Source: a virus | Lineage: Duplodnaviria; Heunggongvirae; Uroviricota; Caudoviricetes | IMG/VR virus record: IMGVR_UViG_3300025310_000004 | Span: 1-59,758 of that record | Reading direction: 5' to 3' (one strand) | Length of the DNA stretch: 59,758 bases | In this document: positions 1 through 59,758 of the stretch, one piece after another | Position numbering within the stretch: the stretch's first letter is position 1 | Layout: the number at the start of each line of letters is the position of its first letter | Translations under genes and position numbers: made by a program | Notes under the pieces: generated by a model | Databases searched by the model: none | Seen by the model: only the letters and a program-made list of their open reading frames with translations | What the model was told of the DNA's origin: nothing

Positions 1-1
1 G

Positions 2-82
2 GCAGACCCCGAGGGCCTCGTGGTGATCTTCGCCCCGCCCCCCGCCGAGGTAGTCGAATCTGAGGATACGCCGTCAGACTGA
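2..82 (+). CDS. 3' end of a gene truncated by the window edge
   Basis: Open frame ADPEGLVVIF...DTPSD ending TGA, normal codon usage. Confidence 0.5.
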   Translation, partial: ADPEGLVVIFAPPPAEVVESEDTPSD

Positions 83-123
83 CGACGTATTGTCGAACCC
101 GGCTCCACAAGGGAGGGGAATCC

Positions 124-324
124 ATGGCTTCGGAGACAGACAACCTCATCAAGTGGGCAGTCGAGAGAGGCTGGGACTACCACCTCAGACGCGGCGGCCA
201 CCTCTGCTTCACCAAAGGCACCTACAAGGTGTTCACCGGCTCCACCCCCAGGAGTGGGCGTAGAGCCATAGAGAACGCCAAAGCCACCCTGCGACGCTAC
301 GACCGACTAGCCGAATCGGCCTAG
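124..324 (+). CDS. hicA: HicA-like small protein
   Basis: 66 aa, GWxxxxRxGGH and STP motifs, GGAGG RBS. Confidence 0.6.
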   Translation: MASETDNLIKWAVERGWDYHLRRGGHLCFTKGTYKVFTGSTPRSGRRAIENAKATLRRYDRLAESA

Positions 325-346
325 TGTCGCACCCAGGTGTTATTGT
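325..346 (+). promoter_or_regulatory. Phage promoter TGTCGCACC-N7-TATTGT
   Basis: Recurrent box plus -10, upstream of RBS AAAGGAG. Confidence 0.75.
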
Positions 347-373
347 GGGGCCACCCAACGAAAGGAGTGCCTC

Positions 374-535
374 ATGGACAACACCGAGAACCCGCAACCA
401 ACCCGCAACCCCGATGGCAGTGTCAGCCTGAACGACAAGTACGACACCATCGCTCGCATCGATGAGCGAGGCCACATCATCCTCTCTGCCACCTTCGATC
501 TGTCCAAGGACATCGGCGAGGTGGAAGATGACTGA
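374..535 (+). CDS. Hypothetical protein (53 aa)
   Basis: AAAGGAG RBS, MDNTENPQ..., overlaps next start. Confidence 0.7.
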   Translation: MDNTENPQPTRNPDGSVSLNDKYDTIARIDERGHIILSATFDLSKDIGEVEDD

Positions 536-1118
536 CCAGGCCGACCTTCCCCGCGAGTCCTACCTGATCCAACGCCTGGAATCCCCCTACGGTGGGAGCC
601 TGCTGGGCAAGGACAACCCCTTCTCCTTCGGCGGAGGACTCCGCAACGGGGGCCTGAGCGATGACGCCATGGACCTGCTGCGCGACGTGTTCTCGTTCGA
701 CTACATGGGCGCAGCCGAGTTCGAGTTCGGCGCAGTCCCCAAGGCCCTGAGCGCCCTGGCCAACAAGGCCACTGAGGGATCGCTGGTCGCCTTCGACTTC
801 GACATCTTGCTTTCCAAGGTCCGCAAGCCCTGGGACGAGGAGGCCAACCCCCCGGCCCCGCGCGCCAAGGCCACGATCTACGTCATCTGCCCCGCTGGGT
901 GGACGGTCGCCGTCGAGGAGCGCATCAAGGCCCTGGCGGGCAACAAGCCGCCCCGCACCAAGGAGGCGGTCAACCTGCACTCGGTGCTGCGCCCCGGCCG
1001 CTACGAGTACCGCGTCCGTGGGTGGCTCGAACTCGACAACGGCTTCATGTTCTTCACCGACCGCCCCATGTGGGAGGCCACGGCCACCCTGTTCGGCATC
1101 GAGGTGAACGATGGCTGA
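528..1118 (+). CDS. Conserved phage hypothetical protein
   Basis: FDYMGAAEFEFGA motif, coupled start. Confidence 0.75.
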   Translation: MTDQADLPRESYLIQRLESPYGGSLLGKDNPFSFGGGLRNGGLSDDAMDLLRDVFSFDYMGAAEFEFGAVPKALSALANKATEGSLVAFDFDILLSKVRKPWDEEANPPAPRAKATIYVICPAGWTVAVEERIKALAGNKPPRTKEAVNLHSVLRPGRYEYRVRGWLELDNGFMFFTDRPMWEATATLFGIEVNDG

Positions 1119-1329
1119 GCGCCGCGTCAAGGTCCGCCTGGTCATGGAGGCCACCTACACCATCGACCCCGAGTGGCCTGGCTACGGGGTAGTCGAGTTG
1201 GCCGATGCCGTCGAGATCGACCGCAAGGCCCTGTTCGGCGAGGACGGCCTGGACTCCCAACTCGCCATCGATGCCATCGACCTGCAGCCCGTGGACTTCT
1301 CCTGGGAGGAGGTCACCGATGGCTCTTGA
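1111..1329 (+). CDS. Hypothetical protein
   Basis: Overlapping operon organisation. Confidence 0.65.
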   Translation: MAERRVKVRLVMEATYTIDPEWPGYGVVELADAVEIDRKALFGEDGLDSQLAIDAIDLQPVDFSWEEVTDGS

Positions 1330-1630
1330 ACTCACCGAGACGGTCAAGGTCAACGCCCGGCTCACCGTGACGACCGAGCATGGCGTCACGCGCGACGCAA
1401 CCCACAACGACCTGAGAGAACTCGGCTGGCTGAGCCGCGAGGACATCTACGACCGCATCGTGGACTTCATGCACCGCGTGGGCCTCGATCCCGATGGCGA
1501 CCACTCCTTGCTTCGTTCGTTCGTAGAGGACGCCTGCGGGTCCAACGGCATCGTCGTGTGGACCTGCTCGGATTGGGAGTCGATCAGGAACTCCTACTAC
1601 GAGATGCTCAAGGGTGCGGTTGGTGAGTGA
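1319..1630 (+). CDS. Hypothetical protein
   Basis: MALELTETV..., overlapping operon. Confidence 0.65.
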   Translation: MALELTETVKVNARLTVTTEHGVTRDATHNDLRELGWLSREDIYDRIVDFMHRVGLDPDGDHSLLRSFVEDACGSNGIVVWTCSDWESIRNSYYEMLKGAVGE

Positions 1631-1868
1631 CCGCACGGCTCGTCGGATTCGATGCCCCAACTGCGGGGAGAGCGATCTGGACGCCTTCATCGGCGAGTTG
1701 CCGACGGAGGGGACCTGGACCTTCCTCCTGGTGGCGCAAGATGACGACGGGACCCTGGTCGCCGAAGGTATGCAGCACGCCAGCGACCCGAAACTGACCA
1801 AGGTCGAGGTGTTCTGCACCACCTGCAAGCACTCTTGGCGCACTACCCACGATTGGAGGCTCCCATGA
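1623..1868 (+). CDS. Zn-ribbon hypothetical protein
   Basis: CPNC...CTTC, GTG start overlapping the previous stop. Confidence 0.65.
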   Translation: MSDRTARRIRCPNCGESDLDAFIGELPTEGTWTFLLVAQDDDGTLVAEGMQHASDPKLTKVEVFCTTCKHSWRTTHDWRLP

Positions 1869-2194
1869 CCGACCTCGTTGACCGCTGGTACTCGGCTGAG
1901 CGCGACGCCTCGTGGTTCTTCCCCTCCGACCGCCCCCGCCGCGATCGGCGTCCCCTCGGGGTGACCGACATGGTGGAGGTCGAGCGCGACCTCGCTGGAC
2001 GCTGCGGCTACCACACCCCGTGGGCCTCCCAGGTCTGCGGCGAGAAGGTCCCGTGCCCCGAGCACGATCAGCAGACCTGCTCGAACAAGGGTTGCACCAA
2101 CCGCGTCACCCACGGCTGTGACCACGCCGGGATGGTCGTGTGCGGCTACCCGGTGTGCGATGAGCACTACAACTGCGGGAGGCATGGTGGCTGA
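1865..2194 (+). CDS. Cys-rich hypothetical protein
   Basis: ATGA overlap, several CxxxxC/H motifs. Confidence 0.65.
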   Translation: MTDLVDRWYSAERDASWFFPSDRPRRDRRPLGVTDMVEVERDLAGRCGYHTPWASQVCGEKVPCPEHDQQTCSNKGCTNRVTHGCDHAGMVVCGYPVCDEHYNCGRHGG

Positions 2195-2492
2195 TCTCGT
2201 CTGCCCCTGCGAAGATGGCCTGCCGGACCCCTGCACCCTGTGCGGGGAGCCAGCCGACGGCATCTGCCGCCTCGATCTCGTGCAGTCCGACGCCTACCGC
2301 CGCGGAGTCGAGGCGGAGCGCCAGCGCATCCTGGGACGCCTCGATGCCTGCGACGACGACTACGACGAGTTCCTGCGCCTCATCGTGGCCCAGAAGCCCG
2401 CTCTGGGCGGTGGGGCCATCGGCACGGCTGCAGCCGCTTTGGCGGAGTTGCGCCATATTGTCTCCCCGCCACAAGAGGGGACGGCAGGATGA
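2184..2492 (+). CDS. Hypothetical protein
   Basis: MVADLVCPC..., operon position. Confidence 0.6.
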   Translation: MVADLVCPCEDGLPDPCTLCGEPADGICRLDLVQSDAYRRGVEAERQRILGRLDACDDDYDEFLRLIVAQKPALGGGAIGTAAAALAELRHIVSPPQEGTAG

Positions 2493-2731
2493 TCCCGGTC
2501 AACGGCCCCACCTTCGTCGCGGACAACGGCATGGTCTACGAGGTACTCGGAGTCCTCGGGAACAACACCGCCACCGTGCGTGCCCTGTGGCCCGCTGAAC
2601 GGCGTCCCCCAACAGAGTGGTGGTGCGCCATCTGCTTCCAGAACAGGGGGGATGGCAAGCAGGTCCCCTGCGACCACTACGGCGGGATGAAGCCACCCAA
2701 ACGTCAAGACCTTAGTTCTTCTCAGGATTGA
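2489..2731 (+). CDS. Hypothetical protein
   Basis: ATGA overlap, MIPVNGPTF... Confidence 0.6.
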   Translation: MIPVNGPTFVADNGMVYEVLGVLGNNTATVRALWPAERRPPTEWWCAICFQNRGDGKQVPCDHYGGMKPPKRQDLSSSQD

Positions 2732-2919
2732 GAATCGCTAAGATGACTGACGAGATGCTGCTGATCCGCGAGATGGTCACCCGTGGCCTGATCTGGCTGC
2801 GCCCCGACGGCTGGTGGTTCGCTGGCTACGGGGAGGTACAGGACCCCGAGCCGGTACCCACGAGGTTCGTTCCCCTCATCGAGCGCTCCCTGGAAGCCAT
2901 CCCCGACGTGTCAGGTTGA
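2728..2919 (+). CDS. Hypothetical protein
   Basis: Last gene of the operon; start may be 2743. Confidence 0.55.
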   Translation: MRIAKMTDEMLLIREMVTRGLIWLRPDGWWFAGYGEVQDPEPVPTRFVPLIERSLEAIPDVSG

Positions 2920-3444
2920 TTCCTGGGCGAGCATCATCTCTACGATCTCGCCCGTCAACTTGCGCTCCAAGACATCGATCTCCCTGCGCGTTGCGCCCTC
3001 GAACCCGACCATGCCCAGGAACATGGTGGTCATCTCCTCGACCTGGGTCGCCTTGTAGTCACGCACCCAAGCCAAGGCGGCTTCTTCATCTCCCGGCTTG
3101 AATGACGGCATCACGTCGTGGCACCGCCAACAGAGGGGGACGAGGTTCTGTACCCCGTCGAGGCCGCCGTGGCATCGATCGATCAGATGTGCCCTCTCAA
3201 GGTAGGAGCGCTTTGACGCTTCACCCCATGCTCCCTTGTCGGTCGCGAACCGGGAGTCATCGATGGGGACCAACCACCCGCATCGAGCGCAGAATGGCTC
3301 GCCGAATCCGATGGTGTTGGCGCGGTAGTGGGGCCAATCCTCACGGTCAACCCAGAACTCAGCCACCTCCAAGATGTGAGGGAGGTTGGGCCTCTTGCGC
3401 CCAGGGATGTCGGTCTTGGCGGTGATCTTCTCTCGTGTAGGCAT
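2911..3444 (-). CDS. HNH endonuclease
   Basis: CARC...LERAHLIDRCHGG...NLVPLCWRCH, AAAGGAG RBS. Confidence 0.85.
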   Translation of the reverse strand: MPTREKITAKTDIPGRKRPNLPHILEVAEFWVDREDWPHYRANTIGFGEPFCARCGWLVPIDDSRFATDKGAWGEASKRSYLERAHLIDRCHGGLDGVQNLVPLCWRCHDVMPSFKPGDEEAALAWVRDYKATQVEEMTTMFLGMVGFEGATRREIDVLERKLTGEIVEMMLAQEST

Positions 3445-3540
3445 GGTGATCTCCTTTCGCCGGGGAATACGACCATACCACGTCACTGAGACACTCTACT
3501 ATCAAGACGGCGCTCCAAAGAGGGCGGGCGCTACAGGCTC

Positions 3541-3801
3541 TTACGGATCGACTAGCGCGTCCACCACGTCTCCACCATCTAGGTAGAGACGAACAACATC
3601 TTCTAGGAGAGGTGACCACACCCCATCCCAAGGAGAGTCACACAGGGGGGACTCAACAGAACAGAACCCCCACCCCAGACACCCGGAGTCATGGACCAGG
3701 AGGTCCCCTACGGCTGCCAGGAACCCCAGGAGGTCGAGCAGATGCTCCTCTCCGGGTACGAAGGGGTCCCACGGGTCGGTGCTGTCGAGCAGACCCGACA
3801 T
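3541..3801 (-). CDS. Possible hypothetical protein
   Basis: Open frame MSGLLDSTDPW..., atypical codon usage, no clear RBS. Confidence 0.3.
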   Translation of the reverse strand: MSGLLDSTDPWDPFVPGEEHLLDLLGFLAAVGDLLVHDSGCLGWGFCSVESPLCDSPWDGVWSPLLEDVVRLYLDGGDVVDALVDP

Positions 3802-3971
3802 CCACTGTCGAGCGGTGCGTACCCAGAACGAACCCCATTCTCCCAGGTCAGGGGCCATGTGTCTCACCTCTCGTGTATAATACTGGTAGTCTACGTTCCG
3901 TAGGTTATGTAATGCAGTATAAAAAGACCAGGGGTGACAACCTAGGGTAGAACCCCAGAAAGGAGGCCAAC

Positions 3972-4367
3972 ATGCGGTGGATCAACCCTTCTCCGGTTGG
4001 AGATCAAGTCTGGGGCCAAGGACTGCGGGACCTCTACATCGAGCACAGGGCAGCCAAGGTTGCTGCTCGTCGCCAAGATCGGGCTGCTCGTCGGGCCGAG
4101 TCCCCCAAGGGGCTGCTGGTTCCCCTCACCGAAGCCGAGGTCAACGCTGTGGCTCTGGTGATTCCCCCTGATGCTGAGGGTGGCTACGTCGTGCTCTACA
4201 TCGACCGGAGTACGGGTGCTTTGGCCGGTCAGTGGGCAAAGTCCCTGGTCAGAGGGTTGCGGACCAGCGCGGTGGTGCCGGGGAGGATGACCAGGATGGT
4301 CGCTCTGGGCCGTCGGGACATCGAGGCCATCTGGGATCGGCAGGGCGACATCGCCTCGGGGCTCTAG
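3972..4367 (+). CDS. Hypothetical protein
   Basis: AAAGGAGG RBS, TATAAT in the AT-rich upstream region. Confidence 0.65.
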   Translation: MRWINPSPVGDQVWGQGLRDLYIEHRAAKVAARRQDRAARRAESPKGLLVPLTEAEVNAVALVIPPDAEGGYVVLYIDRSTGALAGQWAKSLVRGLRTSAVVPGRMTRMVALGRRDIEAIWDRQGDIASGL

Positions 4368-4496
4368 GTATTATCGCTTTCGCGTAAGCCCAGGTCAGAG
4401 GCCCTAGAAGTGAGGGTGCTCCACCGGCCGGAGACGCTGACACTATGACAACGTATTGCCTTGACAGGTCCGCACCAGGGTGAGATAATACGAATC

Positions 4497-5840
4497 TCAG
4501 CCGTCAAGGGAGTCTGCAGACAGCAGACGGGCCTTGCCCACGTCGAGCCAGCCCGGCTCGTGGTCGATGCCGATGAATGCACCGGCCAGTCGAACGGCAC
4601 TTAGGCCCCCCGAGCAGGTACCACTAAACGGGTCCAGCACCGCGCCCATAGGGGGGCACAGGAGCCTGGTGAGCCAATCGGTCACCGCCACGGGCTTGAC
4701 AGCCTTGTGTTTGTTGCCCTTGGCCCCCACCCCCAGGTCCTTCTCGCGCCGAGAGGACTTCGGGCAGTAGAAGAAGCGGCTCGGGGGCTGACGGCGATCT
4801 GGGTCCTGGGCGTCCAGCAGGCCCACAGGACACTCTGGATGACAGCCCGAGGTGTCACAGTCGTAGTGGTGCATGAACAGCGCATCGGCGGGCCAGCGCC
4901 CGAGAGTGGTTGAACCCACAACTGCCTGGTGCTTCTGCAGGCTCAGTCCGTGAGCAGCACCTTGGCCATCAGGGATGTGGGTGGCGATGGCATCTCGTTC
5001 GCCTGAGTCGATCCGGGTGGCGTCGATGTTCATGGCTCCCACTCCCCAGCGCAGGGAGTTGTCGGCCACAGAGCCCTCGGTGATGGGTCGGCGCATGATG
5101 ACGATGGGCTCCCAGGTGGGGCGAAGTTCGGTGCCCCACCCGTACCAGGGGTTGCCGGGCCTGGCTGCGATCCATGCCTCGCGCTCGGTGTCGGTCATCG
5201 ATCCGATGGTGCGGAAGTAGGGCTCGCCGTCGCCGCCCATCTTGCGGTCCACGGCTTGGCCGATGTCGAGGGCCATGGGCATACCCTTGGGGTACACCCA
5301 CATCACGGTGTCTCGCATCTCCCAGCCAGCGTCCTCAGCGTAGGTGACCACGCGATGGAAGGTGCGGCGGCCAGCGAAGATGGCCATGTGCGCGCCTGGC
5401 TTGGCGGCTCGGAGAATCGCTGACCAATACTGCGGGCCGGGTACCTGCTTCTGCCAGCCGTCGGTGTCGGCCAGGCTCCCCACCCCTGGGTCCGTGATAA
5501 TACAGTCGGCCCATGCCTCGGGTCCCGCCCTGAGAACGTCCCGGCAGTCACCGGGCACCAGCACCACGGGGGTCTGGCGGGTGGTGGCTGAGAACCGCAG
5601 GGCCTCGCCGGTCGCACCACGCACGACGCCCCTAGTGAACGGCAGGCCCTCGCTCGTCCCCTGAGAACGAATAGCCGCCTGCATACTGCCCCCGCCCCCG
5701 CCCCCCGCCGGGCGCGCCCGAGCCCCCCGGCCCGCCGCCGGGGCGCGACCCCCCGCCCCCTGGTCACCTGGGTGTGACGGGGCTGTATGGCCTCGGCTTG
5801 CGAGGAGGTTGGCTAGGCGTTGCTTGCCTTCATCGCTCAT
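4497..5840 (-). CDS. Amino-DNA methyltransferase (N6/N4, beta class) with degenerate motifs
   Basis: KPGAH..F..RR.FHR...EDAGWEMRD..W.YP.G.P, RWPA, VKPVA...WL..L, VLDPFSG; motif IV reads DPGV; promoter and GGAG support start 5840. Confidence 0.85.
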   Translation of the reverse strand: MSDEGKQRLANLLASRGHTAPSHPGDQGAGGRAPAAGRGARARPAGGGGGGSMQAAIRSQGTSEGLPFTRGVVRGATGEALRFSATTRQTPVVLVPGDCRDVLRAGPEAWADCIITDPGVGSLADTDGWQKQVPGPQYWSAILRAAKPGAHMAIFAGRRTFHRVVTYAEDAGWEMRDTVMWVYPKGMPMALDIGQAVDRKMGGDGEPYFRTIGSMTDTEREAWIAARPGNPWYGWGTELRPTWEPIVIMRRPITEGSVADNSLRWGVGAMNIDATRIDSGERDAIATHIPDGQGAAHGLSLQKHQAVVGSTTLGRWPADALFMHHYDCDTSGCHPECPVGLLDAQDPDRRQPPSRFFYCPKSSRREKDLGVGAKGNKHKAVKPVAVTDWLTRLLCPPMGAVLDPFSGTCSGGLSAVRLAGAFIGIDHEPGWLDVGKARLLSADSLDG

Positions 5841-5856
5841 GTCGATCTCCGTAGAC

Positions 5857-5878
5857 ACTCTAGCACACGGGTGAGACA
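5857..5878 (-). promoter_or_regulatory. Phage promoter TGTCTCACC-N7-TAGAGT
   Basis: Recurrent motif upstream of the MTase. Confidence 0.7.
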
Positions 5879-6015
5879 CCGGCCAGACCTTCTCGGGTGC
5901 CAGGGGGTCCCTACCGGCCAGTCGAACCAGGGGGAGCACCCGGCCAGTCGAACGCCTCGAACCGGCTTCTACCGGGACCATAGGGGCTCCCGGCTGGCGA
6001 ACTCCCCCAGGGGGG

Positions 6016-6037
6016 TGTCACACCTGTGTGGTACGAT
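6016..6037 (+). promoter_or_regulatory. Phage promoter TGTCACACC-N7-TACGAT
   Basis: Recurrent motif followed by CGACGAAAGGAG RBS. Confidence 0.8.
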
Positions 6038-6069
6038 ACACGGGATAGACGACGAAAGGAGCCATCCCC

Positions 6070-6306
6070 ATGACCACTGCAACCGCGACCGTCGATGCCG
6101 ACGAACTACGAGCCCGAGCGCACACCATCATGGCGCTCGTCACCGAAGCGCTGGTCGAACTCGACGGCCTTCCTCCTCATCCCCAGCGCACGCGCCTGGG
6201 CCGCCACCTCCTGACTGCCCACAGCGTCGCCAAGGCGTGGCGTGAGGACGGCAACATGGACACCTCGAAGGGCGCGTACCACGTCGAAGGTGCGTACCGT
6301 GGCTGA
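6070..6306 (+). CDS. Hypothetical protein
   Basis: Strong RBS. Confidence 0.7.
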   Translation: MTTATATVDADELRARAHTIMALVTEALVELDGLPPHPQRTRLGRHLLTAHSVAKAWREDGNMDTSKGAYHVEGAYRG

Positions 6307-6583
6307 GGTCATCCGTGACGTGGTGTGGCCCGAAGCCCACCCGAACAACCCCAAGCCGCTCACCGAGGGCTTCTCGGTGCACGCTCAGCACAGCGTCGAT
6401 GACATCTGTGGCCGCCTGGTCGATGTCTACGTCGCCTACGTCTACCTGGGCGTGGAGATCATCTGGCACTTCACCGACGACAGCGGCATGGCCGTCGAGC
6501 ACTACGACAGCCTTGAGGACTTCGCCGCCTACTCGTTCCGGCGCTTCTCTCTGCGCTTGGCTGACCTGCTGGGGACGGAGTGA
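6299..6583 (+). CDS. Hypothetical protein
   Basis: GTG start overlapping the previous stop. Confidence 0.65.
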   Translation: MAEVIRDVVWPEAHPNNPKPLTEGFSVHAQHSVDDICGRLVDVYVAYVYLGVEIIWHFTDDSGMAVEHYDSLEDFAAYSFRRFSLRLADLLGTE

Positions 6584-6831
6584 TGGGCTACCCCTACCTC
6601 GATCGAGAGGACGAGTACGAGGAGTGGCTTGGTTCCCAGGCCGAGCGCGAGGCCGACGCCTACTACGAGGCGTACCAGCGCTACTGCGACGACGAGGAGG
6701 CGAAGTTCTACGATCGCCTGATGCGCGAGGAGTACGAGGCCGAGATGGAGGCCGAGGCATCCTGGGCCGATCTGCTGGCTCGGGTCGAGCGCGGCGAGTA
6801 CGACGAGCACTTCGATGACGACGCAGCCTGA
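6580..6831 (+). CDS. Highly acidic small protein (DNA-mimic candidate)
   Basis: 29 of 83 residues D/E, 14 aromatic. Confidence 0.7.
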   Translation: MMGYPYLDREDEYEEWLGSQAEREADAYYEAYQRYCDDEEAKFYDRLMREEYEAEMEAEASWADLLARVERGEYDEHFDDDAA

Positions 6832-7102
6832 GAACGACACCATCGTGCTGGTGATGCCCTCCCGGTGGCGGGCGGCTGTGTCGATGCTCGGGGAGCGCCG
6901 CCGCCTGCGCCGAGAACGACGGGCGTGGTCTTGGGCGCACCGCCAGCACGTCGATGCGCTGCTGCTGCCCCGCCCCTGAGAACGACTGAGGCCCTGCATA
7001 GGGTCCAATGTCCCCCGCCGCCCTGAGAACGCCTCGGCGTCCCTAAGAACACCTGGGGGCCTGCATACTCTAGGCCCGGCCCGTCCCCTCGACCGCCCCG
7101 AG

Positions 7103-7177
7103 TTATCCACAGCCTGTGGATAACACCTGGGTCAAACGGCCCACGAACAGGCGTTCTGTGGATAACCCTGTGGACAA
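7103..7177. promoter_or_regulatory. Cluster of four DnaA boxes
   Basis: TTATCCACA 7103, TGTGGATAA 7115 and 7157, TGTGGACAA 7169. Confidence 0.75.
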
Positions 7178-7207
7178 ACCCTCGACCTCTACCTGAGGTT
7201 GAGGGTC
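7177..7207. repeat. 31-bp palindromic element (AACCCTC family)
   Basis: AACCCTCGACCTC-TACCT-GAGGTTGAGGGTC. Confidence 0.75.
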
Positions 7208-7226
7208 GGACCTCACTCGCCCCAGC

Positions 7227-7248
7227 AGCATAGCACGCGGGTGTGACA
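7227..7248 (-). promoter_or_regulatory. Phage promoter pointing into the DnaA-box cluster
   Basis: TGTCACACC-N7-TATGCT on the minus strand. Confidence 0.6.
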
Positions 7249-7319
7249 TCGCTCCGGGCGATAGGTTGAGGGGGCAGGCGGCCAGTGACGCGACTACATG
7301 TGATAATAGGCTGCGGATA

Positions 7320-7363
7320 TGATCCAAACGGCCCATGTGGGTGTCACACCCGTCGTGTATGAT
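7320..7363 (+). promoter_or_regulatory. Composite phage promoter (upstream box plus TGTCACACC-N7-TATGAT)
   Basis: TGATCCAAACGGCCCATG followed by the box at 7342 and -10 at 7358. Confidence 0.8.
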
Positions 7364-7397
7364 GCTCTCAACAACCCCGACGAAAGGAGTCACCACC

Positions 7398-7856
7398 ATG
7401 ACGACCACCACCACTTCCCTACCGCTCCCCCGCCACCAGGACGCCACCTGCGGGCGCGGCATCAACCCCGTCGAGTCCGACGCGGCTCGCACGGCCATCG
7501 TGGAGTCCTACAAGGCTCTGCGCGTGCTGGACGAGGGGGGATTCCTCGACTTCATCGCGGAGATGGCCCACGACAGCAACGCTGCCGACCAGGCCCGTGA
7601 CGCGCTCGTCGCCATCGAGGACAACATGAGCCCGAACCTGCTGGTGACGGTGCTCCCCTCCTACTCCAAGGTGCGCTTCGCCACCGACCGATCCCGGCCG
7701 GGCGAGGTGTCCGAGGGCATCGTGCGTGACGGCGCATGGGGTCTGTACCCCGACCGCACCGGATCGACCGAGCGTCGAATCACGACGAACGGCTGGGAGT
7801 TCTTCGTGGACCGCGAGACGGTGTTCACCTTCTTCGAGGTGACCGAGCGCGGTTGA
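7398..7856 (+). CDS. Hypothetical protein
   Basis: CGACGAAAGGAG RBS. Confidence 0.75.
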   Translation: MTTTTTSLPLPRHQDATCGRGINPVESDAARTAIVESYKALRVLDEGGFLDFIAEMAHDSNAADQARDALVAIEDNMSPNLLVTVLPSYSKVRFATDRSRPGEVSEGIVRDGAWGLYPDRTGSTERRITTNGWEFFVDRETVFTFFEVTERG

Positions 7857-7928
7857 GCCAATCGGCCCATTGTGCGCCCCCTTCGGGGGGTGCATAATAG
7901 GGTCCTACCCCGACGAGAGGGGAACAAC

Positions 7929-8324
7929 ATGACGGACACCCGAAACACCACCTGCGAGGAGCGCATCGACGCCAACCTCGCCAGCCGCATCGAGGACATC
8001 GAGGCGATCTACGACGCTCTCAACAACGACGGCGGCGAGATCGACGGCGAGTTCTGCGACTACGAGGCCGCCTACGAACGACTCCAAGAGTTCCCGTTGG
8101 CCGTCGAGATCAAGTCCACGCTGGTCGTCCAGATCGGCACCGGAGGTCCCGGCGATCAGTTCGAGATCGAGGTCGAGCGCGGCGCCCACGGTGGGTGGGT
8201 GCTGGCCGACAATGAGGCCACCTACCGCTTCCTCGATTGGTTCGACGGCGCAACCCGCCGGACCGACAACGAGGCCGTGATGGCGATGCTCTCCAACTTC
8301 GCGGAGATCATGTACGAGGAGTAG
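7929..8324 (+). CDS. Acidic hypothetical protein
   Basis: GAGGGG RBS, QIGTGGPG motif. Confidence 0.75.
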   Translation: MTDTRNTTCEERIDANLASRIEDIEAIYDALNNDGGEIDGEFCDYEAAYERLQEFPLAVEIKSTLVVQIGTGGPGDQFEIEVERGAHGGWVLADNEATYRFLDWFDGATRRTDNEAVMAMLSNFAEIMYEE

Positions 8325-8606
8325 TCACTGAGCCGCGGCGATGCGTTGGCGGGCGTCTAGGAGCGTCTGCCACGCATCGTCGGGGTCGAGGTGGGGACCG
8401 GCCAGGTCCTCCCAGCGCCAGCCAAGCGCCAGCCCGAGCCGCTTCCACATGGCGGGGGCCGGGCGGCCTTCGCCGCGCTCCCACTGGCCGATGTTCTCCC
8501 AGGTGGTGCCGACGCGCTTGGCGAGCGTGCGGTGGGAGATGTCGCGGCACACTCGGACCACGGCCAGTGGTGTCACTAGACCTTCGGGAGTGCGTGGCAA
8601 CTCCAT
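8325..8606 (-). CDS. XRE-family HTH transcriptional regulator
   Basis: ISHRTLAKRVGTTWENIGQWERGEGRP, leaderless (TACACT-N6-ATG). Confidence 0.8.
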   Translation of the reverse strand: MELPRTPEGLVTPLAVVRVCRDISHRTLAKRVGTTWENIGQWERGEGRPAPAMWKRLGLALGWRWEDLAGPHLDPDDAWQTLLDARQRIAAAQ

Positions 8607-8838
8607 GTCCCGAGTGTAGATCGGCTCACGGCGGGGGGGCTTAGGTGCCCGGCGAGAACGGGATGCCTTCCCGCCGGGGGCCTACGAACCCCCCGCTAGT
8701 CTCGCTGGCCTACCTTTCACGAGTCCGAGCGCCTACCCGATCGCTCCGGGCTCGCAGCCCCCCCTTCACCCCGAAAGGAGGAAAGGGGCTAGCCGTGGTG
8801 ACTCCACCATACACGAAGGGTCGAACGGCCCATGGCGA

Positions 8839-8860
8839 TGCCGCACCCATCGTGTATTAT
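8839..8860 (+). promoter_or_regulatory. Phage promoter TGCCGCACC-N7-TATTAT
   Basis: Variant of the recurrent motif. Confidence 0.65.
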
Positions 8861-8999
8861 GTCCGTCAGAGGGCGACGCACGAAAGCAGCGCCGACCAAA
8901 GCCCGGAGGCCGCTCGCTATAGAGCGCCGGGTGCCCCGAGAGAGACAAGCGTGCGTCACTCTCTCGGGGTCGCCACCCACCGACGAAAGGAGACACACC

Positions 9000-9260
9000 A
9001 TGCACGTCAACGAGATCGACAACCGGCTCCTCAAGGCTCAGCGGCTCTTGGCCCACATCGACGGGTCCATGCCGGGCGCATCGGCGGCCACGCTGTCGCT
9101 GCTGAGCGACGAGTCCTGGGCCTACCTCGCCACCGAGGCGGGAGAGAAGGCCGCCCCGTCGAAGTCCACGGTCATGACCATCATCGCCATGGTCCGCGGC
9201 CGGGAGATCGCGGTGGACGCCATCCGCGCTTCGCTCGCCACCCCCAAGGGTGTGCGATGA
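9000..9260 (+). CDS. Hypothetical protein
   Basis: CGACGAAAGGAG RBS. Confidence 0.7.
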   Translation: MHVNEIDNRLLKAQRLLAHIDGSMPGASAATLSLLSDESWAYLATEAGEKAAPSKSTVMTIIAMVRGREIAVDAIRASLATPKGVR

Positions 9261-9616
9261 GCGGGCGCACTATCTACTCGTTCGTGCCCACCGGGCGGCC
9301 CAACATCGAGGTCACCGCCATCGACTACCACCGCAACGGTGTGTCGGGGCGAGGCTTCCACGTCGTGCTGTTCACCGAGGTCATCGAGGGCAAGCCCCGC
9401 ACCTTCCTGGGCATCGTGCCGGGTCGGCCCGAGCCGGGTGAGTGCTTCGTGCTCGACGCCGACATGGTGGGCGAGCACAACATCGCCTTCGGGGAGAACT
9501 CCTGGCGAGGCGACCACTACGAGGAGGCGCTGATCGAGGCCATCAAGGCCCACCAGCGCGCCGAGTGGGAGCGCATCATCGGCAAGCCCTACCCCGGCGA
9601 CGACATCGAGGTCTAG
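9257..9616 (+). CDS. Phage hypothetical protein
   Basis: ATGA overlap, YHRNGVSG motif. Confidence 0.7.
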   Translation: MSGRTIYSFVPTGRPNIEVTAIDYHRNGVSGRGFHVVLFTEVIEGKPRTFLGIVPGRPEPGECFVLDADMVGEHNIAFGENSWRGDHYEEALIEAIKAHQRAEWERIIGKPYPGDDIEV

Positions 9617-9960
9617 GCGTTCATGCGGGTGTTCAGGTACCCCTGGGCACCCGCAACGCCGAAGGTCGTCAGGACCCCCTCGGTGCCCAACTCCCAGGGC
9701 ACCGTCTGGGTCCAGGCGCAGACCACGGCCAGTGACACCCAGAACCCGAGACACCATGTGCAGGTGAGCAGGTCACCGATCTTGCCCCGCACCCACGAGC
9801 GGTCGTTGCCGTCGGAGTCGTAGGCGAAGTGGTCAACCCTCACCGACATCGCTGATCCTGAGTCCGGGCCGAAGCCCATGAGGGAGTCCTTCACGAAGAA
9901 CCGGGTGATGCGGTACGCAGCGAGTGCCAACACCACCAACTCGATCGGCTCAAGCATCAA
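9613..9960 (-). CDS. DUF1360-family membrane protein
   Basis: LALAAYRITR...D, GDLLTCTWCLGFW. Confidence 0.75.
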   Translation of the reverse strand: MMLEPIELVVLALAAYRITRFFVKDSLMGFGPDSGSAMSVRVDHFAYDSDGNDRSWVRGKIGDLLTCTWCLGFWVSLAVVCAWTQTVPWELGTEGVLTTFGVAGAQGYLNTRMNA

Positions 9961-10255
9961 GCCCTCGCTCCTTCTGGATCATCGCCTTGGCCGCTCGGCC
10001 GCCGCGCTCGATGGGTAGAGGCCCATCCACGAGGTCAACGCCCTCTTGGGCCAACTCGACCGGCAGCCGTCCGGTGAGCGCAGCCCAGCGCACCACCGTG
10101 TCTCGGTTCCAGGCTCGGCCGCCGTTGACCGACGGATGGTCAGGGTCGGGCATGAGGCCGCGATAGACCCAGGCGTGAGGGGTCCGCTTGTCCACTCCAA
10201 GCAGGTCCGCAATCTCGACCAGCCCGAGCACTTGGTATCCGTGATCGACAACCAT
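9950..10255 (-). CDS. HTH DNA-binding protein (AlpA/excisionase-like)
   Basis: GLVEIADLLGVDKRTPHAW..RGLMPDPD, leaderless TACTCT-N6-ATG. Confidence 0.7.
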   Translation of the reverse strand: MVVDHGYQVLGLVEIADLLGVDKRTPHAWVYRGLMPDPDHPSVNGGRAWNRDTVVRWAALTGRLPVELAQEGVDLVDGPLPIERGGRAAKAMIQKERGLDA

Positions 10256-10355
10256 GCCACAAGAGTAGTACCTGATCGACAGTTCATGGTGTGGATGGGA
10301 GCCGTTCACATCACCGCGTTATGGTGGGGTTGTCCCCCCTGCAAGTGAGAGAAAG

Positions 10356-10553
10356 ATGCTGAGCCGACTGCTGAACGAGTACGCCACCGACATCGAGCGC
10401 GCCCTTGATGCTGACGACGGACTGGCCGAGGCATACCTGCTGCTGACCGCTAACTCGCTCCGCAACCTCGCTGAGTCGTTGCGCGACGAAGCCCCCCAGC
10501 CCGTGGGCCAGGGGGCGTTCGTCGTGCTGGACTGCCCGGCCTGCGCCGCCTAG
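10356..10553 (+). CDS. Hypothetical protein
   Basis: Purine-rich RBS. Confidence 0.6.
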   Translation: MLSRLLNEYATDIERALDADDGLAEAYLLLTANSLRNLAESLRDEAPQPVGQGAFVVLDCPACAA

Positions 10554-11005
10554 GCGTCCACGTCCTCGTTCTCGCTGGCCTCGGCCAGCGCCACGAACTC
10601 GGCGGGCGAACCCTCCGCGATCGGCGTGCCGAAGCACTTGACCTTGACGACGATGCCGCCCTCGGTGACGTTGGCACCCCAGCCCTCGGTCGGGGTGACC
10701 ACCACGTCGTAGTGGTAGTCCTCGTCGCCGGTCTGGTCGTGGGTCACGCAGTAGAGGCCGCCGGGGTCGTTCTCGCCGCCGTGGGCGTTCTTGATGGCCG
10801 TGAGCAGCCGGACGGCGAGGTCGCCGGGGCCGTTCACGATGGTCGAGCCATCGACGCCACCGGGGATGCCGTTCACGACGGTCTTGCCGATGAGGAAGTT
10901 GGCGAGGTCCTGGCCGTGGCCCGACGGGTAGCCGTCGAACTGCCGGTAGAAGGACAGGATGGGGGTGTCACCGTCGTAGACGGTCGTGGTGGATCGAGTG
11001 CCCAT
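10550..11005 (-). CDS. Conserved phage hypothetical protein
   Basis: MGTRS...YRQFDGYPSGHG motif, strong RBS. Confidence 0.75.
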   Translation of the reverse strand: MGTRSTTTVYDGDTPILSFYRQFDGYPSGHGQDLANFLIGKTVVNGIPGGVDGSTIVNGPGDLAVRLLTAIKNAHGGENDPGGLYCVTHDQTGDEDYHYDVVVTPTEGWGANVTEGGIVVKVKCFGTPIAEGSPAEFVALAEASENEDVDA

Positions 11006-11098
11006 AGGTGGACTCCTTTCGTCGGGGGTTTGCGCCCTTGTGTCTTGCTGTGACCGTATTGTACACCCCGGCCACGGGAGGGCAATGAGCCGTTTGGC

Positions 11099-11287
11099 TC
11101 AATCGCAGGCTTCCCACACCTTGGCGACGTACTCGGCGTCCTCGGTGTAGTAGTTGTCCCCGAGGTTGCCGACGACCTGGGCGATGCGGAGATCGCGCCC
11201 GGATCGGGCCTGGTCGTAGAGCAGCGTCCGCATGGCGGCGAGGAAGCCCTCGATGTGCTCGGGTTGGAGTCGTTCGGGTGTGGTCAT
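11099..11287 (-). CDS. Hypothetical protein
   Basis: CGACGAAAGGAG RBS. Confidence 0.7.
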   Translation of the reverse strand: MTTPERLQPEHIEGFLAAMRTLLYDQARSGRDLRIAQVVGNLGDNYYTEDAEYVAKVWEACD

Positions 11288-11489
11288 GGGTGCTCCTTTC
11301 GTCGGGTTGCCTCCCTACTACACACGACTGTCGAGACAGGATGACATAGGCCGATCGAACTATGAATGTGACGGTTTCGTTGCGGCGTGCCTCACTCCTC
11401 GGGTAAACTGTGTAATACAGCACAACGGCGACCCCCCGGCCAGAAGGGTCGCCGTTGTCGGTTCCAGTCAGCAACCCAGGAGAGAAACC

Positions 11490-12029
11490 ATGAAGGCTCG
11501 ACTCGCTGTTGTCGCCGTACCCATCGTAGCGATGGTGGCGACGCTGTTCGTCATTGGCACCACGGAATCTGCGGGCGACGGTGTTGTCACCGAAGCGGCA
11601 GGGGCGGAACCCACCGTCGTGACCGAAGCGCCGACCACCACGACCACGGTGGACCCCGCAACCCTCGCTGCGTTCTACGAGGCCGTGGCGGCCAGTCAGA
11701 CCACCACGACGATTGCCCCCCCTCCGCCGTCGCCAACCACGCCACCGACGACGGCAGCGCCCGCACCAGCCCCGGCGCAGTACGGCAGCGGAGCCTGTGG
11801 TGGTGACCTCCCGCCTTGCTACGTCATGATGCGCGAGTCGGGCGGCAACATCACCGCCCAGAACCCGACCTCGACGGCCAGCGGCAAGTGGCAGTTCCTC
11901 GACTCGACGTGGGGCGGCTACGGCGGCTACGCCAAGGCTCGCTATGCCCCTGAGTGGGTTCAGGACGAGCGCGCTCGACAGTTGTGGGCCGGTGGCGCTG
12001 GGTGCTCACATTGGAGTGCTTGTTCTTGA
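11490..12029 (+). CDS. Secreted Rpf-like (resuscitation-promoting factor) transglycosylase
   Basis: Signal peptide, T/P/A linker, C-terminal RESGGN...GKWQFLDSTW..YGG...A...Q...A..L....G..HW..C. Confidence 0.85.
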   Translation: MKARLAVVAVPIVAMVATLFVIGTTESAGDGVVTEAAGAEPTVVTEAPTTTTTVDPATLAAFYEAVAASQTTTTIAPPPPSPTTPPTTAAPAPAPAQYGSGACGGDLPPCYVMMRESGGNITAQNPTSTASGKWQFLDSTWGGYGGYAKARYAPEWVQDERARQLWAGGAGCSHWSACS

Positions 12030-12206
12030 GAAGATGTCGTTCCTCAATTGTTGAGCCAGCCAGCGTTCCAGGTCGGCGCACTCCCGTGAGGATTCGCTGA
12101 ACATCACAGCAGCAGTACGGTAGTCGCGGGGGGTCAAGAACCCCCCGCGCTCCGCGTAGCGGCGGCCCAGGTAGGCAAGTGCTGCTCGGTGCCGTGGGGC
12201 ACTCAC
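12006..12206 (-). CDS. Hypothetical protein
   Basis: GTGA overlap with the upstream gene. Confidence 0.55.
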   Translation of the reverse strand: MSAPRHRAALAYLGRRYAERGGFLTPRDYRTAAVMFSESSRECADLERWLAQQLRNDIFSRTSTPM

Positions 12207-12415
12207 TCGTCGTCCAGCGGACCGAACACGATGCCGGGGTCGAGAACCTCGGCCGCTTGATCCTGGATGTCGTCGAGAAGGTGGATCAGCCCGTTCAGGT
12301 GTTCCACGATCAGGTCATCCATCTCGTCGTCGGCCATGTCGATCAGGCTGACGAGCGTCGCCTTCTGCGCCCGGAGTAGGTCCAGGTCCACGTTGATGTC
12401 GATGGCGAGGTTCAC
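12203..12415 (-). CDS. Acidic hypothetical protein
   Basis: GAGGAGG RBS inside the upstream micro-ORF. Confidence 0.7.
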   Translation of the reverse strand: MNLAIDINVDLDLLRAQKATLVSLIDMADDEMDDLIVEHLNGLIHLLDDIQDQAAEVLDPGIVFGPLDDE

Positions 12416-12462
12416 TCGTCCTCCTCCTCAGCCTCGGCGTTGGCGTTGGCGATCTTGTCCAT
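12412..12462 (-). CDS. 16-aa micro-ORF MDKIANANAEAEEEDE
   Basis: CGACGAAAGGAG RBS, stop overlaps the next GTG. Confidence 0.55.
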   Translation of the reverse strand: MDKIANANAEAEEEDE

Positions 12463-12499
12463 GTGAATCTCCTTTCGTCGGGGGTATGCCCTATTATCA

Positions 12500-12519
12500 C
12501 CCCCCGGCGAACCGGGGGG
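12500..12519 (-). terminator. GC hairpin with UUCG loop after the gam-like gene
   Basis: CCCCCCGG-TTCG-CCGGGGGG. Confidence 0.6.
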
Positions 12520-12536
12520 CAATAGGTCGAACGGCT

Positions 12537-13127
12537 CTACTCGGTGATGACCTTGTAGTTCCGCCCGGCGGGCAGCACGCGCAGACCAGGGACCGGAGCG
12601 CCGTCGTGGGTGAGCACGGCGTCGGAGGTACCGGCCACCTTGAGGGCTTCGGCGGCCTCGGCCTTGAGCAACTTCTTGACCTCGGTCTTGACGACCTTGG
12701 GTGCAGGCGGCGGCGGGGGGTCCGCAATGACCTGGGGCATGTTCTCGACGGCCCAGGCGGTGAACGCCTCCTCGTCGTAGAACTCCCACGTCGGCTGGGT
12801 GGCGGTGGACTTGAGCGTCCCGGCCGGGGTCGGGATGGTCTTGGCCTCGGGGTCGCTGGCGAGGGTCACCCGGTGGTACATCGCCAGGGCCTCCTCGAAC
12901 CACGCCTCCTGCTCGGCCAGAGCGCCCAGGCGCTCGTTCAGCCGATCGTTCAGCCGCTTGATGGCCGCAGCGTGGGCAGCCAGGTACTCGTCGCGCAGAC
13001 GACGCACTCGGGCGACCTGGGCGACCCATTGGGTGGCCTGGTCGAGATCGAGAGCGGGGGTGGGCTCGGCGTCGAAGTCAGGGGCCTCCCCTGCCAGCGC
13101 CTCATCGAACTCGTCGGTGATAGTCAT
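12537..13127 (-). CDS. gam: Mu Gam-like host-nuclease inhibitor (DNA end-binding) protein
   Basis: Coiled-coil N-half then KTIPTPAGTLKS...QPTWEFYDEEAFTAWA. Confidence 0.7.
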   Translation of the reverse strand: MTITDEFDEALAGEAPDFDAEPTPALDLDQATQWVAQVARVRRLRDEYLAAHAAAIKRLNDRLNERLGALAEQEAWFEEALAMYHRVTLASDPEAKTIPTPAGTLKSTATQPTWEFYDEEAFTAWAVENMPQVIADPPPPPAPKVVKTEVKKLLKAEAAEALKVAGTSDAVLTHDGAPVPGLRVLPAGRNYKVITE

Positions 13128-13160
13128 AGGTGTTCTCCTCTCGGTCGGGGTTACGAGAGT

Positions 13161-13182
13161 ATGATACACCCTAGGTGTGACA
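13161..13182 (-). promoter_or_regulatory. Phage promoter TGTCACACC-N7-TATCAT with adjacent TTGACT
   Basis: Box lies directly after a -35-like hexamer. Confidence 0.75.
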
Positions 13183-13184
13183 AG

Positions 13185-13496
13185 TCAAGAGGAATCTCGA
13201 CGTGACTCCACGACGTAGCCGGAACGAGGGCCACCATGGCGACGCAGCATCTCCTGGGCCTCGGCCAAAGTGTTGTAGGCCTCCTCGGTCCCGTCCGGTG
13301 CCTTGACGTAGTAGCGCATCCGGTTGAACGGGCGAGGGCTGTTGGCCTCGGGCATCTCGCGGGCGGTCGAGCGCACCCTGGTCTTGACCGGCGTGCGCCG
13401 GGCCTCGGCCTGTCGTGGCACGCCACTGGCCGGGGCGGTCGCTGCGATGCGAGCGCCGGACGCCGCGTTGCGCTTGTTGCCGCAGTTGCATCCCAT
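13185..13496 (-). CDS. Hypothetical protein (MGCNCG N-terminus)
   Basis: GAGGAG RBS. Confidence 0.7.
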   Translation of the reverse strand: MGCNCGNKRNAASGARIAATAPASGVPRQAEARRTPVKTRVRSTAREMPEANSPRPFNRMRYYVKAPDGTEEAYNTLAEAQEMLRRHGGPRSGYVVESRRDSS

Positions 13497-13541
13497 GAGA
13501 GTCTCCTCGGGTGGTGGGGGCCGTTTCCGACCCCCACCATC

Positions 13542-13949
13542 CTAAGCGTTGAGTGTGGCGATGAAGATGGAGTCCTCTCGGTGTCCATCGTCATCGTCTG
13601 CTGTGGCCGCGGCCCGCTGGGCGAGCACACGGTCGATCTGCTTCCAAGCCTCGGCCAACTCCTTGTCGGAGGCTTCCCTCAGTGCCATCCATCGCTCGGG
13701 CCACACCAGCATCGGGTGCAGTCCGAGTCGGACCGCAGCGACATCAGCCGAGTCCCAGGGGATGTAGCCGTTGGCGCGCCACCGTCCGATGGTGACGCCG
13801 GGCTTGCCGACCATCGCACCGAACGCTCGGTCCGACCATTCGCGGTCCTCGTCGGCAGGCTTCCACCGTTGGCGCGCAAGGGCTTCCAGGGGTGCAAGGG
13901 GGAACTTGTCGGGGGGCACGTCGGGGTACCCATCGTTGATCTGGTCCAT
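13542..13949 (-). CDS. Putative HTH DNA-binding protein
   Basis: DRAFGAMVGKPGVTIGRWRANG..P...AD..A..LGLHP..VW, strong RBS. Confidence 0.65.
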   Translation of the reverse strand: MDQINDGYPDVPPDKFPLAPLEALARQRWKPADEDREWSDRAFGAMVGKPGVTIGRWRANGYIPWDSADVAAVRLGLHPMLVWPERWMALREASDKELAEAWKQIDRVLAQRAAATADDDDGHREDSIFIATLNA

Positions 13950-14016
13950 GTGATCTCCTTTCGTCGGGGTGGATTGCTCCGCCAGGGAACGTAGCACACG
14001 TCATACCCCCACACAA

Positions 14017-14060
14017 TGATCCGAATAGACTATTCCCCTGTCGTCCCCATGGTGTATGAT
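14017..14060 (+). promoter_or_regulatory. Composite phage promoter
   Basis: TGATCCGAATAGACTATT then TGTCGTCCC-N7-TATGAT. Confidence 0.7.
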
Positions 14061-14089
14061 CTTCTCGTACCCGACGAAAGGAGATACCC

Positions 14090-14716
14090 ATGGCAACGAT
14101 CGCAACGACCTACAAGATGCAGGTGCCCGACACGGACCTCTGGTTCGAGCCGAGCGGCCCGCTGCCCGAAGCCCACGACGAGGTGTGGGCGGCCACGCTG
14201 GACAACGATCCCGACGGCGACGCCTACCGCGTCGCGTGGCTCGTCCACGACCACTACCAGGACGACTACGAGTGGGACGACCCCACCACCGAGCCGACGC
14301 AGTGGGTCAACGGCGTGTTCCGTGACTTCCGCAACTCCTACCACGGTGGCGGCCAGGAGGCTCGTGACGCCTTCTACGCCGAGATGGTGGAACTCGTAGG
14401 CGAGGATCGGGTGTTCATCGTGGATGTCTACTCCCACGGCCTCGATCACTTCTCGGTGTCGCAGTCGCGGTGGTACCCCGACCGTCAGTGGGACGTGGCT
14501 CCCGCGTGCATCCTCGCGGTGCCGCCGGACGTGACCAACCCCATGGAGTGGGCCAACGGTGTGCTCGACACCTACTCGTCGTGGGCCAACGGCGACTGCT
14601 GGCTCATCGTGACCAACTACCTCGCTGCGGACGGCACCGTCACCAGCGACGACATCCTCGGTGGCTACATCGGCCGGGAGCAGGCTGAGGAGGCTGCTCG
14701 GACCGGCTGCTACTGA
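14090..14716 (+). CDS. Hypothetical protein
   Basis: CGACGAAAGGAG RBS, 208 aa. Confidence 0.75.
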   Translation: MATIATTYKMQVPDTDLWFEPSGPLPEAHDEVWAATLDNDPDGDAYRVAWLVHDHYQDDYEWDDPTTEPTQWVNGVFRDFRNSYHGGGQEARDAFYAEMVELVGEDRVFIVDVYSHGLDHFSVSQSRWYPDRQWDVAPACILAVPPDVTNPMEWANGVLDTYSSWANGDCWLIVTNYLAADGTVTSDDILGGYIGREQAEEAARTGCY

Positions 14717-14916
14717 GCCTGGGTGAAGTAGAGGGCGACCAGCCCGGAGTGCAGCGCGACGGCCATCGACTCCGCTGCCTCCGGGCTGAACCCTCGCTCG
14801 ATGGCGTTGGCTCGATGGGCGGCGGCGGTGTCGAGGAACAGGGAGAAGGCGACATCGGGGGCCAGTTCGACGGCCTCACCAACGATGTCCCCCAGGTCGA
14901 ACTCGATGCCATCCAT
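14710..14916 (-). CDS. Hypothetical protein
   Basis: Leaderless, TAGGGT-N7-ATG. Confidence 0.6.
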   Translation of the reverse strand: MDGIEFDLGDIVGEAVELAPDVAFSLFLDTAAAHRANAIERGFSPEAAESMAVALHSGLVALYFTQAQ

Positions 14917-14926
14917 GGCGGCCACC

Positions 14927-15097
14927 CTAGCGCCGAAGCGCCAGGGCAGCGGCCCGGATGTCGAGGAGGTGGTCGGCCATCTCGTCGGCCGACACCAGGG
15001 ACCGGCTGGCGCACTCGGCCAGCGTCGAGTCGATGAGCGCGAGCAGAAGGACCAACTCCGGGTTCACCAGCGTCGCATCCTCTGCCGCCACATCCAT
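14927..15097 (-). CDS. Hypothetical protein
   Basis: Leaderless, TACCAT-N7-ATG. Confidence 0.55.
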   Translation of the reverse strand: MDVAAEDATLVNPELVLLLALIDSTLAECASRSLVSADEMADHLLDIRAAALALRR

Positions 15098-15114
15098 GGA
15101 GCCCATGGTACCGC

Positions 15115-15495
15115 TCACGACAGAGCCGCCTGAGCGTCCATGGCCGCGTCGGTGCGGAAGGCCGCGACGTACAGGTAGCCGCCGGACCCCATGGGGTTCG
15201 CCACGATCTTGATGCCCAGGTCGTCCACCAGCACCGTGTCGAGCATGGAGGTGGTGTTGATGGTGCCGTCGAGGATGCGGTCGCGGATCAGCGCGAACAA
15301 CTCGGCCGGGGGGCACGCGTGTGCCATGCGGTCGAGCAGGTCGTCACGGTCGCCGTCACCAGCGCAGCCCTGTCGGTCGGGCGGGAGATCGACGTGGCCG
15401 TTCATGTTGATGATGAACCGAGCGCCCCAGGCGACATCGACATCGGCCGGGACGGCCTCGCTGAGTCCGAAGGGCAGGGTCAGGGTGTTGGTCAT
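15115..15495 (-). CDS. Hypothetical protein
   Basis: AAAGGAG RBS, own promoter. Confidence 0.7.
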   Translation of the reverse strand: MTNTLTLPFGLSEAVPADVDVAWGARFIINMNGHVDLPPDRQGCAGDGDRDDLLDRMAHACPPAELFALIRDRILDGTINTTSMLDTVLVDDLGIKIVANPMGSGGYLYVAAFRTDAAMDAQAALS

Positions 15496-15523
15496 GGTGT
15501 GCTCCTTTCGTTGTCGTGGTGAC

Positions 15524-15545
15524 ATCATACACCGTAGGTGCGACA
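15524..15545 (-). promoter_or_regulatory. Phage promoter TGTCGCACC-N7-TATGAT
   Basis: Preceded by the GGGCCGAATGACCCAT box. Confidence 0.8.
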
Positions 15546-15555
15546 AACCAATGGG

Positions 15556-15810
15556 TCATTCGGCCCTTCGCTTGGGGGGCTTGATCGAGGAGGTGTTGAT
15601 GCGCTCGGGGTAGAAGGCTCGGGACTGCTCCCGTTGGTGCGAACCACCGAAGCACTCGATCCAGACATCACCCTCGGCGTTAGTCACCGTCTTGATGTAG
15701 CGATAGGTCTTGCCCTTCTCGCCATGGCAGCGGAAGGTCCATCCAACCTCCAATCGCTTGCCGTCATCGAAGGTGTGCTCGTAGGTCGCGGTCCATGTCT
15801 CGGATGTCAT
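15556..15810 (-). CDS. Hypothetical protein
   Basis: Promoter GTTCGCACC-N7-TAGACT at 15820-15841. Confidence 0.65.
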   Translation of the reverse strand: MTSETWTATYEHTFDDGKRLEVGWTFRCHGEKGKTYRYIKTVTNAEGDVWIECFGGSHQREQSRAFYPERINTSSIKPPKRRAE

Positions 15811-15909
15811 AGTGGCACCAGTCTATCACATTGGTGCGAACGGACTATAGACCGTGAGTACGACATCTGGCATGATGTCTCCACCAACCACCGACGAAAG
15901 GAGTCCCCC

Positions 15910-16281
15910 ATGGACCTTGGAGACAGCACCGCAGCAGACCGAGCCAGGCTCGATCAGGTCGCTCGGGAGCGCCTACTCGGAGACATCTTCTCCCAGGGCA
16001 CCCCGGCCGCGATCAACACGACCGACTGCCTGAGCGTGTCGCTCGACACCATCATCGAGTCCCTTCGTGAGAACGAGTGGGGCGACGTGGTGCGGATCGA
16101 GACGCCCCTCGGCGTCCACGGCGTCACCTACGGCACCGACGAGTGCCAGGAGGAGTACGCCACGGTCGGCATGGTGCTCGGCGGGTCCAAGCCCGGTGTC
16201 GATGTCTACGTCGAGATCGAGGACGGCACCTACGGGCAGATGTGCGGCTTCCGCCTCTACCGCGAGGACGTGATGGCGTGA
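15910..16281 (+). CDS. Hypothetical protein
   Basis: CGACGAAAGGAG RBS. Confidence 0.7.
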   Translation: MDLGDSTAADRARLDQVARERLLGDIFSQGTPAAINTTDCLSVSLDTIIESLRENEWGDVVRIETPLGVHGVTYGTDECQEEYATVGMVLGGSKPGVDVYVEIEDGTYGQMCGFRLYREDVMA

Positions 16282-16475
16282 GCGCCGTCGAGACGGAGTG
16301 GCGCGACTACATGGTCACCATGACCGTGCACGTCAACATCCCCATCCACGCAGCCAACCCCAACTTCACGGCCGACGACGCCAAGGAGGCTGCCATCGAC
16401 CATGTGGTGGGGGCGATCGAGTCCTACACCCACGGCGATGCCGAGGTGGCTTCCATCACGGCGGTGGAGGAGTGA
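16278..16475 (+). CDS. Hypothetical protein, paralogue of 16723..16899
   Basis: Shared IHAANP.FTA.DAK...VVGAIESYT.GDAEVA.ITAVEE. Confidence 0.7.
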   Translation: MSAVETEWRDYMVTMTVHVNIPIHAANPNFTADDAKEAAIDHVVGAIESYTHGDAEVASITAVEE

Positions 16476-16726
16476 TGATGCTCTCCATCGCCGTCACCCC
16501 CGACGATCTTCTCGCCTTCGGGTGGGATGACGACTCGGCCCAGCGCCCCGACGACTTCGTTCGGCCGCTGCTGTCGTGCGGTCACTACGACCGCCCGGTG
16601 TTCTTCGCCTCGTCGCAGTGGGACTTCCCCCACGAGGCCCACGTCTGCCCCGTCTGCGGGGAGACTCGTCAGTGGGACCTGCGGGTGCAGGCGGCCATCA
16701 TCGAGGGCTGGAAGGAGGAAGCATGA
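16475..16726 (+). CDS. Zn-ribbon hypothetical protein
   Basis: LSCGH...CPVCG. Confidence 0.65.
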   Translation: MMLSIAVTPDDLLAFGWDDDSAQRPDDFVRPLLSCGHYDRPVFFASSQWDFPHEAHVCPVCGETRQWDLRVQAAIIEGWKEEA

Positions 16727-16899
16727 TCGAGGAACCAACCACCATCCGCGAGGGGCTGGTCAAGCGCATCCACGCAGCGAACCCGACCTTCACGGCCGAG
16801 GACGCCAAGGCCCATGCCGTCGAAGCGGTGGTAGGGGCCATCGAGTCCTACACCAACGGCGATGCCGAGGTTGCTGCGATCACGGCGGTGGAAGAATGA
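16723..16899 (+). CDS. Chimeric hypothetical protein
   Basis: N-terminus like 17299, C-terminus like 16278. Confidence 0.65.
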   Translation: MIEEPTTIREGLVKRIHAANPTFTAEDAKAHAVEAVVGAIESYTNGDAEVAAITAVEE

Positions 16900-16949
16900 T
16901 CGAAGAACCCACCGTCCTGCGGGCGGGACTCATTAAGCGCATTGCGTAG
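16896..16949 (+). pseudogene. 17-aa stub duplicating the N-terminus of 17299..17577
   Basis: MIEEPTVLRAGLIKRIA versus MIEQATTLRAGLLKRVH. Confidence 0.55.
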
Positions 16950-16969
16950 CACTGTGATACGCTGAGCAC

Positions 16970-17302
16970 ATGGAAGAGGTTGCTTGGCTCGCAGGGCTGT
17001 TTGAGGGCGAGGGGTACATCTTCTACGCCAGCCGCAGTTGGCGCATGGGAATCACGATGACGGACGAGGACGTGATCCGTGAGGCCCATCGCGTCGCCGT
17101 CGTGGGGAAGGTCTATGGCCCCTACGAGGGGAAGGGGAATCGCAAGCCATCGTGGAGATGGCAGGTCAGCAACCGCCGAGAGGTCGAACAGGTCGCCATG
17201 ATGATTCGGCCATACCTGTTTGGCCGAAGGAAGCAGCAAGTGGATGAGTGTCTCGGGAACCCCGTACGTCATCCAACCCGACTGAAAGGAGATCAACCAT
17301 GA
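16970..17302 (+). mobile_element. Free-standing single-motif LAGLIDADG homing endonuclease
   Basis: AWLAGLFEGEGYI...ITMTDEDVI...G.VY...K..WRWQVS...PYL..RK, leaderless. Confidence 0.85.
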
Positions 17303-17577
17303 TCGAACAAGCGACAACGCTCCGTGCGGGGCTTCTGAAACGAGTGCACGTCGATCAGCACCGGATCAAGTCCAACGCCAAGACGGGAGCCGATGAGCCG
17401 GTGCTCACCGTCCAGGCGGCTGGCGGACCCTACAAGGCCCACGAGGTCGAGGTCAACGGTCCGTCGAAGATCGTCTACGATGGGCGCACCCTCTCCTGCG
17501 GAGCCAAGTGCTGGATCGAGACGACCGCTGAGGTCACCACCGTGATCCGAGAGGGGGCGATCGAGGAGGTCGCATGA
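17299..17577 (+). CDS. Conserved phage hypothetical protein
   Basis: HVDQH.IK.N...PVLTV...GPS.IVY...LSCGAKCWIET. Confidence 0.75.
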   Translation: MIEQATTLRAGLLKRVHVDQHRIKSNAKTGADEPVLTVQAAGGPYKAHEVEVNGPSKIVYDGRTLSCGAKCWIETTAEVTTVIREGAIEEVA

Positions 17578-17777
17578 GGTCTGTCCGGTGCGGGTGCTGT
17601 GGGCGAGAGTCGTTCCGCTCACTCACCTGCACCGGAACGCCGTGCATCTACGCCTGCGATCGCTGCGACTACGTTCAGCACTGGCCCACCTACCGCCCAG
17701 AGCCGTTCGATTGGAGCCACGTCGAGCAGCAGCCGTCGCGCTGGGAGCGGATCAAGCAGCGATGGCGACGCCGTTGA
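17574..17777 (+). CDS. Cys-rich hypothetical protein
   Basis: ATGA overlap. Confidence 0.55.
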   Translation: MRSVRCGCCGRESFRSLTCTGTPCIYACDRCDYVQHWPTYRPEPFDWSHVEQQPSRWERIKQRWRRR

Positions 17778-17964
17778 TCTCGGTGATCTGGCTGAGGTAG
17801 CCCCAGCGCGTCTCGTCGGTGATCGAGTCGATGCAGACGAACCCTGGGAACCCGGCGTTGCAGCCAGACGCGTCAGGGACGTAGGCCGTGACGAGTCCGA
17901 TGCGCTCGATGGCGTCGAAGTCGAGGAAGGTGATGCGGTCACCTGGCTTTGGCGTTGCGATCAT
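17752..17964 (-). CDS. Hypothetical protein
   Basis: CGACGAAAGGAG RBS. Confidence 0.7.
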   Translation of the reverse strand: MIATPKPGDRITFLDFDAIERIGLVTAYVPDASGCNAGFPGFVCIDSITDETRWGYLSQITEINGVAIAA

Positions 17965-18013
17965 GGAAGTCTCCTTTCGTCGTAAGGGGACATGATACAC
18001 GACGACTGCGACA

Positions 18014-19087
18014 TCAGCCCGTCTTGCGCCGTGCCATCCAATCCTCACCGCCATCAGGCTCGCTCACCTTGGGCTGGCGCTTACCAGCGTCGCGGCGTCG
18101 AGCGCCGATCAACTGATCCCACCGCTCCCTGAACTTGGCAGCGCAGAGCACGTTGGTGGACCAGAACTGATCGTGGAAGGTCCAGGCGATCAGGATGCGG
18201 ATGTGGCGCAGCGACTTCTCGTCGTTGGTGAGCAGCAGGCGGAAGGGCTTGACTTCCTTCTGGGTGTAGGGGTTGGGCCTCTTGTTGCCCGCCCCGTCGC
18301 AGGCGTCAGCGAACTCCACGGCCAGTCGAACGCTGTCCACCAGCACCTCGACGGGGAATGACTTGCCCCGGTGGGTGGTCCAATCAGCAGCCCCCTTACC
18401 GAAGCCCTCGTACTTGCTCAGCAGGACTGCCTGCACGCCCTTGGGATCGTGGCCCTCCTCGATGAGAATAGCCATCGCCTCAGACACCTCTGGCGTGATA
18501 GGAGATGGGTGTGACAGCGGGGCGTCACTGGTAGTAGATGCCGCCCCCGACTCTCCGTCCACCGACGCATCGGCATCGTCCACCGACTTGTCGTAGTCAT
18601 CCACTACTTCACCGTCGGTGATAATAGTGTCCCTCGGCTGCGAAGCAGACGAGGAAGAAGATGGTTCTTCTGGGTCTGGTTCTCCTGGGTATGGTTCGTC
18701 TGACACCCACGACAGACCCCCCGTGACGGATTCGTCAGACCCCCCTTGCAACTCCTGTCCACCCCCCGTGACATTCTTGTCACCCCTCTGGATGGAGCGG
18801 AGGTAGTAGTAGTTGGAGGTCTGGGAGCCGTCATCGCGCTGACGCCGGACCACATCAACGGCACCAATGGCCTCAAGTTCAGCCAGGTGGCGGATGATGG
18901 TGCGCTCGGATGCCTCAAGTTCTGCGGCGATCTTCGCGTGTGACGGCCAGCACTCACCCCGCTTGTCTGCCCACTTGGCCCACATCAGGGCGAAGGTGAC
19001 GATGGCTCCGGGGGAGATGCCCGACTTGATGAGCCAGAGGGGGACGATTGCGAAGGGTCCGATGTCGGACCGAGTGTTGTTGCTCAC
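18014..19087 (-). CDS. Phage replication initiator (N-terminal wHTH, lambda O/replisome-organiser-like)
   Basis: FAIVP.W...CWPS..KIA..L..SERTI.R.L.EL...G; C-terminal FWSTNVLCAAKFRERWDQL. Confidence 0.8.
   Translation of the reverse strand: MSNNTRSDIGPFAIVPLWLIKSGISPGAIVTFALMWAKWADKRGECWPSHAKIAAELEASERTIIRHLAELEAIGAVDVVRRQRDDGSQTSNYYYLRSIQRGDKNVTGGGQELQGGSDESVTGGLSWVSDEPYPGEPDPEEPSSSSSASQPRDTIITDGEVVDDYDKSVDDADASVDGESGAASTTSDAPLSHPSPITPEVSEAMAILIEEGHDPKGVQAVLLSKYEGFGKGAADWTTHRGKSFPVEVLVDSVRLAVEFADACDGAGNKRPNPYTQKEVKPFRLLLTNDEKSLRHIRILIAWTFHDQFWSTNVLCAAKFRERWDQLIGARRRDAGKRQPKVSEPDGGEDWMARRKTG
18716..18790. repeat. Iteron-like repeats inside the initiator gene
   Basis: ACCCCCCGTGAC-type units at 18716, 18739, 18761, 18782. 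Confidence 0.6.
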
Positions 19088-19254
19088 TGGTTCTTCTCCC
19101 GGTGTTGACGGGAGTGCCGAGTGATCCGCTATGATCAGGGTTGCGCTGAGCGGACCGGGATGGCACAGGCTGGCACTCCCGAGGTCTATGGAGCCGGGGG
19201 TGGATCGCCCCCGGCTCCTCGCATTGTAGGCACAGGGTGACACCAGCGCCACAG

Positions 19255-19276
19255 TGTCGCACCCGTGTGGTATGGT
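19255..19276 (+). promoter_or_regulatory. Phage promoter TGTCGCACC-N7-TATGGT, divergent from the initiator
   Basis: Recurrent motif; a leftward TACAAT lies at 19223-19228. Confidence 0.7.
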
Positions 19277-19350
19277 GTCTGCGTCGGGCAACCGATGTGT
19301 TCATGGGAGGGGGGCAAGCCCCCCACTCTGAACTCCTTTCTGTCGGGTGA

Positions 19351-19374
19351 GGACCCCGCCTTCGGGCGGGGTTC
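19351..19374 (+). terminator. C(UUCG)G hairpin terminator
   Basis: GGACCCCGCC-TTCG-GGCGGGGTTC. Confidence 0.6.
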
Positions 19375-19465
19375 TTGCTGTCTGGGCGGAGAACGATCCT
19401 GGGGCCTCTATGTGGGGCGGCGGCCCGAGAACGATCCTCGGGACTTCATGTGGGGCGGCGGTGGA

Positions 19466-19493
19466 CGGCCAGTGGCTCGCCGGGGACTGGCCG
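19466..19493. repeat. CGGCCAGT-N12-ACTGGCCG dyad
   Basis: Exact 8-12-8 match. Confidence 0.75.
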
Positions 19494-19734
19494 CTGGGCG
19501 CGGGAATCGCCCCCGGCCCAGGGTCCCGAAACCCCCTGGGCCGGGGGAGCGCACCGCCACACCCTCCAAAGGAGGAAAGGTTGAGGTGGGCTTCCCTTGT
19601 AGTGCGCTTACGCTTGTCGTGCCTCGGCCAGCCTCGCCCGGATCGCCGCGATGATCGCAGCCACCCGCTCACGCTCCGCAGGAGTCGGGACGGGGCACGG
19701 CCCCCGGTGGTACCGGGGGTCGTTCCTCATCGGC

Positions 19735-20028
19735 TCAGCCACGGCGGGCCTTCCTCATGGCCTCTCGGTTGGCGGCCTCCCCGAGCACGTTCTCGGACAG
19801 GCCGTTGTCGAGCACCATCAAGGCGAACCGCTCGGCCTCTGCCGCGACTGCTCGCCAGCCGCCCTCGTCGGTCTTGGGATCGGTGGCGTCCACGTCGTCG
19901 TACCAGTCCCAGGGGGGACGGCCCGCGTGGAGCCTCGCCAGGTCCTCGGGGGTCATCTTGGCGATGGTGCTCAGGGCGTCGATGATGACGTGGAACACGT
20001 CGTCGGGGTGGATGGTCGGGGCGCTCAT
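19735..20028 (-). CDS. Hypothetical protein
   Basis: ATGA overlap. Confidence 0.65.
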   Translation of the reverse strand: MSAPTIHPDDVFHVIIDALSTIAKMTPEDLARLHAGRPPWDWYDDVDATDPKTDEGGWRAVAAEAERFALMVLDNGLSENVLGEAANREAMRKARRG

Positions 20029-20438
20029 CGGCCCATCTCCGACAGCAGGGCGTCGATGGCGTCGAGCAGGTCGTCCACCGTGGGGTCCTCGTCGGCCTCG
20101 TTGCCGCGCCGTTCGCGCAGGTCGGCGCTCAGGGCGGCGATGCGCTGGATGGGGGAGTCGTGCAGGGTCCCCAGGATCACCGAGCGGTTGATCGGGTCGA
20201 GGTCGTGGATCGTCCCGATGAACTCCTCGTAGGTCTGCCCGAAGGTGGCAGCCGGGGGTCCGTCGCTGGCGAAGTAGTCCACGATGATGCCCTCACCCGT
20301 GAAGGCGACCTGGATCGTCAGGTCGTCCTCGGTGCTCGGCTCCTCGTTGGGGATCGACACCTGCACGGTGGGGGTGGGTCCCTCCCACAGCACGGTCGGG
20401 GTGTGGTAGCCCAGCGGGCTTCGGTACGGATCGGTCAT
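20025..20438 (-). CDS. Hypothetical protein
   Basis: CGACGAAAGGAG RBS. Confidence 0.7.
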   Translation of the reverse strand: MTDPYRSPLGYHTPTVLWEGPTPTVQVSIPNEEPSTEDDLTIQVAFTGEGIIVDYFASDGPPAATFGQTYEEFIGTIHDLDPINRSVILGTLHDSPIQRIAALSADLRERRGNEADEDPTVDDLLDAIDALLSEMGR

Positions 20439-20473
20439 GGTGATCTCCTTTCGTCGGTGTGCCAACCTATTAT

Positions 20474-20493
20474 CCCCCGGCCGAAGCCGGGGG
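20474..20493 (-). terminator. C(UUCG)G hairpin
   Basis: CCCCCGGC-TTCG-GCCGGGGG. Confidence 0.55.
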
Positions 20494-20510
20494 GCAATAG
20501 GTCGTCTGGC

Positions 20511-21038
20511 TCAGGCTTGCGGGCAGGCGTTGCAGTCGCAGTCCGACAGATGGGACCGGGCATCCATGCGGGCGAAGATGGGAGCCATGGTGTTGCGCGA
20601 CTCCGCATCCTTGCGAGCAGCCTCGGGGTCGGTGTGCACCGCCATGATGATCTGCGCCTGCTCGGGGTCGCTGATCTGATCGACCACCGCCCACAGCGTG
20701 ACCTCTATGTCGGAGAACATCGTGTCGTTCCCGGCCATGAGCGTCTGCACGCCGTAGCGCGGCTTCGGGCGGTACTCGTCGGGGTCGTCGCAGTAGGACG
20801 TGGACAGCCCCGCCCCGGCGTAGCCACCGGGCAGCCTGCCCTCATGGGGGTGGACGTACCGCTCGGTCACCCGGAAGTGACCAGCGACTCCACCGCAGTC
20901 CCACGCCTCTTGCAACTCGCGGGTCAACTGCTCCACAGCAGCAGCCCCCGAGCCGTCGTGGTAGACCCCCGTGCCGTCGCAGTCGTCGGTCAGGTAGCGG
21001 TCGATGATGACGGTGTAGCGAGCGACGGGCGTGGTCAT
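20511..21038 (-). CDS. Hypothetical protein
   Basis: ATGA overlap, MTTPVARY... Confidence 0.65.
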   Translation of the reverse strand: MTTPVARYTVIIDRYLTDDCDGTGVYHDGSGAAAVEQLTRELQEAWDCGGVAGHFRVTERYVHPHEGRLPGGYAGAGLSTSYCDDPDEYRPKPRYGVQTLMAGNDTMFSDIEVTLWAVVDQISDPEQAQIIMAVHTDPEAARKDAESRNTMAPIFARMDARSHLSDCDCNACPQA

Positions 21039-21184
21039 GCCGCGCTCCGGTCCCGAGCAGCCGACTCGTCGGCCTTCCTCGCCGCATCGGCAGCGTTGCG
21101 CGCCGCCACGTTGTAGGTGCGGACCTCGCCGTTCACCATGCGCTGCACGGAGAAGATGCGGAGGCCGTTGGGAAGTTCGGTCAT
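21035..21184 (-). CDS. Hypothetical protein (49 aa)
   Basis: GAAGGGAG RBS. Confidence 0.65.
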   Translation of the reverse strand: MTELPNGLRIFSVQRMVNGEVRTYNVAARNAADAARKADESAARDRSAA

Positions 21185-21267
21185 GATGTGCTCCCTTCTG
21201 TCGGTGTGCCACCATATTGTCACCACGCCACAGGAGAGACAATAGGCCATTCGGTTCATTGACCCGG

Positions 21268-21289
21268 TGTCTCACCCGTCTGCTATGGT
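21268..21289 (+). promoter_or_regulatory. Phage promoter TGTCTCACC-N7-TATGGT
   Basis: Recurrent motif with no long ORF downstream. Confidence 0.65.
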
Positions 21290-21295
21290 GACGCC

Positions 21296-21425
21296 ACCGG
21301 CTAGGGAGTCGCTATGTGGAGGCCAGGTCGGTGCCACCCCGTTCCATGCGACTGAGGCCAGACCTCGATCCCGCCACTGAGGCCCACCGCGAAAGGTTCC
21401 CTTTCACCTGCGGTGGGCTTCTTTG
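21296..21425 (+). ncRNA. Candidate small RNA or 13-aa peptide transcript
   Basis: Promoter upstream, 11-bp hairpin 21380-21420 plus U-run; micro-ORF 21314..21355. Confidence 0.35.
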
Positions 21426-21524
21426 GTTCCCAGGGGCCAGTCGAGAACCCTTGGGGGCCAGTCGAACGCCCTCGGGAAAGAACCCCGGCACCCGCCCATC
21501 GAGCGCCGGGGTCCCCGCCCTAGA

Positions 21525-22016
21525 TCAGCAGCCCACCCAGGGTGCCTCGTCGGACAACTCCATGAACGGTGGCGCGTGCGGCGGTCGGTCGGCGTCGCCC
21601 ACCCCCCACCAATCGCTGCGGCAGTCGTCGCAGATCGGCACGAACTGGTAGGTCCACGGCCGCTCGGGATGGTCCGGCGTCGGGCAGCAAGCCACCTGTG
21701 GTGCGAGCACGGTTGCCGCGGGCGGAGAGATGGGGAACCGCTCGATGCACTGGCAGCAGCGCGTCGTGCGATCTTCCTCGCCTCCGTAGGGCAGGAACTC
21801 CGGGGTCCACCCGGACTTCATCATCTCGCCGTAGGCGCTCATCGCCAGGAAGGCGATGGCCTCGTACAGCGACCCGTGGTAGGTGTTGCCGTAGACGCCC
21901 AGGTCGCTCTCGCCGTCGGTGTCTCGGTGCTCGGGCTTCGATGCCGGAATCCAGGTTCGCCAGGTTCCGTCACCCATCTGCTCGATGCGGATGGCGTTGA
22001 GGTCGGTGTCGGTCAT
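21525..22016 (-). CDS. Hypothetical protein with a C-terminal Cys cluster
   Basis: CGACGAAAGGAG RBS. Confidence 0.7.
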   Translation of the reverse strand: MTDTDLNAIRIEQMGDGTWRTWIPASKPEHRDTDGESDLGVYGNTYHGSLYEAIAFLAMSAYGEMMKSGWTPEFLPYGGEEDRTTRCCQCIERFPISPPAATVLAPQVACCPTPDHPERPWTYQFVPICDDCRSDWWGVGDADRPPHAPPFMELSDEAPWVGC

Positions 22017-22155
22017 GTGGAACTCCTTTCGTCGTGGTGCCACCATATTGTCAGGTCGCTACGGAGAAGGCAATGAGCAATACGGCCCATGTACGCCACA
22101 CGTCGATGGTGTATAGTACGTCTTGTCAACGACACCCGACGAAAGGGGACACACC

Positions 22156-22482
22156 ATGACCACCGCTCAGCCCGGCTCCATCTCCCACGGCACCATGCGT
22201 GAGTGCGATCTGATCCCGACCTTCATGGCCGAACTCACCGAGTGCGACCCCAAGGCGGCGGCCCAGATCACCGACGAGTACGGCCAAGCCTTCATCGACC
22301 GCTGCTCGGACCCCAACGGTCTGGACTACAGCCTCACGAACGAGATGGACCGTCAGTCCTGGCTGATGGAGGCTCTGTTCGATGCGCTCGACGCGTGCTC
22401 GCCCGAGGGTCACTACTTCGGGGCGCACCCCGGCGACGGGGCCGACTACGGCTGGTGGGAGTCCGACGCCGACGAGTGGTGA
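22156..22482 (+). CDS. Conserved phage hypothetical protein
   Basis: SISHGT.R..DLIP...YFGAHPGDGADYGWW. Confidence 0.75.
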   Translation: MTTAQPGSISHGTMRECDLIPTFMAELTECDPKAAAQITDEYGQAFIDRCSDPNGLDYSLTNEMDRQSWLMEALFDALDACSPEGHYFGAHPGDGADYGWWESDADEW

Positions 22483-22486
22483 GTGC

Positions 22487-22504
22487 TGGGGGCTTCGGCC
22501 CCCA
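22487..22504 (+). terminator. C(UUCG)G hairpin
   Basis: TGGGGGC-TTCG-GCCCCCA directly after the stop. Confidence 0.6.
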
Positions 22505-22604
22505 CTCCACCCGCCACCCTGAGAACGCCTCGCGCTCGCGCTGACGCGTGTGGCTCCTGAGAACGCCTCGCGCTCGCGCTGACGCGTGGGAGGTGGGGGT
22601 GCTG

Positions 22605-22632
22605 CGGCCAGTGGGCCTCCCACAACTGGCCG
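22605..22632. repeat. CGGCCAGT-N12-ACTGGCCG dyad
   Basis: Exact match. Confidence 0.75.
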
Positions 22633-22682
22633 CCCCGGCCCGGCGAGGCCGGTGGCCGGGGGTCGCCCCCCGGCCCGGCCCC

Positions 22683-22883
22683 TCAGTACCGGAGTCGGCC
22701 CCCGTCGTAGTACCCCTCGCGGCGCTCGGGCACCTGACGCTCGTAGGCCCGGCTGATCCACTCGTCGTCCATCGGGCCGTCGTCCCAGCCGCCATCCTCG
22801 GCGCGCCAGCAGTAGTCGCTGCACCAGTAGAGGCCGTTCTCGCAGACCTCGCCGCACCCCTTGCAGTACCGAACCTTGTCCAT
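22683..22883 (-). CDS. Small Zn-finger protein
   Basis: CKGC...CSDYC, GAAAGGGG RBS. Confidence 0.7.
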   Translation of the reverse strand: MDKVRYCKGCGEVCENGLYWCSDYCWRAEDGGWDDGPMDDEWISRAYERQVPERREGYYDGGRLRY

Positions 22884-22992
22884 GGTGATCCCCTTTCGGT
22901 CGGGCCGCCCCGTGCGGCCTTACAAGAGACAGGGTACACCATGGGCGACCGATTACCATAGGTCATTCGGCACATCCTAGGGTTGACTACGA

Positions 22993-23037
22993 TGATCCAA
23001 ACGACCTATGGTCAGTGTCGCACCCGGCATGTACGAT
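22993..23037 (+). promoter_or_regulatory. Composite phage promoter
   Basis: TGATCCAAACGACCTATGG, TGTCGCACC-N7-TACGAT. Confidence 0.8.
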
Positions 23038-23083
23038 GCTCTCAGCAAGTCGCCACGGGGGCGGCTGCGGAAAGGGGAACACC

Positions 23084-23395
23084 ATGCTCACCATCCTCGC
23101 CAGGATCGCCACCGTCGCCTACGTCGGGGCGCTCGACTCCCAGGCGCTCACCACGACGTGCGCCATGCACAAGGGTGCCGATCCGGTGCTCGCCGCCACG
23201 GTGCGCTCGGCGCACGCCGCGACGGGAGCCGCGCTCGCGGTGGCGCTCGCCCCGTTCGGGGTGCAGCCGGGCGACAAGGTGCCGGGGTCGGAGTCGTCCT
23301 ACACCACGGCCGACGGTCGCACGGTGGTCCACTCGATGGACTACGCCACGGGTGCCCGCGTGTACGGGTCGCAGTTGATCGGCGGAGCCTCGTAG
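23084..23395 (+). CDS. Hypothetical protein
   Basis: GAAAGGGG RBS. Confidence 0.7.
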   Translation: MLTILARIATVAYVGALDSQALTTTCAMHKGADPVLAATVRSAHAATGAALAVALAPFGVQPGDKVPGSESSYTTADGRTVVHSMDYATGARVYGSQLIGGAS

Positions 23396-23446
23396 GCCAC
23401 CGGCCCGGTCCCCTCCGGGGGGCCGGGCCTGCCGACGGCCCACAGG

Positions 23447-23474
23447 CGGCCAGTTGCCCCACGGTCACTGGCCG
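23447..23474. repeat. CGGCCAGT-N12-ACTGGCCG dyad
   Basis: Exact match. Confidence 0.75.
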
Positions 23475-23582
23475 TCCCCTGGCTCGAATGAGCCGAATGA
23501 CCTATGGACCCCGTATTATCATCGGGTGTACCTTGGTCACATCGAGAGGGCGCACGGGGCGTCACCGAGAAGGGAGAACATC

Positions 23583-23897
23583 ATGGACACCATCTGGGCA
23601 GCCACCATCAACACCGAGGGCACCATCGAGTTCCTCACCGAGAAGCCGACCTACGAGGTCCTGCGCGACGCGGTGGGCGGCTACATCGCTCCGGTCACCT
23701 GCCCGCACGGCGACACCGTGTACGTCCACGACGAGGGCCTGCTCATGGGCCTGGACCCCAACATGGGGGCCATGCTCGTGTCGCAGTACCCGCTGCTCGT
23801 GGGCGACGCCATCGTCTGCGGCCCGCTGGACGACGAGGGCGACCACCTGCCCCTCACCGCTCCGGTGGTGCAGTTCCTCCGACGCCTGTCGGAGTGA
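23583..23897 (+). CDS. DUF3846-like protein
   Basis: LRDAVGGYI..V...DEGLLMGLDPN..A...LVGDAIVCG. Confidence 0.7.
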   Translation: MDTIWAATINTEGTIEFLTEKPTYEVLRDAVGGYIAPVTCPHGDTVYVHDEGLLMGLDPNMGAMLVSQYPLLVGDAIVCGPLDDEGDHLPLTAPVVQFLRRLSE

Positions 23898-24112
23898 GCC
23901 GACCGGCCCGGCCCCTCCGGGGGTCGGGCTTCGGCCCGCCACCACTGGCCGCCCCCTGCCCTGGGAGCCACTGGCCGGGGTGGGGCCGACAGCATCTCGT
24001 GACGAGAAACTGTCGAGCGAATGAGCCGAATGACCTATGGTCACGGTGGCGCACGTCCGGCATACTATCCACATCGGCACCACGGGGGTGCCCGACGAAA
24101 GGGGAATCCAAC

Positions 24113-24961
24113 ATGAGCGACACCGACACCCTGACCATGAGCACCGACGACGTGCTCGCCGCCATGCTCACCGAGAACACCGGGCGTCACATGCTCGACA
24201 GCGGTGGGGCCTACGGGCGCAACTTCGAGAGGAACGCGGGCAAGACCACCGCGGACTTCCTCGCCGCCCCGGAGGTGCACGTCGAAACGTGGGAGCGCGA
24301 CGGCGCGACCGTCGTGGAGTACGTCGTGCTCGACGTGTTCCACTTCCTGCGGCAGCGGTGTGAGTTCGACGCCGACCTCGACGCGCAGTTCCGCGAGTTC
24401 GCCATGAGCGACGAGTACCGCGACGAGTCGTGGTTCGCCTGCCTCGACGCGTGGCTCGACGCCATCGGTGCCCGCCTGGGGAACGATCGGCCCATGGTGG
24501 TGAACACCTACAACGGCGAGGACAACTTGTCACAGGTGATTCAGTACGCCGTGTTCGATCACCCGGAGACGGGCGATGCCATGGCGGCCATCGCGATCCA
24601 CGGGGGATGCGATGTCCGGGGCGGCTACACCGCGCCGCGCATGTTCGCCATCGGGGACCACTACGCGCTGTTCGACAACGCGGACCTTGAGGTCTACATG
24701 CGGGAGCCGGAGCCGGTCGTCGTGCCCGGTCAGGACCCGCTGTTCACCCTGCCCGCCCGGCCCGACCGATCGGTCAGCATCTCCATCCGCGGCGGCTACG
24801 GGGACCGCTACGCCGAACCCTACGATGACAAGTCGCTCGACGCGATCGACTTCGAGTTCGGGGCGACGCCGGTCACCGTGGAGGGCGACACCTACACCGT
24901 GGCCGATGGCCCGGCCAAGGGGTGGACCGTCCACTTCGATCCCCCGTTCCCCTGCGGCTGA
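24113..24961 (+). CDS. Conserved phage hypothetical protein
   Basis: MLTENTGRHMLDSGGAYGRN..., IHGGCDVRGGYT. Confidence 0.8.
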   Translation: MSDTDTLTMSTDDVLAAMLTENTGRHMLDSGGAYGRNFERNAGKTTADFLAAPEVHVETWERDGATVVEYVVLDVFHFLRQRCEFDADLDAQFREFAMSDEYRDESWFACLDAWLDAIGARLGNDRPMVVNTYNGEDNLSQVIQYAVFDHPETGDAMAAIAIHGGCDVRGGYTAPRMFAIGDHYALFDNADLEVYMREPEPVVVPGQDPLFTLPARPDRSVSISIRGGYGDRYAEPYDDKSLDAIDFEFGATPVTVEGDTYTVADGPAKGWTVHFDPPFPCG

Positions 24962-24982
24962 TCTTCCCCCCACCCCCGGCCC

Positions 24983-25017
24983 GGAACCCTCAACCTCAAC
25001 TAGAGGTTGAGGGTTCC
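24983..25017. repeat. Perfect copy of the 31-bp palindrome (15-bp arms including flanks)
   Basis: GGAACCCTCAACCTC-AACTA-GAGGTTGAGGGTTCC. Confidence 0.85.
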
Positions 25018-25036
25018 GGCGCGCCCGGCCCCTGGA

Positions 25037-25064
25037 CGGCCAGTACCCCCTGGGCTACTGGCCG
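25037..25064. repeat. CGGCCAGT-N12-ACTGGCCG dyad
   Basis: Exact match. Confidence 0.75.
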
Positions 25065-25155
25065 GGTGCTGGCCTAGGATGATCCGAATGACCTATGGAT
25101 CGCCTATTATCACTCCGGTAAGGTGGGGGCATCCCAACGACGAAAGGAGTTCACC

Positions 25156-25869
25156 ATGACCACCATCGAGATGTTCGAGGTCGGCGGCTGCGTCCGCGAC
25201 GAGTTCATGGGCAAGCGGTCCAAGGACGTGGACTTCGTGGTGCTCGCTCCTTCCTTCGACGCCATGCGCGCCGAGTTGGTCCGGCGGGGCTTCACGATCC
25301 ACGTCGAGAAGCCCGAGTTCGTCACCATCCGCGCGGGTGTGCCCAAGGGCGACCCCCTGCGGGAGCGCACCAAGGACGCGGACTTCGTGCTCGCTCGCAA
25401 GGATGGCCCCACGGCCGACGGCCGACGGCCCGAGTTCGTGGAGCCTGGCGACCTCATGGACGACCTCGCTCGCCGCGACTTCACGGTGAACGCGATCGCC
25501 CGAGCGGTGGACGGCCGGATCATCGACCCCTTCGGTGGTCGGGCTGACATCGAGTTCAGGCGGCTGCGCTTCGTGGGCGACCCCGTGGAGCGCATCACCG
25601 AGGATGGCCTGCGGGTACTGCGGGGCTTCCGCTTCATGGTGACCAAGGGACTCACCCCCACGGGTGAAACCCTGGAAGCCCTGACGCGGCCCCTGGCGAC
25701 CGAGATGCTGGCGAGGGTCAGCACCGAGCGCATCCGCGAGGAGGTGGAGCGCATGCTCGCCTTCGACACGCTCGCCACGCTGGACATCCTGAGCCACACC
25801 ATGCCCGTCGAGATGCGGGACGTGGTGTTCTCCGGTGGCCTGCGCCTGAGCGCCACCATGAAGGGGTGA
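25156..25869 (+). CDS. cca: Class II tRNA nucleotidyltransferase (CCA-adding/poly(A) polymerase family), short
   Basis: VGGCVRD..DVDF, DLARRDFTVNAIA, FVGDP.ERI.ED.LR.LR..RF, VS.ERI.EE. Confidence 0.9.
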   Translation: MTTIEMFEVGGCVRDEFMGKRSKDVDFVVLAPSFDAMRAELVRRGFTIHVEKPEFVTIRAGVPKGDPLRERTKDADFVLARKDGPTADGRRPEFVEPGDLMDDLARRDFTVNAIARAVDGRIIDPFGGRADIEFRRLRFVGDPVERITEDGLRVLRGFRFMVTKGLTPTGETLEALTRPLATEMLARVSTERIREEVERMLAFDTLATLDILSHTMPVEMRDVVFSGGLRLSATMKG

Positions 25870-25985
25870 GGGCTTCGGCCCCCACCCCTTCGGGGCGTGG
25901 AGCGGCCAGTCGAACCCTGGGGCGGCCAGTCGTGCTGGTGTGTGTCGCACTCGGACCGAATGATCCGAATGGCCCATACCCCCGG

Positions 25986-26007
25986 TGTCGCACCTATGCC
26001 ATACTCT
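25986..26007 (+). promoter_or_regulatory. Phage promoter TGTCGCACC-N7-TACTCT
   Basis: Preceded by GAATGATCCGAATGGCCCAT. Confidence 0.75.
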
Positions 26008-26049
26008 CCTTGTCGGCACGGGGCCGACGACGACGAAAGGAGCACCACC

Positions 26050-26292
26050 ATGGCGAACACCGTCAAGACTCGCTACGGGACCATCGACTACCGGCAGGAC
26101 TACCTGTTCGAGCCGGTCGGTCTGGACCTGTTCGATCCCAAGCCGCACCAACCGGAGCCGGGCACCGAGGTCACGCCGATCCGCCCGCCGCACGGGTGCC
26201 CCAACCCCATCCCCATGGGGATGATCTACGTCAACGACGCCGAGACGGGCGAGTTCCGTGGGCTGGTGCTGATCGCCAGCCTCATGGGGTGA
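26050..26292 (+). CDS. Hypothetical protein
   Basis: CGACGAAAGGAG RBS. Confidence 0.7.
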   Translation: MANTVKTRYGTIDYRQDYLFEPVGLDLFDPKPHQPEPGTEVTPIRPPHGCPNPIPMGMIYVNDAETGEFRGLVLIASLMG

Positions 26293-26297
26293 CCGCC

Positions 26298-26495
26298 ATG
26301 GCAGCGATGACCTACAACGAGTGGTACGGCGAGGTGACCGTGGCACTCAACCGGGCACTCAAGCGGTACAACGTCTCCCCCTACGACTACCAGGAGTTGG
26401 AGCACGAGTTCGGGGAAGGGAACTACGACGCCATCCTCGCCGCGGTGAAGCAGCGGAGCACCGACGGCTACTACCGCCCCGCACTCCGCTGGTAG
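26298..26495 (+). CDS. Hypothetical protein
   Basis: Second gene of the cassette. Confidence 0.65.
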   Translation: MAAMTYNEWYGEVTVALNRALKRYNVSPYDYQELEHEFGEGNYDAILAAVKQRSTDGYYRPALRW

Positions 26496-26678
26496 CCGAC
26501 GCCCCGCCCCGTCCCCCCTTCCGGGGCGGGGCTTCGGCCCCCACGACTGGCCGGGTGCGAGGTTCTCGGTAGGCATCGTTCGACAGTAGGGCCGAATGAC
26601 CTATGGACCCCGTACTATCACCCTGCCATACTGGTACTTGCAAGGCACCACGGGGGTGCCAGCAGAAAGGGGATCACC

Positions 26679-26996
26679 ATGATCTATGCACTCTGGTTCG
26701 GCGGGGTGGGCTACGCCCCCGGCGACATGGTGGAGGACCTTGAGTCCTTCCCGTCCCTCGCCGCCGCCAAGGCCGCCCTGTCCGAGCGCTACGCCCGCGG
26801 CTACTCCTTCCGGCAGGACTTCGAGTTCGTCAACCGGGAGCCCGAGTCGGTCTACTGCCCCTGCGTGGAGGACGACTCCCGTATGTGGGTATGGCTCGCC
26901 GCCGACGAGGTGGACGGGGTGACCTACGTCCCCGAGTACCCGGACCGGATCATCGAGTTCGGCCCACGGGGCGGCGTGAACGTCACCGCCGCCTGA
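26679..26996 (+). CDS. Hypothetical protein
   Basis: GAAAGGGG RBS. Confidence 0.7.
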   Translation: MIYALWFGGVGYAPGDMVEDLESFPSLAAAKAALSERYARGYSFRQDFEFVNREPESVYCPCVEDDSRMWVWLAADEVDGVTYVPEYPDRIIEFGPRGGVNVTAA

Positions 26997-27079
26997 CAAC
27001 GTTCCGGGGGTGCCCTCGCGAGGGGGCACCCCTAAGAACGCCTCGCGCGTGCGCTATCGCGTGAGATGTAGGCCCCACA

Positions 27080-27108
27080 CGGCCAGTAGCCCCTACCACC
27101 ACTGGCCG
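27080..27108. repeat. CGGCCAGT-N13-ACTGGCCG dyad
   Basis: Spacer one base longer than usual. Confidence 0.65.
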
Positions 27109-27121
27109 CCACCCCCCCCTC

Positions 27122-27152
27122 AACCCTCAACCTCTACTTGAGGTCGAGGGTT
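27122..27152. repeat. 31-bp palindrome copy
   Basis: AACCCTCAACCTC-TACTT-GAGGTCGAGGGTT. Confidence 0.8.
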
Positions 27153-27180
27153 CGCCCGCGTCACTGGCCGCCCCCGGCCC

Positions 27181-27201
27181 TTGTCCACAGGCTGTGGACA
27201 A
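27181..27201. promoter_or_regulatory. Inverted pair of DnaA boxes
   Basis: TTGTCCACA-GGC-TGTGGACAA. Confidence 0.65.
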
Positions 27202-27223
27202 ACCTGGGGATGACGCACCCCCA

Positions 27224-27273
27224 CCGAATGATCCGAATGACCTATGGACCATGGCGCACCCCACCCCTACTAT
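27224..27273 (+). promoter_or_regulatory. Composite phage promoter of the ardC-like gene
   Basis: CCGAATGATCCGAATGACCTATGG, TGGCGCACC-N7-TACTAT. Confidence 0.75.
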
Positions 27274-27320
27274 GTACCCCATGAGGTCGCCACGGGGGCG
27301 GCCCTAGAAAGGGGAACACC

Positions 27321-28184
27321 ATGAGCACCGATGAGGCACGGCAGGCACTCGACACGCTGCACGCGAGCATCGCGAAGATCACCGACTCCGACGCCTGGCG
27401 CGAGCACCTGGCGGTGCAGGCCCGGTTCCACGACTACAGCCCGCTCAACATCATGTGGATGTGGTGCCAGTGGGAGGCCCGCCGCGCCGAGAACCCCGAC
27501 CTGCCGGAGTTCTCCCAGCCCGCAGCGTTCTCCGCCTGGAAGGACCTGGGTCGCCACGTCCGCAAGGGCGAGAAGGCCCTGAGCGTTCTCGCTCCCATCA
27601 TCGTCACCGACCGCGAGAACCTGGGTCCCGACGGCAAGCCGCGGACCAAGTGCGTCGGGTTCCGCGTGAAGCGGCGCACGTTCGATGTGGCGCAGACTGA
27701 GGGCGACCCCCTCCCCGAGAACCCCGCCATGCCGTCGCTGCTGACGGGCGAGGGCGACCCCGCCACCTGGGAGGCCCTGGTGGCGCACGCCGCGACCCTG
27801 GGGTGCACGGTGCAGGTCACCGACGCCTGCCAGCCCGCGAACGGGGACTACAGCCGGGCGACGGGGCTGATCCGCGTGGCCGAGAGCCTGGACCACGCGC
27901 AGCAGGTCAAGACCCTGCTGCACGAGGTGGCGCACGCCACGCTGCACAGTGGCGACACCGACCTGAGCCGGGCCGAGAAAGAGGTCGAGGCCGAGAGCAC
28001 CGCTTTCGTGGTCGCCGCCCTGCTGGGGTTCGACACCGCGGCCTACAGCGTCGGCTACGTCGCCACCTGGGCGAGCCGGGACGACCATGGCGAGTGCCTG
28101 CGGCGCACGACTGAGCGAGTCGTGAAGGCCGCCCGCACCATCGCCGCAGCCCTGGCGCAGCACCCCGCCACGCTGGCAGCCTGA
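27321..28184 (+). CDS. ardC: ArdC-like antirestriction ssDNA-binding protein with a HEXXH domain
   Basis: RFHDYSPLN, W..LGR.VRKGEKA, FDV.QT.G, LLHEVAH, E.EAES.AFVV, YS.GYV.TW. Confidence 0.85.
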   Translation: MSTDEARQALDTLHASIAKITDSDAWREHLAVQARFHDYSPLNIMWMWCQWEARRAENPDLPEFSQPAAFSAWKDLGRHVRKGEKALSVLAPIIVTDRENLGPDGKPRTKCVGFRVKRRTFDVAQTEGDPLPENPAMPSLLTGEGDPATWEALVAHAATLGCTVQVTDACQPANGDYSRATGLIRVAESLDHAQQVKTLLHEVAHATLHSGDTDLSRAEKEVEAESTAFVVAALLGFDTAAYSVGYVATWASRDDHGECLRRTTERVVKAARTIAAALAQHPATLAA

Positions 28185-28225
28185 GGGCGAGGGGCGGTCC
28201 GAACCTGGGCCGCCCCTCAACCCTC

Positions 28226-28256
28226 AACCCTCAACCTCAAGTAGAGGTCGAGGGTT
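28226..28256. repeat. 31-bp palindrome copy
   Basis: AACCCTCAACCTC-AAGTA-GAGGTCGAGGGTT. Confidence 0.8.
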
Positions 28257-28465
28257 TGGGGCCTGGGTGGGCCAGTCGAGCCCTGCGCCGGGCCAGTCAG
28301 ACCTGGGGGATGGTGAACCCGGCGGTCGCCCCCTGGTCGAGCGGGACGCCCCCAGGGGATCGCCTCGGAGAACGGGCCATACGACCCACTTGACGGGTAG
28401 GTTGTATCATAGGCTACGATGGCGACACGCCAACAGGGGCGAGCAACCCGAAGGGGGTGACCAAC

Positions 28466-28660
28466 ATGAGCAAGCGCAAGCGCAAGCCACAGAAGGCAGG
28501 CACCGTGGCCGAGACGGTCACCTTCATGCGCCGCCAGAACCGCGAGGCCATCGTGGCCGACATGCGGGAGGGGCGGGTGCAGAAGGCTCACACCTTCACC
28601 GATCGCAAGCGCGAGGCACGCCGCACGGCCTGCCGGGGGAAGTTCTCCCCGGCAGACTGA
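28466..28660 (+). CDS. Small basic protein
   Basis: GAAGGGGG RBS, K/R-rich. Confidence 0.65.
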   Translation: MSKRKRKPQKAGTVAETVTFMRRQNREAIVADMREGRVQKAHTFTDRKREARRTACRGKFSPAD

Positions 28661-28940
28661 GCGCAAGACCGAGGGCGGTCCACGTTCCGCCCAGGGGGAA
28701 CCCTCCTGATGGCCGCACCGCTTCGGCGGGGGGCAAGTGTAGGGAGGGAGGTCGAGCAACCCCGAAGCCCCCGGAGGGTCGCGAACCTCCGGGGGTGAAC
28801 GTGGCCGACGTGACTGGCCGCCCGCCCCGGCGCACGGTCCGAAGATGGTCCGAACGGCCTATAGTACGGGATGGCGTAGACGTGCCATACTGTCACCACG
28901 GCAACGCACGGGGCGGGGCCACCGACGAAAGGGGAACTAC

Positions 28941-29228
28941 ATGAGCATGATCGTCACCGGGGGAATCATCGACACCTCCCGGCTCCGGGCACTCGCTGCC
29001 GCATGGCACTCGGGCATGTCCTCGCCGCTCTACGCGCTGGCGTCCTCCGGGGCCATCGTGGACGGCATCGAACGCGAGGTGGAGGAAGCCATCGCGGACG
29101 CCGAGCGGTTCGGCACCACCGACCCGGACTACGCCGCCGACGTGGTGCCCCTGCGCCACCTGCTGACCTACGTCCGACACCACGGCCCGCGCGGCCCGGT
29201 GGAGGGGTGGAGCGACATCCGCTTCTGA
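28941..29228 (+). CDS. Actinophage hypothetical protein
   Basis: WHSGMSSPLYALASSG motif, strong RBS. Confidence 0.7.
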   Translation: MSMIVTGGIIDTSRLRALAAAWHSGMSSPLYALASSGAIVDGIEREVEEAIADAERFGTTDPDYAADVVPLRHLLTYVRHHGPRGPVEGWSDIRF

Positions 29229-29425
29229 GAACGTGGGCGGGAGCAATACCGGGGGTCGCTCCCTCGGGGCGAGGGTCGCCACCTCGCCGGGGCCGTGAGC
29301 GCCCCGCAACCTCCCGCCCTCGCTCGCCGCCTCGCCGCCCTGAGAACGCCTCGGGCGCGTCTGACGCGGGGCACCCTGAGAACGCCTCGGGCGCGGCTGC
29401 CGCGCATATGGCGGGACGCCCCCTG

Positions 29426-29485
29426 CGGCCAGTGGCCGCCCTACTACTGGCCGCACCCCGCCCCCGGAGGCCGAACGGGTGTTCG
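29426..29485. promoter_or_regulatory. 8-12-8 dyad followed by an SOS box
   Basis: Dyad 29426-29453, CGAAC-GGGT-GTTCG 29472-29485. Confidence 0.75.
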
Positions 29486-29506
29486 TGAGTCTGTCGGCCC
29501 CCCACC

Positions 29507-29554
29507 GAATGATCCATCTGGCCTATGGTCAGTGTCGCACCCGTCCTGTATCGT
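29507..29554 (+). promoter_or_regulatory. Composite phage promoter
   Basis: Upstream box plus TGTCGCACC-N7-TATCGT. Confidence 0.75.
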
Positions 29555-29603
29555 TCTCCCCATCGGTGCCACGGGGGCACCGCCGACGAAAGGGGGCCAC
29601 CCT

Positions 29604-29867
29604 ATGGCCGAATCCGAGAGCCGATCCGAGCGGGCGATGTTCGCCGCCGTCTGGGTACTGATCGCGTTCGCCCTGTTCTACTTCGGGGCGCACGTCGTGA
29701 TCGCCGTGCACCGCGGGACCTTCCCGCCCGAGCCGCGCCCGGTGCCCGAGTGCACCGTCTGGGAGGATGGCTCCGCCCGGTGCACCCTGCCGCCCTCGCA
29801 ATGGGTCCCGGCAGGCACCACCCTGAGCGGGTGCAGCGACGACCCTGCCGCCCTCTGCCACGACTGA
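29604..29867 (+). CDS. Small membrane protein
   Basis: One N-terminal TM helix, strong RBS. Confidence 0.7.
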   Translation: MAESESRSERAMFAAVWVLIAFALFYFGAHVVIAVHRGTFPPEPRPVPECTVWEDGSARCTLPPSQWVPAGTTLSGCSDDPAALCHD

Positions 29868-29943
29868 GGCCCGCCCGCCCTCCCCACCAGGGGGGCGGGT
29901 GCGCCCCTGCACTGGCCGCTCCCTCGCCTCGCCGGACGAGGAA

Positions 29944-29989
29944 GGGCCGAATGGCCTATGGAGTTCCTGTCACACCTGACCGATACTAT
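29944..29989 (+). promoter_or_regulatory. Composite phage promoter
   Basis: GGGCCGAATGGCCTATGG, TGTCACACC-N7-TACTAT. Confidence 0.8.
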
Positions 29990-30039
29990 ACCTATGAGCG
30001 GGCCGCACGGGGCGGCCCACCGGCACCACCTGAGAGGGG

Positions 30040-30228
30040 GTGAGCATGGTCAGCACCACCGCAGTCGTCACGCTGTCGGACGGTACCCAGGTCGGGATCA
30101 CCGTCACCGATGGCGAGGTGACCTGGGTGGCGGAGCGCCCGACGCCGGGCGCATCCTGGGGACCGCCTCTGCGGCGTCAGGATGAGGAGTGGCGTCACGA
30201 GCGCGACACCTTCGCCATCCGCGACTGA
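30040..30228 (+). CDS. Hypothetical protein
   Basis: GAGGGGG RBS. Confidence 0.65.
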   Translation: MSMVSTTAVVTLSDGTQVGITVTDGEVTWVAERPTPGASWGPPLRRQDEEWRHERDTFAIRD

Positions 30229-30435
30229 ATCGGATTCGGCCCCCGCCGGGGGGGTGGCAACAGAAACCCCGGCCCCCTCAGGGGGGATCATCTCCTCAGC
30301 GTTGCGCGACGCGATCCGGCACCGCGCACCCTGAATCACACAGTGAGGCGGTTCGACTCCGCCGCCCGAGGGGGACCCGGTTGGTCACTGTGCAGGGGCC
30401 GGGGTAGGGAGGTGGTCCCCCCTGAGGGGTGCGGT

Positions 30436-30463
30436 CGGCCAGTGCGGCCCTGGGAACTGGCCG
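30436..30463. repeat. CGGCCAGT-N12-ACTGGCCG dyad
   Basis: Exact match. Confidence 0.75.
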
Positions 30464-30704
30464 CCCTGGGCCTGGGGTGGACGGGGGAGAGGTCGCCCCC
30501 TCCCCCGTCGCCCTCTGTTGCGGCGGTGCCGCTAGTGGGTAGCACCCTCTCTCCGGGCGGGGCCAGCCGCCCACGTCCTGGCCGACGTGAGTGCTCGTCT
30601 GTTGCACCGAGGCTCCTACTTGAGAGTGATACCGCCCACTAGGGGCACCCCCTGAGGGGTGGGGGAGTTCTGTTGCCGCGCCTCCCCCGTGCGCCGAGTC
30701 TGAG

Positions 30705-30872
30705 TCAGTCCTGAGCCTGAGCGGCTACGGCGGCCCGCCGCGCCTTCGCCGCGGCCCGCTGCGCCCCCCGACGCTCCTGCCGACGCTTGTCGGCCGCAGC
30801 GTTCCGCTCGTCCCGCTTGTCGCGGAAGTCGGTGCGGGTGGCTCGCTCCATGTTGAGCGATCCCTGTGCCAT
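30705..30872 (-). CDS. Small basic protein (55 aa, not in the ORF track)
   Basis: MAQGSLNMERATRTDFRDKRDER..., GAAGGGGG RBS. Confidence 0.6.
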   Translation of the reverse strand: MAQGSLNMERATRTDFRDKRDERNAAADKRRQERRGAQRAAAKARRAAVAAQAQD

Positions 30873-30996
30873 CTGTTCACCCCCTTCGGGTGTCCCTTCC
30901 CCGGCGGCCCCGTGCCGTCGTGGTATGTATGTATTATCGGCCCTGCCACCGAGGAAGTGAATAGGTCATTCGGATCATATCTCGGGGGGCCGACAC

Positions 30997-31082
30997 CGAA
31001 CGGGTGTTCGAGGGCGTGCCCCCGGCCAGTTCGCCCCCCAGCACTGGCCGACCTGGGCCTCTGCGGGCCGAACACGCGTTCG
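30997..31082. promoter_or_regulatory. SOS box, 8-12-8 dyad and second SOS box between divergent promoters
   Basis: CGAAC-N4-GTTCG at 30997 and 31069, dyad at 31023-31050. Confidence 0.75.
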
Positions 31083-31094
31083 CCCGGCAAGGTA

Positions 31095-31137
31095 GGGCCG
31101 AATGGCCTATGGTACTGTCGTACCCGTTTGATACTAT
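31095..31137 (+). promoter_or_regulatory. Composite phage promoter
   Basis: Upstream box plus TGTCGTACC-N7-TACTAT. Confidence 0.7.
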
Positions 31138-31183
31138 GTCCCTGTCGGGCCGCACGGGGCGGCCGACAGAAGGGAGACTCACC

Positions 31184-31369
31184 ATGGCAACGCTCACCGC
31201 AGACGAGAAGCGCGAGGCCATCGCCCACGCTCGGGGCTTCGAGATCGAGGACCTTGAGGAAGCGATGATGGACGGAGGGATCGAGACGGCAGACGGCTGC
31301 TGGGTCGAGCCGGACGGGCGGTGCGCCCACGGGTACCCCTCCCCCCTCCGCATCCTCGGCTACATCTGA
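31184..31369 (+). CDS. Conserved small phage protein
   Basis: CWVEPDGRCAHGYPSPL..LG.I. Confidence 0.7.
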   Translation: MATLTADEKREAIAHARGFEIEDLEEAMMDGGIETADGCWVEPDGRCAHGYPSPLRILGYI

Positions 31370-31428
31370 GCCGCACGGGGTCGGCCCTACGGGGTCGGCC
31401 CCATCGGCGCGCCCGCCGACGCCCTGGG

Positions 31429-31490
31429 CGGCCAATTCCCCCGCCACCACTGGCCGCAGCCCGGCCCTGCGGCGGCCGAACGCCTGTTCG
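31429..31490. promoter_or_regulatory. Imperfect 8-12-8 dyad and an SOS box
   Basis: CGGCCAAT-N12-ACTGGCCG, CGAAC-GCCT-GTTCG at 31477. Confidence 0.7.
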
Positions 31491-31714
31491 ATCGTCGGCC
31501 CCGTCGGATATGATCCGAATGGCCTACTTGACGTACCGGCCCCGTACTATAGGATTGGCTCATACCCGCTGGGAAGCGGCACCGGCCCTAGATGCAGCGT
31601 GGCGGTTTGGCACCGCAGACCAAAGGCCAGCAATCGCAACATGCGACCATGAGGCGGCCCCACGGGGGGGCGGCCCTGAGTGCACCGAAAGGGGGTGAAC
31701 ATAAGGGGATCAAC

Positions 31715-31918
31715 ATGGACTTCACGGTCTGGGCACTCAAGGGCGACGGCACCGCCGAGGTGGTGGCCGAAGGGGTGGACGGCGAGCGCGCCGAGTCCAT
31801 CGCTCGACACCCGTCGCTGAGCGGTTGTCGGGTGGCGGTGCTGCCGACCTGGGCGGCGGGGCCGGTCCCCACGTCCCCGGCGGTGCTGGCCGCCATGGCG
31901 GCCGAGCGGGGCAACTGA
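31715..31918 (+). CDS. Hypothetical protein
   Basis: AAGGGG RBS. Confidence 0.6.
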   Translation: MDFTVWALKGDGTAEVVAEGVDGERAESIARHPSLSGCRVAVLPTWAAGPVPTSPAVLAAMAAERGN

Positions 31919-31977
31919 GCCCCGCCGAGGTCCCGCCCCTCACGGGGGGCGGGGCTTCGCCGCGCCCGCACTGGCCG

Positions 31978-32073
31978 AACCCTCAACCTCAACCTGAGGT
32001 TGAGACTCGCAACCCTCAACCTCAACTAGACGTTGAGGGTTGGCCAGTTACCCCTGGACCGAACGGGTGTTCG
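31978..32073. repeat. Two palindrome copies and an SOS box
   Basis: AACCCTCAACCTC units at 31978 and about 32012, SOS box 32060-32073. Confidence 0.75.
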
Positions 32074-32084
32074 GCCCGAAAGTT

Positions 32085-32130
32085 GGGCCGAATGACCTAT
32101 TCACTTCCTGTCACGGGTGACCGATACTAT
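32085..32130 (+). promoter_or_regulatory. Composite phage promoter
   Basis: Upstream box plus TGTCACGGG-N7-TACTAT. Confidence 0.7.
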
Positions 32131-32174
32131 ACATGTGAGGCCGCCACGGGGGTGGCCCACCGAAAGGGGAAGTC

Positions 32175-32387
32175 ATGCACGGGAGCATCACCACCGAGCC
32201 GATGGGCGAGGCGCACAAGGTCGAGAAGTTCGACCACCGCCCCGACCGGACCGAGCGGGAGCGGGCGAGCAAGGCCCGCCGACAGGGCCGACGGGCCGAC
32301 CGCCGGACCGCCGCCCGCCGCCGCTACGAGGATGAGCAGCGGGGGGCCGACCTCATGGCTCGCCGCCACGGGGTCACCGCCGACTGA
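32175..32387 (+). CDS. Small Arg-rich protein
   Basis: GAAAGGGG RBS. Confidence 0.65.
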   Translation: MHGSITTEPMGEAHKVEKFDHRPDRTERERASKARRQGRRADRRTAARRRYEDEQRGADLMARRHGVTAD

Positions 32388-32485
32388 GGCCCGCCACCGG
32401 GGGCACCCCACGGGGTGCCCCTTCGGCGCGCCCGCCCACGGCACTGGCCGCCCGCCCCGCCCGCCCGAGCGGCCCGCCGAACTTA

Positions 32486-32528
32486 GGGCCGAATGGCCTA
32501 TGTACCTGTCGCACCGTTCCTGTATGAT
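32486..32528 (+). promoter_or_regulatory. Composite phage promoter
   Basis: Upstream box plus TGTCGCACC-N7-TATGAT. Confidence 0.8.
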
Positions 32529-32575
32529 CTACTCAAGAGGTCGCCACGGGGGCGGCCGCCACGAAAGGGGTCACC

Positions 32576-32752
32576 ATGACTCGCAAGGACTTCACCGCCA
32601 TCGCCCAGATCATCGCCGAGGTGCCCGAGCAGGGCGCAGGGCCGGAGTGGCTGGCGAGCGCCTTCGCCGCCTTCCTCGCCGGGACGAACCCCCGGTTCGA
32701 CCGGGACCGCTTCATGCGGGCCTGTGGCGTCGGCCACCTCGCGGACAACTGA
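32576..32752 (+). CDS. Conserved small phage protein (58 aa, not in the ORF track)
   Basis: MTRKDF.AIA...NPRFDRDRF..ACG. Confidence 0.75.
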   Translation: MTRKDFTAIAQIIAEVPEQGAGPEWLASAFAAFLAGTNPRFDRDRFMRACGVGHLADN

Positions 32753-32817
32753 GCCGCCCGCCACGGGGCCGCCCTTCGGGGCGGCCCTTCGGCGCGCCCC
32801 GCCCCCGGCACTGGCCG

Positions 32818-32848
32818 AACCCTCACCCTCCACCCGAGGTTGAGGGTT
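32818..32848. repeat. 31-bp palindrome copy
   Basis: AACCCTCACCCTC-CACCC-GAGGTTGAGGGTT. Confidence 0.7.
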
Positions 32849-32982
32849 GCGTTCTCACTGGCCGCCCGCCCGACCTTGGGGCAGGTAGGGCCGAATGACC
32901 TATGGACCCCCTACTATCACTCGTGCCATGATGAGGGCACGAGGTCGCCACGGGGGCGGCCCGCAACCCGAAGGGGACCACC

Positions 32983-33216
32983 ATGACCACCTACGCCTAC
33001 GACGTGGCCGAGATTTCGGCCGCCTGCCGCCTCTGCGGCGACGTGCACTTCGCCATCGTGGCCGAGGCCGATTTCGTCCGGTTCTACTGCGAGGGCGAAC
33101 TCGTGCAGGTCGCCTTCCCCGAGGCCACGCCCGAGGTGCGCGAGATCGCCATGGCCTACCGGCCGAACGGCTACTACGTCTGCCCCGCCTGCTGGGAGGC
33201 CATGGGCGACGAGTGA
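32983..33216 (+). CDS. Small Zn-finger protein
   Basis: CRLC...CPACW, strong RBS. Confidence 0.7.
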   Translation: MTTYAYDVAEISAACRLCGDVHFAIVAEADFVRFYCEGELVQVAFPEATPEVREIAMAYRPNGYYVCPACWEAMGDE

Positions 33217-33459
33217 CCGCCCGCCACGGGGGCACCCCACGGGGTGCCCCTTCGGCGCGCCTACCACCCTCAACCCTCAACCCTCACCCTCAACCTCAGG
33301 TCGAGGGTCGGAGGCCCCCGGCGGCCAGTCCATAGGGTCTAGAGGCATGGCACCGGCCAGTCGAACTAGGCCCCGGCCAGTCGAATGCCCCTCTCCTCTC
33401 GCAACGCGTGACGCGTGTAGGGGCAGGGGGTCGAACCCCCCGCCCCCCTCGCGCTCGCC

Positions 33460-33678
33460 TCAGTCGTAGAGGCTCACGCTCAGTTCCCACGCCCGGAGCC
33501 ACGACTCCATCGTGGGGCACAGGTCCTTCGCCTCCCACCACAGGACCTCCATGGCGGCGGTGTCCTCGGCGTCATCGCCGTAGGTGTCGAGCACCCAGGA
33601 CGACGCGAGAGCGTGGAGGGCGAGCAGGCTCGCCGCCCCGAGCAGGTTGTCCAGGGTGGTGGGCTGGGTGGTGTCCAT
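33460..33678 (-). CDS. Hypothetical protein
   Basis: GAAAGGGG RBS, promoter at 33726-33747. Confidence 0.7.
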   Translation of the reverse strand: MDTTQPTTLDNLLGAASLLALHALASSWVLDTYGDDAEDTAAMEVLWWEAKDLCPTMESWLRAWELSVSLYD

Positions 33679-33725
33679 CGTGGTCCCCTTTCGGTCGAGC
33701 ACCCCCGTGGTGCTCGCTTACAGAC

Positions 33726-33747
33726 ATAGTATCGGCAGGGTGTGACA
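33726..33747 (-). promoter_or_regulatory. Phage promoter TGTCACACC-N7-TACTAT
   Basis: Recurrent motif. Confidence 0.8.
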
Positions 33748-33787
33748 GGAACTTGAGCCATCCGCCGAAGATGTGCCGAACGGCCTA

Positions 33788-33981
33788 CGAACATCCGTTC
33801 GCCCCCTCCGACCGAACGGGTGTTCGGTCGCCGCCCGACGGTACTGGCCGCAACCCTCAACCTGGGGTCGAGGGTTGGTCGAACCCTCACCCTCAACTAG
33901 AGGTTGAGAGTTTGCGGCGAACTGGCCGCCGCCCCCCTCCGGTGGCGCAGACCGAACGGCTGTTCGCCGAACGGCTGTTCG
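33788..33981. promoter_or_regulatory. Four SOS boxes around palindrome copies
   Basis: CGAAC-N4-GTTCG at 33788, 33813, 33953, 33968; AACCCTC palindromes at 33851-33912. Confidence 0.8.
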
Positions 33982-34021
33982 TGGTCCGAACGGATCATTC
34001 GCACCGGATCGCTCAAGTTCC

Positions 34022-34043
34022 TGTCACACCGGGCCGATACTAT
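34022..34043 (+). promoter_or_regulatory. Phage promoter TGTCACACC-N7-TACTAT
   Basis: Recurrent motif. Confidence 0.8.
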
Positions 34044-34086
34044 GACTGTGAGGCCGCCACGGGGGTGGCCGACGAAGGGAGACACC

Positions 34087-34272
34087 ATGGACCCGAACGC
34101 TGCACTCCGCAACATGCGCGAGGCCATCTCGCGCACCTGGGAGGCCGAGGGCGAGGCCGACCGCCTCGCTGCGGCCGAGGACCTCGCCGTTGCGGCCGAG
34201 GCCCTGGACTCGTGGCTCAGCACCGGGGGCTTCCTCCCCTCCGGCTGGGCTGCGGCCGAACCGGCCGCCTGA
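34087..34272 (+). CDS. Conserved actinophage small protein
   Basis: MDPNAAL...ALDSWLS.GGFLP..W. Confidence 0.8.
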   Translation: MDPNAALRNMREAISRTWEAEGEADRLAAAEDLAVAAEALDSWLSTGGFLPSGWAAAEPAA

Positions 34273-34337
34273 GTCCAACCCTCAACCGGGGCGCCCCCCT
34301 CAACCGGGGGCGCTTCGGCGCGCCCGCCCTAAGAACG

Positions 34338-34368
34338 AACCCTCGACCTCAACTTGAGGTTGAGGGTT
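34338..34368. repeat. 31-bp palindrome copy
   Basis: AACCCTCGACCTC-AACTT-GAGGTTGAGGGTT. Confidence 0.8.
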
Positions 34369-34535
34369 GGGCCGCGGCTAGTACCTCCTTGGCGCTGGGC
34401 GCTGAGAACGACTGCGGCCCGGCATACGGCCCCCCGCCCCCCCAGGAAGGACGCACGGGGGGCATACCCGACTGGCCGAGGCCCGGCCTCTGCTTAGGCG
34501 GCCCGGCCCGGCTCCGCCGCCGCCCGCCTCCCGAC

Positions 34536-34598
34536 CGAACACGCGTTCGGGCCGAACAAGCGTTCGGGCCAAACACGCGTTCGGCGAACGGCCGTTCG
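34536..34598. promoter_or_regulatory. Tandem array of four SOS boxes
   Basis: Boxes at 34536, 34553, 34570 (CAAAC variant), 34585. Confidence 0.8.
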
Positions 34599-34881
34599 TG
34601 GGCCGATCGGCCCACCACGCCCGACGGGGCGCGGCGAGCGCCACCACGGGCGCCGACGACGACCACACCCGACGGGCGCGCCGACGCCGACGGCGTAGCG
34701 GGCGCAACCACTACCACGACCACGGCGCCGCGGTCAACCACCACGCCGACGACGACCACGCCGACGACGCCGACGACGCCGGGCACGGGAGGGTACTTGA
34801 CCACGCCGACGGGATCGCCTAAGGTAACGACGACCAACCACCACGGCGCCACCACGGCGCCGCCCGACCACGGGAGACACC

Positions 34882-35319
34882 ATGACCACCACGACCGACA
34901 CCATGACCACCACGACGGGCGGGCGCATCGTGCGCGCCTACGCGGTGAGCGTGAGCATGGCAGGGTACCTGCCGAACGACGGCGCCGTGGCGCTCTACGC
35001 CGATGCCTACGACGCCGTGCGCGACGCCGTGGACACGTTGCGCCGTGACGCCGACGACGTTTGGTCACTCCACGACGACGACGCCGACATGGCGCGCGAT
35101 GCCGCGGCACCCTACGACGACGCGGCAAGCGCGCTCGCCGCGTCGGCCGACGCCGTGGCCGCGCACCTACTCACGGCGCCGATGGACTACGGGCACGACG
35201 TCATCGTGCGATCGGTCTACGGTCCAACCATGGTCTACCGCGTCGCGGTCGTCGCGGCGTGCTGCCCGTCGGTCGTGGACGGGCGCGGCCACGACGGCGC
35301 GCCGTGGTCGTGCGATTGA
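34882..35319 (+). CDS. Low-complexity hypothetical protein
   Basis: TTGACC-N17-TAAGGT promoter, GGGAG RBS; no E, K, Q or F. Confidence 0.65.
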   Translation: MTTTTDTMTTTTGGRIVRAYAVSVSMAGYLPNDGAVALYADAYDAVRDAVDTLRRDADDVWSLHDDDADMARDAAAPYDDAASALAASADAVAAHLLTAPMDYGHDVIVRSVYGPTMVYRVAVVAACCPSVVDGRGHDGAPWSCD

Positions 35320-35493
35320 CCACGACGACCACCACGACGACCACGGGCGCCCGCTCACGACGGGCGCCCGTGGCGCGTCACGACGCCGACGACGACGGGC
35401 ACGGGAGGGTACTTGACCACGCCGACGGGATCGCCTAAGGTAACGACGACCAACCACCACGGCGCCGACGGCGCCACGACCACGGGAGACACC

Positions 35494-35880
35494 ATGACCA
35501 CTCTCACGCCCGCCACCACGCCCGACGCGCCGACCACGCCCGACACCTACGCACGGCGCCTAGTGGCCGCGGGATTCACGCTCCACGACGCCCGACGCAT
35601 CGCACGCGACGCCGACGCCCGCGGCGCGTTCACGCCGACCACGGCGCCCGCCTACGACGACGCCGACACCGCGGCGGGCGCGGGATGGTCGGTCGTGGCG
35701 CTCCACGCCGACGGGCGCGGAGAGATTCTGACCACCACGCCGACGCACGGCGCCGCGGCCACGCTCGCCGCGGGCTACGACCGCGCCGCGACCATCGGCG
35801 CCGCCACGGGCGCCCGTCGGCGCTCGCGCATCGTGGTCGTGCCCGCCTACGACGCCGACGCCGTGGCGGGCGCGCGATGA
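35494..35880 (+). CDS. Low-complexity hypothetical protein
   Basis: Duplicated promoter/RBS block upstream. Confidence 0.6.
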   Translation: MTTLTPATTPDAPTTPDTYARRLVAAGFTLHDARRIARDADARGAFTPTTAPAYDDADTAAGAGWSVVALHADGRGEILTTTPTHGAAATLAAGYDRAATIGAATGARRRSRIVVVPAYDADAVAGAR

Positions 35881-35960
35881 CCACCGCGCCGACGGGCGGG
35901 CGCACCACGGCGCCCGCCCACCACGACCGACCGACCACCACGACCACCACGGGAGACACC

Positions 35961-36539
35961 ATGACCACGCTCACGCTCACGCCCGCCACGACCGACGCCG
36001 TGCGATTCACCACGGCGCCCGCTACGCCGTTCACGCCGACGCCCGTGGTGCTCACCGCGGGAACGGTCGTCGCGATTCGTTGGGCAGGGTACAACGGCGT
36101 GCGCGGCGCCACGGCGTTGCACAAGACCGAAACGGTCGTGAGCGTGGCCACGACCGACGGCGTGCGCGGCGTGCTCACGCTCACGGGCGGCGCTTACAAG
36201 AACGGCGCCACCACGCGCACGCTCAACACTCACCGCGCCGATGGGCGCCCGTCGTCGCAGATTCTCGGCGCCTACCCTGTCGGCGCCGTGGTGGCGGCGC
36301 TCGCCGCGGTCATGGGCGCCACGCCCGCCACGACCGACGCCGACGACCACGCCGACGCCGACGGCGCCACGACCGACGACCACGACCACGACGGCGACGG
36401 CGTGCCCGTGGTGGGCGGGCGCAGCGTGGCGGCGCGGCGAGGGTACGCGCGGGCTAAGCGGGCGGCGCGTCGCACGCTACGACGCGTGGAGCGCCGCGAC
36501 GCGATCCGCGCAGCGTGGCACGACCACGCCGACGCGTGA
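35961..36539 (+). CDS. Low-complexity hypothetical protein
   Basis: GGGAG RBS, basic C-terminus. Confidence 0.6.
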   Translation: MTTLTLTPATTDAVRFTTAPATPFTPTPVVLTAGTVVAIRWAGYNGVRGATALHKTETVVSVATTDGVRGVLTLTGGAYKNGATTRTLNTHRADGRPSSQILGAYPVGAVVAALAAVMGATPATTDADDHADADGATTDDHDHDGDGVPVVGGRSVAARRGYARAKRAARRTLRRVERRDAIRAAWHDHADA

Positions 36540-37040
36540 CCGCGGGCGCCGACGGGCGCCGACCACGACCACGGGCGCCCACCACGGGCGCCCGTGGCGC
36601 GTCCACGCCGACGCCCGCTCACGGGCACGCGTGGCACTCACGGGCACCACGACGCCCGACGGCGCGCCACGGGCGGCGCTCACGGGCGCCTAGGCGGCGC
36701 TCACGGGCGCCTAGGCGGCGCCCGTGCCCGTGCCCGTTGTGCCCGACCACGGGAGACACCACGACGAACGACGCGACGACGAACGACGCGACGAAACGAC
36801 GCGACGAAACGACGACCGACGACGACGCCCGACCACGGGCGCCACGCCGACGCCCGCTCACGGGCACGCGTGGCACTCACGGGCACCACGACGCCCGACG
36901 GCGACGACCGACGACGACGACCGGCGACGACGACGAACGACGCGACGAAACGACGCGACGAAACGACGCGACGAAACGACGCGACGACCGACGACCGACG
37001 ACCGACGACGACGCCCGACCACGGGCGCCACGCTCACGCC
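36540..37040. repeat. Non-coding T-depleted micro-repeat block
   Basis: 57-bp duplication (36604 and 36844), ACGACGCGACGAA tandems, T-free runs of over 100 nt. Confidence 0.8.
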
Positions 37041-37145
37041 CGAACGCGTGTTCGGCCGAACGCGTGTTCGTGGGCCGAACGACCTACGAACGTCTGTTCG
37101 CCCGAACGCGTGTTCGGCGCGTCGCGAGTACCGAACGCGTGTTCG
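37041..37145. promoter_or_regulatory. Array of five SOS boxes
   Basis: CGAAC-N4-GTTCG at 37041, 37057, 37087, 37103, 37132. Confidence 0.85.
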
Positions 37146-37685
37146 AGCGCCCCACCCCCCCTCCCCCACACCCCCACACATGGACGCCGGATAATAGCAC
37201 CTACCCCGACATTTCAATCCGCTACCTAGAAGTTGGGATAATAGGGTAGAACTCCGACTCCCTCCCTCCATCTCGGTGTGGATCGACGTGCGTTGTGATC
37301 CCTCCCCCCCTGATGCAGTGGACCAACGGGTCGATGGGTCGTCGGCGGACTCGGGGTCCTCGGACAACTCACGACATCCGGCGGCCTGATAATAGGGTGT
37401 AGGTATGCCCACTATTATCGTTGTGACCGATGGGTCACAATCGTGCACATCTCCCCAATGTGACTGATCGTGCACACCGGCTTTCCATTCGCTGTCGGAA
37501 CCGCACCGCAACCTACGAGTGGGTGTGAGGTTCCACCCCGGAATCGACAATCGGAAAGCGCTACTGAGCAACTCAGTGCGCGCCCAGATGGAAAGCAAAG
37601 TTGCACTTAGGGGGCCTAAGGGTAAGCAGAGTTTCCATTCGGGGGGCTAAGGGTGCATGGAGACAACCTTGGGCCGACAAAGGCG

Positions 37686-37713
37686 AAGGCCCCCGACCGG
37701 AGTCGAGGGCCTT
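37686..37713 (-). terminator. Hairpin terminator for the leftward operon
   Basis: 12-bp stem with one G-U pair on the minus strand. Confidence 0.55.
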
Positions 37714-37848
37714 GCCCGAAAGGAGTGACACCATGGTGACCAAACCACGGAGTCGGCGTCTGCCATAGGGACCAACCACCGGCAGACACCTGATGGCCAC
37801 GGGAGTGACCGAGACGCACTCTACCAGGCGAGTGCGACACTGAGATGC

Positions 37849-38280
37849 TCAGTCTGACGCCTTGGCGGCGGCAGCCTTCTTGCGGGCCTTGCGGCGGTCA
37901 CGCAGGTACGCCGACCATGCCGTGCGGCACTCCTCGCAGCGGCAGTCCCAATTGGAGTAGCCGCTCACACCATGCTGGCGAGGCTCGCGCTCGCCCTTGC
38001 GGAACCGACTGACCCGACGGTCCTTGATCTGGCGCTGGACCTCACGGTTGGCTGCCTTGCAGCCGTCGCAGCGACACCCACGGGTGTAGGCGGCTGCCGA
38101 TGGACACGGGCGGGTGATCTCGGGCTCGTACCCGCTCAAGATGCCCTCGGACCCTGCCCAGCGCTGTACGGTGCGCTTGGACACCCCAGCCAACTCCGCT
38201 GCTGCGGTTGCCCCCTGCTCGGCGTAGACCTTGAGCACCTTCTCACGGGGGACGGTGGTGGTTTCGGTTGCAGTCGCCAT
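37849..38280 (-). CDS. HTH plus Zn-binding (CRC..C) protein
   Basis: AAELAGVSKRTVQRW; Y..GCRCDGC, HG..GY...CRCEEC. Confidence 0.75.
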   Translation of the reverse strand: MATATETTTVPREKVLKVYAEQGATAAAELAGVSKRTVQRWAGSEGILSGYEPEITRPCPSAAAYTRGCRCDGCKAANREVQRQIKDRRVSRFRKGEREPRQHGVSGYSNWDCRCEECRTAWSAYLRDRRKARKKAAAAKASD

Positions 38281-38410
38281 TGGCGTTCTCCTTATCTCGT
38301 GCGAACCTGGCGTGAGCATAGCGGCGTCGGACGACTACCGCAATATCGCCAAAGAGGGCGAGGGCGCAAGGCCCCCGCCCCCCGTTGGCGGATGTTCGGT
38401 TGTGGGGCGA

Positions 38411-39544
38411 TCAGGCGGTGGCGGCCAACTGCAGGGCAGCCAGACCAGCCTCCTCCAACTCACCAGCGCGGTCGGGATCGAGCACCGTCTGGGCGAAGGA
38501 GGTGACCGCCTGCATCACGCCTCCGGCGGTGGTGTCGCCACCGGAGATGAAGTGACCCAGGATGCCCTCGGCCTCGTCCTTGGTGAACGACAGCGCCTTG
38601 GACACCTTCTCGATGACCTTGGTGGGCTGGGCGACCTGCACGCCAGCGGCCTCGCTGATCTCGGCGATCTTGGCCTCGACGTAGGAGGTGTTGCAGAACG
38701 TGGCGACCGCATCGCGGGCCTGGGCGGTCACCAACTCGACGTTCTTGCGGTTGGTGTCGTCGCTCCACTGGATCACGCCCTCGTCCATGCGGGACCCCAG
38801 GTGGACCTTGCGGAGCGCGTCCTTGGTGATGGTCATGCCGTTGCGGCACACCTGCACCACCAGCCGCGGGGTGATGGTGAACGCACCGCCGCCCGTCTCG
38901 GAGTTCGAGATGACGAACCCGGCGAACACCACGGGGTTCTCGGCCCCGGTCTGGCCGGTGAAGGGGCTGCGGTAGTTGGCCAGCAGCGCCGGGGCAAGCG
39001 CCTGCACCGCGGGGGCCTGGACCCGCACGCTCATGCGCCGCTCGCTCAGGTCACAACCGACGACCTCGACCTCGGCCCCGGCATCCTTGATGCCAGCGAG
39101 CGCGGCGAGCAGCACGTCGTAGTTGTCGTAGCAGTTGAAGCGGTCGGACAGGAACGCCCGGCCGATGCCGCAGTCCTCGCCGTCACCCTTGAAGCCCCGC
39201 ACGAACCACTGCTTGGACGACGCGGCGAGCCAGTGGTTGACGTTGGCGTCGAGCAGATAGGCGGAGTCGGCGGCGGCGCGCATCTTGCGGATGTAGCGCA
39301 CCGGGATGTCGAGGCGGCTGGCGAGGCCGTCATCGAAGATGTCGGTGGGGGTGAGGCAGACCTCGACGGGCGTGACGCCCTCGTCGGTGATGATGGCCTC
39401 GGCACCCGACACGATCAGGTTGCCGCCCTCGAAGCGCAGCGAGTCGGAGTGCGCCACCACGTCGAAGCGAGCGTCGGCCTGGGTCTTGAGGACCTCGGCG
39501 ATCTCGGACAGCGTGGCGTTGCGGAGCAGAGTCGGTGTGGTCAT
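38411..39544 (-). CDS. DUF932-like phage protein
   Basis: RAFLSDRF..YDN, GFVISNSETGGGA..I.PRL...VCRNGM, ..VHLG. Confidence 0.7.
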   Translation of the reverse strand: MTTPTLLRNATLSEIAEVLKTQADARFDVVAHSDSLRFEGGNLIVSGAEAIITDEGVTPVEVCLTPTDIFDDGLASRLDIPVRYIRKMRAAADSAYLLDANVNHWLAASSKQWFVRGFKGDGEDCGIGRAFLSDRFNCYDNYDVLLAALAGIKDAGAEVEVVGCDLSERRMSVRVQAPAVQALAPALLANYRSPFTGQTGAENPVVFAGFVISNSETGGGAFTITPRLVVQVCRNGMTITKDALRKVHLGSRMDEGVIQWSDDTNRKNVELVTAQARDAVATFCNTSYVEAKIAEISEAAGVQVAQPTKVIEKVSKALSFTKDEAEGILGHFISGGDTTAGGVMQAVTSFAQTVLDPDRAGELEEAGLAALQLAATA

Positions 39545-39593
39545 GGATGATCTCCTTTCGTTGGTGGCCGCCCTCTGGCGACCCGATGAGGAG

Positions 39594-39640
39594 ACTATAG
39601 CAGGTGGGTGCGACACCGACTATGGGTCGGGCGGATCATT
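39594..39640 (-). promoter_or_regulatory. Composite phage promoter
   Basis: TGTCGCACC-N7-TATAGT preceded by AATGATCCGCCCGACCCATAG. Confidence 0.75.
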
Positions 39641-39820
39641 CGTCTCGATGCCCTCGATGGGGAACCCGCAGAGGAACTTGATCAGCGCCGTCTCGCAGTT
39701 CACGCAGACGTGCCACTTCTTCACGGTGCCCGCCTTGCGGTACAGCGGAGAGGAGAACACCAGCGCGCCGGGGGCTTCCAACTCGCGCTTGCAGCGCACG
39801 CAGTTGATGTGCAGCGCCAT
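39620..39820 (-). CDS. Zn-finger hypothetical protein
   Basis: CVRC...CVNC. Confidence 0.6.
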   Translation of the reverse strand: MALHINCVRCKRELEAPGALVFSSPLYRKAGTVKKWHVCVNCETALIKFLCGFPIEGIETNDPPDP

Positions 39821-39996
39821 CAGAACGGCACGTCGTCGTGCTCGCCGATCACATCGTTGATCCAAGCCAAGATGCGCTGGCGCTCACCCTTGGTGACGGT
39901 GTGGTCGAGCAGCAGGCGGTGGATGGCCACCATGACCTGCAACTCCGATGGGATGGCGTCGGGCACCGCGATGTGCCAGATGAGTGGTTCGGTCAC
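39820..39996 (-). CDS. Hypothetical protein (58 aa, not in the ORF track)
   Basis: MTEPLIWHIAVP..., overlaps both neighbours. Confidence 0.6.
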   Translation of the reverse strand: MTEPLIWHIAVPDAIPSELQVMVAIHRLLLDHTVTKGERQRILAWINDVIGEHDDVPF

Positions 39997-40313
39997 GACC
40001 CCTCCTGGGCGATGAGGGCAAGCAGGTGCTTGCGGATGAACTCATGGGGCTGGCAGCGGCCCTCGTGCTCGTAGGGCAGACGACATGCCGAGACTCCGCC
40101 CTCGATCACCACCGACTCGGGGCACTCGTTGATCTCGCGGCTGAACTTCTGGCTGCAGGTCTTGCACAAGGTGTGCTTGGCGAGGTTCAGTCTCTTGTCG
40201 GCCAACTCGGGAAAGTCCCGAACGGCTACCTGTCGCTCCTTGCCACACCTACAGGTGACCCACGCGAAGGTGTGGATCGACTCCGGGTGATACAGACGCC
40301 TGTCGTCGCTCAC
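39993..40313 (-). CDS. Cys-rich hypothetical protein
   Basis: GTGA overlap. Confidence 0.6.
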   Translation of the reverse strand: MSDDRRLYHPESIHTFAWVTCRCGKERQVAVRDFPELADKRLNLAKHTLCKTCSQKFSREINECPESVVIEGGVSACRLPYEHEGRCQPHEFIRKHLLALIAQEGS

Positions 40314-40489
40314 GATCCGTACCTCCGTTCCACGGGCTTGTCGGCCTCGTTCGCCAACTCCATCAGCGTCGCCAGGTTCCTGCAGTCCGGCCGACATAGC
40401 GAGACGCGCAACTCCTTGCGGCCGTTGATCACCGTGGGCAACAAGAAGCAGCCACACGGCAGCGTCGTCGGTGCGGGAGTGTCACTCAT
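40310..40489 (-). CDS. Hypothetical protein
   Basis: ATGA overlap. Confidence 0.6.
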   Translation of the reverse strand: MSDTPAPTTLPCGCFLLPTVINGRKELRVSLCRPDCRNLATLMELANEADKPVERRYGS

Positions 40490-40695
40490 TGGTCCCACCA
40501 GTTGATTCCACCCTCGCGGTAGATGACGAGATCGCAGAACTCATGCTCGATCAAGAAGTGCTCCCAAGCCTCCTTGGCGTCTGACCACCCATCGGAACGT
40601 GGGTAGCCAAGCAGACCGACCCCTCCTGTTGAACGGCGAATCTCGGGTCCCTCTGCGCCGTGAGTGGCGCAGTAGGCGGTGAAGTGGGTGCTCAT
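40486..40695 (-). CDS. Hypothetical protein
   Basis: ATGA overlap. Confidence 0.6.
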   Translation of the reverse strand: MSTHFTAYCATHGAEGPEIRRSTGGVGLLGYPRSDGWSDAKEAWEHFLIEHEFCDLVIYREGGINWWDQ

Positions 40696-40874
40696 TGTCC
40701 TTGTCCTGGGTAGGGCTTCCATCCGTCGGTGGTGTCGATGCAGACCTCGTGTGCCGCCACACACGCGTTGCGATCATCCTCGCTCTCCACAAGCACCGAG
40801 ACGCCCCAGATCAGCAGGCCGCCCGCAACACCCATCACGATGACGAACGCAGCGACCATGAGTCGATCCATCAT
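40692..40874 (-). CDS. Small membrane protein
   Basis: N-terminal TM helix. Confidence 0.6.
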   Translation of the reverse strand: MMDRLMVAAFVIVMGVAGGLLIWGVSVLVESEDDRNACVAAHEVCIDTTDGWKPYPGQGQ

Positions 40875-41065
40875 TGATGCCTCGATGCTTCGAGTTGAGC
40901 CTTGGCCCGAGCCTGGAACTCGATGGCGTCATCAACACGGTCGGTGGAGAAGAAGCGACCGAAGTCGGTGACGATGCCTCCGTCGATGCCAGCGCAGCCA
41001 ACCCATCCGCCGCAGTTCTGGCACTCGGTGGGGTCGCCATAATAGAGGCAGATCATGTCAGGCAT
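40871..41065 (-). CDS. Hypothetical protein
   Basis: Operon overlap. Confidence 0.6.
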   Translation of the reverse strand: MPDMICLYYGDPTECQNCGGWVGCAGIDGGIVTDFGRFFSTDRVDDAIEFQARAKAQLEASRHQ

Positions 41066-41495
41066 CGAGGGCCTGCCTCAGTCGGCTGATCACGAACATC
41101 CGAGTCTCCTGAGCGCCGTAGTTGATGTTGCGGTCGTCCCAATCGGACAGGTCGCGCCAGTACGTCTCCACCGAGTCGAACTCGCGCACCAGATCACCGA
41201 GCAGCACCGTGATCTGCTGGCGCAGGTCGCCCCGGATGGCAGCCATGGCTTCATCGAGATCGTCGTAGACGGCGACATGGGTGGCGTCCTCGATCACGAG
41301 GTGGCGATAACCCTCGTCCGTCTCGTAGGTGACGATCGGCTTGATGCGGTCATGGCCACAGCACGATGCGAGCGTGCGGAAGCCGTACTGGTTGAGGGCG
41401 CGCACCCATGGGGCGATGCACGGGTCGCAGAACACCGTGGGGCGTCCGTTGGCGTCGCGCTCGATCACCTCGTCGGGCAGGTCGTAGTCACACAT
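41058..41495 (-). CDS. Conserved hypothetical protein
   Basis: DPCIAP.VRALN..G.RT.ASCCGH motif. Confidence 0.65.
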   Translation of the reverse strand: MCDYDLPDEVIERDANGRPTVFCDPCIAPWVRALNQYGFRTLASCCGHDRIKPIVTYETDEGYRHLVIEDATHVAVYDDLDEAMAAIRGDLRQQITVLLGDLVREFDSVETYWRDLSDWDDRNINYGAQETRMFVISRLRQALDA

Positions 41496-41716
41496 CAGCC
41501 GCAGAAGTGGGGGTTGGGTGCGCCGTTCCACAGGGGACGGCGGTCGGACTCAGGGCAACGTGGAACCTGCTCGGAGCCTGGGCACGGGATGCTGTACGGA
41601 AGGTCACCGGGACCATCGAGCGAAGCGTGGAACGGGATGAGGCGCGTCAGGCTGGTGTTGGTGAACAGGTGCCCGCAGTGGGGGCACATCACCTTGTGCG
41701 CCAGGTCAGTCGTCAT
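41495..41716 (-). CDS. Zn-ribbon hypothetical protein
   Basis: CPHCG...H...CPGS. Confidence 0.6.
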   Translation of the reverse strand: MTTDLAHKVMCPHCGHLFTNTSLTRLIPFHASLDGPGDLPYSIPCPGSEQVPRCPESDRRPLWNGAPNPHFCG

Positions 41717-41897
41717 CGCCGACCACCACCGTGTCGCTGCCCGTGAGGAAGGTCAGGAACTTCTCGGCGCGCCCGATGAGGTCGTCGGTGCGGTAGTTCA
41801 CCCCGAGGGTGGCGGGGGAATCGCCGAACGACTCAATGGCGAGTCGCATGGCGCGCTCGCGTCTGACGAACTCCCGATCCAAGGACTGCTCACGCAT
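41706..41897 (-). CDS. Hypothetical protein
   Basis: GAGG RBS, overlap. Confidence 0.6.
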   Translation of the reverse strand: MREQSLDREFVRRERAMRLAIESFGDSPATLGVNYRTDDLIGRAEKFLTFLTGSDTVVVGDDD

Positions 41898-42651
41898 CGT
41901 CGTCCTCTGGCTGGTAGAGGTCGAAGCCGATGGCGGTGGCACCGAAGAACTCCTCGGCCACCACCAAGGTGGTGCCGGACCCGGCGAAGGGGTCCACCAC
42001 CACATCTCCCCGCTGGATGCCCGAGGGACGCAGACACCGCTCGACCAACTCGTAGGGGAACGGAGCAGGTCCGCGGCCCTTGGCTGACGACGGGGCGAAG
42101 TGCCAGACGGTCCCCGTTTCGGCGAGCGCCTCGTGGTCCCAGCGGTAGCCCTTGTCCTTGGCGAAGCAGTAGATCATCTCGTGCGCTGGGCGCACGCGAC
42201 GGACGTGCTTGAGGTCCTCGCGCCGCTCCAACTTCTTGTCCCAGATGATCTCGGCCCGCAGCAGCCAGCCGTCGGCCAGCATCCGGTTGACCAGGCGGCC
42301 GTGCACGTTGCACCACGTCATGTTGGGCAGGCCCGTCTCACCCTGCTTCCACTTGCGACGGCCCTCCTTGGTGCCCCCGGCGTTGTAGTCGCCACCAGCA
42401 CCACCCGATCCCGAGGCGGTGTCCCAGATGTTGAGCCACAGCAACCCGGTGGGCTTGAGGATGCGCTGGCACTCGCGCATCGTCTCCTGCAGCGAGTAGA
42501 GGTAGTCCTCCATCGAGTCGCCTCGGCCGATCTCGTTGGGGTCCTCCCCGTAGGCCCGCTGGCCGAAGTAGGGCGGGCTGGTCACGATGGCATCCACCGA
42601 GTTGTCCTCAAGGGGGATGCCGCTGCTTACGTCGTGGATACGAATGTCCAT
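41890..42651 (-). CDS. N4-cytosine/N6-adenine DNA methyltransferase (beta class)
   Basis: VTSPPYF, RILKPTG.LWLNI.D, VVDPFAGSGTT; leaderless. Confidence 0.9.
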   Translation of the reverse strand: MDIRIHDVSSGIPLEDNSVDAIVTSPPYFGQRAYGEDPNEIGRGDSMEDYLYSLQETMRECQRILKPTGLLWLNIWDTASGSGGAGGDYNAGGTKEGRRKWKQGETGLPNMTWCNVHGRLVNRMLADGWLLRAEIIWDKKLERREDLKHVRRVRPAHEMIYCFAKDKGYRWDHEALAETGTVWHFAPSSAKGRGPAPFPYELVERCLRPSGIQRGDVVVDPFAGSGTTLVVAEEFFGATAIGFDLYQPEDDDA

Positions 42652-42658
42652 GGCGGTC

Positions 42659-42717
42659 ACCATAGCGCCTGGGTGCGACGTTGCTGTCTACAAGGTGTCA
42701 CACCTGGCTGGTAAGGT
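42659..42717. promoter_or_regulatory. Divergent pair of phage promoters
   Basis: Minus CGTCGCACC-N7-TATGGT (42659-42680), plus TGTCACACC-N7-TAAGGT (42696-42717). Confidence 0.75.
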
Positions 42718-42754
42718 CGTCGCCGTGACCACGAGCCGATGAAAGGAGGCCACC

Positions 42755-42937
42755 ATGTCAGCGACAGCAAGTTGGCACGTCTCCTGCGATGTCTGCGGAG
42801 ACGATGATGGCCTCAACCAAGCAGCAGGGACGGCCGCTGAGGCCCGTGACCGGGTGCGTTCTTTCGGCTGGCACGTTGGTCGCACCAGCGGACGACGCGA
42901 CATCTGCGACCTGTGCTGGGATCAGGGGGAGCGATGA
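42755..42937 (+). CDS. Zn-ribbon protein
   Basis: CDVC...GW...RDICDLC, AAAGGAGG RBS. Confidence 0.7.
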   Translation: MSATASWHVSCDVCGDDDGLNQAAGTAAEARDRVRSFGWHVGRTSGRRDICDLCWDQGER

Positions 42938-43215
42938 CCGATCCACGCGTTGAACTCATCGATCGCTTCACTGCGGCCACCCACTTCATCGCCGACGATG
43001 GTTACCCCGCCATCCGGGTGCTCACCTCCGAGGAGTCGGCCGACCTCGCCCTCACCGTGATCGAGCAGTTGCTCTCCGATGCTAAGGAGGTCGCCATGAC
43101 CCAGATCATCGAGCGCGATTGGGCCGACTACCGCCCCCGCCACGCCGCTGAGGCTGCCGCCTACCACATGGCCGACACCATCGCCTCGGCCGTCACCAGG
43201 GAGCCGTTGGGATGA
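42934..43215 (+). CDS. Hypothetical protein
   Basis: ATGA overlap. Confidence 0.65.
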   Translation: MTDPRVELIDRFTAATHFIADDGYPAIRVLTSEESADLALTVIEQLLSDAKEVAMTQIIERDWADYRPRHAAEAAAYHMADTIASAVTREPLG

Positions 43216-43424
43216 TCGTCACCACGATGGACGTGTTCTGCGACGGCCTCGACCCCGACGTGCCGGACTGCCCTCAGTGGGTTGGTGGAGCCATCAACAG
43301 CACAGCGACGGCCGCACGTCGTGCTGCTGCAGCAGAGGGCTGGGTTCGCAAGTCGGTGCATGGGTCCACGCGTGACCTCTGCCCCGAGTGTCAGGTCAAG
43401 TTGGAGGGGAACCGTGGCCGTTGA
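43212..43424 (+). CDS. Zn-ribbon protein, similar to 42755..42937
   Basis: CDG...C...GW...RDLCPEC. Confidence 0.65.
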   Translation: MIVTTMDVFCDGLDPDVPDCPQWVGGAINSTATAARRAAAAEGWVRKSVHGSTRDLCPECQVKLEGNRGR

Positions 43425-43617
43425 TGGCATCCGCATCGAACTGACTATCACTCTTGCTGTCGATGAGGTCGATGTCCTCAAGGCGTTCGCCGAGAAGGTT
43501 CTCAGTGACCAACATTGGGGACGCCACGACCATCAGCCCGTTACGGCAGCAGAAGCAAGGTTGGCTCGCAAGTTGACTTCGATCTTGTCTCCACCGGAGG
43601 AGGGTTCCAGTGAGTGA
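43414..43617 (+). CDS. Hypothetical protein
   Basis: GGAGG RBS, GTG start. Confidence 0.6.
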   Translation: MAVDGIRIELTITLAVDEVDVLKAFAEKVLSDQHWGRHDHQPVTAAEARLARKLTSILSPPEEGSSE

Positions 43618-43786
43618 ACCCATCAAGGTGACCGTCTCCGACCCCAACACCGGGGAGGTGTTGGGAGAGAAGGTCGTGTCCAATGACTACATCTTGATCT
43701 GCGCTGGTGACGTGTACCTCGACCGCACCGACGCGCACGCCAACGGCACGCACGTCCTAACCGTGAAGGGATGCCGCAATGGCTAG
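43610..43786 (+). CDS. Hypothetical protein (58 aa, not in the ORF track)
   Basis: MSEPIKVTVSDPNTGEVL..., overlaps. Confidence 0.6.
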   Translation: MSEPIKVTVSDPNTGEVLGEKVVSNDYILICAGDVYLDRTDAHANGTHVLTVKGCRNG

Positions 43787-44063
43787 TGGAGTGGAGATCA
43801 TCACCTTCGAGCGCCAGCGCCAGATCGACCAGGAGGGTTGGACGGCTGAGCACGACGACGAACACGTCCATGGCGAGTTGGCCGCTGCTGCAGTCTGCTA
43901 CGCCATGTACGCCGATCCCGATGGAGCGGGTGAATGCGCCGACGACTTCTGGCCATGGGACTCCTCATGGTGGGAGCCGAGCGACGATCCGATCCGCAAC
44001 CTGGCTCGTGCTGGTGCTCTCATCGCCGCCGAGATCGACCGACGGGTGAGGGCAGAGTCGTGA
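43779..44063 (+). CDS. Conserved phage hypothetical protein
   Basis: ERQRQI..EGWT.EHDD.H..GELA.AA.CYA, WPW...WW.P, L.RAGALIAAEIDR. Confidence 0.8.
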   Translation: MASGVEIITFERQRQIDQEGWTAEHDDEHVHGELAAAAVCYAMYADPDGAGECADDFWPWDSSWWEPSDDPIRNLARAGALIAAEIDRRVRAES

Positions 44064-44341
44064 GCGTCCCTGGTCTGCTCACCATCGAGGGTCCTCGCCT
44101 CAACGACGGTCCATCACCAGAGGCGTTCCTGATCGCCCAGGACATGGACATCGGTTCCCACATCCTCATCATCCGCAAGGGTCCGCTCTGCCTGTTCCGC
44201 TACGACGCCTGCGAGTACGAGGTGCAGGAGATTCACGGGTGCCGGGTTCCCTGGCTCAAGTGGGTGACCTTCGGATTCACCAAGCGCAGCGTGCTCCGCA
44301 AGTTGTGCCACGCCAAGCAGAGGAACCCCAATGGCCACTGA
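44060..44341 (+). CDS. Hypothetical protein
   Basis: GTGA overlap. Confidence 0.6.
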   Translation: MSVPGLLTIEGPRLNDGPSPEAFLIAQDMDIGSHILIIRKGPLCLFRYDACEYEVQEIHGCRVPWLKWVTFGFTKRSVLRKLCHAKQRNPNGH

Positions 44342-44591
44342 CCTCACCGACGAAGAACTCGCCATCATCGAGCACGCCATCCACGCGCACGAAGGTGCCG
44401 AGGACCGCAACCCCATCAGCGACATGCTGGCCCTGATCGCCGAGGTCAGGCGTACTCGCCCCCTGCTGCGTGAACTCAAGATCGCTCTCGATTGGATGGT
44501 GGCGGAGTCGGGGTGCGACGAGAACGGCGAGTACGACACAGAAGCAGCCCGCAGCGCAGAAGCGCTGCTCGATCGAATGGACAAGATGTGA
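44331..44591 (+). CDS. Hypothetical protein
   Basis: Operon overlap. Confidence 0.65.
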   Translation: MATDLTDEELAIIEHAIHAHEGAEDRNPISDMLALIAEVRRTRPLLRELKIALDWMVAESGCDENGEYDTEAARSAEALLDRMDKM

Positions 44592-44782
44592 GCCGCAAGA
44601 ACACCGACACCTACAAGCAGGTCGCTGAGCAGATCGACGCCCACGGCATCGAGTTCGGCAAGCGCTACTGCGATCCGGCTTCGGAGTTCGAGGGTGAAGT
44701 CACCGCCCTCTACTTCTTCAAGCACGGCTGCATGCGCGTGTCGCTGGCAACGGAGAGGTCTGGTCATGACCTGCGAGCGTAA
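44588..44782 (+). CDS. Hypothetical protein
   Basis: GTGA overlap. Confidence 0.55.
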   Translation: MSRKNTDTYKQVAEQIDAHGIEFGKRYCDPASEFEGEVTALYFFKHGCMRVSLATERSGHDLRA

Positions 44783-44975
44783 GGACGCCTGCCCGCGCCC
44801 ACGAGCCAGGCGCAAGTGGCGCAATCGTCTCTGGGTGTGCCCAGGCTGCGGTCAGGGCTGGGTCTGCTACGACATCGGCTCTTGGGGTGGTATCGCATGG
44901 GTCTGGGGCAAGTGGCCCCGTGAGAAGGAAGAAGGGCCGCTCGCCGAGCGAGCCGAGTGGGAGGACATGTCGTGA
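44766..44975 (+). CDS. Hypothetical protein
   Basis: GGAGAGG RBS. Confidence 0.55.
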   Translation: MTCERKDACPRPRARRKWRNRLWVCPGCGQGWVCYDIGSWGGIAWVWGKWPREKEEGPLAERAEWEDMS

Positions 44976-45292
44976 GTGTCTTTGAGAATCGAGAGTTCAT
45001 CAAGATGAACACCAAGGCGCACTTTGAGGAGTGGCCCTCTGGTGACATCGCGGTTCAGCCGCTCAGTGAGCCGTACTTCGCCTTTCGGTGGATCGCGGAG
45101 GATTGCGCCCCATCCCAGAGTGATGTGCTGAGGTCTATTGCCGAGTTCTTGGAAGCCAACTCAAACATCTACCTGCTGATGCTCAAGGAGTCGGGCGGCG
45201 AGGACTACAACTCCATTGAGGCGATCTTCTACTCCACCGAGTCTGCTGATGAAGTCGTCATCCATCGGAGCCCCCGTGCGTCCGACGAGTGA
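44972..45292 (+). CDS. Hypothetical protein
   Basis: GGAGG RBS, GTGA overlap. Confidence 0.6.
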   Translation: MSVFENREFIKMNTKAHFEEWPSGDIAVQPLSEPYFAFRWIAEDCAPSQSDVLRSIAEFLEANSNIYLLMLKESGGEDYNSIEAIFYSTESADEVVIHRSPRASDE

Positions 45293-45479
45293 TCTACCCC
45301 ATCCCGACCGTTGTGAGTGGTGCGCCGCCCGCGCCGAGGAGACGGGGGGCGTCGTGAGCCTGTGCCTCAACCATCAGTTCGAGGCCGACCAGCGACGTGC
45401 CGCCAAGTGCTTCTACGCCTCCGCCGCCGCCGCTCTTGATGAGGTGGACAACCACCGGATTGGACCAGCACCATGGTGA
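45276..45479 (+). CDS. Zn-finger hypothetical protein
   Basis: CEWC...C..H. Confidence 0.55.
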   Translation: MRPTSDLPHPDRCEWCAARAEETGGVVSLCLNHQFEADQRRAAKCFYASAAAALDEVDNHRIGPAPW

Positions 45480-45712
45480 ACGACGCAGAAGCCCTCCCCC
45501 GCCCCTTCCGCCTTGTCCGCTCTGAGGACGTGACCGGGTTGTCCGGCACTGGCATCGTCGCGTGGGGATGCCTGTTCCCCGACGGCAAGGCCGTCACGCG
45601 CTGGTGTGTGAGTGAGACACGCCAGACCTGCGTGTGGGACTCGCTCTCCGACATCATGGCTGTCCATGGCCACGACGGTCGCACCACGATCGAGTTCCCT
45701 GGCGATGAGTGA
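45473..45712 (+). CDS. Phage hypothetical protein
   Basis: R.F.L.R.EDVTG.SGTG.VA.G..FPDG...RW. Confidence 0.7.
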   Translation: MVNDAEALPRPFRLVRSEDVTGLSGTGIVAWGCLFPDGKAVTRWCVSETRQTCVWDSLSDIMAVHGHDGRTTIEFPGDE

Positions 45713-45842
45713 TCCACGTCCCACCGCAGAGGACTACGACCGCTGGGCCGAAGAAGCCGCCTTCGAGGCGGAGTTGGAGGCCGACCAGCGCTGGGAAGAA
45801 GATCAGATCATGGCGGACTGGCAGGAGGACCAGGAATGGTGA
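45705..45842 (+). CDS. Acidic microprotein (45 aa)
   Basis: 17 of 45 residues D/E, 3 Trp. Confidence 0.6.
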   Translation: MSDPRPTAEDYDRWAEEAAFEAELEADQRWEEDQIMADWQEDQEW

Positions 45843-46171
45843 CGACCTGCCCCGGATGCGGACGAACCTGTGGAAGCGGTGACGGCGCATTGAACCCGTG
45901 CCCGTACTGCCGCGGCACCTTCGATCGGTTCCCTGGTTCCGATGCCTCGGTGTTCATCCAGTGGAAGGGCACCGACCTGTGCATGGACTTCCACTGCGAG
46001 TGCGGCTACCACAGCCACATCCACGGGATGTTCGGCTACACGATCGAGTGCGTCGGCTGCGAGGCGCTCTACGAGATGGGCACCCAGGTGCGGGCGCGCC
46101 GGATGAGTGACGAGGAAGCCAAGCGGTGGCGAGATCGTGACCTCGCCATCTTGAGAGATGGAGACGAATGA
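45836..46171 (+). CDS. Cys-rich hypothetical protein
   Basis: IQWKGTD.CMDFHC.CG. Confidence 0.65.
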   Translation: MVTTCPGCGRTCGSGDGALNPCPYCRGTFDRFPGSDASVFIQWKGTDLCMDFHCECGYHSHIHGMFGYTIECVGCEALYEMGTQVRARRMSDEEAKRWRDRDLAILRDGDE

Positions 46172-46353
46172 TGCAGAGCCTCTACTGCGCCATCTGCTGG
46201 TACCTGCCCGCCAAGGCCGAGTCCGATGCTGTTGTGGCTGTTTCGATTGCCAACGGCTACGCGCTGTGCGAGGACCACATGGACATCGAGCCGGTCCCGG
46301 CTGCGATCCACCAACTGATCTCCAACGCCTGGAAGGAACAGCGTGATGACTGA
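46168..46353 (+). CDS. Hypothetical protein
   Basis: ATGA overlap. Confidence 0.6.
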   Translation: MMQSLYCAICWYLPAKAESDAVVAVSIANGYALCEDHMDIEPVPAAIHQLISNAWKEQRDD

Positions 46354-46591
46354 GCGCAACTACTGGAAGCCAGAGATCGGCGATGAGGTCTGGATGAACT
46401 ACCCGGACCACACCGAACCTCTTGGCGTGGTGGTCGGGTTCAACCCTGATGACGCCGATCATCGGCCTGGCCAGCCCGTCATCAAGAAGGCAGATGGAAG
46501 CCACATCAACTGCCATCCCTTCTTCCTGTTGCCGTTCCAACTCGGTGGCCCCGAGTGGCAACTTGCTGAGGCTGAGGGCCGTGTCGGCTGA
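46346..46591 (+). CDS. Hypothetical protein
   Basis: Operon overlap. Confidence 0.6.
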   Translation: MTERNYWKPEIGDEVWMNYPDHTEPLGVVVGFNPDDADHRPGQPVIKKADGSHINCHPFFLLPFQLGGPEWQLAEAEGRVG

Positions 46592-46766
46592 TCCGCTGGC
46601 GGCCTATCGCTGCAGCCATGGACATCTGTTCTTGGGCTGCCCCCATGACGACTGCCCCGAGCAGAACGCCTATCTGGCGCGCCAGACGCACCTGATGGAC
46701 CAATGGGAAGCCGGGATGCTCGACAACGCCCGGCGCGCCGTGCGGGAGGCCCTCGGCCTTGAGTGA
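46581..46766 (+). CDS. Hypothetical protein
   Basis: GTG start, overlap. Confidence 0.55.
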   Translation: MSADPLAAYRCSHGHLFLGCPHDDCPEQNAYLARQTHLMDQWEAGMLDNARRAVREALGLE

Positions 46767-47031
46767 CGAGTTCCCCGCCCCCTGGGTGCTCCACAACGAC
46801 TACTGCATCTGCAAGTCGCTGTACGGCAACCCGACGTGCTGGCGCGCTCTGTGCAAGGAGTGCGGCAACTACCTCGCCTACCACATGGCGACCCAAGACG
46901 CAGCCGCCCTGCAGGCTCAGGGGCTCATCGACAACGGCCATCGCTGCGGTCGGTTCATGCGGGATGACGAGGTGCATCGCTACGCCACCAAGGTGGCCGA
47001 GGCCGAGGTTCGCGCTCGTGGTGGCTGGTGA
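46759..47031 (+). CDS. Cys-rich hypothetical protein
   Basis: GGAGG RBS. Confidence 0.55.
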   Translation: MSDEFPAPWVLHNDYCICKSLYGNPTCWRALCKECGNYLAYHMATQDAAALQAQGLIDNGHRCGRFMRDDEVHRYATKVAEAEVRARGGW

Positions 47032-47053
47032 TGTCGCACCCGTGATGTAGAGT
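47032..47053 (+). promoter_or_regulatory. Phage promoter TGTCGCACC-N7-TAGAGT (leaderless)
   Basis: ATG 7 nt after the -10. Confidence 0.75.
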
Positions 47054-47060
47054 CACACCC

Positions 47061-47342
47061 ATGTCTACCGACAGCGACACCCTGGTCCCGCCTCCGGTCA
47101 GCGAATGGCCGACGGTACGTCCGAACGGCGAGAAGATCATGTGTCCCCTGTGTATCGATGCCAACGGGTGGCCTCCGCCATCTGATCCGGCCCCCCACTA
47201 CTGGTGGACCCGTAGGCACATGTGCGAGCACGTTCGCTGCGAGTGCGGAGTCGTTCGCACCCCAAACGCCTTGCCCGCCCATCGTCGCTCCAAGCGTCAC
47301 CTGCAGTGGGAGCACGACTACGAGGATGACCGTGAGTTCTGA
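47061..47342 (+). CDS. Zn-finger protein
   Basis: CPLC, CECG...H..SKRH. Confidence 0.65.
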   Translation: MSTDSDTLVPPPVSEWPTVRPNGEKIMCPLCIDANGWPPPSDPAPHYWWTRRHMCEHVRCECGVVRTPNALPAHRRSKRHLQWEHDYEDDREF

Positions 47343-47517
47343 TCGCTCCATCGAGCGCCCCACCATCGAGTCCATCGAGCAGGCCGAGATGTGGATTGGC
47401 GTACATCATGCCTGGGGCATCAAGGACGCTGAGCGGATGAACCGGATCGAGGATCGCCTCGCTCGCCTTGAGCAGCCATGGTGGCGACGCCTGCTGTTCG
47501 GGAGGCGACCATGGTGA
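47326..47517 (+). CDS. Hypothetical protein
   Basis: Operon overlap. Confidence 0.55.
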   Translation: MTVSSDRSIERPTIESIEQAEMWIGVHHAWGIKDAERMNRIEDRLARLEQPWWRRLLFGRRPW

Positions 47518-47858
47518 ACATCCCTCGTGAGGAGATCGTCAGGGAGTTCGTCCTGGCGGCAGACAGCACCCGCATCGAGCGCGTGTTCACTATCACCGAA
47601 GCGGCCGATGTGGCTGAGAGGCTTGTCAGTCGAGCCATCGAGATCGATCGCGACCCCAATGCCGAAGGGACGGCGGCCTTCGGCTGGTCGAACGAGATGA
47701 CGACGTATCTCTATCTCATTGCCAAGTTGGCCAAGTTGCTCCCCGACCCCCGCGAGCGCGAGGTCATGCTGACCCCAGAGGAGAGTGCCGTACTCACCTA
47801 CGCCGTCTCCTACGTCGAGGCAGCCCAAGACCCAAGGACCTGGAAGCGCCATGGATGA
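47511..47858 (+). CDS. Hypothetical protein
   Basis: GGAGG RBS. Confidence 0.65.
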   Translation: MVNIPREEIVREFVLAADSTRIERVFTITEAADVAERLVSRAIEIDRDPNAEGTAAFGWSNEMTTYLYLIAKLAKLLPDPREREVMLTPEESAVLTYAVSYVEAAQDPRTWKRHG

Positions 47859-48129
47859 GGCAGAGAAGGCCAAGTATCGCGAGGCGCGCACCGCCCTGCG
47901 TCGCTGGTTCTACTTCGATCACGTCGAGAACTTCGACTTCGCCGACGAGAACGACATGAGCGACGAGGACTACGAGGCCCTTGAGGATGCCTACAAGAAG
48001 ATCATGGGCATCTTGTGCAAGTACGCAGGCCATGTGGTCGAGAACGACATGTGCGGCAGGCCCGAGCACCGCTACTGCGTGGAGTGCCTTACCCTGCAGC
48101 CCAACGCGGAGGTCACTCCCCGTGGATGA
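47851..48129 (+). CDS. Hypothetical protein
   Basis: CGRPEHRYC..C. Confidence 0.65.
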   Translation: MDEAEKAKYREARTALRRWFYFDHVENFDFADENDMSDEDYEALEDAYKKIMGILCKYAGHVVENDMCGRPEHRYCVECLTLQPNAEVTPRG

Positions 48130-48382
48130 CGACGAGTTCTGGCACGAGGTGCTCGAAGAACGCCACCACTGGTACGTCTACGACCGGATGGACTCCTTCC
48201 TTACCGGAGTGACGGCTGGCATCCTCTACTTCGGGTGCTCGCTTGCCCTTTCGATCTTCATTTCTGGCCTGATCGCCATTGTCATCTGCCTGGTTGGCAT
48301 CGTCGCATTTGCCAAGTACCACGAGAACAAGATCATCGAGGACAACCGCGACCTCTGGCACTTCGAGGAGGATGACGAGTGA
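48122..48382 (+). CDS. Membrane protein with two TM helices
   Basis: GGAGG RBS, hydrophobic core. Confidence 0.6.
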   Translation: MDDDEFWHEVLEERHHWYVYDRMDSFLTGVTAGILYFGCSLALSIFISGLIAIVICLVGIVAFAKYHENKIIEDNRDLWHFEEDDE

Positions 48383-48543
48383 CGATCTGCTACGAGTACG
48401 AGTGCCGCACCTGTGGCATGACCCACTTCCATCGTGAGCGTGGCCTCGAAGGCCAGGCTTGCCAGCGAGAGGGTTGTGCCGGAACCATCAAGCGCGTCTG
48501 GCGCGCCAATGTGATGTGGCCCATGCACGAGAGGGGCCACTGA
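48379..48543 (+). CDS. FmdB-like Zn-ribbon protein (54 aa, not in the ORF track)
   Basis: YEYECRTCG...C...C...KRVW. Confidence 0.65.
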   Translation: MTICYEYECRTCGMTHFHRERGLEGQACQREGCAGTIKRVWRANVMWPMHERGH

Positions 48544-48797
48544 TGGCCGAACTCAACGCCGCCATCCCCCGCAACATCTGGCATCTCACTGACATCCAGA
48601 CCAGGGTGCTGCTCGCCGTCCTCGCAGGCCATCGATTCGGTGGTCGCATCGCTGAGGCAACCGGGATCAACCGGACGAGCGTCTGGGGAGCGCTACGTCG
48701 AATGAGCGAGTACGGGCTGGTCACCTGGGACGAGGGACGCCACGGCACCATTCGCGCCACGGTGAAGATGGTCAACCCTCACAGTTCGAGGCCATAG
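48543..48797 (+). CDS. Winged-helix DNA-binding protein (LexA N-domain-like)
   Basis: LTDIQTRVL...RIAEATGINRTSVWGALRRMSEYGLVTWDEGRHGTIR. Confidence 0.65.
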   Translation: MAELNAAIPRNIWHLTDIQTRVLLAVLAGHRFGGRIAEATGINRTSVWGALRRMSEYGLVTWDEGRHGTIRATVKMVNPHSSRP

Positions 48798-49192
48798 GCC
48801 AAGCAGGCGTGGCGGTAGCACCGCGCCGCCTCTGGTGACATGAACCTGCCGATCAAGGCGTGGTGGGCCTGACGGAACATCAGCCCGTGCATCTGCTTGC
48901 GCTCGCGTGCCGAGCAGAAGTGCGCCATCTCGTGCAGCAGGGTGAAGTCGGTTTGGCTCCATGGCGGCAGGTAGATCACGTTGTTGGTGAAGTCGGCATA
49001 CGCGTGGGCGTGCCTGGACGCCTTGACCACCACCTTGCGTCTGATCACCGCAGGCCAGCGGTTGATGAACCACTGTGTCGAGATGACACGCTCGAAGTAG
49101 GCCGCGGCTGATTCCCCATCGGGGAACCGAGTCGGATACCTCATGAGGTATACCGCCCGCTCTGCCTCGTACAGCGTGTCGTCGGGGGTCAT
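48779..49192 (-). CDS. HEXXH metallohydrolase (Rv0185/SprT-like)
   Basis: TLLHEMAH...HG..F...MSPEAA; start may be 49204. Confidence 0.75.
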   Translation of the reverse strand: MTPDDTLYEAERAVYLMRYPTRFPDGESAAAYFERVISTQWFINRWPAVIRRKVVVKASRHAHAYADFTNNVIYLPPWSQTDFTLLHEMAHFCSARERKQMHGLMFRQAHHALIGRFMSPEAARCYRHACLAYGLEL

Positions 49193-49227
49193 GACCCCAT
49201 GCAACCACGAGTTGCGCCGTCAGTGGG

Positions 49228-49632
49228 TTGGTTGTGGTGCAACTAGGCTTGAGTCGTCGCGCGTGCTGTGATCTGCGTCAGCCCTTGAGGAGCGTTGATA
49301 TGGCCACTCTCCGCATCGGAGGCGCTGAGGGCCTCTACCCAGAGTTGGCGGCGTTGGCGGCTCTGGCCTCTAGCGGTCCCATCACGGTCAACTGCTACGT
49401 CACTGACCCCAACTCCAAGGGCCTCGTGGCCCATCGCGATCCCTACGACATCGTGGTGGTCCAGATTGCCGGGACTAAGCAATAGTTCGTGGAGAATGAT
49501 GAGCCGTTCTGGCTACATCGAGGCGAGACGTTCTATCTGCCAGCCAACAGGCTGTATTATACGGTGGCTGGGTCAGAGGGCAGCATCTCGCTTGCTGTCG
49601 GGCTGCAGTGGACGAACCTCCTGAGAAAGTAG
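49228..49632 (+). pseudogene. Degenerate JmjC/cupin 2OG-Fe(II) oxygenase
   Basis: NCYVT..GL.AH.D.YD..V.QI.GTKQ* then L..GE.FYLP; in-frame TAG at 49483. Confidence 0.7.
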
Positions 49633-49667
49633 TTGTCATACCGGGTATTACCCGGTATGATTAGTTC

Positions 49668-49931
49668 ATGTCCACAGCAGAGGAGAGGCGAGAGATGGCC
49701 CGGCGTCGCATCACGGTGTCGTCGCTCGCCCCCAAGTCAACCGAACCGATGGTGCGGTCCTACACCGGCCTCGGGGACACCTACTCCACCTTGTCGGTCA
49801 AGGTGCCTCAGAGCATGGCAACTGACCTTGCGGTCTTTGCCGCTGATAGGGGGATGTCGGTGTCGGAGGCCGTGCGGACATGTATCCAGACCACCCTCGA
49901 TGCGACCCGAGAGGAGACTCCTCATGAGTGA
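49668..49931 (+). CDS. Ribbon-helix-helix DNA-binding protein
   Basis: TLSVKVP...L...A..RGMSVSEAVR, leaderless. Confidence 0.7.
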   Translation: MSTAEERREMARRRITVSSLAPKSTEPMVRSYTGLGDTYSTLSVKVPQSMATDLAVFAADRGMSVSEAVRTCIQTTLDATREETPHE

Positions 49932-50604
49932 TGCAATCCCCGTCCACATCTACTTCGTGCTCGACCGCTCTGGATCGATGTCCTCGATCCAGGCCGACGT
50001 GATCGGCGGCTTCAACCGCTTCATCGCCGAGCAGAAGGCCCAGCCCGGCAAGTGCCGCCTCACCCTGGTGCAGTTCGACAGCCAGGGTCCGCACGAGATC
50101 ATCCACGACGCCGTGAAGATCGCAGACGTGCCCGACCTCACCACCGTCACCTTCCAGCCTCGTGGTGGCACCCCGCTGCTCGACGCCGAGGGCTGGACGA
50201 TCAACCGGGCCATCGATCGCGAGAAGGCCCGCGCCGAGGAGGGCAAGAAGGCCGAGGCCATCTTGTTCGTGACCTACACCGACGGCCAGGAGAACCAGTC
50301 CCGTGAGTGGACCAAGGAGGCGCTCAGCGCCGCCAAGGCTTCCGCTGAGGAGCGTGGCTGGACCTTCACCTACCTGGGGTGCGGCCACGACGGCTACGGC
50401 CAGGCTTCCTCGATCGGCACCCACGCTGCAGCCACCCAGATGTTCGCTGGTGACACTCAGGGCGTGAGGGCTTCCTACGGCTCGCTGTCGAGCGCCACCA
50501 AGAGCCTGCGCTCCCGTGCGGCCAACGGCCAGCGCGTGGCGTCGGTCAACCTCTATGCCGAGGTGGGCAAGGCTGCCGAGGAGGACCTCCTCAGCCGCAC
50601 CTGA
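49924..50604 (+). CDS. von Willebrand factor A domain protein
   Basis: MIDAS motif FVLDRSGSM, RGGTPLLDA, TDGQEN.S. Confidence 0.85.
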   Translation: MSDAIPVHIYFVLDRSGSMSSIQADVIGGFNRFIAEQKAQPGKCRLTLVQFDSQGPHEIIHDAVKIADVPDLTTVTFQPRGGTPLLDAEGWTINRAIDREKARAEEGKKAEAILFVTYTDGQENQSREWTKEALSAAKASAEERGWTFTYLGCGHDGYGQASSIGTHAAATQMFAGDTQGVRASYGSLSSATKSLRSRAANGQRVASVNLYAEVGKAAEEDLLSRT

Positions 50605-50734
50605 TCTGGCGTGCAGAATTCTGCATTGCGTGCGAAATACCACAGCAGCGGCGGCCCGAAGGGTGCCCGCCGCTGCTGTGGTGTCTACGGCGTTCGACAG
50701 AACGCCGCTGCGCGAAATTGCGCTTTGCGCTTGG

Positions 50735-51376
50735 CTAGGGAGCCTCGCGGGGATCGATCTCATCGACACGCTGTGCCCCCAACACGGTGTCGATGGCCTC
50801 GATGGCATCGAACCACGACCAGCCGGGAGTGGCGGGAAGCACGGCCTCACCGACGTACTCGTGGGTGAGGCGCAGGGCCTCGCGAGCGTTGTAGAGGCAG
50901 GCCACCATCTGCTCGCGCTCCTGGGTGGAGTCGAGCGACTCACCCTGGGGACCATCGGCCCAGCGCACCTCGCGCATCTTGGCCATCGTCTCGGGCGAGA
51001 CGTGGATCACCTGGGGGATGTAGTTGCGGACCAGCGACATGGGCCGCACCCCGCAGATGTCGGTCCAGACCTCGCGCGCTCCGGCGGCTTCGAGTTGGTG
51101 AGCCACGGTGTCCCGCAGGTCCTCGGCCGCCTCATCGCAGCCCTCGGTGGCTGGCAGCGAGAAGTGCAACTGCAGCAAGTAGGGCAGCCCGCACGACCCT
51201 GCTTCGTCGCTGGTGGTCCAATCCACCCGACGGGCCGCCTGGCCGTCGAGGTAGACCCCGATCGCCTGCTGGATCAGCCACGATCGAGGGCGATCCAGTT
51301 CATCTGCCTGGGCAGCCAGGCGCTCCGCTACGTCCTTCGGGAGCCTCACGCTCACCACGGTGTCCTCGGCCATCAT
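50735..51376 (-). CDS. RHH domain fused to an unknown domain
   Basis: VSVRLP..VAERL...A..LDRPRSWLIQQAI..YL, AAGGAGG RBS. Confidence 0.7.
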   Translation of the reverse strand: MMAEDTVVSVRLPKDVAERLAAQADELDRPRSWLIQQAIGVYLDGQAARRVDWTTSDEAGSCGLPYLLQLHFSLPATEGCDEAAEDLRDTVAHQLEAAGAREVWTDICGVRPMSLVRNYIPQVIHVSPETMAKMREVRWADGPQGESLDSTQEREQMVACLYNAREALRLTHEYVGEAVLPATPGWSWFDAIEAIDTVLGAQRVDEIDPREAP

Positions 51377-51507
51377 GCCTCCTTGTAGTGTGATGTGTAC
51401 GCCGTAGTGGAAAGTATACGCCCGAGAGTGCAGAAAGTGGAAGTTCTTGCCAGATAAGAGGCAGGAAGTTGCACTTTGGCTGCCATAGCGGGCAGTAACA
51501 GGCAGAA

Positions 51508-51568
51508 ATGTGCAGATTTCCCCACATCTGCCGCCCATGGCCCCGATGTGCGGATTTCCCAACATCTG
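51508..51568. repeat. 23-bp direct repeat, 38-bp period
   Basis: ATGTGC(A/G)GATTTCCC(C/A)ACATCTG twice. Confidence 0.6.
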
Positions 51569-51587
51569 AGAACACCCCCCGGCTTGG

Positions 51588-51609
51588 TGTCTCACCCGTG
51601 ATGTAGGGT
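51588..51609 (+). promoter_or_regulatory. Phage promoter TGTCTCACC-N7-TAGGGT
   Basis: Recurrent motif. Confidence 0.75.
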
Positions 51610-51618
51610 GTGCCCACT

Positions 51619-52563
51619 ATGGACACGATCGACAAGACCAGTGATGAGTACGCGATCGTGGAACTCAAGGGCCTGATCGAGCGCACGCTCGCCAGTGCCC
51701 GTGTGCCACGGGAAACCCGCAGCCGCATCAGCACCACCTTGGAGGTGGCGATGCGCGAGAACCTCGGGTTGTTGCGTCGCTATGTCCGCGCCCTTGCCTA
51801 CGACGGCCGGGCGGCCGAGATGATGGAGATGTACGGCCAGGGGTACACGCTCGATGAGATCGGCTCTCACTTCGAGGTGACGCGCGAACGGGTACGCCAG
51901 ATTCTCACCTCCACCTTCGGTGACTACCGCTCTGCGGCTCCTCAGGAGTTGCTCCATGAGCGCAGCCTCCGTCGCCTCGCTGAGCGCACCGCTGAGTGGG
52001 ATGAGACTTACGGCGAGAGCGTCACCAAGATGTTCCACGAGGGGAAGTCCGACGCTGCCATCGCCAGGGAGTTGGATGTGCCGCGCACCAAGGTGGTGGA
52101 CTTCCGGTCGCGCAAGGGCCTTCGTCACACGCGCAGTCAGGATTGGTCGGACGACGATCTGCTCAACGCCCTGAGGACGGCGAGTGCCGAGTCTGGCGAG
52201 GGCCTGACCATCGCTCGCTACAACGCGTGGCGCGAGGAGGCTGGGGCGGAGTCCTACCCCTCCTACCTCACCATGCTGATCCGTTTCGACTCGTTCGAGG
52301 AAGCGTGCAAGGCGGCGGCAGTTGAGTACGTCGGTCGCACCAACGCTGAGCGCCGCAGCGACTACATCTCGCCCGATCAGGCTCGTGAACACCTCGCCGC
52401 CTTCTTGGATTGGGCAACATCCAACAACAAGCGACCTACCAGTGGATCGTTCGCTGAGTATCGCAAGGTCGAGAAGGGTGTTCCATCGATGGCCGTGATG
52501 AGTCGTCGTCTTGGTGGCTTCCGCACCGCCCTTGACGAACTCATTGCTCACCGCGCACAGTAG
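51619..52563 (+). CDS. Sigma-70 region-4 HTH protein with homing-endonuclease-associated repeats
   Basis: GYTLDEIG..F.VTRERVRQI; WS...LLNALR...Y......YPS...RF.SF..A..AA. Confidence 0.75.
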   Translation: MDTIDKTSDEYAIVELKGLIERTLASARVPRETRSRISTTLEVAMRENLGLLRRYVRALAYDGRAAEMMEMYGQGYTLDEIGSHFEVTRERVRQILTSTFGDYRSAAPQELLHERSLRRLAERTAEWDETYGESVTKMFHEGKSDAAIARELDVPRTKVVDFRSRKGLRHTRSQDWSDDDLLNALRTASAESGEGLTIARYNAWREEAGAESYPSYLTMLIRFDSFEEACKAAAVEYVGRTNAERRSDYISPDQAREHLAAFLDWATSNNKRPTSGSFAEYRKVEKGVPSMAVMSRRLGGFRTALDELIAHRAQ

Positions 52564-52570
52564 GCCGCCC

Positions 52571-53476
52571 ATGGAAGGCCAGCGTGTCGAGATCACCCGC
52601 CGGATGCGGACCCGCGGGCAGCGCGTCGGACAGGCGCGGCAGGACTTCCACGACAAGCGTGACACCCCAAACGCCTATGACCTCAAGGGGGATTACGACC
52701 ACTGGCTCAAGATCAACGTTCAGGGGGCGTTGGCCGAGTTGGTCGTAGCAACCACCCTGGGCGTCGAGGATCGTTGGGTGGAGTGCGTCGAGGACTACAA
52801 GTCCCTCAAGGGTGACGTGGTTGACCACCTGCAGGTCCGTTCAACGGACAACCCGAGCAACGGACTCATCCTCCACCCCAGAGATTCCAATGACGACTGC
52901 TTCGTGCTGGTCTACGTCGATCCGTCCCATGAGTTCGCGGTTCTGCGCGGATGGATGTGGGCAGTTGATGGCAAGGACGAGCACTTCTGGCCGGGCAAGA
53001 ATCCCGACCGCCCATGCTTCATGGTGCCGCCCAGCAGGCTTCACCCCATGCCTCTCCCGGTGTGGCACGGCCATGTGATGCGGCCCAGGTCGAACGAGGA
53101 TCGCGTCGAGCGCAAGCGCGCCAAGACCAAGTGCGCTCAGCGGAAGTTGAACGACAAGTTCAGACTGACGTGCCCCAAGTGCGGGTGGGCGGCCAAGCAC
53201 CTCGTGATGCCCCACTACGACTCGCCATGGCGGCTCTTTGGTGGCCTGTGTAGCGAGTGTTGCTACGAAGCGTGCAAGCGCTTCGATGAAGTTGGGTGGC
53301 CTGACCCTTTGGATGATGGCTCACCCGAGGTGAGCCTGAACGACCTTGAGATCATGGTCAAGCGCACCTTCGGGCTGTTGCCGCCAGAGAAGCCCAAGCG
53401 CAGAGATCGCAACGAGGTGGACCCCAACCAGACCGACATGGGCTTCGGGCCGTCGGGTGTCTCACCCGGAGAGTAG
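52571..53476 (+). CDS. Phage protein with a possible PD-(D/E)XK nuclease fold and a C-terminal Zn ribbon
   Basis: GALAELVVA..LG, GDV..LQVRST, LILH..D..D..FVLV, GW. Confidence 0.6.
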   Translation: MEGQRVEITRRMRTRGQRVGQARQDFHDKRDTPNAYDLKGDYDHWLKINVQGALAELVVATTLGVEDRWVECVEDYKSLKGDVVDHLQVRSTDNPSNGLILHPRDSNDDCFVLVYVDPSHEFAVLRGWMWAVDGKDEHFWPGKNPDRPCFMVPPSRLHPMPLPVWHGHVMRPRSNEDRVERKRAKTKCAQRKLNDKFRLTCPKCGWAAKHLVMPHYDSPWRLFGGLCSECCYEACKRFDEVGWPDPLDDGSPEVSLNDLEIMVKRTFGLLPPEKPKRRDRNEVDPNQTDMGFGPSGVSPGE

Positions 53477-53479
53477 AGT
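53458..53479 (+). promoter_or_regulatory. Phage promoter TGTCTCACC-N7-TAGAGT
   Basis: Upstream of the helicase. Confidence 0.7.
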
Positions 53480-53489
53480 CCCAGGTCCC

Positions 53490-54902
53490 ATGGCACGCAG
53501 AGGGCAGGAACCAAGGATTCCTTACGACGAGAAGGCAGAGGTAGCCCTGCTGGGCAACCTGATCCTGCGTCCGTCCAACATGGATGAGATTTCGCGGATC
53601 ATCACCCCAGCCGACTTCTACAAGCCGTCGCACGCCCACATCTACTCAGCCATCTCCGAGTTGTGGCATCGCGGAGCCGAGAAGATCGATGCGGTCATCG
53701 TGGCCGACACACTCAAGACCCACGGCCTGCTCGAAGCCATCGGCGGTCCTGCCACCTTGGTGCACCTGCAGGCCGAAGCGCCATCGACTGCTCTCACTTC
53801 GGCCCAGCGCTACTCCGAGATCATCCTCAGGATGTCTACCTATCGGTCGGCGCTGCGCGTTGCTGAGGAGTTGAGGATCGCCGCCTACGACATGCGGGAT
53901 GACCCCAACGACATCATCGACTCAGCAAAGGCGGAGTTGGAGGCCATCGGTATCCACCTTGGTGAGATGCCCCCTGACACCTACATCCTCGATGAGTACC
54001 TGTCTCGCCCCCAACATGAGCGTCCTGGCTGGGTGATCCCTGGGTTGCTCCGCTCGGGATGGCGCGTGATGGTCGTCGCCGCCGAGGGTGTCGGTAAGAC
54101 GGTGCTGTTTCGTCAGATGGCGATTCTCGCCGCCCAAGGGCTCCACCCCCTGCACTTCGGCACCATCGATCCGGTTCGCACCTTGATCGTTGACCTTGAG
54201 AACCCCGAGGACTCGGTGATGGACGTGTGCATCCCCATCAACGAGAAGGTCAAGGCGCGAGTGCGGGAGTCCTACACCCCCGATCGTGCGTGGTTGTGGC
54301 ATCGGCCCGCTGGCATCAACCTCCGCAGTCGTCCTGATCGCATCGCTTTGGAGACGGTGATCTCTCGCACCCAGCCACAGTTGGTGTGCCTCGGGCCGCT
54401 CTACAAGGCATACGAGGTCAACGCTCACGAGAACGACGAGTTGGCCGCTCGCGAGATCATGGCAGTGTTCGATGATCTGCGAACGCGGTACGGCTTCGGA
54501 TTGATGCTTGAGCACCACGCCCCCAAGGAGACGGCGGGCACCAAGCGGAAGTTGATGCCCTATGGCTCATCGCTGTGGCTGCGCTGGCCGGAAATCGGCA
54601 TCAACATGTACCCAGGGGAGAGCGGCATCAACACCCTTACCTTGGGGCGCTGGCGTGGGGACCGCTTGGAGAACGAGTGGCCCATCTCGATCAGCCGCAG
54701 CGAGGGCTTCCCCTGGACGGGCACCTGGGAGACGGGGTACTTCTCTAACAACTCGGAGTCGTCCGGGGTGCTGCGTCGCGATGCCATCACCGAGCCGGTG
54801 GACGAGAGCCTCACCCCCCTGGCCCCCGAGGACAGGGACGAGCCTCAACCACAGGAACCCGACGACCCCTGGGACGACGTGGACCCCTACGACCAGTTCT
54901 AG
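53490..54902 (+). CDS. dnaB: Replicative helicase: DnaB N-terminal domain plus SF4/AAA_25 ATPase
   Basis: P.DEKAEVALLG, DFY.P.H..IY; Walker A AAEGVGKT, DLEN, HHAPK, GSS.W.RWP. Confidence 0.8.
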   Translation: MARRGQEPRIPYDEKAEVALLGNLILRPSNMDEISRIITPADFYKPSHAHIYSAISELWHRGAEKIDAVIVADTLKTHGLLEAIGGPATLVHLQAEAPSTALTSAQRYSEIILRMSTYRSALRVAEELRIAAYDMRDDPNDIIDSAKAELEAIGIHLGEMPPDTYILDEYLSRPQHERPGWVIPGLLRSGWRVMVVAAEGVGKTVLFRQMAILAAQGLHPLHFGTIDPVRTLIVDLENPEDSVMDVCIPINEKVKARVRESYTPDRAWLWHRPAGINLRSRPDRIALETVISRTQPQLVCLGPLYKAYEVNAHENDELAAREIMAVFDDLRTRYGFGLMLEHHAPKETAGTKRKLMPYGSSLWLRWPEIGINMYPGESGINTLTLGRWRGDRLENEWPISISRSEGFPWTGTWETGYFSNNSESSGVLRRDAITEPVDESLTPLAPEDRDEPQPQEPDDPWDDVDPYDQF

Positions 54903-54924
54903 TGTCACACCCACATGCTATAGT
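54903..54924 (+). promoter_or_regulatory. Phage promoter TGTCACACC-N7-TATAGT (leaderless)
   Basis: ATG 6 nt after the -10. Confidence 0.8.
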
Positions 54925-54930
54925 TTCGGC

Positions 54931-55146
54931 ATGCAAACCAAGGACCGAAAGCGGCTATTCGCCGAACTAGAAGCATCAGGGTGGCGCATCGAGCGCTCGA
55001 AGAACGGGTGGAAGTGCTACAGCCCCGACGGGCGGCACATCGTCACCATGCACGCGACGCCATCGGAGTACCGTGGCGCTCGCAACATCATGTCGGAGTT
55101 CCGAAAGGCCGGGTTCCAAAGTGGGCAACGGAAGAAGTCTGCGTAG
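54931..55146 (+). CDS. hicA: HicA-like small protein
   Basis: LEASGW.IER..NGW..Y.PDG..VT.H.TPS. Confidence 0.65.
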   Translation: MQTKDRKRLFAELEASGWRIERSKNGWKCYSPDGRHIVTMHATPSEYRGARNIMSEFRKAGFQSGQRKKSA

Positions 55147-55150
55147 GAAG

Positions 55151-55375
55151 ATGACCGGGAAGGCTGGGCGCAGCCCCGCCAAGTCCCGGCGTCGCGCTCA
55201 GCAGCGTCAACGCAAGGCCGCGGAGTTCCGCGCTGCGCTCAACAACATGTCCACCATGGCAAGCGACCTGTTGAAGAACGTTGAGCCGATGGCCAACATG
55301 GCGAAGGAGAAGATGGGTGAATCAACTCAGGGGGATGTACCCCCCGAAGAAGAACCAGAAGGAAGTGGTGGGTGA
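55151..55375 (+). CDS. Hypothetical protein
   Basis: AGGA RBS. Confidence 0.55.
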   Translation: MTGKAGRSPAKSRRRAQQRQRKAAEFRAALNNMSTMASDLLKNVEPMANMAKEKMGESTQGDVPPEEEPEGSGG

Positions 55376-55487
55376 GGTCTACGGGACCGTGCTGCTGGTC
55401 GTGATCATGACCTTCTTCGCACTCCTGTTCGCCGCTCCCATGATCTGGGTGCTCCGACACGTCTACTCCTGGGCACTCGGGCTCTGA
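55368..55487 (+). CDS. Small membrane peptide (39 aa)
   Basis: Single hydrophobic helix, overlap. Confidence 0.5.
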   Translation: MGEVYGTVLLVVIMTFFALLFAAPMIWVLRHVYSWALGL

Positions 55488-55501
55488 CCTAGAATGGAGC
55501 C

Positions 55502-56164
55502 ATGAGGCCCCTCGGCAGGTTGGTGAACTTCGATGAGCGCAGCCGTGGCTACGCGATTCGCCACCTAGTCGAAGCGAAGAAGCCTCGCTCCTACACCTGG
55601 CGGTGCACGACCTATCTCGATCAGGGCCAAGAGGGCGCTTGCGTCGGGTTCGCCTGTGCTCACGAGTTGGCAGCGCGCCCCGTTGAGGTCAAGACCGACG
55701 CCACCCTTGCTCGATCGATCTACCTCGACGCCCAGCGCATCGATCCGTGGCCCGGTGGGGCGTACCCCGGTGCCAAGCCGTACTACGAGGGGTCCAGTGT
55801 TCTGGCTGGGGCGAAGGTCCTGCAGAACAGGGGCTTCATCCCTCAGTACCGATGGGCCTTTGGCCTACAGGACTTGATCCTGTCGGTGGGCTACATGGGT
55901 CCAGCCATCATCGGCGTCAACTGGTACGAGGGCATGTTCGACACCGGCTCGGATCACTACGTCAGGATCAAGGGCGACCTGGCTGGCGGTCACGCCATCA
56001 TGGTGCGAGGGGTCAGCGTCTCGAAGCAAGCCTTCGTGCTCCACAACTCCTGGGGCACTGGCTGGGGTCGCTACGGCCAGGCGTACCTATCGTGGGCAGA
56101 CATGGAACGCCTGCTGCACGAGGATGGCGAGGCTGTCGTTCCCCTCAGGCGGGCCTACGCGTAA
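55502..56164 (+). CDS. Papain-like C1 cysteine peptidase
   Basis: DQGQEGACVGF, GGHAI..G, HNSWGTGWG..G.AYL. Confidence 0.85.
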   Translation: MRPLGRLVNFDERSRGYAIRHLVEAKKPRSYTWRCTTYLDQGQEGACVGFACAHELAARPVEVKTDATLARSIYLDAQRIDPWPGGAYPGAKPYYEGSSVLAGAKVLQNRGFIPQYRWAFGLQDLILSVGYMGPAIIGVNWYEGMFDTGSDHYVRIKGDLAGGHAIMVRGVSVSKQAFVLHNSWGTGWGRYGQAYLSWADMERLLHEDGEAVVPLRRAYA

Positions 56165-56522
56165 GCGTGGGCATGATGATCGAGTCCCAATCGCTGGGGC
56201 GCACCACTCGGGCCTCCATGCCGCACGCCTGCAGGGTGGCAATCCACTCATCCTGCTCGGGCGTGGTCTTGCCCAACTCCTTCTTCATCTCCCAGAAGAT
56301 GAGCCGGGGTGCCTTGGCCAGAACGAGGTCGGGGAAACCCTTGGCGTCCTTGTCTCCGATGAAGAACCGCTGGCCGTCGGCTCGCGTGACTTGCTTGCGC
56401 GAATCGTGAAAGTGGGCCACCAGCCATCCACTCATGCGGGCCAACTCGATCACCTGAGTCTGGAACTGCTTCTCGGATAGGGCGCGCCAGGCGCGCTCTT
56501 GGTCGGTGAGTCGCTTACCCAT
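56145..56522 (-). CDS. VRR-NUC domain nuclease
   Basis: SEKQFQ..VI.LA...GW, GFPDLVL, EMK...GK.TPEQ..W. Confidence 0.85.
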   Translation of the reverse strand: MGKRLTDQERAWRALSEKQFQTQVIELARMSGWLVAHFHDSRKQVTRADGQRFFIGDKDAKGFPDLVLAKAPRLIFWEMKKELGKTTPEQDEWIATLQACGMEARVVRPSDWDSIIMPTLTRRPA

Positions 56523-56538
56523 CCCACCACCCTAGCGA

Positions 56539-56560
56539 TGTCACACCCCCCTGCTAGGGT
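56539..56560 (+). promoter_or_regulatory. Phage promoter TGTCACACC-N7-TAGGGT
   Basis: Recurrent motif overlapping a divergent -10. Confidence 0.75.
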
Positions 56561-56568
56561 ATGCCCCT

Positions 56569-56784
56569 ATGCAGGTCGAGTTCAGCGTGTGGGGCACCGA
56601 TTCGAGCGACATCAGGATCAGGGCACACGCCATGCTCGATGAGTTCTGCACGGGCGACGACCACGTTGAGTCATTCACCATCGCGGTGCGCCCGACGCTC
56701 AAGACCGGCATTGGTGAAGTGTGCATGTGGGAGGGTGACGTGGTTGCTCAGATCAGCGACAAGCGAGACGACGGCTTCCGATGA
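56569..56784 (+). CDS. Hypothetical protein
   Basis: Near-leaderless start. Confidence 0.65.
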   Translation: MQVEFSVWGTDSSDIRIRAHAMLDEFCTGDDHVESFTIAVRPTLKTGIGEVCMWEGDVVAQISDKRDDGFR

Positions 56785-57155
56785 CGGCTCCGATGCGACC
56801 AACCCCTCCACTGCCACCACCGACGGGGTTGACCAACAGCCAGGAGGGATGCGCTGCTGCCGTCATCTCCTTGATGATGTTCCCCTTCATCATCGTCCTC
56901 GATGGCTGGGCGCTCAGCCTGATGTGGGAGTGGTTCGTGGTTGGCCCCACTGGATGGCAGGCCATCGGCATCTGGGAAGCGGCGGGCCTCATGGCGATCA
57001 AGCCGATCGTGTCCTACCGTCGTTCTGCTGCTGACGAGAAGATCGAGCAGGAGGAGGGACGCTTGAGGGCTTTGGTGAACAGGGCCGTCTCCGCCGTCCT
57101 TGCCACCTTGTTCGCTCTCAGCGTTGGCTGGGTGCTCCACCTCCTCGCGACGTGA
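56781..57155 (+). CDS. Membrane protein
   Basis: Three hydrophobic segments, ATGA overlap. Confidence 0.65.
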   Translation: MTAPMRPTPPLPPPTGLTNSQEGCAAAVISLMMFPFIIVLDGWALSLMWEWFVVGPTGWQAIGIWEAAGLMAIKPIVSYRRSAADEKIEQEEGRLRALVNRAVSAVLATLFALSVGWVLHLLAT

Positions 57156-57889
57156 TCCTGTATTGGGCGTGGCCCCCGGATGGGGCGGGGCATGCGGTAC
57201 GGGCGGCAGCGATCTGTCGCCATCTCCGCAATGACGTGTTGGTCCTGCGCGGCACGGACAACCCATCGATCAACCGCGCCCTCGACCACTTTGGCATCCC
57301 CTACGTCGTTCATAAGCGCAAGATCGATGCGGCCAGATGGGTGGTGGAGAACCACCTGCACGACTTCATCGTGTACGACGACTATCCGGGTGCTCACGGA
57401 ACGCTCGACAAGGCGATCAACCTGTACCTGTGGCGCATGAACCGAGTGCAGCGCCCGAAGTACCCGACCCCGACCATCGCCATTGAAGGTCCTGGGGCGA
57501 TGTGGCCCGTGTTGATGTTGGAGGACCACGAGATTCTCAGCCGAGAGGATGCTCGTGATGAACTCGGGATTCCCCAGGATCGCTTCACGATCATCGGTGT
57601 CACCTCCACCTCGCGTCCTGGGGTGGTGGAGGCGGCTGAGCCCGACTTCATGATCGACCCCGATCGGTGGTGGCCAGCCCTTCGGTGGCTGCGCGCCGCC
57701 GACCACATCGTTGGCTGCATCGGTGCCAACATGTTCGGCGAGGTGGCCTACCTCGACATCCCCGTGACCTGGATCAAGGCACCCAACACGCCAGACCAGG
57801 CCGTCAGGATCAGGGATCAGGGTGGCTGGGGAGTGCAGCACAATGCCGCTCGGCGTCTGGCCGAGGTCATCGATCAGATGCACGGCTGA
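57152..57889 (+). CDS. GT-B fold glycosyltransferase (GT28/GT1-like)
   Basis: GAGHAVRA.AI...L; ADHIVG..G.N...EV...DIP......DQ..R; AA..LA..I. Confidence 0.7.
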   Translation: MILYWAWPPDGAGHAVRAAAICRHLRNDVLVLRGTDNPSINRALDHFGIPYVVHKRKIDAARWVVENHLHDFIVYDDYPGAHGTLDKAINLYLWRMNRVQRPKYPTPTIAIEGPGAMWPVLMLEDHEILSREDARDELGIPQDRFTIIGVTSTSRPGVVEAAEPDFMIDPDRWWPALRWLRAADHIVGCIGANMFGEVAYLDIPVTWIKAPNTPDQAVRIRDQGGWGVQHNAARRLAEVIDQMHG

Positions 57890-57890
57890 G

Positions 57891-57912
57891 CGTCACACCC
57901 TCGTGGTAGTGT
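57891..57912 (+). promoter_or_regulatory. Phage promoter CGTCACACC-N7-TAGTGT
   Basis: Recurrent motif. Confidence 0.7.
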
Positions 57913-57943
57913 TGCGGCCGTTCGACACCACGAGGGAGTCACC

Positions 57944-58204
57944 ATGACCAAGAGCGACGGAGAGCGTCTGGCCGAGATGGGCACCGACGCTCAGAAGTGG
58001 GCTGATGAGTTCGTCCAGATGTTCGATGGCAGGGTCATCGGCTTTGGCCACGCAGGGACCGGCGTTGACGTTGGCACCATGATCGGCTGGTTCGCCAACG
58101 CCATCATGGCCGGTCACGACGAGGGCTACCGCAAGGGCTTGAGAGATGGTTCTGAGCCGATCATCCTTGCTGGTGATGACGGAGCGCGCCTTGGAACGCC
58201 CTGA
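57944..58204 (+). CDS. Phage hypothetical protein
   Basis: DAQKWA.EF, MIGWFANAIMAG. Confidence 0.7.
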   Translation: MTKSDGERLAEMGTDAQKWADEFVQMFDGRVIGFGHAGTGVDVGTMIGWFANAIMAGHDEGYRKGLRDGSEPIILAGDDGARLGTP

Positions 58205-58604
58205 CGAGACTCCTGAACTCACCGAGAAGCGCAAGATGTACGTCGTCGTGCGCGGCGACCTGCCTCCTGGTCTGCGTGCCGCCCAGGCTGGCCATGCCGT
58301 TGCCGAGGTGTGCCTCTACCACGCCAACACTGCATACGGATGGAACTCCGACCCGGATGGCAACTACCTCATCATCTTGGAGGTGGCCGATGAGAAGGAA
58401 CTTCTCAACGCCCACGCCTTTGTCCGGTGTCACGGAATCCCGCAGCAGGCATTTCGCGAGCCGGACCTCAACAACGAGATGACGGCCTTCGCCGCCCTCC
58501 CGTCACCCGAGTTGAACTACGTCTTTGCACACCTTCCGCTCGCCTACACCAAGCGTCGCTGGGGCGCTCGGTTCCGGCGGTGGATCGGATTGGAGCCAGC
58601 ATGA
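58176..58604 (+). CDS. Peptidyl-tRNA hydrolase 2 (Pth2)-like protein
   Basis: KMYVVVR.DL..G..AAQAGHA, F.EPDL.NE.TA, L.LA. Confidence 0.75.
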   Translation: MTERALERPDETPELTEKRKMYVVVRGDLPPGLRAAQAGHAVAEVCLYHANTAYGWNSDPDGNYLIILEVADEKELLNAHAFVRCHGIPQQAFREPDLNNEMTAFAALPSPELNYVFAHLPLAYTKRRWGARFRRWIGLEPA

Positions 58605-59203
58605 ACCCCGACGCCAGCCTCGCTGGGACGATCATCACGACGCTTCTGGACGATGCTGAGGAAGCCAACGAGATGGAGGACTTCTCTCTCGTTGCTGGCG
58701 ACATCATGCAGACGCTCGCCGACAACCCCGATGCGTTGATCGAGTTGCTGGTGGCTGCTGGGGAGGAGGGCGTCGCCAAGGTCTTGGGTGCTCGACCTAA
58801 GTACGACCCCAAGGACCACTTCATGGCTGGGGCCTACGCCGAGTGGGGTCGCCTCTGCAACGTCTTGAGCGGCAAGGTCAAGCGTGGCGGCCCGGAGTTC
58901 GAGGTGAAGGTCGAGCGCATCGAGGTCACCGATCTCGACGGCGACGATGGCCCGCTCACCATGGAGGAGCACACGCTGGTGGAGTTGCTCGGTCGCTGCG
59001 CCGACTACTACGCCCGTCAGGTGTGTTCGACCGGACGTAGCCGCGAGCACGACATCAACGAGTTCTGCGCCCACATCCACGACCTGCAGGCCCGAGTGCT
59101 GATGCAGGCTGCAGCCCGCTCCTACCCGGATCGCTACCGCCTGGCTGGTGGATCGCTCAAGGTCGAGAAGCCCGAGGAGGCGGAGGACGCTGGCGATGCC
59201 TGA
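58601..59203 (+). CDS. Hypothetical protein
   Basis: ATGA overlap; C-terminal EF..HIH.LQ..VL.QAAAR.YP motif. Confidence 0.7.
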   Translation: MNPDASLAGTIITTLLDDAEEANEMEDFSLVAGDIMQTLADNPDALIELLVAAGEEGVAKVLGARPKYDPKDHFMAGAYAEWGRLCNVLSGKVKRGGPEFEVKVERIEVTDLDGDDGPLTMEEHTLVELLGRCADYYARQVCSTGRSREHDINEFCAHIHDLQARVLMQAAARSYPDRYRLAGGSLKVEKPEEAEDAGDA

Positions 59204-59447
59204 GGACTGCCCATGCGGTGGCTTCTGCACGGGAGCCAAGAACACCTTGGACTACTGCCCGAGGTGCGGTGACTTCAAGTCCCCAGACCGCCGCAAGGCC
59301 ATGGAGGTCTGTTGGCCCTGTGACACCTGGATGACTCTGGACTGGATCATCACTGAGGCAGAGGATCGCGACCTTGGACCCATGGCCATCTTGGGCCTTC
59401 TTCTCGATGCGCGAGATCGTCTGTTTCCCCTCAAGGAGTCAGCATGA
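59196..59447 (+). CDS. Cys-rich hypothetical protein
   Basis: GGAGG RBS, CPRC...C..C. Confidence 0.65.
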   Translation: MPEDCPCGGFCTGAKNTLDYCPRCGDFKSPDRRKAMEVCWPCDTWMTLDWIITEAEDRDLGPMAILGLLLDARDRLFPLKESA

Positions 59448-59692
59448 AGATCATCATGGAGCCAAGCGATCTCGGCACGCTGATGCACGCTGCGGCAGAT
59501 GAGGTCCTCTGCGATCTTGGCGAATGGGACGATGACAACAACTTCGTCATCGCCGCCCGCACCCTCACCGACAAGCAGTGGGGTGAGTTGATCAAGGGGG
59601 CAATCCACCGTGCCGCCCGCGAGGAGATGTATGGCTTCTCCTCGCTGCTGGGGGCCAAGAACGATCCGCCCGAGGTAGCGAGGTTCGACTGA
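59444..59692 (+). CDS. Hypothetical protein
   Basis: AAGGAG RBS, ATGA overlap. Confidence 0.7.
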   Translation: MKIIMEPSDLGTLMHAAADEVLCDLGEWDDDNNFVIAARTLTDKQWGELIKGAIHRAAREEMYGFSSLLGAKNDPPEVARFD

Positions 59693-59758
59693 TGACCGAT
59701 GAAGTGATGGACGGCTACAACGACCTCTACGACCAACTGGTGGACACCAACCCTCTGC
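59692..59758 (+). CDS. 5' end of a gene running off the window
   Basis: TGATG overlap, MTDEVMDGY... Confidence 0.5.
   Translation, partial: MTDEVMDGYNDLYDQLVDTNPL

Follow-up and report, generated by a model that had tools for sequence, protein, structure and literature searches.

Cassette array of small genes with spacer motifs resembling host-regulator sites in a large actinobacterial phage

The window, a stretch of 59,758 nucleotides from an uncultured phage with a genome of 171 kb, contained an array of small gene cassettes within 6.0–36.5 kb. Gene calls and motif counts delimited about 49 mono- or bicistronic units on both strands, comprising 62 short genes (6016–36539). Unit leaders accounted for 49 of 62 genes in this interval, against 73 of 203 at 38–170 kb by the gene calls of this analysis, and coding density was 0.77 at 6–22.5 kb and 0.56 at 22.5–36.6 kb, compared with 0.90–0.96 elsewhere. 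The array was compact at 6–19 kb and had elaborate spacers at 21.4–34.6 kb; between 22 and 36.5 kb, 22 of 23 inter-unit gaps measured 174–609 bp, mostly 180–400 bp, the other being 80 bp. Array genes with recognizable products encoded a Mu Gam-like DNA end-protection protein (12537–13127, minus strand; PF07352, phrog_2205), a protein of the tRNA nucleotidyltransferase/poly(A) polymerase family (25156–25869, plus strand; PF01743, phrog_24229, E = 1e-49) and an ArdC-like anti-restriction protein (27321–28184, plus strand; PF08401, phrog_7245, E = 2.6e-16). A replication-initiator-like HTH protein was encoded just left of the elaborate part (18014–19087, minus strand), and a similar-looking gene occupied the same place in the related phage G001. 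Matches to portal, major capsid and terminase proteins were found in the phage genome; all of the capsid relatives shown were actinophages, in agreement with the preliminary description of an actinobacterial phage, and Arthrobacter phage Mimi was the nearest cultured phage by capsid.

That description had more than 30 cassettes sharing one order, from a GC hairpin through a spacer, an upstream box, a promoter and the motif CACGGGG to one or two small ORFs in either orientation. Both orientations and the one or two small and mostly unrelated ORFs per unit were borne out, as was the upstream box, which occurred 19 times at 6.0–37.2 kb against 0.05 in 40 Markov shuffles, the standard for all motif counts in this interval. 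The array of cassettes is real, but no more than about 10 units had the whole stereotyped order, which was most fully developed from 22.5 kb onward. When upstream boxes and TGTC promoters were scored at up to two mismatches, an RBS was present in 39 of 49 leaders, an upstream box in 29, a recognisable -26 element in only 19 (exact in 11) and CACGGGG in 18; because all four elements came together in only 10 leaders, the shared order holds loosely rather than strictly. The RBS sequence GACGAAAGGRG was itself strongly enriched (18 copies, against 0.03 in shuffles).

The strict promoter TGTCRCACC-N7-TANNNT was found 13 times between 6016 and 34043, on the plus strand at 6016, 7342, 19255, 23016, 25986, 29533, 29968, 32507 and 34022, and on the minus strand at 7248, 13182, 15545 and 33747, whereas 40 shuffles of 6.0–37.2 kb produced none. 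It was thus upheld as a unit element but not as one specific to the array, since 21 of the 34 genome-wide sites lay outside it. The array promoter fits the -26/-10 pattern of the PafBC consensus tGTCgg(N10)tA(N3)T (PMC8635444), with its TGTC -26 element, N10 spacer and TA-N3-T, and shares the GTC triplet, 10-bp spacer and TA-N3-T of PafBC-dependent actinobacterial promoters (PMC8635444, PMC11804915); the same strict variant stands before host repair genes, and here there are 34 copies on a phage genome. The exact motif occurred 253 times in 47 of 61 host-class genomes, compared with 13 times for a reversed control, and in one Acidimicrobiia MAG it preceded radA, sbcD and a UvrD/AdnA-like helicase. 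At host recA promoters, an SOS box and a PafBC promoter occurred together. Genomes G005 and G006 contained WYL genes in tandem that resemble pafB-pafC, and these we take to be PafB and PafC; they gave no match to the NCBIfam model for PafB/PafC. A family search for WYL proteins in G000, G001 and G002 returned none, leaving the phage without a WYL protein of its own. By sequence, the array promoters are copies of the host PafBC damage promoter and would function as such, and the motif match points to Acidimicrobiia as the host. Only six sigma-70-like sites were seen at 19–38 kb, most promoters being of the -26/-10 or upstream-box/-10 type. PafBC use is nevertheless not required for the cassette architecture, since only 19 of 49 leaders had the -26 element and the arrays of relatives G001, G002 and L179 were driven largely by TTGAC promoters. 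No published account of PafBC-class phage promoters was found in the literature searched.

Hairpins followed ORFs; of four tested, three were stable, with z between -3.5 and -4.4, and the other had z = -2.1. The UUCG loop proposed for them was less general, as only 10 of 49 unit ends were followed by CTTCGG within 60 nt, sometimes 3' of the hairpin rather than as its loop. The cassette hairpins lacked U-tracts, and U-tract hairpins were not enriched (5, against 5.2 expected). CACGGGG proved to be the loop, C(ACGGG)G, of a 5'-leader hairpin with variable stems, located 5' of the RBS in 18 units (22908–34064); no leader before 22.6 kb had it, and the overall count of 33 copies at 6.0–37.2 kb was close to the shuffle maximum of 31. 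The most abundant motif of the array was ACTGGCC, often arranged as GGCCAGT-N12-ACTGGCC, of which 53 copies were located between 4584 and 34477; 52 were in the array and one elsewhere, the motif being avoided in the genome body. When examined as a host operator, the ACTGGCC pairs were found not to be one.

The upstream box, an 18-bp pseudo-palindrome or pair of 9-bp direct repeats, occurred 32 times between 7127 and 37087, mostly 21–25 bp before a -10 element. It was also present within upstream regions of 9 of 61 host genomes (0 in the control), in one case preceding a BldC homologue (E = 5e-11 to PDB 6AMA). Among 30 host bldC-like genes, 7 were preceded by it at up to three mismatches, one of them the seed, against 1 of 30 coding controls that were not composition-matched. 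BldC sites are 9-bp direct repeats with an AT-rich core plus C-G. The upstream box's period of 9 and roughly 7 of 9 bases are common to the whiI-opt repeat, as judged by eye, although BldC sites are not predictable from sequence (PMC6428758); the box is probably a host motif resembling BldC repeats. A candidate binder was encoded by the phage at 9950–10255 on the minus strand, a conserved MerR/BldC-like winged-HTH protein (65–84% identity among relatives) whose top fold matches were all of the MerR family, at weak significance (E ≥ 0.017).

The array spacers also contained 18 LexA, 10 FtsR and 6 DnaA boxes, none of which occurred in the 132-kb genome body. For the SOS (LexA) box GAAC-N4-GTTC, 0.4 were expected in the array, and the same box lay 5' of recA in five of five host genomes. 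For each of nine SOS boxes in spacers between 29473 and 33980, an upstream box stood 12–43 bp away, measured start to start, and none of the nine overlapped a -35 or -10 element; across all 18 the distance was 12–63 bp. A LexA operator overlaps the promoter that it represses, whereas the boxes here were either 5' of an upstream box or grouped in clusters with no gene attached. The short distance to an upstream box, at most 63 bp throughout, fits local regulation as well as a bulk role. One gene-less composite module (7103–7207) joined an inverted DnaA-box pair, an upstream box, an SOS box, further DnaA boxes and an FtsR box; another inverted DnaA-box pair (27181–27201) was retained in relatives L101 and L109. 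The FtsR boxes, inverted repeats of about 25 bp at 7179 and, within 24987–34362, at 24987, 27124, 28228, 31980, 32013, 32826, 33287, 33884 and 34340, shared 17–19 of 24 bases with the experimentally tested ftsZ site of C. glutamicum (PMC6683498); no match of that identity was found beyond 60 kb, and three Acidimicrobiia as well as Occultella had the pattern upstream of ftsZ. The mixture of boxes varied by strain, L179 having 4 SOS, 15 FtsR and 18 DnaA boxes in 10 kb, and one FtsR box of the window was missing from L106. Box modules inside cassette arrays were likewise present in G001, G002, L134 and L138, representing at least four other phage lineages. The spacer motifs are thus, by resemblance, mainly look-alikes of sites for host PafBC, LexA, FtsR, DnaA and probably BldC.

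Toward its right end the array gave way to a T-poor, low-complexity block on the plus strand (34620–37040), distinct from the remainder, with three ORFs, a duplicated TTGAC-type promoter and an RBS of its own, and devoid of ACTGG, CTGG and TCGA. It was bounded at left by three perfect SOS boxes with an upstream box (34537–34615) and at right by five SOS boxes with an upstream box (37042–37144). The contigs of L179 and G002 ended at or near the place equivalent to the right-hand cluster, which probably adjoins a physical genome end; on such indirect evidence, the early region most likely occupies one end of the genome or a long terminal repeat.

Comparison with close relatives L101, L102 and L179 showed that cassettes had been gained, lost and swapped, with breakpoints in the non-coding frame. 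Relative to the window, L101 and L102 displayed whole-cassette indels and ORFs exchanged behind the promoter, at the RBS. In L102 an insertion interrupted the upstream box at 14025, and at 12460 the ORF that follows the RBS had been swapped; in the L101/L102 comparison one crossover fell inside two homologous hairpins (window 23401–23430 and 23902–23935). Junctions 4–8 of L101 were in a hairpin, spacer or RBS, but junctions 1–3 cut ORFs. G001 and L179 contained duplicated genes and promoter blocks. The best unit pairs showed 74–82% identity over 65–145 bp, and promoter and box motif bases were conserved at 93–100%, compared with 82% for neighbouring spacer and 87% for coding DNA, FtsR boxes being the exception (74%). 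The idea of a gene-shuffling platform was therefore partly supported, through the cassette deletions, the hairpin crossover and the ORF swaps; reordering was little in evidence, gene order being mostly collinear among L102, L106, L109 and L178.

These observations can be accommodated if the array is the early region, devoted to host takeover or anti-defence, of a large actinophage of Acidimicrobiia type; the units would run from hairpin, spacer and upstream box through promoter and leader hairpin to a strong RBS and a small ORF. In the reading that we favour, at about even chances, host activators drive a terminal region of early genes that carries decoy boxes in bulk and whose units are shuffled. 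Single-stranded DNA switches on PafBC, and host RNA polymerase with PafBC would transcribe phage genes as infection raises the damage signal. A BldC-type host protein may be recruited by the upstream box, 21–25 bp before the -10, which the phage MerR-like protein may occupy later. Least certainly, the LexA, FtsR and DnaA boxes would not be individually placed operators but would bind protein in bulk, and replicating phage DNA would titrate these proteins, thereby de-repressing SOS and lowering ftsZ expression and chromosome initiation. Eighteen LexA boxes are a small number for each genome that enters, so that titration could take effect only once the phage DNA has replicated, and the reading does not account for ACTGGCC, the most abundant motif. 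The absence of -35/-10 overlap, the gene-less clusters and the strain-variable mix suggest such a bulk role. Recombination deletes, duplicates and swaps whole units in a PeSL-like manner, as the comparisons show, because the units are self-contained and share stretches of 65–145 bp at 74–82% identity. Shuffling is then a real consequence of unit design but not its sole purpose, and the region would be a gene-swapping site and probably also a tap or sink for host regulators.

Were the boxes true operators instead, occupancy by LexA, FtsR, DnaA or BldC would gate single cassettes, allowing the phage to sense host damage and cell-cycle state and to delay or tune its lytic programme. The closeness of every SOS box to an upstream box, the combined arrangement at host recA and the precedent of CtrA-site clusters regulating phage genes (PMC9437464) are consistent with this, but boxes clear of promoter elements, gene-less clusters at 7103–7207, 34537–34597 and 37042–37144, and boxes swapped between strains before homologous genes make it unlikely. 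It is more doubtful still that the boxes and ACTGGCC have a role in DNA entry or in protecting the ends, with host DNA-binding proteins coating, pulling or stalling the first-entering DNA in the manner of the DnaA-box-rich injection-stop region of T5. Box density does climb toward 37 kb, SOS, DnaA and FtsR clusters flank the terminal block of differing composition, the ends of two independent contigs lie there, Gam and ArdC are encoded in the array, and the T5 stop region has eight DnaA boxes (10.1101/866236, an in-silico proposal); however, the boxes are scattered over 30 kb without a fixed T5-style arrangement, and among the genes with recognized products none was A1/A2-like.

A further reading, improbable to a slightly greater degree, has the motifs read mainly by phage proteins (the MerR-like protein, other HTH proteins or a sigma adaptor), their host likeness being partly inherited or incidental. 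The conserved MerR/BldC-like fold at 9950–10255, the phage MerR-type repressor Gp36 of D29, which acts on direct repeats (PMC12266134), and the ACTGGCC pairs, avoided in the phage body and foreign to host operators, speak for it. Against this, four separate motifs match known host sites, at recA, ftsZ, radA/sbcD and a bldC-like gene, and no phage LexA, FtsR, DnaA or WYL homologue was seen (by family search for WYL only). Least probable of all is a non-coding frame existing for recombination, with the motifs as homology islands left by duplication or conversion. The whole-cassette indels, the paired-hairpin crossover and the exchange of ORFs at the RBS that L101 and L102 display would be expected from it, as would the duplications in G001 and L179. 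It gives no reason, however, for motifs that are identical to operator sequences of the host, that appear again in lineages whose promoters differ and that are conserved above coding DNA, and close relatives are mostly collinear. A recombination platform would have no need of look-alikes of host-regulator sites.

Small early genes arranged in cassette arrays are already known. PeSL cassettes of T4-type phages RB49/phi1, PST and nt-1 (PMC2839356, PMC4122927) resemble the present units in placing a stem-loop and then a promoter at gene boundaries, before ORFans, in a variable region, and whole-unit indels between close relatives are common to both. Here, however, the capsid and portal are of actinophage rather than T4-like type, -26/-10 promoters replace strong -35/-10 promoters, inter-unit identity is lower and the 180–400-bp spacers contain host operator look-alikes. 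In PeSL cassettes the units have about 100 bp of conserved sequence in common, the stem-loop ends transcription and mini-circles arise. Small genes with strong RBSs, their own promoters, anti-host or anti-defence cargo and a probable terminal position are shared with SPO1 (PMC6873191), kayviruses (PMC6445280) and Mimi, although those modules use -35/-10 promoters. The Mimi array sits in a terminal repeat of about 19.9 kb, whereas a terminal location here is suggested by the L179 and G002 contig ends; no SOS, FtsR, DnaA or PafBC motifs were found in the first 30 kb of Mimi. Intergenic phage DNA densely set with sites for a host regulator, across several lineages, is familiar from CtrA-site clusters and 'lytic deferment' in phages of Alphaproteobacteria (PMC9437464), and such sites also occur in LexA-controlled GIL01 and, for Spo0A, in phi29, but here there are four to five regulators rather than one, and most sites are outside core promoters, in exchangeable cassettes. 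The T5 injection-stop region (10.1101/866236) likewise has repeat-rich non-coding DNA with DnaA boxes adjoining pre-early genes, though its eight boxes form one fixed array and those here are scattered, mixed and strain-variable. In the literature searched, no phage was described that combines host PafBC promoters with spacers bearing sites for several regulators of the cell cycle and of repair at once.

More tentatively, and with less than even confidence, several lineages of Acidimicrobiia phages may have PafBC-run early genes and a spacer DNA sponge for LexA, FtsR, DnaA and BldC that arrests division and chromosome replication and de-represses SOS in place of inhibitor proteins, the ACTGG- tag being for another protein. 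The motifs offer host prediction (Acidimicrobiia) from sequence only, and they also point to an uncharacterised host promoter motif. If the favoured reading is true, the damage alarm of the host would become the start signal of the phage upon infection, and non-coding DNA would itself be a tool of host takeover.

The units of the array, which occupies 6,016–36,539, mostly comprised one or two short genes. Unit-leading genes made up 49 of the 62 genes called at 6.0–36.5 kb, against 73 of 203 in the body of the genome (38–170 kb), and coding density was 0.56 at 22.5–36.6 kb. Motif counts in the array were far above those in shuffled sequence for the promoter (13 against 0), the upstream box, an 18-bp pseudo-palindrome before the -10 (19 against 0.05), and the RBS (18 against 0.03). 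The preliminary description had claimed one stereotyped order for more than 30 units. The array itself was borne out, but the order was looser than claimed: among the 49 unit leaders, an RBS was present at 39, the upstream box at 29, the -26 promoter at 19 and CACGGGG at 18, and all four at only 10. CACGGGG formed the loop of a 5'-leader hairpin and was present only from 22.6 kb onward. The hairpins after ORFs were stable in three of four tested and had no U-tracts; classical U-tract terminators were not enriched and were left unsupported. The region at 34.6–37.0 kb was a separate T-poor block, with clusters of SOS boxes at both edges and no ACTGG, CTGG or TCGA.

At 12412–12462 a complete promoter and RBS preceded only a 16-codon remnant, where two relatives (L102 and L178) had a DUF4241 gene. 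Promoters followed by hairpins with no ORF occurred at 7248–7190 (-), 19255–19380 (+) and 21270–21420 (+); the latter two were kept in L101 and L102, and may be sources of small RNAs. A structured non-coding stretch at 30230–30700, with nested inverted repeats and tRNA-like T-loop words, had a counterpart at 12360–12530 of L059, a locus of the distant phage G001; conservation of its core in that phage makes it a possible RNA gene. Long leaders with tRNA-like arms preceded small ORFs at 31560–31650, 8860–8960 and L059 12420–12480, with no Rfam match. An Rfam scan of 5–38.5 kb gave no match, and the tRNA-Met called by ARAGORN at 29186–29274, which overlapped the end of an ORF (28947–29228) and had no Rfam support, is probably false.

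The phage promoter, TGTCRC-N10-TA-N3-T, had the GTC triplet and spacing of the PafBC consensus (PMC8635444), from which RNAP-SigA initiates without a -35 and which ssDNA stimulates (PMC8635444; PMC11804915). The strict motif was spread over the whole phage genome (34 sites). Across 61 genomes from the class to which an Acidimicrobiia MAG belongs, this exact motif was found 253 times and its reversed control 13 times; in the MAG itself, three of five sites were upstream of radA, sbcD and a UvrD/AdnA-like gene. TGTC-N12-TANNNT was found upstream of recA in four of five actinobacterial genomes. Two of three Acidimicrobiia MAGs had tandem WYL genes, which we take to be pafB-pafC. A literature search found no report of PafBC promoters in phages.

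Look-alikes of other host sites were concentrated in the array. GAAC-N4-GTTC, the SOS (LexA) box, occurred 18 times in the array and not once in 132 kb of body, and the same box was upstream of recA in 5 of 5 hosts. DnaA boxes, counted by the established consensus, numbered six and were arranged as inverted pairs. A long palindrome at 10 places had 17–19 of 24 bases in common with the FtsR site of C. glutamicum ftsZ, which is experimentally tested (PMC6683498). Among 185,579 genomes the phage pattern had 17 matches. Four of these, in three Acidimicrobiia and an Occultella, were directly 5' of ftsZ, and at least two were upstream of a MerR-family gene. HspR, SoxR and McdR, which we had considered as binders of the phage palindromes, were dropped, as host context indicated ftsZ/FtsR and bldC. 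A related phage group (L126, L128, L130, L135, L139) also had a perfect FtsR box, accompanied by part of a second one, in or just 3' of a small conserved tail-region gene. No report of FtsR, LexA or DnaA modules in phage spacers was found in the literature searched.

The upstream box occurred once each in 9 of the 61 host genomes (control, 0), in upstream regions; one copy preceded a BldC homologue, and the box was modestly enriched 5' of bldC-like genes. It can be read as 9-bp repeats, as in the BldC whiI site (PMC5859096). When the exact pattern was searched in viral contigs, the 31 matches were mostly due to chance and included one real relative. The array held 52 copies of the tag ACTGGCC, whereas 137 kb elsewhere held a single one; ACTGGNC was avoided in the body, and the distant phages G001 and G002 had their own ACTGG/GGAC variants. 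GGCCAGT-N8-16-ACTGGCC was rejected as a host operator, being present in 3 of 61 genomes, fewer than the control. A Chi-like host signal was unsupported, as ACTGGCC was not consistently over-represented across 31 genomes and showed no polarity along the phage sequence. Many type II/IIS-like sites were almost completely avoided over the whole genome: AGCT, CTGGAG, GGTCTC, GAAGAC, CTGAAG, ACTGGG, TCGACGA and the majority of 6-bp palindromes. Nearly every 6-bp site that the body avoids was avoided by the array as well, so that the array was not supported as restriction-free first-entering DNA; further depletion was limited to the 34.6–37.0 kb block.

The virus contig is 171,330 bp, of which the window covers bases 1–59,758, and encodes portal, major capsid protein and terminase. 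Its assignment to an actinobacterial phage was upheld: the capsid relatives listed among cultured phages were all phages of actinobacteria, and Arthrobacter phage Mimi gave the best match (36%). Bases 1–87 were repeated exactly at 170001–170087 and the sequences diverged thereafter. The final 1.3 kb of the contig therefore resembles either another allele of the first cassette or a branch in the assembly; unit genome length is about 170.0 kb. Array cargo included ArdC, Gam and a nucleotidyltransferase, which fits early anti-defence, and a G001 cassette ORF (L059 3650–4250) looks like ArdA, which would add another anti-restriction family to such arrays. An Rpf-like secreted transglycosylase gene was seen within the array at 11490–12029. 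A LAGLIDADG-like ORF (PF14528, 16970–17302), absent from L102, was inserted among duplicated short genes (16343–16476 and 16767–16900, 84% identical).

Gain, loss and reordering of units in relatives, with breakpoints in the motifs, had been anticipated and were observed in part. L001–L003 and L100 were the same strain. L101 (74–93% identity) lacked about ten units; one junction fell inside two homologous hairpins and others in spacers, and ORF 22156 was placed downstream of the promoter of unit 29604. L102 had three insertions or swaps, one in an upstream box and one immediately 3' of an RBS. Against the expectation, L102 was otherwise collinear and three left-hand junctions in L101 cut ORFs. 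The right-end units of L179 were reordered, one inverted and one duplicated; 10 kb held 15 FtsR, 18 DnaA and four SOS sites. G001 (113 kb) and G002 (149 kb) had arrays of the same build but with TTGAC promoters, containing 13 of 16 and 14 of 18 SOS boxes respectively. Two further lineages (L134, L138) had DnaA, SOS and FtsR modules among single-gene units, L138 with eight strict PafBC-type promoters in 9.9 kb. An HTH gene and a 377-aa gene (37849–39544) were right of the array here and left of it in L178 and G001. None of the relatives found through the 377-aa gene carried an array, and ORF 7929 as query found no related loci.

Sequence comparison thus establishes unit structure, motif identity with host sites, conservation, recurrence across lineages and cassette-level rearrangement. 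We suggest that the units would be driven by PafBC and a BldC-type protein, that the LexA, FtsR and DnaA boxes would serve as bulk binding sites, and that homology between units would allow cheap shuffling. A bulk role is favoured over true operators because the boxes do not fall in core promoters, occur in clusters with no gene attached, and differ in their mix from strain to strain. Alternatively, the boxes might act in DNA entry or end protection. L179 terminates where a module closes the terminal block and G002 stops about 0.9 kb into it, while the cassette array of Mimi belongs to a terminal repeat of ~19.9 kb. These observations make a genome end near 37.2 kb likely.

The motifs could also be read by phage-encoded proteins: the phage has its own MerR-like protein, a candidate binder of the upstream box beside a BldC-type host protein. 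No WYL protein was found in this genome or in two relatives. A pure recombination platform is a further, less likely alternative. In alignments with L102, L106 and L109, none of which covered the SOS boxes, motif bases were conserved at 93–100%, other spacer at 82% and coding sequence at 87%, with FtsR boxes lower (74%) because one was replaced by a plain hairpin.

The closest precedent for clustered host sites in a phage is the CtrA sites of Alphaproteobacteria phages (PMC9437464), and the array works like terminal host-takeover modules (PMC6873191, PMC6445280). The suggested analogy with the promoter stem-loop (PeSL) cassettes of T4-like phages stood in part: the array works like them (PMC2839356, PMC4122927) and is rearranged by cassette in relatives, but its promoter type and virus group differ, which places it outside the PeSLs. 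Mimi (L123, 4–17 kb) had about 30 units with a common upstream motif containing TTACAAAA and a hairpin overlapping the -35. This PeSL-like array belongs to a phage in culture and could serve as an experimental model of shuffling.

Follow-up and report, generated by a model that had tools for sequence, protein, structure and literature searches.

Phages are known to co-opt the host regulators LexA, Spo0A and CtrA (PMC9437464). Host LexA serves the phages GIL01, coliphage 186 and CTX (PMC4551915), and its co-option by mobile elements is the subject of a review, Fornelos 2016, as cited in PMC9437464. These phages are temperate and without a LexA of their own, and carry one to few host SOS boxes over a switch promoter. 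The virulent phage phi29 carries Spo0A sites and alphaproteobacterial phages carry CtrA sites (PMC9437464), lytic-phage promoters here reading the state of the host through many sites for a master regulator. On the host side, the mycobacterial PafBC-dependent promoters possess a -26 element and follow the pattern tGTCgg(N10)tA(N3)T (PMC8635444). The first-step-transfer DNA of phage T5, with its injection stop region, contains paired DnaA boxes and untranslated repeats (Davison, bioRxiv 10.1101/866236), and an origin role for this region has been argued against (10.1101/866236). In the T5 sequence (NC_005859), perfect LexA boxes lie at 6213 and 9411, each adjoining DnaA boxes paired 3 bp apart, and the resulting LexA-plus-DnaA modules face each other in mirror orientation across a small + strand operon in the first-injected DNA, the right module falling within the annotated injection stop signal.

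The DNA analysed here, referred to as the window, comprises the first 59,758 nt of the 171,330-nt genome of a novel, large, actinophage-like virus whose hosts are probably high-GC bacteria, the Actinobacteria. IMG/VR lists the record as linear, without end repeats. A nucleotide comparison with the phages of GenBank gave no match and the nearest proteins are those of actinophages, which argues against relatedness to Tequintavirus, the group of T5. The first 38 kb form an early-gene arm of about 45 small cassettes, mostly of one gene each, in which the spacers run in the order terminator, lineage-specific sites, promoter and leader hairpin. An earlier note, made from the sequence, had described 7103-37145 as a non-coding region, a label that does not fit the roughly 60 small genes found there, though coding sequence makes up a fraction of only 0.40-0.44 between 29.4 and 37.85 kb, compared with 0.86-0.93 for most of the remaining genome. 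The five families of sites that it had recognised are borne out by our counts, all being intergenic and far above chance expectation, and they stop at 37.85 kb, in agreement with the absence of sites it had noted for 37.8-59.7 kb; the sole exception in the genome is one extra + strand copy of CCTRAGAACG in the 100-140 kb part. Its assignment of the sites to several host regulators is supported for two families, which match LexA and DnaA sites exactly, and not for the other three, which are phage-lineage elements without a link to a host regulator. The features of the arm outside its inner end are as follows.

5529..34337 (+): CCTRAGAACG elements
7103..7208 (unstranded): composite cluster spanning DnaA-type, LexA-type and 31-bp palindrome sites
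7103-7123: DnaA-type 9-3-9 palindrome TTATCCACA-gcc-TGTGGATAA, in the composite cluster
7144-7157: LexA-type box with one mismatch, fused to the tandem DnaA-type boxes that follow
7157-7177: tandem pair of DnaA-type boxes TGTGGATAA-ccc-TGTGGACAA, abutting the 31-bp palindrome at 7178-7208
7178..34369 (unstranded): ten copies of the 31-bp palindrome AACCCTCAACCTC-N5-GAGGTTGAGGGTT, starting at 7178, 24986, 27123, 28227, 31979, 32012, 32819, 33280, 33883 and 34339
15531..34043 (unstranded): early promoter cassettes, each with a CCGAATGACCTATGG upstream motif (about -47 to -33), TGTCRCACC, N7, a TAnnnT -10 element, a 5' leader hairpin and then a GAAAGGGG ribosome site
19466..34478 (unstranded): ACTGGCCG half-sites and eight CGGCCAGT-N12(13)-ACTGGCCG dyads, at 19466, 22605, 23447, 25037, 27080, 29426, 30436 and 31023
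27181..27201 (unstranded): DnaA-type 9-3-9 palindrome TTGTCCACA-ggc-TGTGGACAA, upstream of an ArdC-like gene (27321-28184)
29472..33981 (unstranded): LexA-type boxes, single or in pairs and nine in all, at 29472, 30997, 31069, 31477, 32060, 33788, 33813, 33953 and 33968, with centres about 68-100 nt upstream of early-promoter starts

Three of the families are elements of the phage lineage, and all three recur in related metagenomic phages. The ACTGGCCG half-sites (46 copies, 3.8 expected) and their 8-12-8 dyads usually lie between the terminator of one gene and the promoter of the next, and are conserved in the relatives L053-L057. In the 31-bp palindrome, mismatches between the arms are uncompensated and the right arm is the better preserved, which favours a sequence-specific site over a pure hairpin. 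The CCTRAGAACG element (11 copies in the window, 0.17 expected) is strand-specific, every copy being on the + strand, and often includes a stop codon, with a GC-rich palindrome following it. The promoter itself, TGTCRC-N10-TA-N3-T without a -35 element, has 37 matches in the window where 0.92 are expected and 69 genome-wide (66 intergenic), and serves genes throughout the genome rather than early genes alone. Its geometry, its GTC triplet and its lack of a -35 element are those of the PafBC-dependent promoters; it differs in reading RCACC instead of gg after GTC, and in its genome-wide use.

The DnaA-type box, TTRTCCACA, is present in six copies against 0.32 expected, all intergenic and clustered in groups of four and two. 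The palindrome at 27181 also accompanies the ArdC-like gene of two relatives: in L053 (3458) it precedes the gene, as in the present phage, and in L055 (13667) it comes immediately after the gene. Three further copies of this palindrome are present in L194. The junction at which the LexA-type box of the composite cluster runs into a DnaA-type box, GTTC followed directly by TGTGGATAA, is also present in three unrelated viral contigs (L134, L129 and L077).

The LexA-type box, CGAAC-N4-GTTCG, has 17 exact copies where 0.10 are expected, all with perfect arms and all within 29472-37145, none being present elsewhere in the genome; boxes with one mismatch lie at 7144 and 34570. The core equals that of the S. 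venezuelae LexA motif, tCGAAC-N4-GNNCGa (PMC9380542), and the boxes match tCGAAC-N4-GTTCGa with flanks that are mostly C/G rather than T/A. No LexA-type DNA-binding domain or S24 peptidase was found to be encoded by the phage. Nine of the boxes are centred about 64-100 nt upstream of early-promoter starts, as inferred from the -10 elements, on either strand, and thus outside the -35 to +1 zone. Classical SOS operators, in contrast, lie over the core promoter. Simple repression is therefore not obvious from the position of these boxes, which would suit the role of an activator equally well. The other eight perfect boxes form two arrays at the inner end of the arm, where the following features are found.

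34536..34598 (unstranded): left array of four LexA-type boxes, three perfect and one with a single mismatch, spaced 15-17 nt apart
34599..36539 (+): island of 74% GC, compositionally odd, with a C+A-rich + strand
34882-35319, 35494-35880 and 35961-36539 (+): the three island ORFs
34797-34825 and 35413-35441: TTGACC-N17-TAAGGT, carried in the two copies of an 87-nt repeat in the island
36540..37040 (unstranded): repeat-rich non-coding stretch
36603-36664 and 36842-36903: 62-nt direct repeat, two identical copies
36761-36827 and 36915-36994: 13-nt tandem arrays
37041..37145 (unstranded): right array of six LexA-type boxes, of which five are perfect and one is decayed
37146..37848 (unstranded): non-coding boundary, which contains the conserved GATAATAG element three times, at 37190, 37237 and 37388

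The two arrays flank the 2.5-kb island of three + strand genes and are mutually inverted, 18 nt of the left array being 100% complementary to 37100-37117. No Pfam family was found for the island ORFs; homologues of ORF3 occur in five metagenomic contigs, and in the related phages L190-L192 ORF3 is followed by comparable tandem repeats with a GTTTCG core. Directly after the right array, GC content falls from about 80% to 43-49%, and transcription diverges at the boundary, with + strand genes to its left and - strand genes to its right. No Rfam family was found in 37146-37848. The earlier note had taken both arrays to be without a promoter to act on. Promoter-like elements are, however, found near each, a conserved GATAAT element about 45 nt beyond the end of the right array and the TTGACC-N17-TAAGGT promoter about 200 nt downstream of the left one. 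The last box of the right array (37132-37145) lies about 64 nt upstream of the GATAAT element and is conserved in L195. The four other perfect LexA-type boxes of this array are replaced in L190 and L195 by five to six tandem DnaA boxes, which point in the same direction and are spaced 11-12 nt apart, so that the identity of the array has been swapped among relatives.

This inner end shares several features with the T5 region, although there is no sequence homology between the two phages. In both, a block of small early genes is closed by a long, untranslated, repeat-rich region (36540-37848 here, with direct, tandem and inverted repeats) and mirror-oriented modules surround a small + strand operon. 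Both phages also space the DnaA boxes of a pair 3 bp apart. Each T5 module holds a perfect host-type LexA box, as verified in NC_005859; both modules of the present phage are LexA-type, and in L190 and L195 DnaA boxes take up the right one. The phage differs from T5 in having a Gram-positive-type LexA box and an actinobacterial DnaA box, arrays of four to six boxes where T5 has a single LexA box in each arm, and additional LexA-type boxes at nine early-promoter positions. T5 is further characterised by a terminal repeat, entry in two steps and proteins of the A1/A2 type, and the likeness of the present phage lies in layout. Like GIL01, 186 and CTX, the phage would place host SOS boxes in promoter regions while lacking a LexA of its own. 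In contrast to these temperate phages it carries 17 boxes, mostly upstream of core promoters or arrayed, and no integrase or resolvase family was found in it. It resembles phi29 and the CtrA phages in the many host-master-regulator sites at its promoters; these phages use other regulators and have neither tandem arrays, nor a mirrored boundary module, nor a pairing with DnaA boxes.

We hold with moderate confidence that the LexA-type and DnaA-type sites are host factors' sites co-opted in cis, in SOS-gated promoters and in a T5-like boundary hub. The arm would be the early region of the phage, of the type devoted to host takeover, and the boxes 64-100 nt upstream would tie its last eight or so promoters to the SOS state of the host, LexA holding these promoters down until its cleavage releases them. 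Such gating is not a need of the whole lineage, since L055 has no LexA-type boxes at the equivalent promoters. The mirrored arrays and the island between them would form a hub built like the injection stop region of T5, at which host DnaA and LexA load on the incoming DNA and govern the events at this border, be it a pausing of DNA entry, the end of early transcription or the onset of replication. If LexA or DnaA were titrated as well, this would be incidental.

It is doubtful, though conceivable, that the LexA-like and DnaA-like sites are instead bound by proteins of the phage, their likeness to host sites being coincidence or mimicry. The other three families are clearly phage-specific, the palindromic 9-3-9 layout suits a dimer, and the phage encodes many ORFs annotated without function as well as candidate binders, namely small helix-turn-helix proteins at 8325-8576 (-), at 95256-95417 (+) and near 78.3 kb, or one of the island ORFs. 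However, both site types equal the host consensus exactly, and the same-direction DnaA boxes of L190 and L195 suit monomeric DnaA better than a dimer. The 14-nt LexA-type palindrome is moreover arrayed in 74 unrelated sequence clusters of viral contigs, of 35-69% GC, and no protein family common to the neighbourhoods of these arrays was found.

That the hub at 36.5-37.85 kb is an iteron-type replication origin, with LexA-type boxes gating its firing, seems unlikely. The 13-nt repeats would serve as iterons for an island-encoded initiator, with helper DnaA boxes, an AT-richer stretch for unwinding and promoters for primers, and the repeats do adjoin ORF3, as related repeats do in relatives. The tandem DnaA boxes of relatives, the GC drop after the array and the divergent transcription also suit an origin. 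Against this, no initiator family was recognised and no initiator fold in the model of ORF3, whose confidence is too low for use (pLDDT 49.7), GC skew gives no origin signal, the replication genes are at least 14 kb distant, and the work cited above disputes an origin in the matching T5 region.

The earlier note had proposed a decoy. Clusters of DnaA boxes such as datA of E. coli and those of B. subtilis titrate DnaA, and the phage clusters resemble them in grouping consensus DnaA boxes at a distance from any obvious origin; the former are host loci with a proven effect in trans, whereas the phage clusters are paired with LexA-type boxes and are known from sequence. Arrays of this kind could sequester LexA and DnaA in trans, inducing SOS without damage and blocking host initiation, with an effect growing with the copy number of phage DNA. 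The perfect arms of the LexA-type boxes, arrays that exceed the number of sites one promoter needs, the interchange of LexA-type and DnaA-type arrays at one position and the co-occurrence of both site types across many unrelated viral contigs are all in keeping with this. Such a decoy is nevertheless improbable, as a genome offers only 17 LexA-type and six DnaA-type sites, half of the LexA-type boxes hold fixed positions upstream of promoters, both arrays have promoter-like elements nearby, L051 and L055 lack LexA-type boxes in the readable parts of their early regions (L051 DnaA-type boxes too), and the comparable module of T5 makes do with two LexA boxes, a number insufficient for a sponge; nothing tested requires the soaking up of host proteins.

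Co-option in cis of host factors at an early-arm boundary may extend beyond this lineage. Tandem LexA-type boxes occur in more than 119 other viral contigs, compared with 13 and 0 for two control palindromes, and DnaA boxes are 12-fold enriched beside them. A more speculative reading, of low probability, is that mirrored or tandem LexA-box arrays joined to DnaA boxes are a general and so far undescribed module of phage DNA, convergent across T5-like coliphages, this lineage and dozens more, which loads two host master regulators and is here coupled to PafBC-like promoters. If true, the module could gate DNA entry and the switch from early to later genes, or, as the earlier note proposed, drain both regulators from the host, and the genome-wide mimicry of PafBC-type promoters would wire the whole phage programme to the host's sensors of DNA damage and replication. 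The stop of T5 DNA entry after the first 8% of the genome is a decades-old question. To our knowledge, the DnaA boxes of T5 are the only handle proposed for it. The same logic, in which host-factor sites mirror each other across a small operon where the early arm ends, now appears in an unrelated phage of Actinobacteria, and this layout, the array swap and the recurring composite sites together point to a common, testable role for the docking of host factors on incoming DNA. The natural array variants, LexA-type, DnaA-type and mixed, provide a ready experimental set, and a large lytic phage may here be sensing the DNA-damage response of Actinobacteria through both of its arms.

The site families that the earlier note described in the spacers of the early-gene arm, the first ~38 kb of the record, are real and lie far above chance expectation, as the counts below show.

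Site families and other features of the window
CGAAC-N4-GTTCG, LexA-type box: 17 found, 0.10 expected by chance
TTRTCCACA, DnaA-type box: 6 found, 0.32 expected by chance
ACTGGCCG, half-site: 46 found, 3.8 expected by chance
CCTRAGAACG: 11 in the window, + strand only, 0.17 expected by chance
8-12(13)-8 dyads, paired half-sites: 8 found
31-bp palindromes: 10 found
34599-36539: island with three small ORFs, + strand strongly C+A-rich
7342, 23016, 32507, 47032: examples of the general phage promoter

All copies of the LexA-type, DnaA-type, dyad and palindrome families are intergenic, while 8 of the 46 half-sites and 3 of the 12 CCTRAGAACG copies in the whole genome fall inside gene calls. The earlier impression that sites are missing from 37.8-59.7 kb holds as well, the remaining 133 kb of the genome containing no copy of any family save one extra CCTRAGAACG. 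The spacers follow a regular order, starting with a stop codon and a GC-rich terminator hairpin, continuing with an optional middle part (CCTRAGAACG, ACTGGCCG sites or a dyad, the 31-bp palindrome, a LexA-type box) and ending with CCGAATGACCTATGG, a TGTCRCACC element, a -10 element, a leader hairpin and the ribosome site.

The record of 171,330 nt has a GC content of ~65%, and the window covers its first 59,758 nt. No GenBank phage matches the window at the nucleotide level, and the helicase, a DUF932 protein and the capsid protein are 33-50% identical to proteins of Gordonia, Arthrobacter and Mycobacterium phages; on these grounds the phage is assigned to a new lineage predicted to infect Actinobacteria. 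Integrase and resolvase families were not found in the phage. By our own gene calls, most genes in 22-34 kb are small and stand singly, with spacers of 180-600 nt between them, genes being tightly packed elsewhere. Pfam assigns no family to most of these small proteins. Among the exceptions are an ArdC-like protein, whose exact peptides retrieved no close relatives, a nucleotidyltransferase and a DUF3846 protein. The end of the record (171159-end) carries a promoter and a ribosome site together with the opening codons of a gene, and because position 1 (1-373) offers no fitting continuation, the record ends are probably assembly breaks or real ends and not a circular junction.

Related metagenomic contigs were reached through homologues of the 282-aa protein encoded at 24113-24961. 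Five of them (L053-L057, roughly 50-89% protein identity) have the ACTGGCCG half-sites, the upstream promoter motif and the promoter in common; dyads are also present in L053, L054, L056 and L057, and the 31-bp palindrome in L053, L054 and L055. Since they are common to these relatives, the half-sites, dyads, palindrome, upstream motif and promoter are conserved cis elements of the phage group. Searched in exact form, the promoter-upstream motif and the dyad yielded nothing but single chance matches in IMG/VR. The 31-bp palindromes were rejected as pure RNA hairpins, and the uncompensated changes in their arms argue for a putative sequence-specific site instead. A symmetric operator is an unlikely role for CCTRAGAACG: all 12 genome copies lie on the + strand (window range 5529-34337), a bias that points to a function at the RNA level or one that depends on direction. 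The element often includes the stop codon of a gene, followed by a GC-rich palindrome, and forms a tandem 38-nt repeat at 22518-22590. The proposal that the spacers carry sites for several host regulators thus stands in part, the LexA-type and DnaA-type boxes matching host motifs and the other families being elements of the phage group; no link of the half-sites, dyads or 31-bp palindromes to any host regulator was found.

The core of the LexA-type box is identical to the LexA motif of Streptomyces venezuelae, tCGAAC-N4-GNNCGa (PMC9380542), and neither a LexA DNA-binding domain nor an S24 peptidase was found in the phage. Nine boxes immediately precede the CCGAATGACCTATGG module of early promoters of both strands, their centres ~68-100 nt before the inferred transcription starts. 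The remaining eight are grouped in two arrays (34536-34598 and 37041-37145), which are inverted relative to each other, share 18 nt of full complementarity and flank a 2.5-kb island of 74% GC whose + strand is rich in C+A. The 37041 array had been thought to have no adjacent promoter to repress; a conserved promoter-like element in fact sits just downstream of it. Two TTGACC-N17-TAAGGT promoters, the only clear ones of that type noticed, lie inside the island, and a strict scan with sigma-70 and terminator consensus sequences returned nothing in 33.2-38.5 kb. The three island ORFs have a repeated ribosome-site cassette in common, ACCACGGGAGACACCATGACC, with a fourth copy at 36746 without an ATG. 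ORF3 combines a conserved core with a basic C-terminal helix and belongs to no recognisable family, and its fold model (pLDDT 49.7) was too poor for a structure search. A transposon with multi-site ends was discarded as an explanation of the island, no transposase family being present.

DnaA-type boxes are paired 3 bp apart, inverted at 7103-7123 and 27181-27201 and in tandem at 7157-7177. The DnaA-type palindrome adjoins the ArdC-like gene, lying upstream of it in L053, as here, and just downstream in L055, and it occurs three times in the relative L194. At the position homologous to the right array, the relative L195 carries a tandem run of five TGTGGACAA boxes followed by a single LexA-type box, whose left flank is that of the box at 37132 in this phage, and the relative L190 carries six tandem DnaA boxes with a decayed LexA-type box. 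Because these DnaA arrays occupy the homologous position, the identity of the array is swapped between close relatives with its position kept. Three GATAATAG elements downstream of the array are conserved here and in L195, the short L190 contig covering the first two only. They lie in a 700-nt non-coding stretch (37146-37848) that also contains the duplicated short motifs TTCCATTCG and GGGCCTAAGGGT and may be the site of promoters or of a small RNA gene; Rfam has no family match there or elsewhere in the window, and a metagenome scan with the conserved boundary string gave only an unrelated chance match.

Similar arrays are found in other viruses. Pairs of LexA-type boxes separated by 1-4 nt are present in at least 119 IMG/VR contigs, compared with 13 and 0 for two control palindromes of equal base composition. 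The 119 loci listed fall into 74 sequence clusters of 35-69% GC, 35 of which have at least three boxes within 250 nt. Their neighbourhoods share no protein family, the most widespread one reaching 11 of the 119 loci listed, which favours a conserved host protein as the putative binder. Among the same loci, the flanks of the arrays (up to 300 nt) are enriched 12-fold in DnaA boxes, which are absent near control arrays, and several contigs fuse a LexA-type box to a DnaA box in a form identical to 7144-7165 here. Arrays made up of 3-7 LexA-type palindromes in non-coding DNA, frequently joined to DnaA-box arrays, were seen in unrelated viral contigs (L058-L176; for example L080 3230-3480, L134 4940-5120, L129, L086, L077, L149, L107 and L061), and some of their neighbours encode WhiB, Ku, large terminase or an SNF2 helicase. 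A 113-kb distant relative (G001, IMGVR_UViG_3300020233_000057, 66120-66169; L137) has three tandem LexA-type boxes in a divergent non-coding region; the repeats that follow are strongly G+T-rich and resemble the skewed island of this phage. Comparison by BLAST of arrays from other phages with GenBank phages yielded no useful match, and neither LexA decoys in phages nor LexA-plus-DnaA arrays were found described in the literature searched.

The closest parallel is phage T5. In a comparison of 25 T5-like phages, Davison described the injection stop signal as a complicated untranslated repeat region closing the first-injected DNA, with eight DnaA boxes paired 3 bp apart (10.1101/866236). On the T5 sequence (NC_005859), we located perfect CTGT-N8-ACAG LexA boxes at 6213 and 9411, for which no mention was found in the literature searched. 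Both adjoin paired DnaA boxes, in modules (6182-6228 and 9409-9518) mirrored around the + strand operon T5.011-T5.017, and the right-hand box falls within the annotated injection stop signal. The architecture here is the same, an island between two inverted arrays with repeats behind it at the end of the early arm, whereas the boxes are of the Gram-positive LexA and actinobacterial DnaA types.

Host factors co-opted in cis, with SOS-gated promoters and a hub resembling the T5 injection stop, are the preferred explanation, to which we give about an even chance. Host LexA would act as a gate on some of the early promoters, and the boundary hub (~36.5-37.85 kb), loaded with LexA or DnaA, would work like the T5 region, pausing DNA entry, stopping early transcription or helping replication to start. 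That the hub is itself a replication origin, its 13-nt iterons acting with DnaA boxes, is unlikely: the tandem 13-nt repeats beside ORF3, the DnaA arrays of relatives and a GC drop to 43-49% speak for it, but there is no recognisable initiator, GC skew gives no origin signal, and such a role has been argued against for the matching T5 region (10.1101/866236). The decoy interpretation of the earlier note, in which the arrays sequester host LexA and DnaA in trans, draws on the perfect arms of all LexA-type boxes and the interchangeability of arrays between relatives, but it is not needed and distinctly improbable, because T5 retains its module with just two LexA boxes, half of the LexA-type boxes here stand at promoter positions, and the relatives L051 and L055 have none in the readable parts of their early regions. 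The observation itself is confirmed, and it is a variant of two kinds already known, host-factor co-option and the T5-type boundary region.

A second connection to the host may run through the general promoter, TGTCRC-N10-TA-N3-T (TGTCRCACC-N7-TAnnnT), which has 66 intergenic copies across the whole genome. It shares its geometry and GTC triplet with the PafBC-dependent -26 promoters of mycobacteria, tGTCgg(N10)tA(N3)T (PMC8635444), and, like them, has no -35 element; neither a WYL protein nor a sigma region 2 was found in the phage. Were host PafBC to act at these promoters, both arms of the DNA-damage response of Actinobacteria would be coupled to the phage.

Follow-up and report, generated by a model that had tools for sequence, protein, structure and literature searches.

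Why would a large phage carry many copies of what appears to be the DNA-damage repressor (LexA) binding site of its host, and which protein would read them? The question was raised by a 59,758-nt stretch (the window) of the 171,330-bp virus record IMGVR_UViG_3300025310_000004, for which an earlier note had listed 17 perfect CGAAC-N4-GTTCG sites in 29472-37145, all intergenic and many in tandem arrays. The note proposed that LexA gates the whole early region, as a damage-sensing lysis decision without a cI, or that the arrays titrate LexA to induce SOS.

The observation made in the note was confirmed. A motif search of the window returned 17 matches at the listed coordinates against 0.10 expected, and none of 100 shuffles reached 17. 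Two imperfect copies (34570 and 7144) were also found, and no further perfect copy exists in the whole record. Every spacer is R-N-N-Y, and the arms are invariant while the flanks differ. Centre-to-centre spacing in the arrays is 15 bp at 33953/33968, 17, 17 and 15 bp across 34536-34598, and 16 bp at 37041/37057 and at 37087/37103. All sites are intergenic under our gene model, which was based on the repeated layout of promoter, hairpin, SD and ATG. The long ORFs that overlap boxes are composition artefacts, with low GC3 or an antisense position to a real gene. The boxes and associated elements are as follows.

7144..7157: outlying 1-mismatch box CGAACAGGCGTTCT with an intact GAAC-RNNY-GTTC core.
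29472..29485: LexA-type box CGAACGGGTGTTCG, 47 nt upstream of the -26 element at 29533, followed after 6 nt by a second element, TGTCGG-N10-AATGAT (29492-29513).
29533..29554, plus strand: PafBC-type promoter TGTCGC-N10-TATCGT driving the 87-aa ORF 29604-29867.
30997..31010: LexA-type box, abutting on the minus strand (1 nt) TGTCGG-N10-TATGAT (30974-30995) and the M2 copy at 30962-30973, at the head of the minus-strand 55-aa ORF 30705-30872.
31069..31082: LexA-type box, 15 nt upstream of M2 (31098-31109) and 33 nt upstream of the -26 element at 31116.
31116..31137, plus strand: PafBC-type promoter TGTCGT-N10-TACTAT driving the 61-aa ORF 31184-31369.
31477..31490: LexA-type box, 2 nt before CGTCGG-N10-TATGAT (31493-31514) and the M2 copy at 31515-31526.
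32060..32073: LexA-type box, 14 nt upstream of M2 (32088-32099) and 35 nt upstream of the -26 element at 32109.
32109..32130, plus strand: PafBC-type promoter TGTCAC-N10-TACTAT driving the 70-aa ORF 32175-32387.
33726..33747, minus strand: PafBC-type promoter TGTCAC-N10-TACTAT driving the 72-aa ORF 33460-33678.
33788..33826: two LexA-type boxes (33788 and 33813), 40 and 65 nt upstream of the minus-strand promoter at 33747-33726.
33953..33981: two tandem LexA-type boxes with a 15-bp period, 55 and 40 nt upstream of the -26 element at 34022.
34022..34043, plus strand: PafBC-type promoter TGTCAC-N10-TACTAT driving the 61-aa ORF 34087-34272, which matches phrog_865.
34536..34598: array A, three perfect boxes and one 1-mismatch box (34570), with no promoter within about 190 bp; it forms the left edge of the T-poor block, and a wastewater variant contig lacks about 18 nt inside it.
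34599..37040, plus strand: T-poor, ACG-rich block bracketed by arrays A and B, with three ORFs (34882-35319, 35494-35880, 35961-36539), two copies of TTGACC-N17-TAAGGT (34797 and 35413) and 500 bp of T-free tandem repeats.
37041..37145: array B, five perfect boxes and one M2-like CCGAACGACCTA (37075-37086); it forms the right edge of the T-poor block and is followed by a C-rich tract and GATAATAG repeats.

To find out which protein would bind these sites, candidates encoded by the phage were examined first. Profile searches found no LexA_DNA_bind or Peptidase_S24 homologue at E<=1. Furthermore, among 119 array-bearing IMG/VR loci, only SSB and one 58-aa cassette ORFan of the phage recur in more than three, and neither looks like a DNA-binding regulator. 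The host was considered next. The phage has two WhiB genes, and its SSB is closest to Acidimicrobiia: the 80 loci kept in that comparison were all Actinomycetota MAGs, almost all labelled Acidimicrobiia-lineage, at 51-70% identity. Based on this kinship, the WhiB genes and the shared promoter type described below, the probable host is inferred to be in the Acidimicrobiales.

Of 29 recA loci sampled across that order, 27 carry CGAAC-RNNY-GTTCG with at most one mismatch. Four boxes also lie beside a lexA gene confirmed by Pfam. The palindrome agrees with published actinobacterial operators, TCGAAC(N4)GTTCGA in M. tuberculosis (PMC3381160) and tCGAAC-N4-GNNCGa in S. venezuelae (PMC9380542). The outer T/A is mostly C/G in the phage, but C or T also occupies that position in the host-clade recA operators. 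The identification of the boxes as LexA operators is thus strongly supported at the sequence level, and host LexA is the likely ligand.

The promoters near the boxes belong to a class read in Actinobacteria by the ssDNA sensor PafBC. The phage genome has 52 copies of TGTC[AG]N-N10-TAnnnT against 1.6 expected, and 34 copies of the stricter host-type pattern against 0 in the control. Their consensus is TGTCRCACCC-N4-TGn-TAnnnT, without a conserved -35 hexamer in the column counts, which matches the PafBC motif tGTCgg(N10)tA(N3)T (PMC8635444). In the host order, TGTCACACCCC-N-TAnnnT precedes recA in 20 of 29 loci, and the same -26 promoter precedes radA and the gene divergent from lexA. Four of five candidate host genomes have two WYL-domain matches about 1 kb apart on one strand, as expected for pafB-pafC. 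The phage has no WYL protein or sigma region 2 of its own, which leaves the host factor or an unrecognised phage factor as the putative activator. Dual SOS-box and RecA-NDp control is known for recA, uvrA and uvrC (PMC8223512).

The position of the boxes is also shared with the recA control region. In 18 of the recA loci the box lies upstream of this promoter with gaps of 31-51 nt, or 70-78 nt for second boxes. Five phage cassette heads (seven boxes) repeat this layout, with gaps of 33, 35, 40, 40 and 47 nt, plus 55 and 65 nt for second boxes. The operator, the -26 element (TGTCACACCC), its N10 spacing to TAnnnT and the order of the elements are the same. However, in host recA the box fills the spacer of a sigma-A promoter (TTGAY, box, TACAnT), whereas no such -35 or -10 surrounds the phage boxes, so classical occlusion of RNA polymerase is not available. 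The interval in the phage is occupied by a phage-specific element, M2 (aTGATCCGAATGRCCTAtgg), and the genes controlled are tiny ORFans, not repair genes. Only three boxes abut a weak -26-like element, and nine or ten, in the two arrays, have no promoter within 150 bp or more. The box-to-M2 distance varies from 4 to 24 nt, which argues against a rigid regulatory architecture.

Related phages were also searched. A 113-kb relative (G001), whose 401-aa protein, CCA-adding enzyme and HTH protein are 66%, 63% and 46% identical, has 14 GAAC-RNNY-GTTC cores against a control of 1. Eleven of them lie in its cassette region, including one upstream of the orthologue of the 61-aa gene. We found no paper describing LexA-box arrays or PafBC-type promoter arrays in uncultured phages.

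Based on these results, the interpretation in the note was only partly supported. Gating of the whole early region is too broad, because boxes mark only about nine intergenic spots in 29.4-37.1 kb, while M2 heads at 21-29 kb and at 29947, 32489 and 32891 have no perfect box. A lysis decision is not supported, because no Phage_integrase, Resolvase, AAA_31 (ParA) or Peptidase_S24 match was found in the 171-kb record, which CheckV rates as 100% complete. This points to a virulent phage. The titration idea is not excluded. LexA-linked control of a subset of early cassettes plus LexA sequestration is more likely than a lysis-lysogeny switch.

We consider it most likely (probability roughly 0.6) that the boxes are operators for the host's LexA, built into the regulatory heads of small, self-contained early-gene cassettes of a virulent actinophage. 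In this view, LexA in an undamaged cell would occupy the sites just upstream of the promoter and its M2 element and damp those cassettes. When phage replication or DNA damage produces ssDNA, RecA-driven LexA cleavage would free them, and PafBC would switch on this promoter class. The two arrays would add LexA-dependent insulation around a T-poor block that cannot encode U-tract terminators, and a large LexA-binding capacity. The sites, the selection on them, their identity with the host-clade operator and the shared geometry were shown by the analysis. Binding by LexA in vivo and its release on cleavage, activation by PafBC, the direction of the effect on transcription and the sink effect are inferred from sequence alone, as is the host. 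LexA centred at about -70 to -100 has no established effect on a PafBC-type promoter, the genes behind the boxes are ORFans with no damage-related function, and possible phage DNA modification could prevent LexA binding. The number of boxes also partly reflects duplication of cassette heads, since GGGT and GCGT spacers occur four times each.

Of the alternatives, a LexA sponge as the main function survives best, although it remains unlikely. The densely packed boxes would then exist chiefly to sequester LexA as the phage genome replicates, derepressing the host SOS regulon (recA, ruv, translesion polymerases, division inhibitor) without DNA damage, with secondary effects on neighbouring phage genes. 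All 17 sites are perfect, whereas host operators are often imperfect, and the two arrays of 4-5 boxes have 1-3 bp linkers and no promoter. A candidate host genome holds only 12-24 perfect boxes in 3-5.5 Mb, some of them by chance, and M. tuberculosis has about 25 LexA peaks (PMC3381160). It is inferred that one phage genome therefore matches the whole regulon and that 100 copies would outnumber it a hundredfold. Array length differs between strains, and tight 15-17-bp arrays recur in many unrelated IMG/VR phages with GC of 0.35-0.68. However, the recA-like distance kept by seven boxes and the three boxes abutting a -26-like element are not needed for a sink. A sink could be a single array anywhere, yet eight of nine clusters lie in cassette heads, and the benefit of SOS induction to a lytic phage is unproven.

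It is doubtful that the palindrome is the operator of a phage-encoded or other non-LexA dimeric protein, a global regulator acting at variable distances, with the likeness of the palindrome to the SOS box due to coincidence or competition. The sites do lie at variable distances from promoters, as with KorB-type regulators, and phage LexA-DBD homologues such as GIL01 gp6 exist elsewhere. The phage and G001 also share the HTH protein (37849-38280), whose gene lies 0.7-1.3 kb from a box in both. However, this protein carries homing-endonuclease-type Cys repeats, and the boxes lie beyond its 3' end, not in its promoter. In addition to the negative searches above, the arms and the RNNY rule match the host-clade recA and lexA operators exactly, the box-promoter spacing matches recA, and any such site in an actinobacterial cell would meet LexA anyway.

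Equally doubtful is a hitch-hiking relic, in which a host recA-type control region was captured once and its box spread passively with mobile promoter-terminator cassettes (PeSL-like shuffling) and local tandem duplication, without selection for LexA binding. The region is indeed built of repeated heads (a terminator, an ACTGGCCG tag, M2 and a promoter), identical spacers recur, contigs of other samples join distant heads and change array length, and recombination between promoter and stem-loop cassettes is documented in T4-type phages (PMC2839356). This reading is opposed by the ten intact arm positions in 17 copies whose flanks have diverged beyond alignment, by the retention of the box where the sigma-A -35 and -10 of host recA are lost, and by the 14 cores with the RNNY rule kept in a relative with only 46-66% protein identity.

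Besides recA, three known systems are close. In the lexA autoregulatory regions, such as M. tuberculosis lexA/Rv2719c with four SOS boxes (PMC3381160) and the Acidimicrobiales lexA loci seen here, several perfect boxes also stand in tandem in one intergenic region. However, host boxes are 29-33 bp apart, on the same face of the helix, and lie downstream of a promoter, whereas the phage arrays have 15-17 bp periods, 4-5 boxes and no promoter. Host LexA directly governs transcription of the temperate tectivirus GIL01, together with gp7 at promoter P1 (PMC4551915). CTXphi and coliphage 186 tum are further cases. In those temperate elements one to three boxes overlap one switch promoter that decides induction, whereas here a probably virulent 171-kb phage has 17 boxes over nine intergenic sites, mostly upstream of promoters. 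The PeSL (promoter-early stem-loop) cassettes in hyperplastic regions of T4-type phages (PMC2839356) are likewise arrays of small non-essential ORFan genes, each with its own early promoter and terminator hairpin, and their repeated heads can recombine. PeSLs carry plain sigma-70 promoters and no host repressor site, while the heads here carry a PafBC-type promoter, M2, an 8-bp tag and, in a subset, LexA boxes.

A bolder reading, held only tentatively, is that this probably virulent phage runs much of its transcription through both arms of the host DNA-damage response. PafBC would serve as the activator of its 34-52 '-26' promoters, and the clustered operators would both hold back a subset of early cassettes and, as genome copies rise, strip LexA from the chromosome and force SOS without damage. 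The recA-like heads would then be a captured host control region turned into a mobile viral regulatory cassette.

Direct use of host LexA is known for a few temperate elements, where it decides induction. Here a probably lytic phage carries about as many perfect LexA sites as a whole candidate host chromosome and reproduces the recA box-to-promoter geometry of the host lineage. The matching of lineage-specific promoter and operator dialects also gives a sequence-only way to assign uncultured phages to hosts. The number of sites and their geometry point to a way of timing viral early genes, or of manipulating the host, through the DNA-damage response, and since tight LexA-box arrays recur in many uncultured phages, the principle may be general.

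A pattern search for CGAAC-N4-GTTCG returned exactly the 17 perfect sites (LexA-type boxes) that the earlier note had claimed, whereas dinucleotide-preserving shuffles predicted 0.10, and none of 100 shuffles reached 17. When mismatches were allowed, the near-copies at 34570 and 7144, which had also been claimed, were recovered. The window is the first 59.8 kb of a 171,330-bp IMG/VR virus record (referred to as G000) that was rated as complete by CheckV, and since the whole record holds no further perfect copy, all 17 fall within 7.7 kb. The four central bases are always R-N-N-Y, while the flanks show no consensus beyond a preference for C at -1, and the spacing in the arrays is 15-17 bp. The observation made in the earlier note was thus confirmed.

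The 21-37 kb stretch is a series of small, self-contained cassettes. Each cassette consists, in order, of a terminator hairpin; an ACTGGCCG tag or dyad, often with CCCTCAACC palindromes; in a subset, one or two boxes; an element named M2 here (aTGATCCGAATGRCCTAtgg); a promoter; a 5' leader hairpin with a CACGGGG loop; and a Shine-Dalgarno sequence followed by an ORF of 55-87 codons. The core of M2 has 18 copies in the record, 17 of which lie at 21-37 kb. M2 lies just upstream of the early-cassette promoters, and in a short promoter class its 3' half, TGRCCT, sits exactly N10 before a TAYTAT -10, while its left half resembles a LexA half-site. The ORFs behind the boxes are ORFans, none of which has a Pfam family, although two match PHROGs of unknown or HNH-associated function. 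Under this gene model all boxes are intergenic, as the earlier note had stated, and the region is only about 45% coding. The main features of the region are as follows.

21254-37086: stretch of M2 copies, for example at 23493, 24026, 25084, 26592, 27233, 29947, 31098, 32088, 32489 and 32891
29186-29274: an 89-nt tRNA-Met (CAT) called by ARAGORN inside the cassette region, the only tRNA in the window and unusually long
34536-34598: array A, three perfect boxes and one imperfect box
34599-37040: block almost free of T on the plus strand
37041-37145: array B, five boxes
37146-37840: non-coding boundary after array B, with a C-rich tract and GATAATAG repeats
37839-37818, minus strand: TGTCGC-N10-TAGAGT promoter within this boundary

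Arrays A and B are the two largest arrays, and they bracket the 2.4-kb T-poor block. The block holds three ORFs rich in Thr, Ala, Asp, Arg and His, a duplicated sigma-A-like TTGACC-N17-TAAGGT promoter module (34797 and 35413), and 500 bp of T-free tandem repeats, and it cannot encode U-tract terminators. The minus-strand promoter beyond array B reads into about 600 bp with no ORF, so this boundary is a candidate small RNA or a genome-end region. No Rfam family was found in the window.

The phage has two WhiB genes, which marks it as an actinophage. No tyrosine integrase, serine recombinase or ParA was found, and neither a LexA DNA-binding domain nor an S24 peptidase was detected. It is therefore probably virulent and encodes no LexA-like protein. 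Distant cultured kin were found through a Ro-like protein, namely Streptomyces phages BRock, pSt2308, GiJojo and Satis and Arthrobacter phage Atuin. These have 0-1 box each, so the trait is not general to large actinophages.

The cassette promoters have the form TGTC[AG]N-N10-TAnnnT, a pattern that occurs 52 times in the record against 1.6 expected. The consensus is TGTCRCACCC-N4-TGn-TAnnnT, with no conserved -35. This promoter family is spread over the whole genome, with examples in the window at 325, 6016, 7342, 13182 (minus strand), 23016, 39615 (minus strand), 42696 and 54903. This is the geometry reported for the PafBC (RecA-NDp) promoter, tGTCgg(N10)tA(N3)T, in which PafBC reads the GTC triplet at -26 and adapts SigA (PMC8635444). 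No WYL-domain protein and no sigma region 2 were found in the phage.

To identify the probable host lineage, genomes were searched with the phage SSB (65969-66481 of the record, outside the window). The 80 best of 524 genome hits were kept, and all of these are Actinomycetota MAGs, nearly all labelled Acidimicrobiales, Acidimicrobiaceae, Acidimicrobiia or Microthrixaceae, at 51-70% identity. This gives a host-clade assignment for this uncultured phage. Five such genomes and 29 recA loci sampled evenly across the order were then examined. The five genomes, of 3.1-5.5 Mb, hold only 12-24 perfect boxes each, including clusters of 3-4 boxes spaced 29-33 bp, one of which lies beside a Pfam-confirmed lexA. 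Such lexA control regions with 3-4 perfect boxes were seen at G003:4387359-4387600 (locus L259) and G004:1004029-1004268, in two Acidimicrobiales genomes. In L259 a PafBC-type promoter reads through three of the boxes into a small membrane-protein gene divergent from lexA, a possible SOS division inhibitor. The strict pattern TGTCRCACC-N7-TAnnnT is rare in these genomes, at 0-5 copies with a control of 0, and the copies stand before recA (two genomes), radA, and the gene divergent from lexA. Four of the five genomes have two WYL-domain matches about 1 kb apart on one strand, as expected for pafB-pafC.

Of the 29 recA loci, 27 have a CGAAC-RNNY-GTTCG box with at most one mismatch, 20 have the TGTC promoter, and 18 have both. 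Where both occur, the order is always the box, then 31-51 nt (70-78 nt for a second box), then TGTCACACCCC. The phage heads have gaps of 33, 35, 40, 40 and 47 nt, with 55 and 65 nt for second boxes, and the phage also carries 34 copies of the strict host-type promoter pattern, against 0 in the control. So three things match the probable host lineage: the operator, the lineage-specific form of the -26 element, and the distance between them. The C at -1, which departs from the textbook T, also occurs in host recA operators, where it is the last base of the -35 hexamer TTGAC|C.

However, the phage heads also differ from the host. In host recA the box fills the spacer of a sigma-A promoter (TTGAY, box, TACAnT), which is a classical occlusion arrangement, whereas none of the phage boxes has such a -35 and -10 around it. 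Three phage boxes (29472, 30997 and 31477) abut a second, weaker (T/C)GTCGGCCCC-N-(T/A)ATGAT element that runs into M2. The rest sit about 60-100 nt upstream of the predicted start, or far from any promoter, and the box-to-M2 distances vary from 4 to 24 nt. Host arrays are spaced about three helical turns apart, while the phage arrays are spaced about one and a half turns apart.

Relatives of the phage were searched for in several ways. Megablast of 29-38 kb against GenBank phages found nothing, and single-protein searches in IMG/VR with the ArdC-like protein and with DnaB found no relative. The 401-aa protein found only distant carriers of a mobile gene. The M2 pattern gave single hits in IMG/VR that looked like chance, although one of them, locus L151, proved to be a true relative once tblastn was used. 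When all phage ORFs were compared by tblastn with the loci retrieved in this analysis, IMGVR_UViG_3300020233_000057 (referred to as G001; 113 kb, GC about 0.59 over the 40 kb read) was picked out as a true relative, in which the 401-aa protein is 66% identical, the CCA-adding enzyme 63% and the HTH protein 46%. G001 has 5 perfect boxes and 14 GAAC-RNNY-GTTC cores, against a control of 1. Eleven cores lie in its 53-66 kb cassette region and include a triple array, and a 1-mismatch box (a GTAC arm, so not among the 14 cores) lies upstream of the orthologue of the 61-aa gene. At 66120-66500 of G001 a triple LexA-box array is followed by a G/T-rich repeat tract with two GTGATAGTATGGG units, a strand-skewed, repeat-rich boundary like the one beside array B in G000. 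The trait is thus kept across considerable divergence, although alignment of the orthologous intergenic region of G000 and G001 was uninformative because the sequences are too diverged.

Across IMG/VR, at least 119 stretches carry two boxes 1-3 bp apart, and many have 4-9 boxes at the same 15-17-bp period with RNNY spacers, over a GC range of 0.35-0.68. For example, unrelated uncultured phages (IMG/VR loci L007, L021, L046, L048, L068, L077, L091 and L093) carry 4-7 perfect CGAAC-RNNY-GTTCG boxes each, many in tight 15-17-bp arrays. The phenomenon looks general. Among the 119 array-bearing loci, the phage ORFs found in more than three are SSB and one 58-aa cassette ORFan, neither of which has regulator features. 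That argues for a conserved host factor as the binder, not a shared phage regulator.

Near-identical phage DNA occurs in a second study, from a hot spring, and diverged variants occur in sludge, wastewater and estuary samples. In short contigs from other samples (sequencing runs X2 and X4), distant cassette heads are joined (29550 to 32890, with only 29 nt on the shorter side), and one variant contig lacks about 18 nt inside array A (34550-34571). These are hints of cassette shuffling and of variation in array copy number between strains.

Other readings of the box were also considered. An RNA-hairpin reading was rejected because the stem would be only 5 bp and all arms are identical, with no compensatory change. 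Readings as parS, iteron or pac sites were rejected because the sites are dispersed in nine promoter-linked clusters and the sequence is that of the SOS box.

Phage use of host LexA is known for temperate elements (GIL01, PMC4551915), PafBC promoters and dual SOS/PafBC control of recA are known (PMC8223512; PMC8635444), and mobile promoter-terminator cassettes are known in T4-type phages (PMC2839356). However, literature searches for LexA-box arrays, titration or decoys in virulent phages or actinophages found no description of these, nor of a virulent phage that reproduces the box-promoter geometry of the host's recA and adds dense arrays without a promoter. The direct comparison with the host lineage is what the present case adds.

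Host LexA as the ligand is now well supported, with a probability of about 0.85 by our estimate. The boxes and their match with the operators of the probable host lineage are read directly from the sequences, whereas binding of LexA to the phage sites, what it does there and the activity of PafBC on the phage promoters are inferred. The interpretation given in the earlier note was partly supported: LexA gating of 'the whole early region' is too broad, and a 'lysis decision without a cI' does not fit a phage with no lysogeny genes. Our best reading is that a block of early cassettes uses a recA-derived or recA-like dual control head, in which LexA bound just upstream of M2 and the promoter would damp these cassettes until ssDNA leads to LexA cleavage. 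In this view the same signal activates the PafBC-type promoter class, and the arrays without a promoter, which bracket the block that cannot encode U-tract terminators, could act as LexA-dependent roadblocks.

The main rival reading is that a LexA sink is itself the selected function. A phage-encoded binder and a passive hitch-hiking relic are less likely. One phage genome carries about as many perfect boxes as a whole host chromosome, and M. tuberculosis has 25 LexA peaks, so replication must create a large LexA sink if LexA binds at all. The genome-wide promoter family is identical in form to the promoter before recA, radA and the lexA-divergent gene of Acidimicrobiales, and the phage may depend on host PafBC for much of its transcription.
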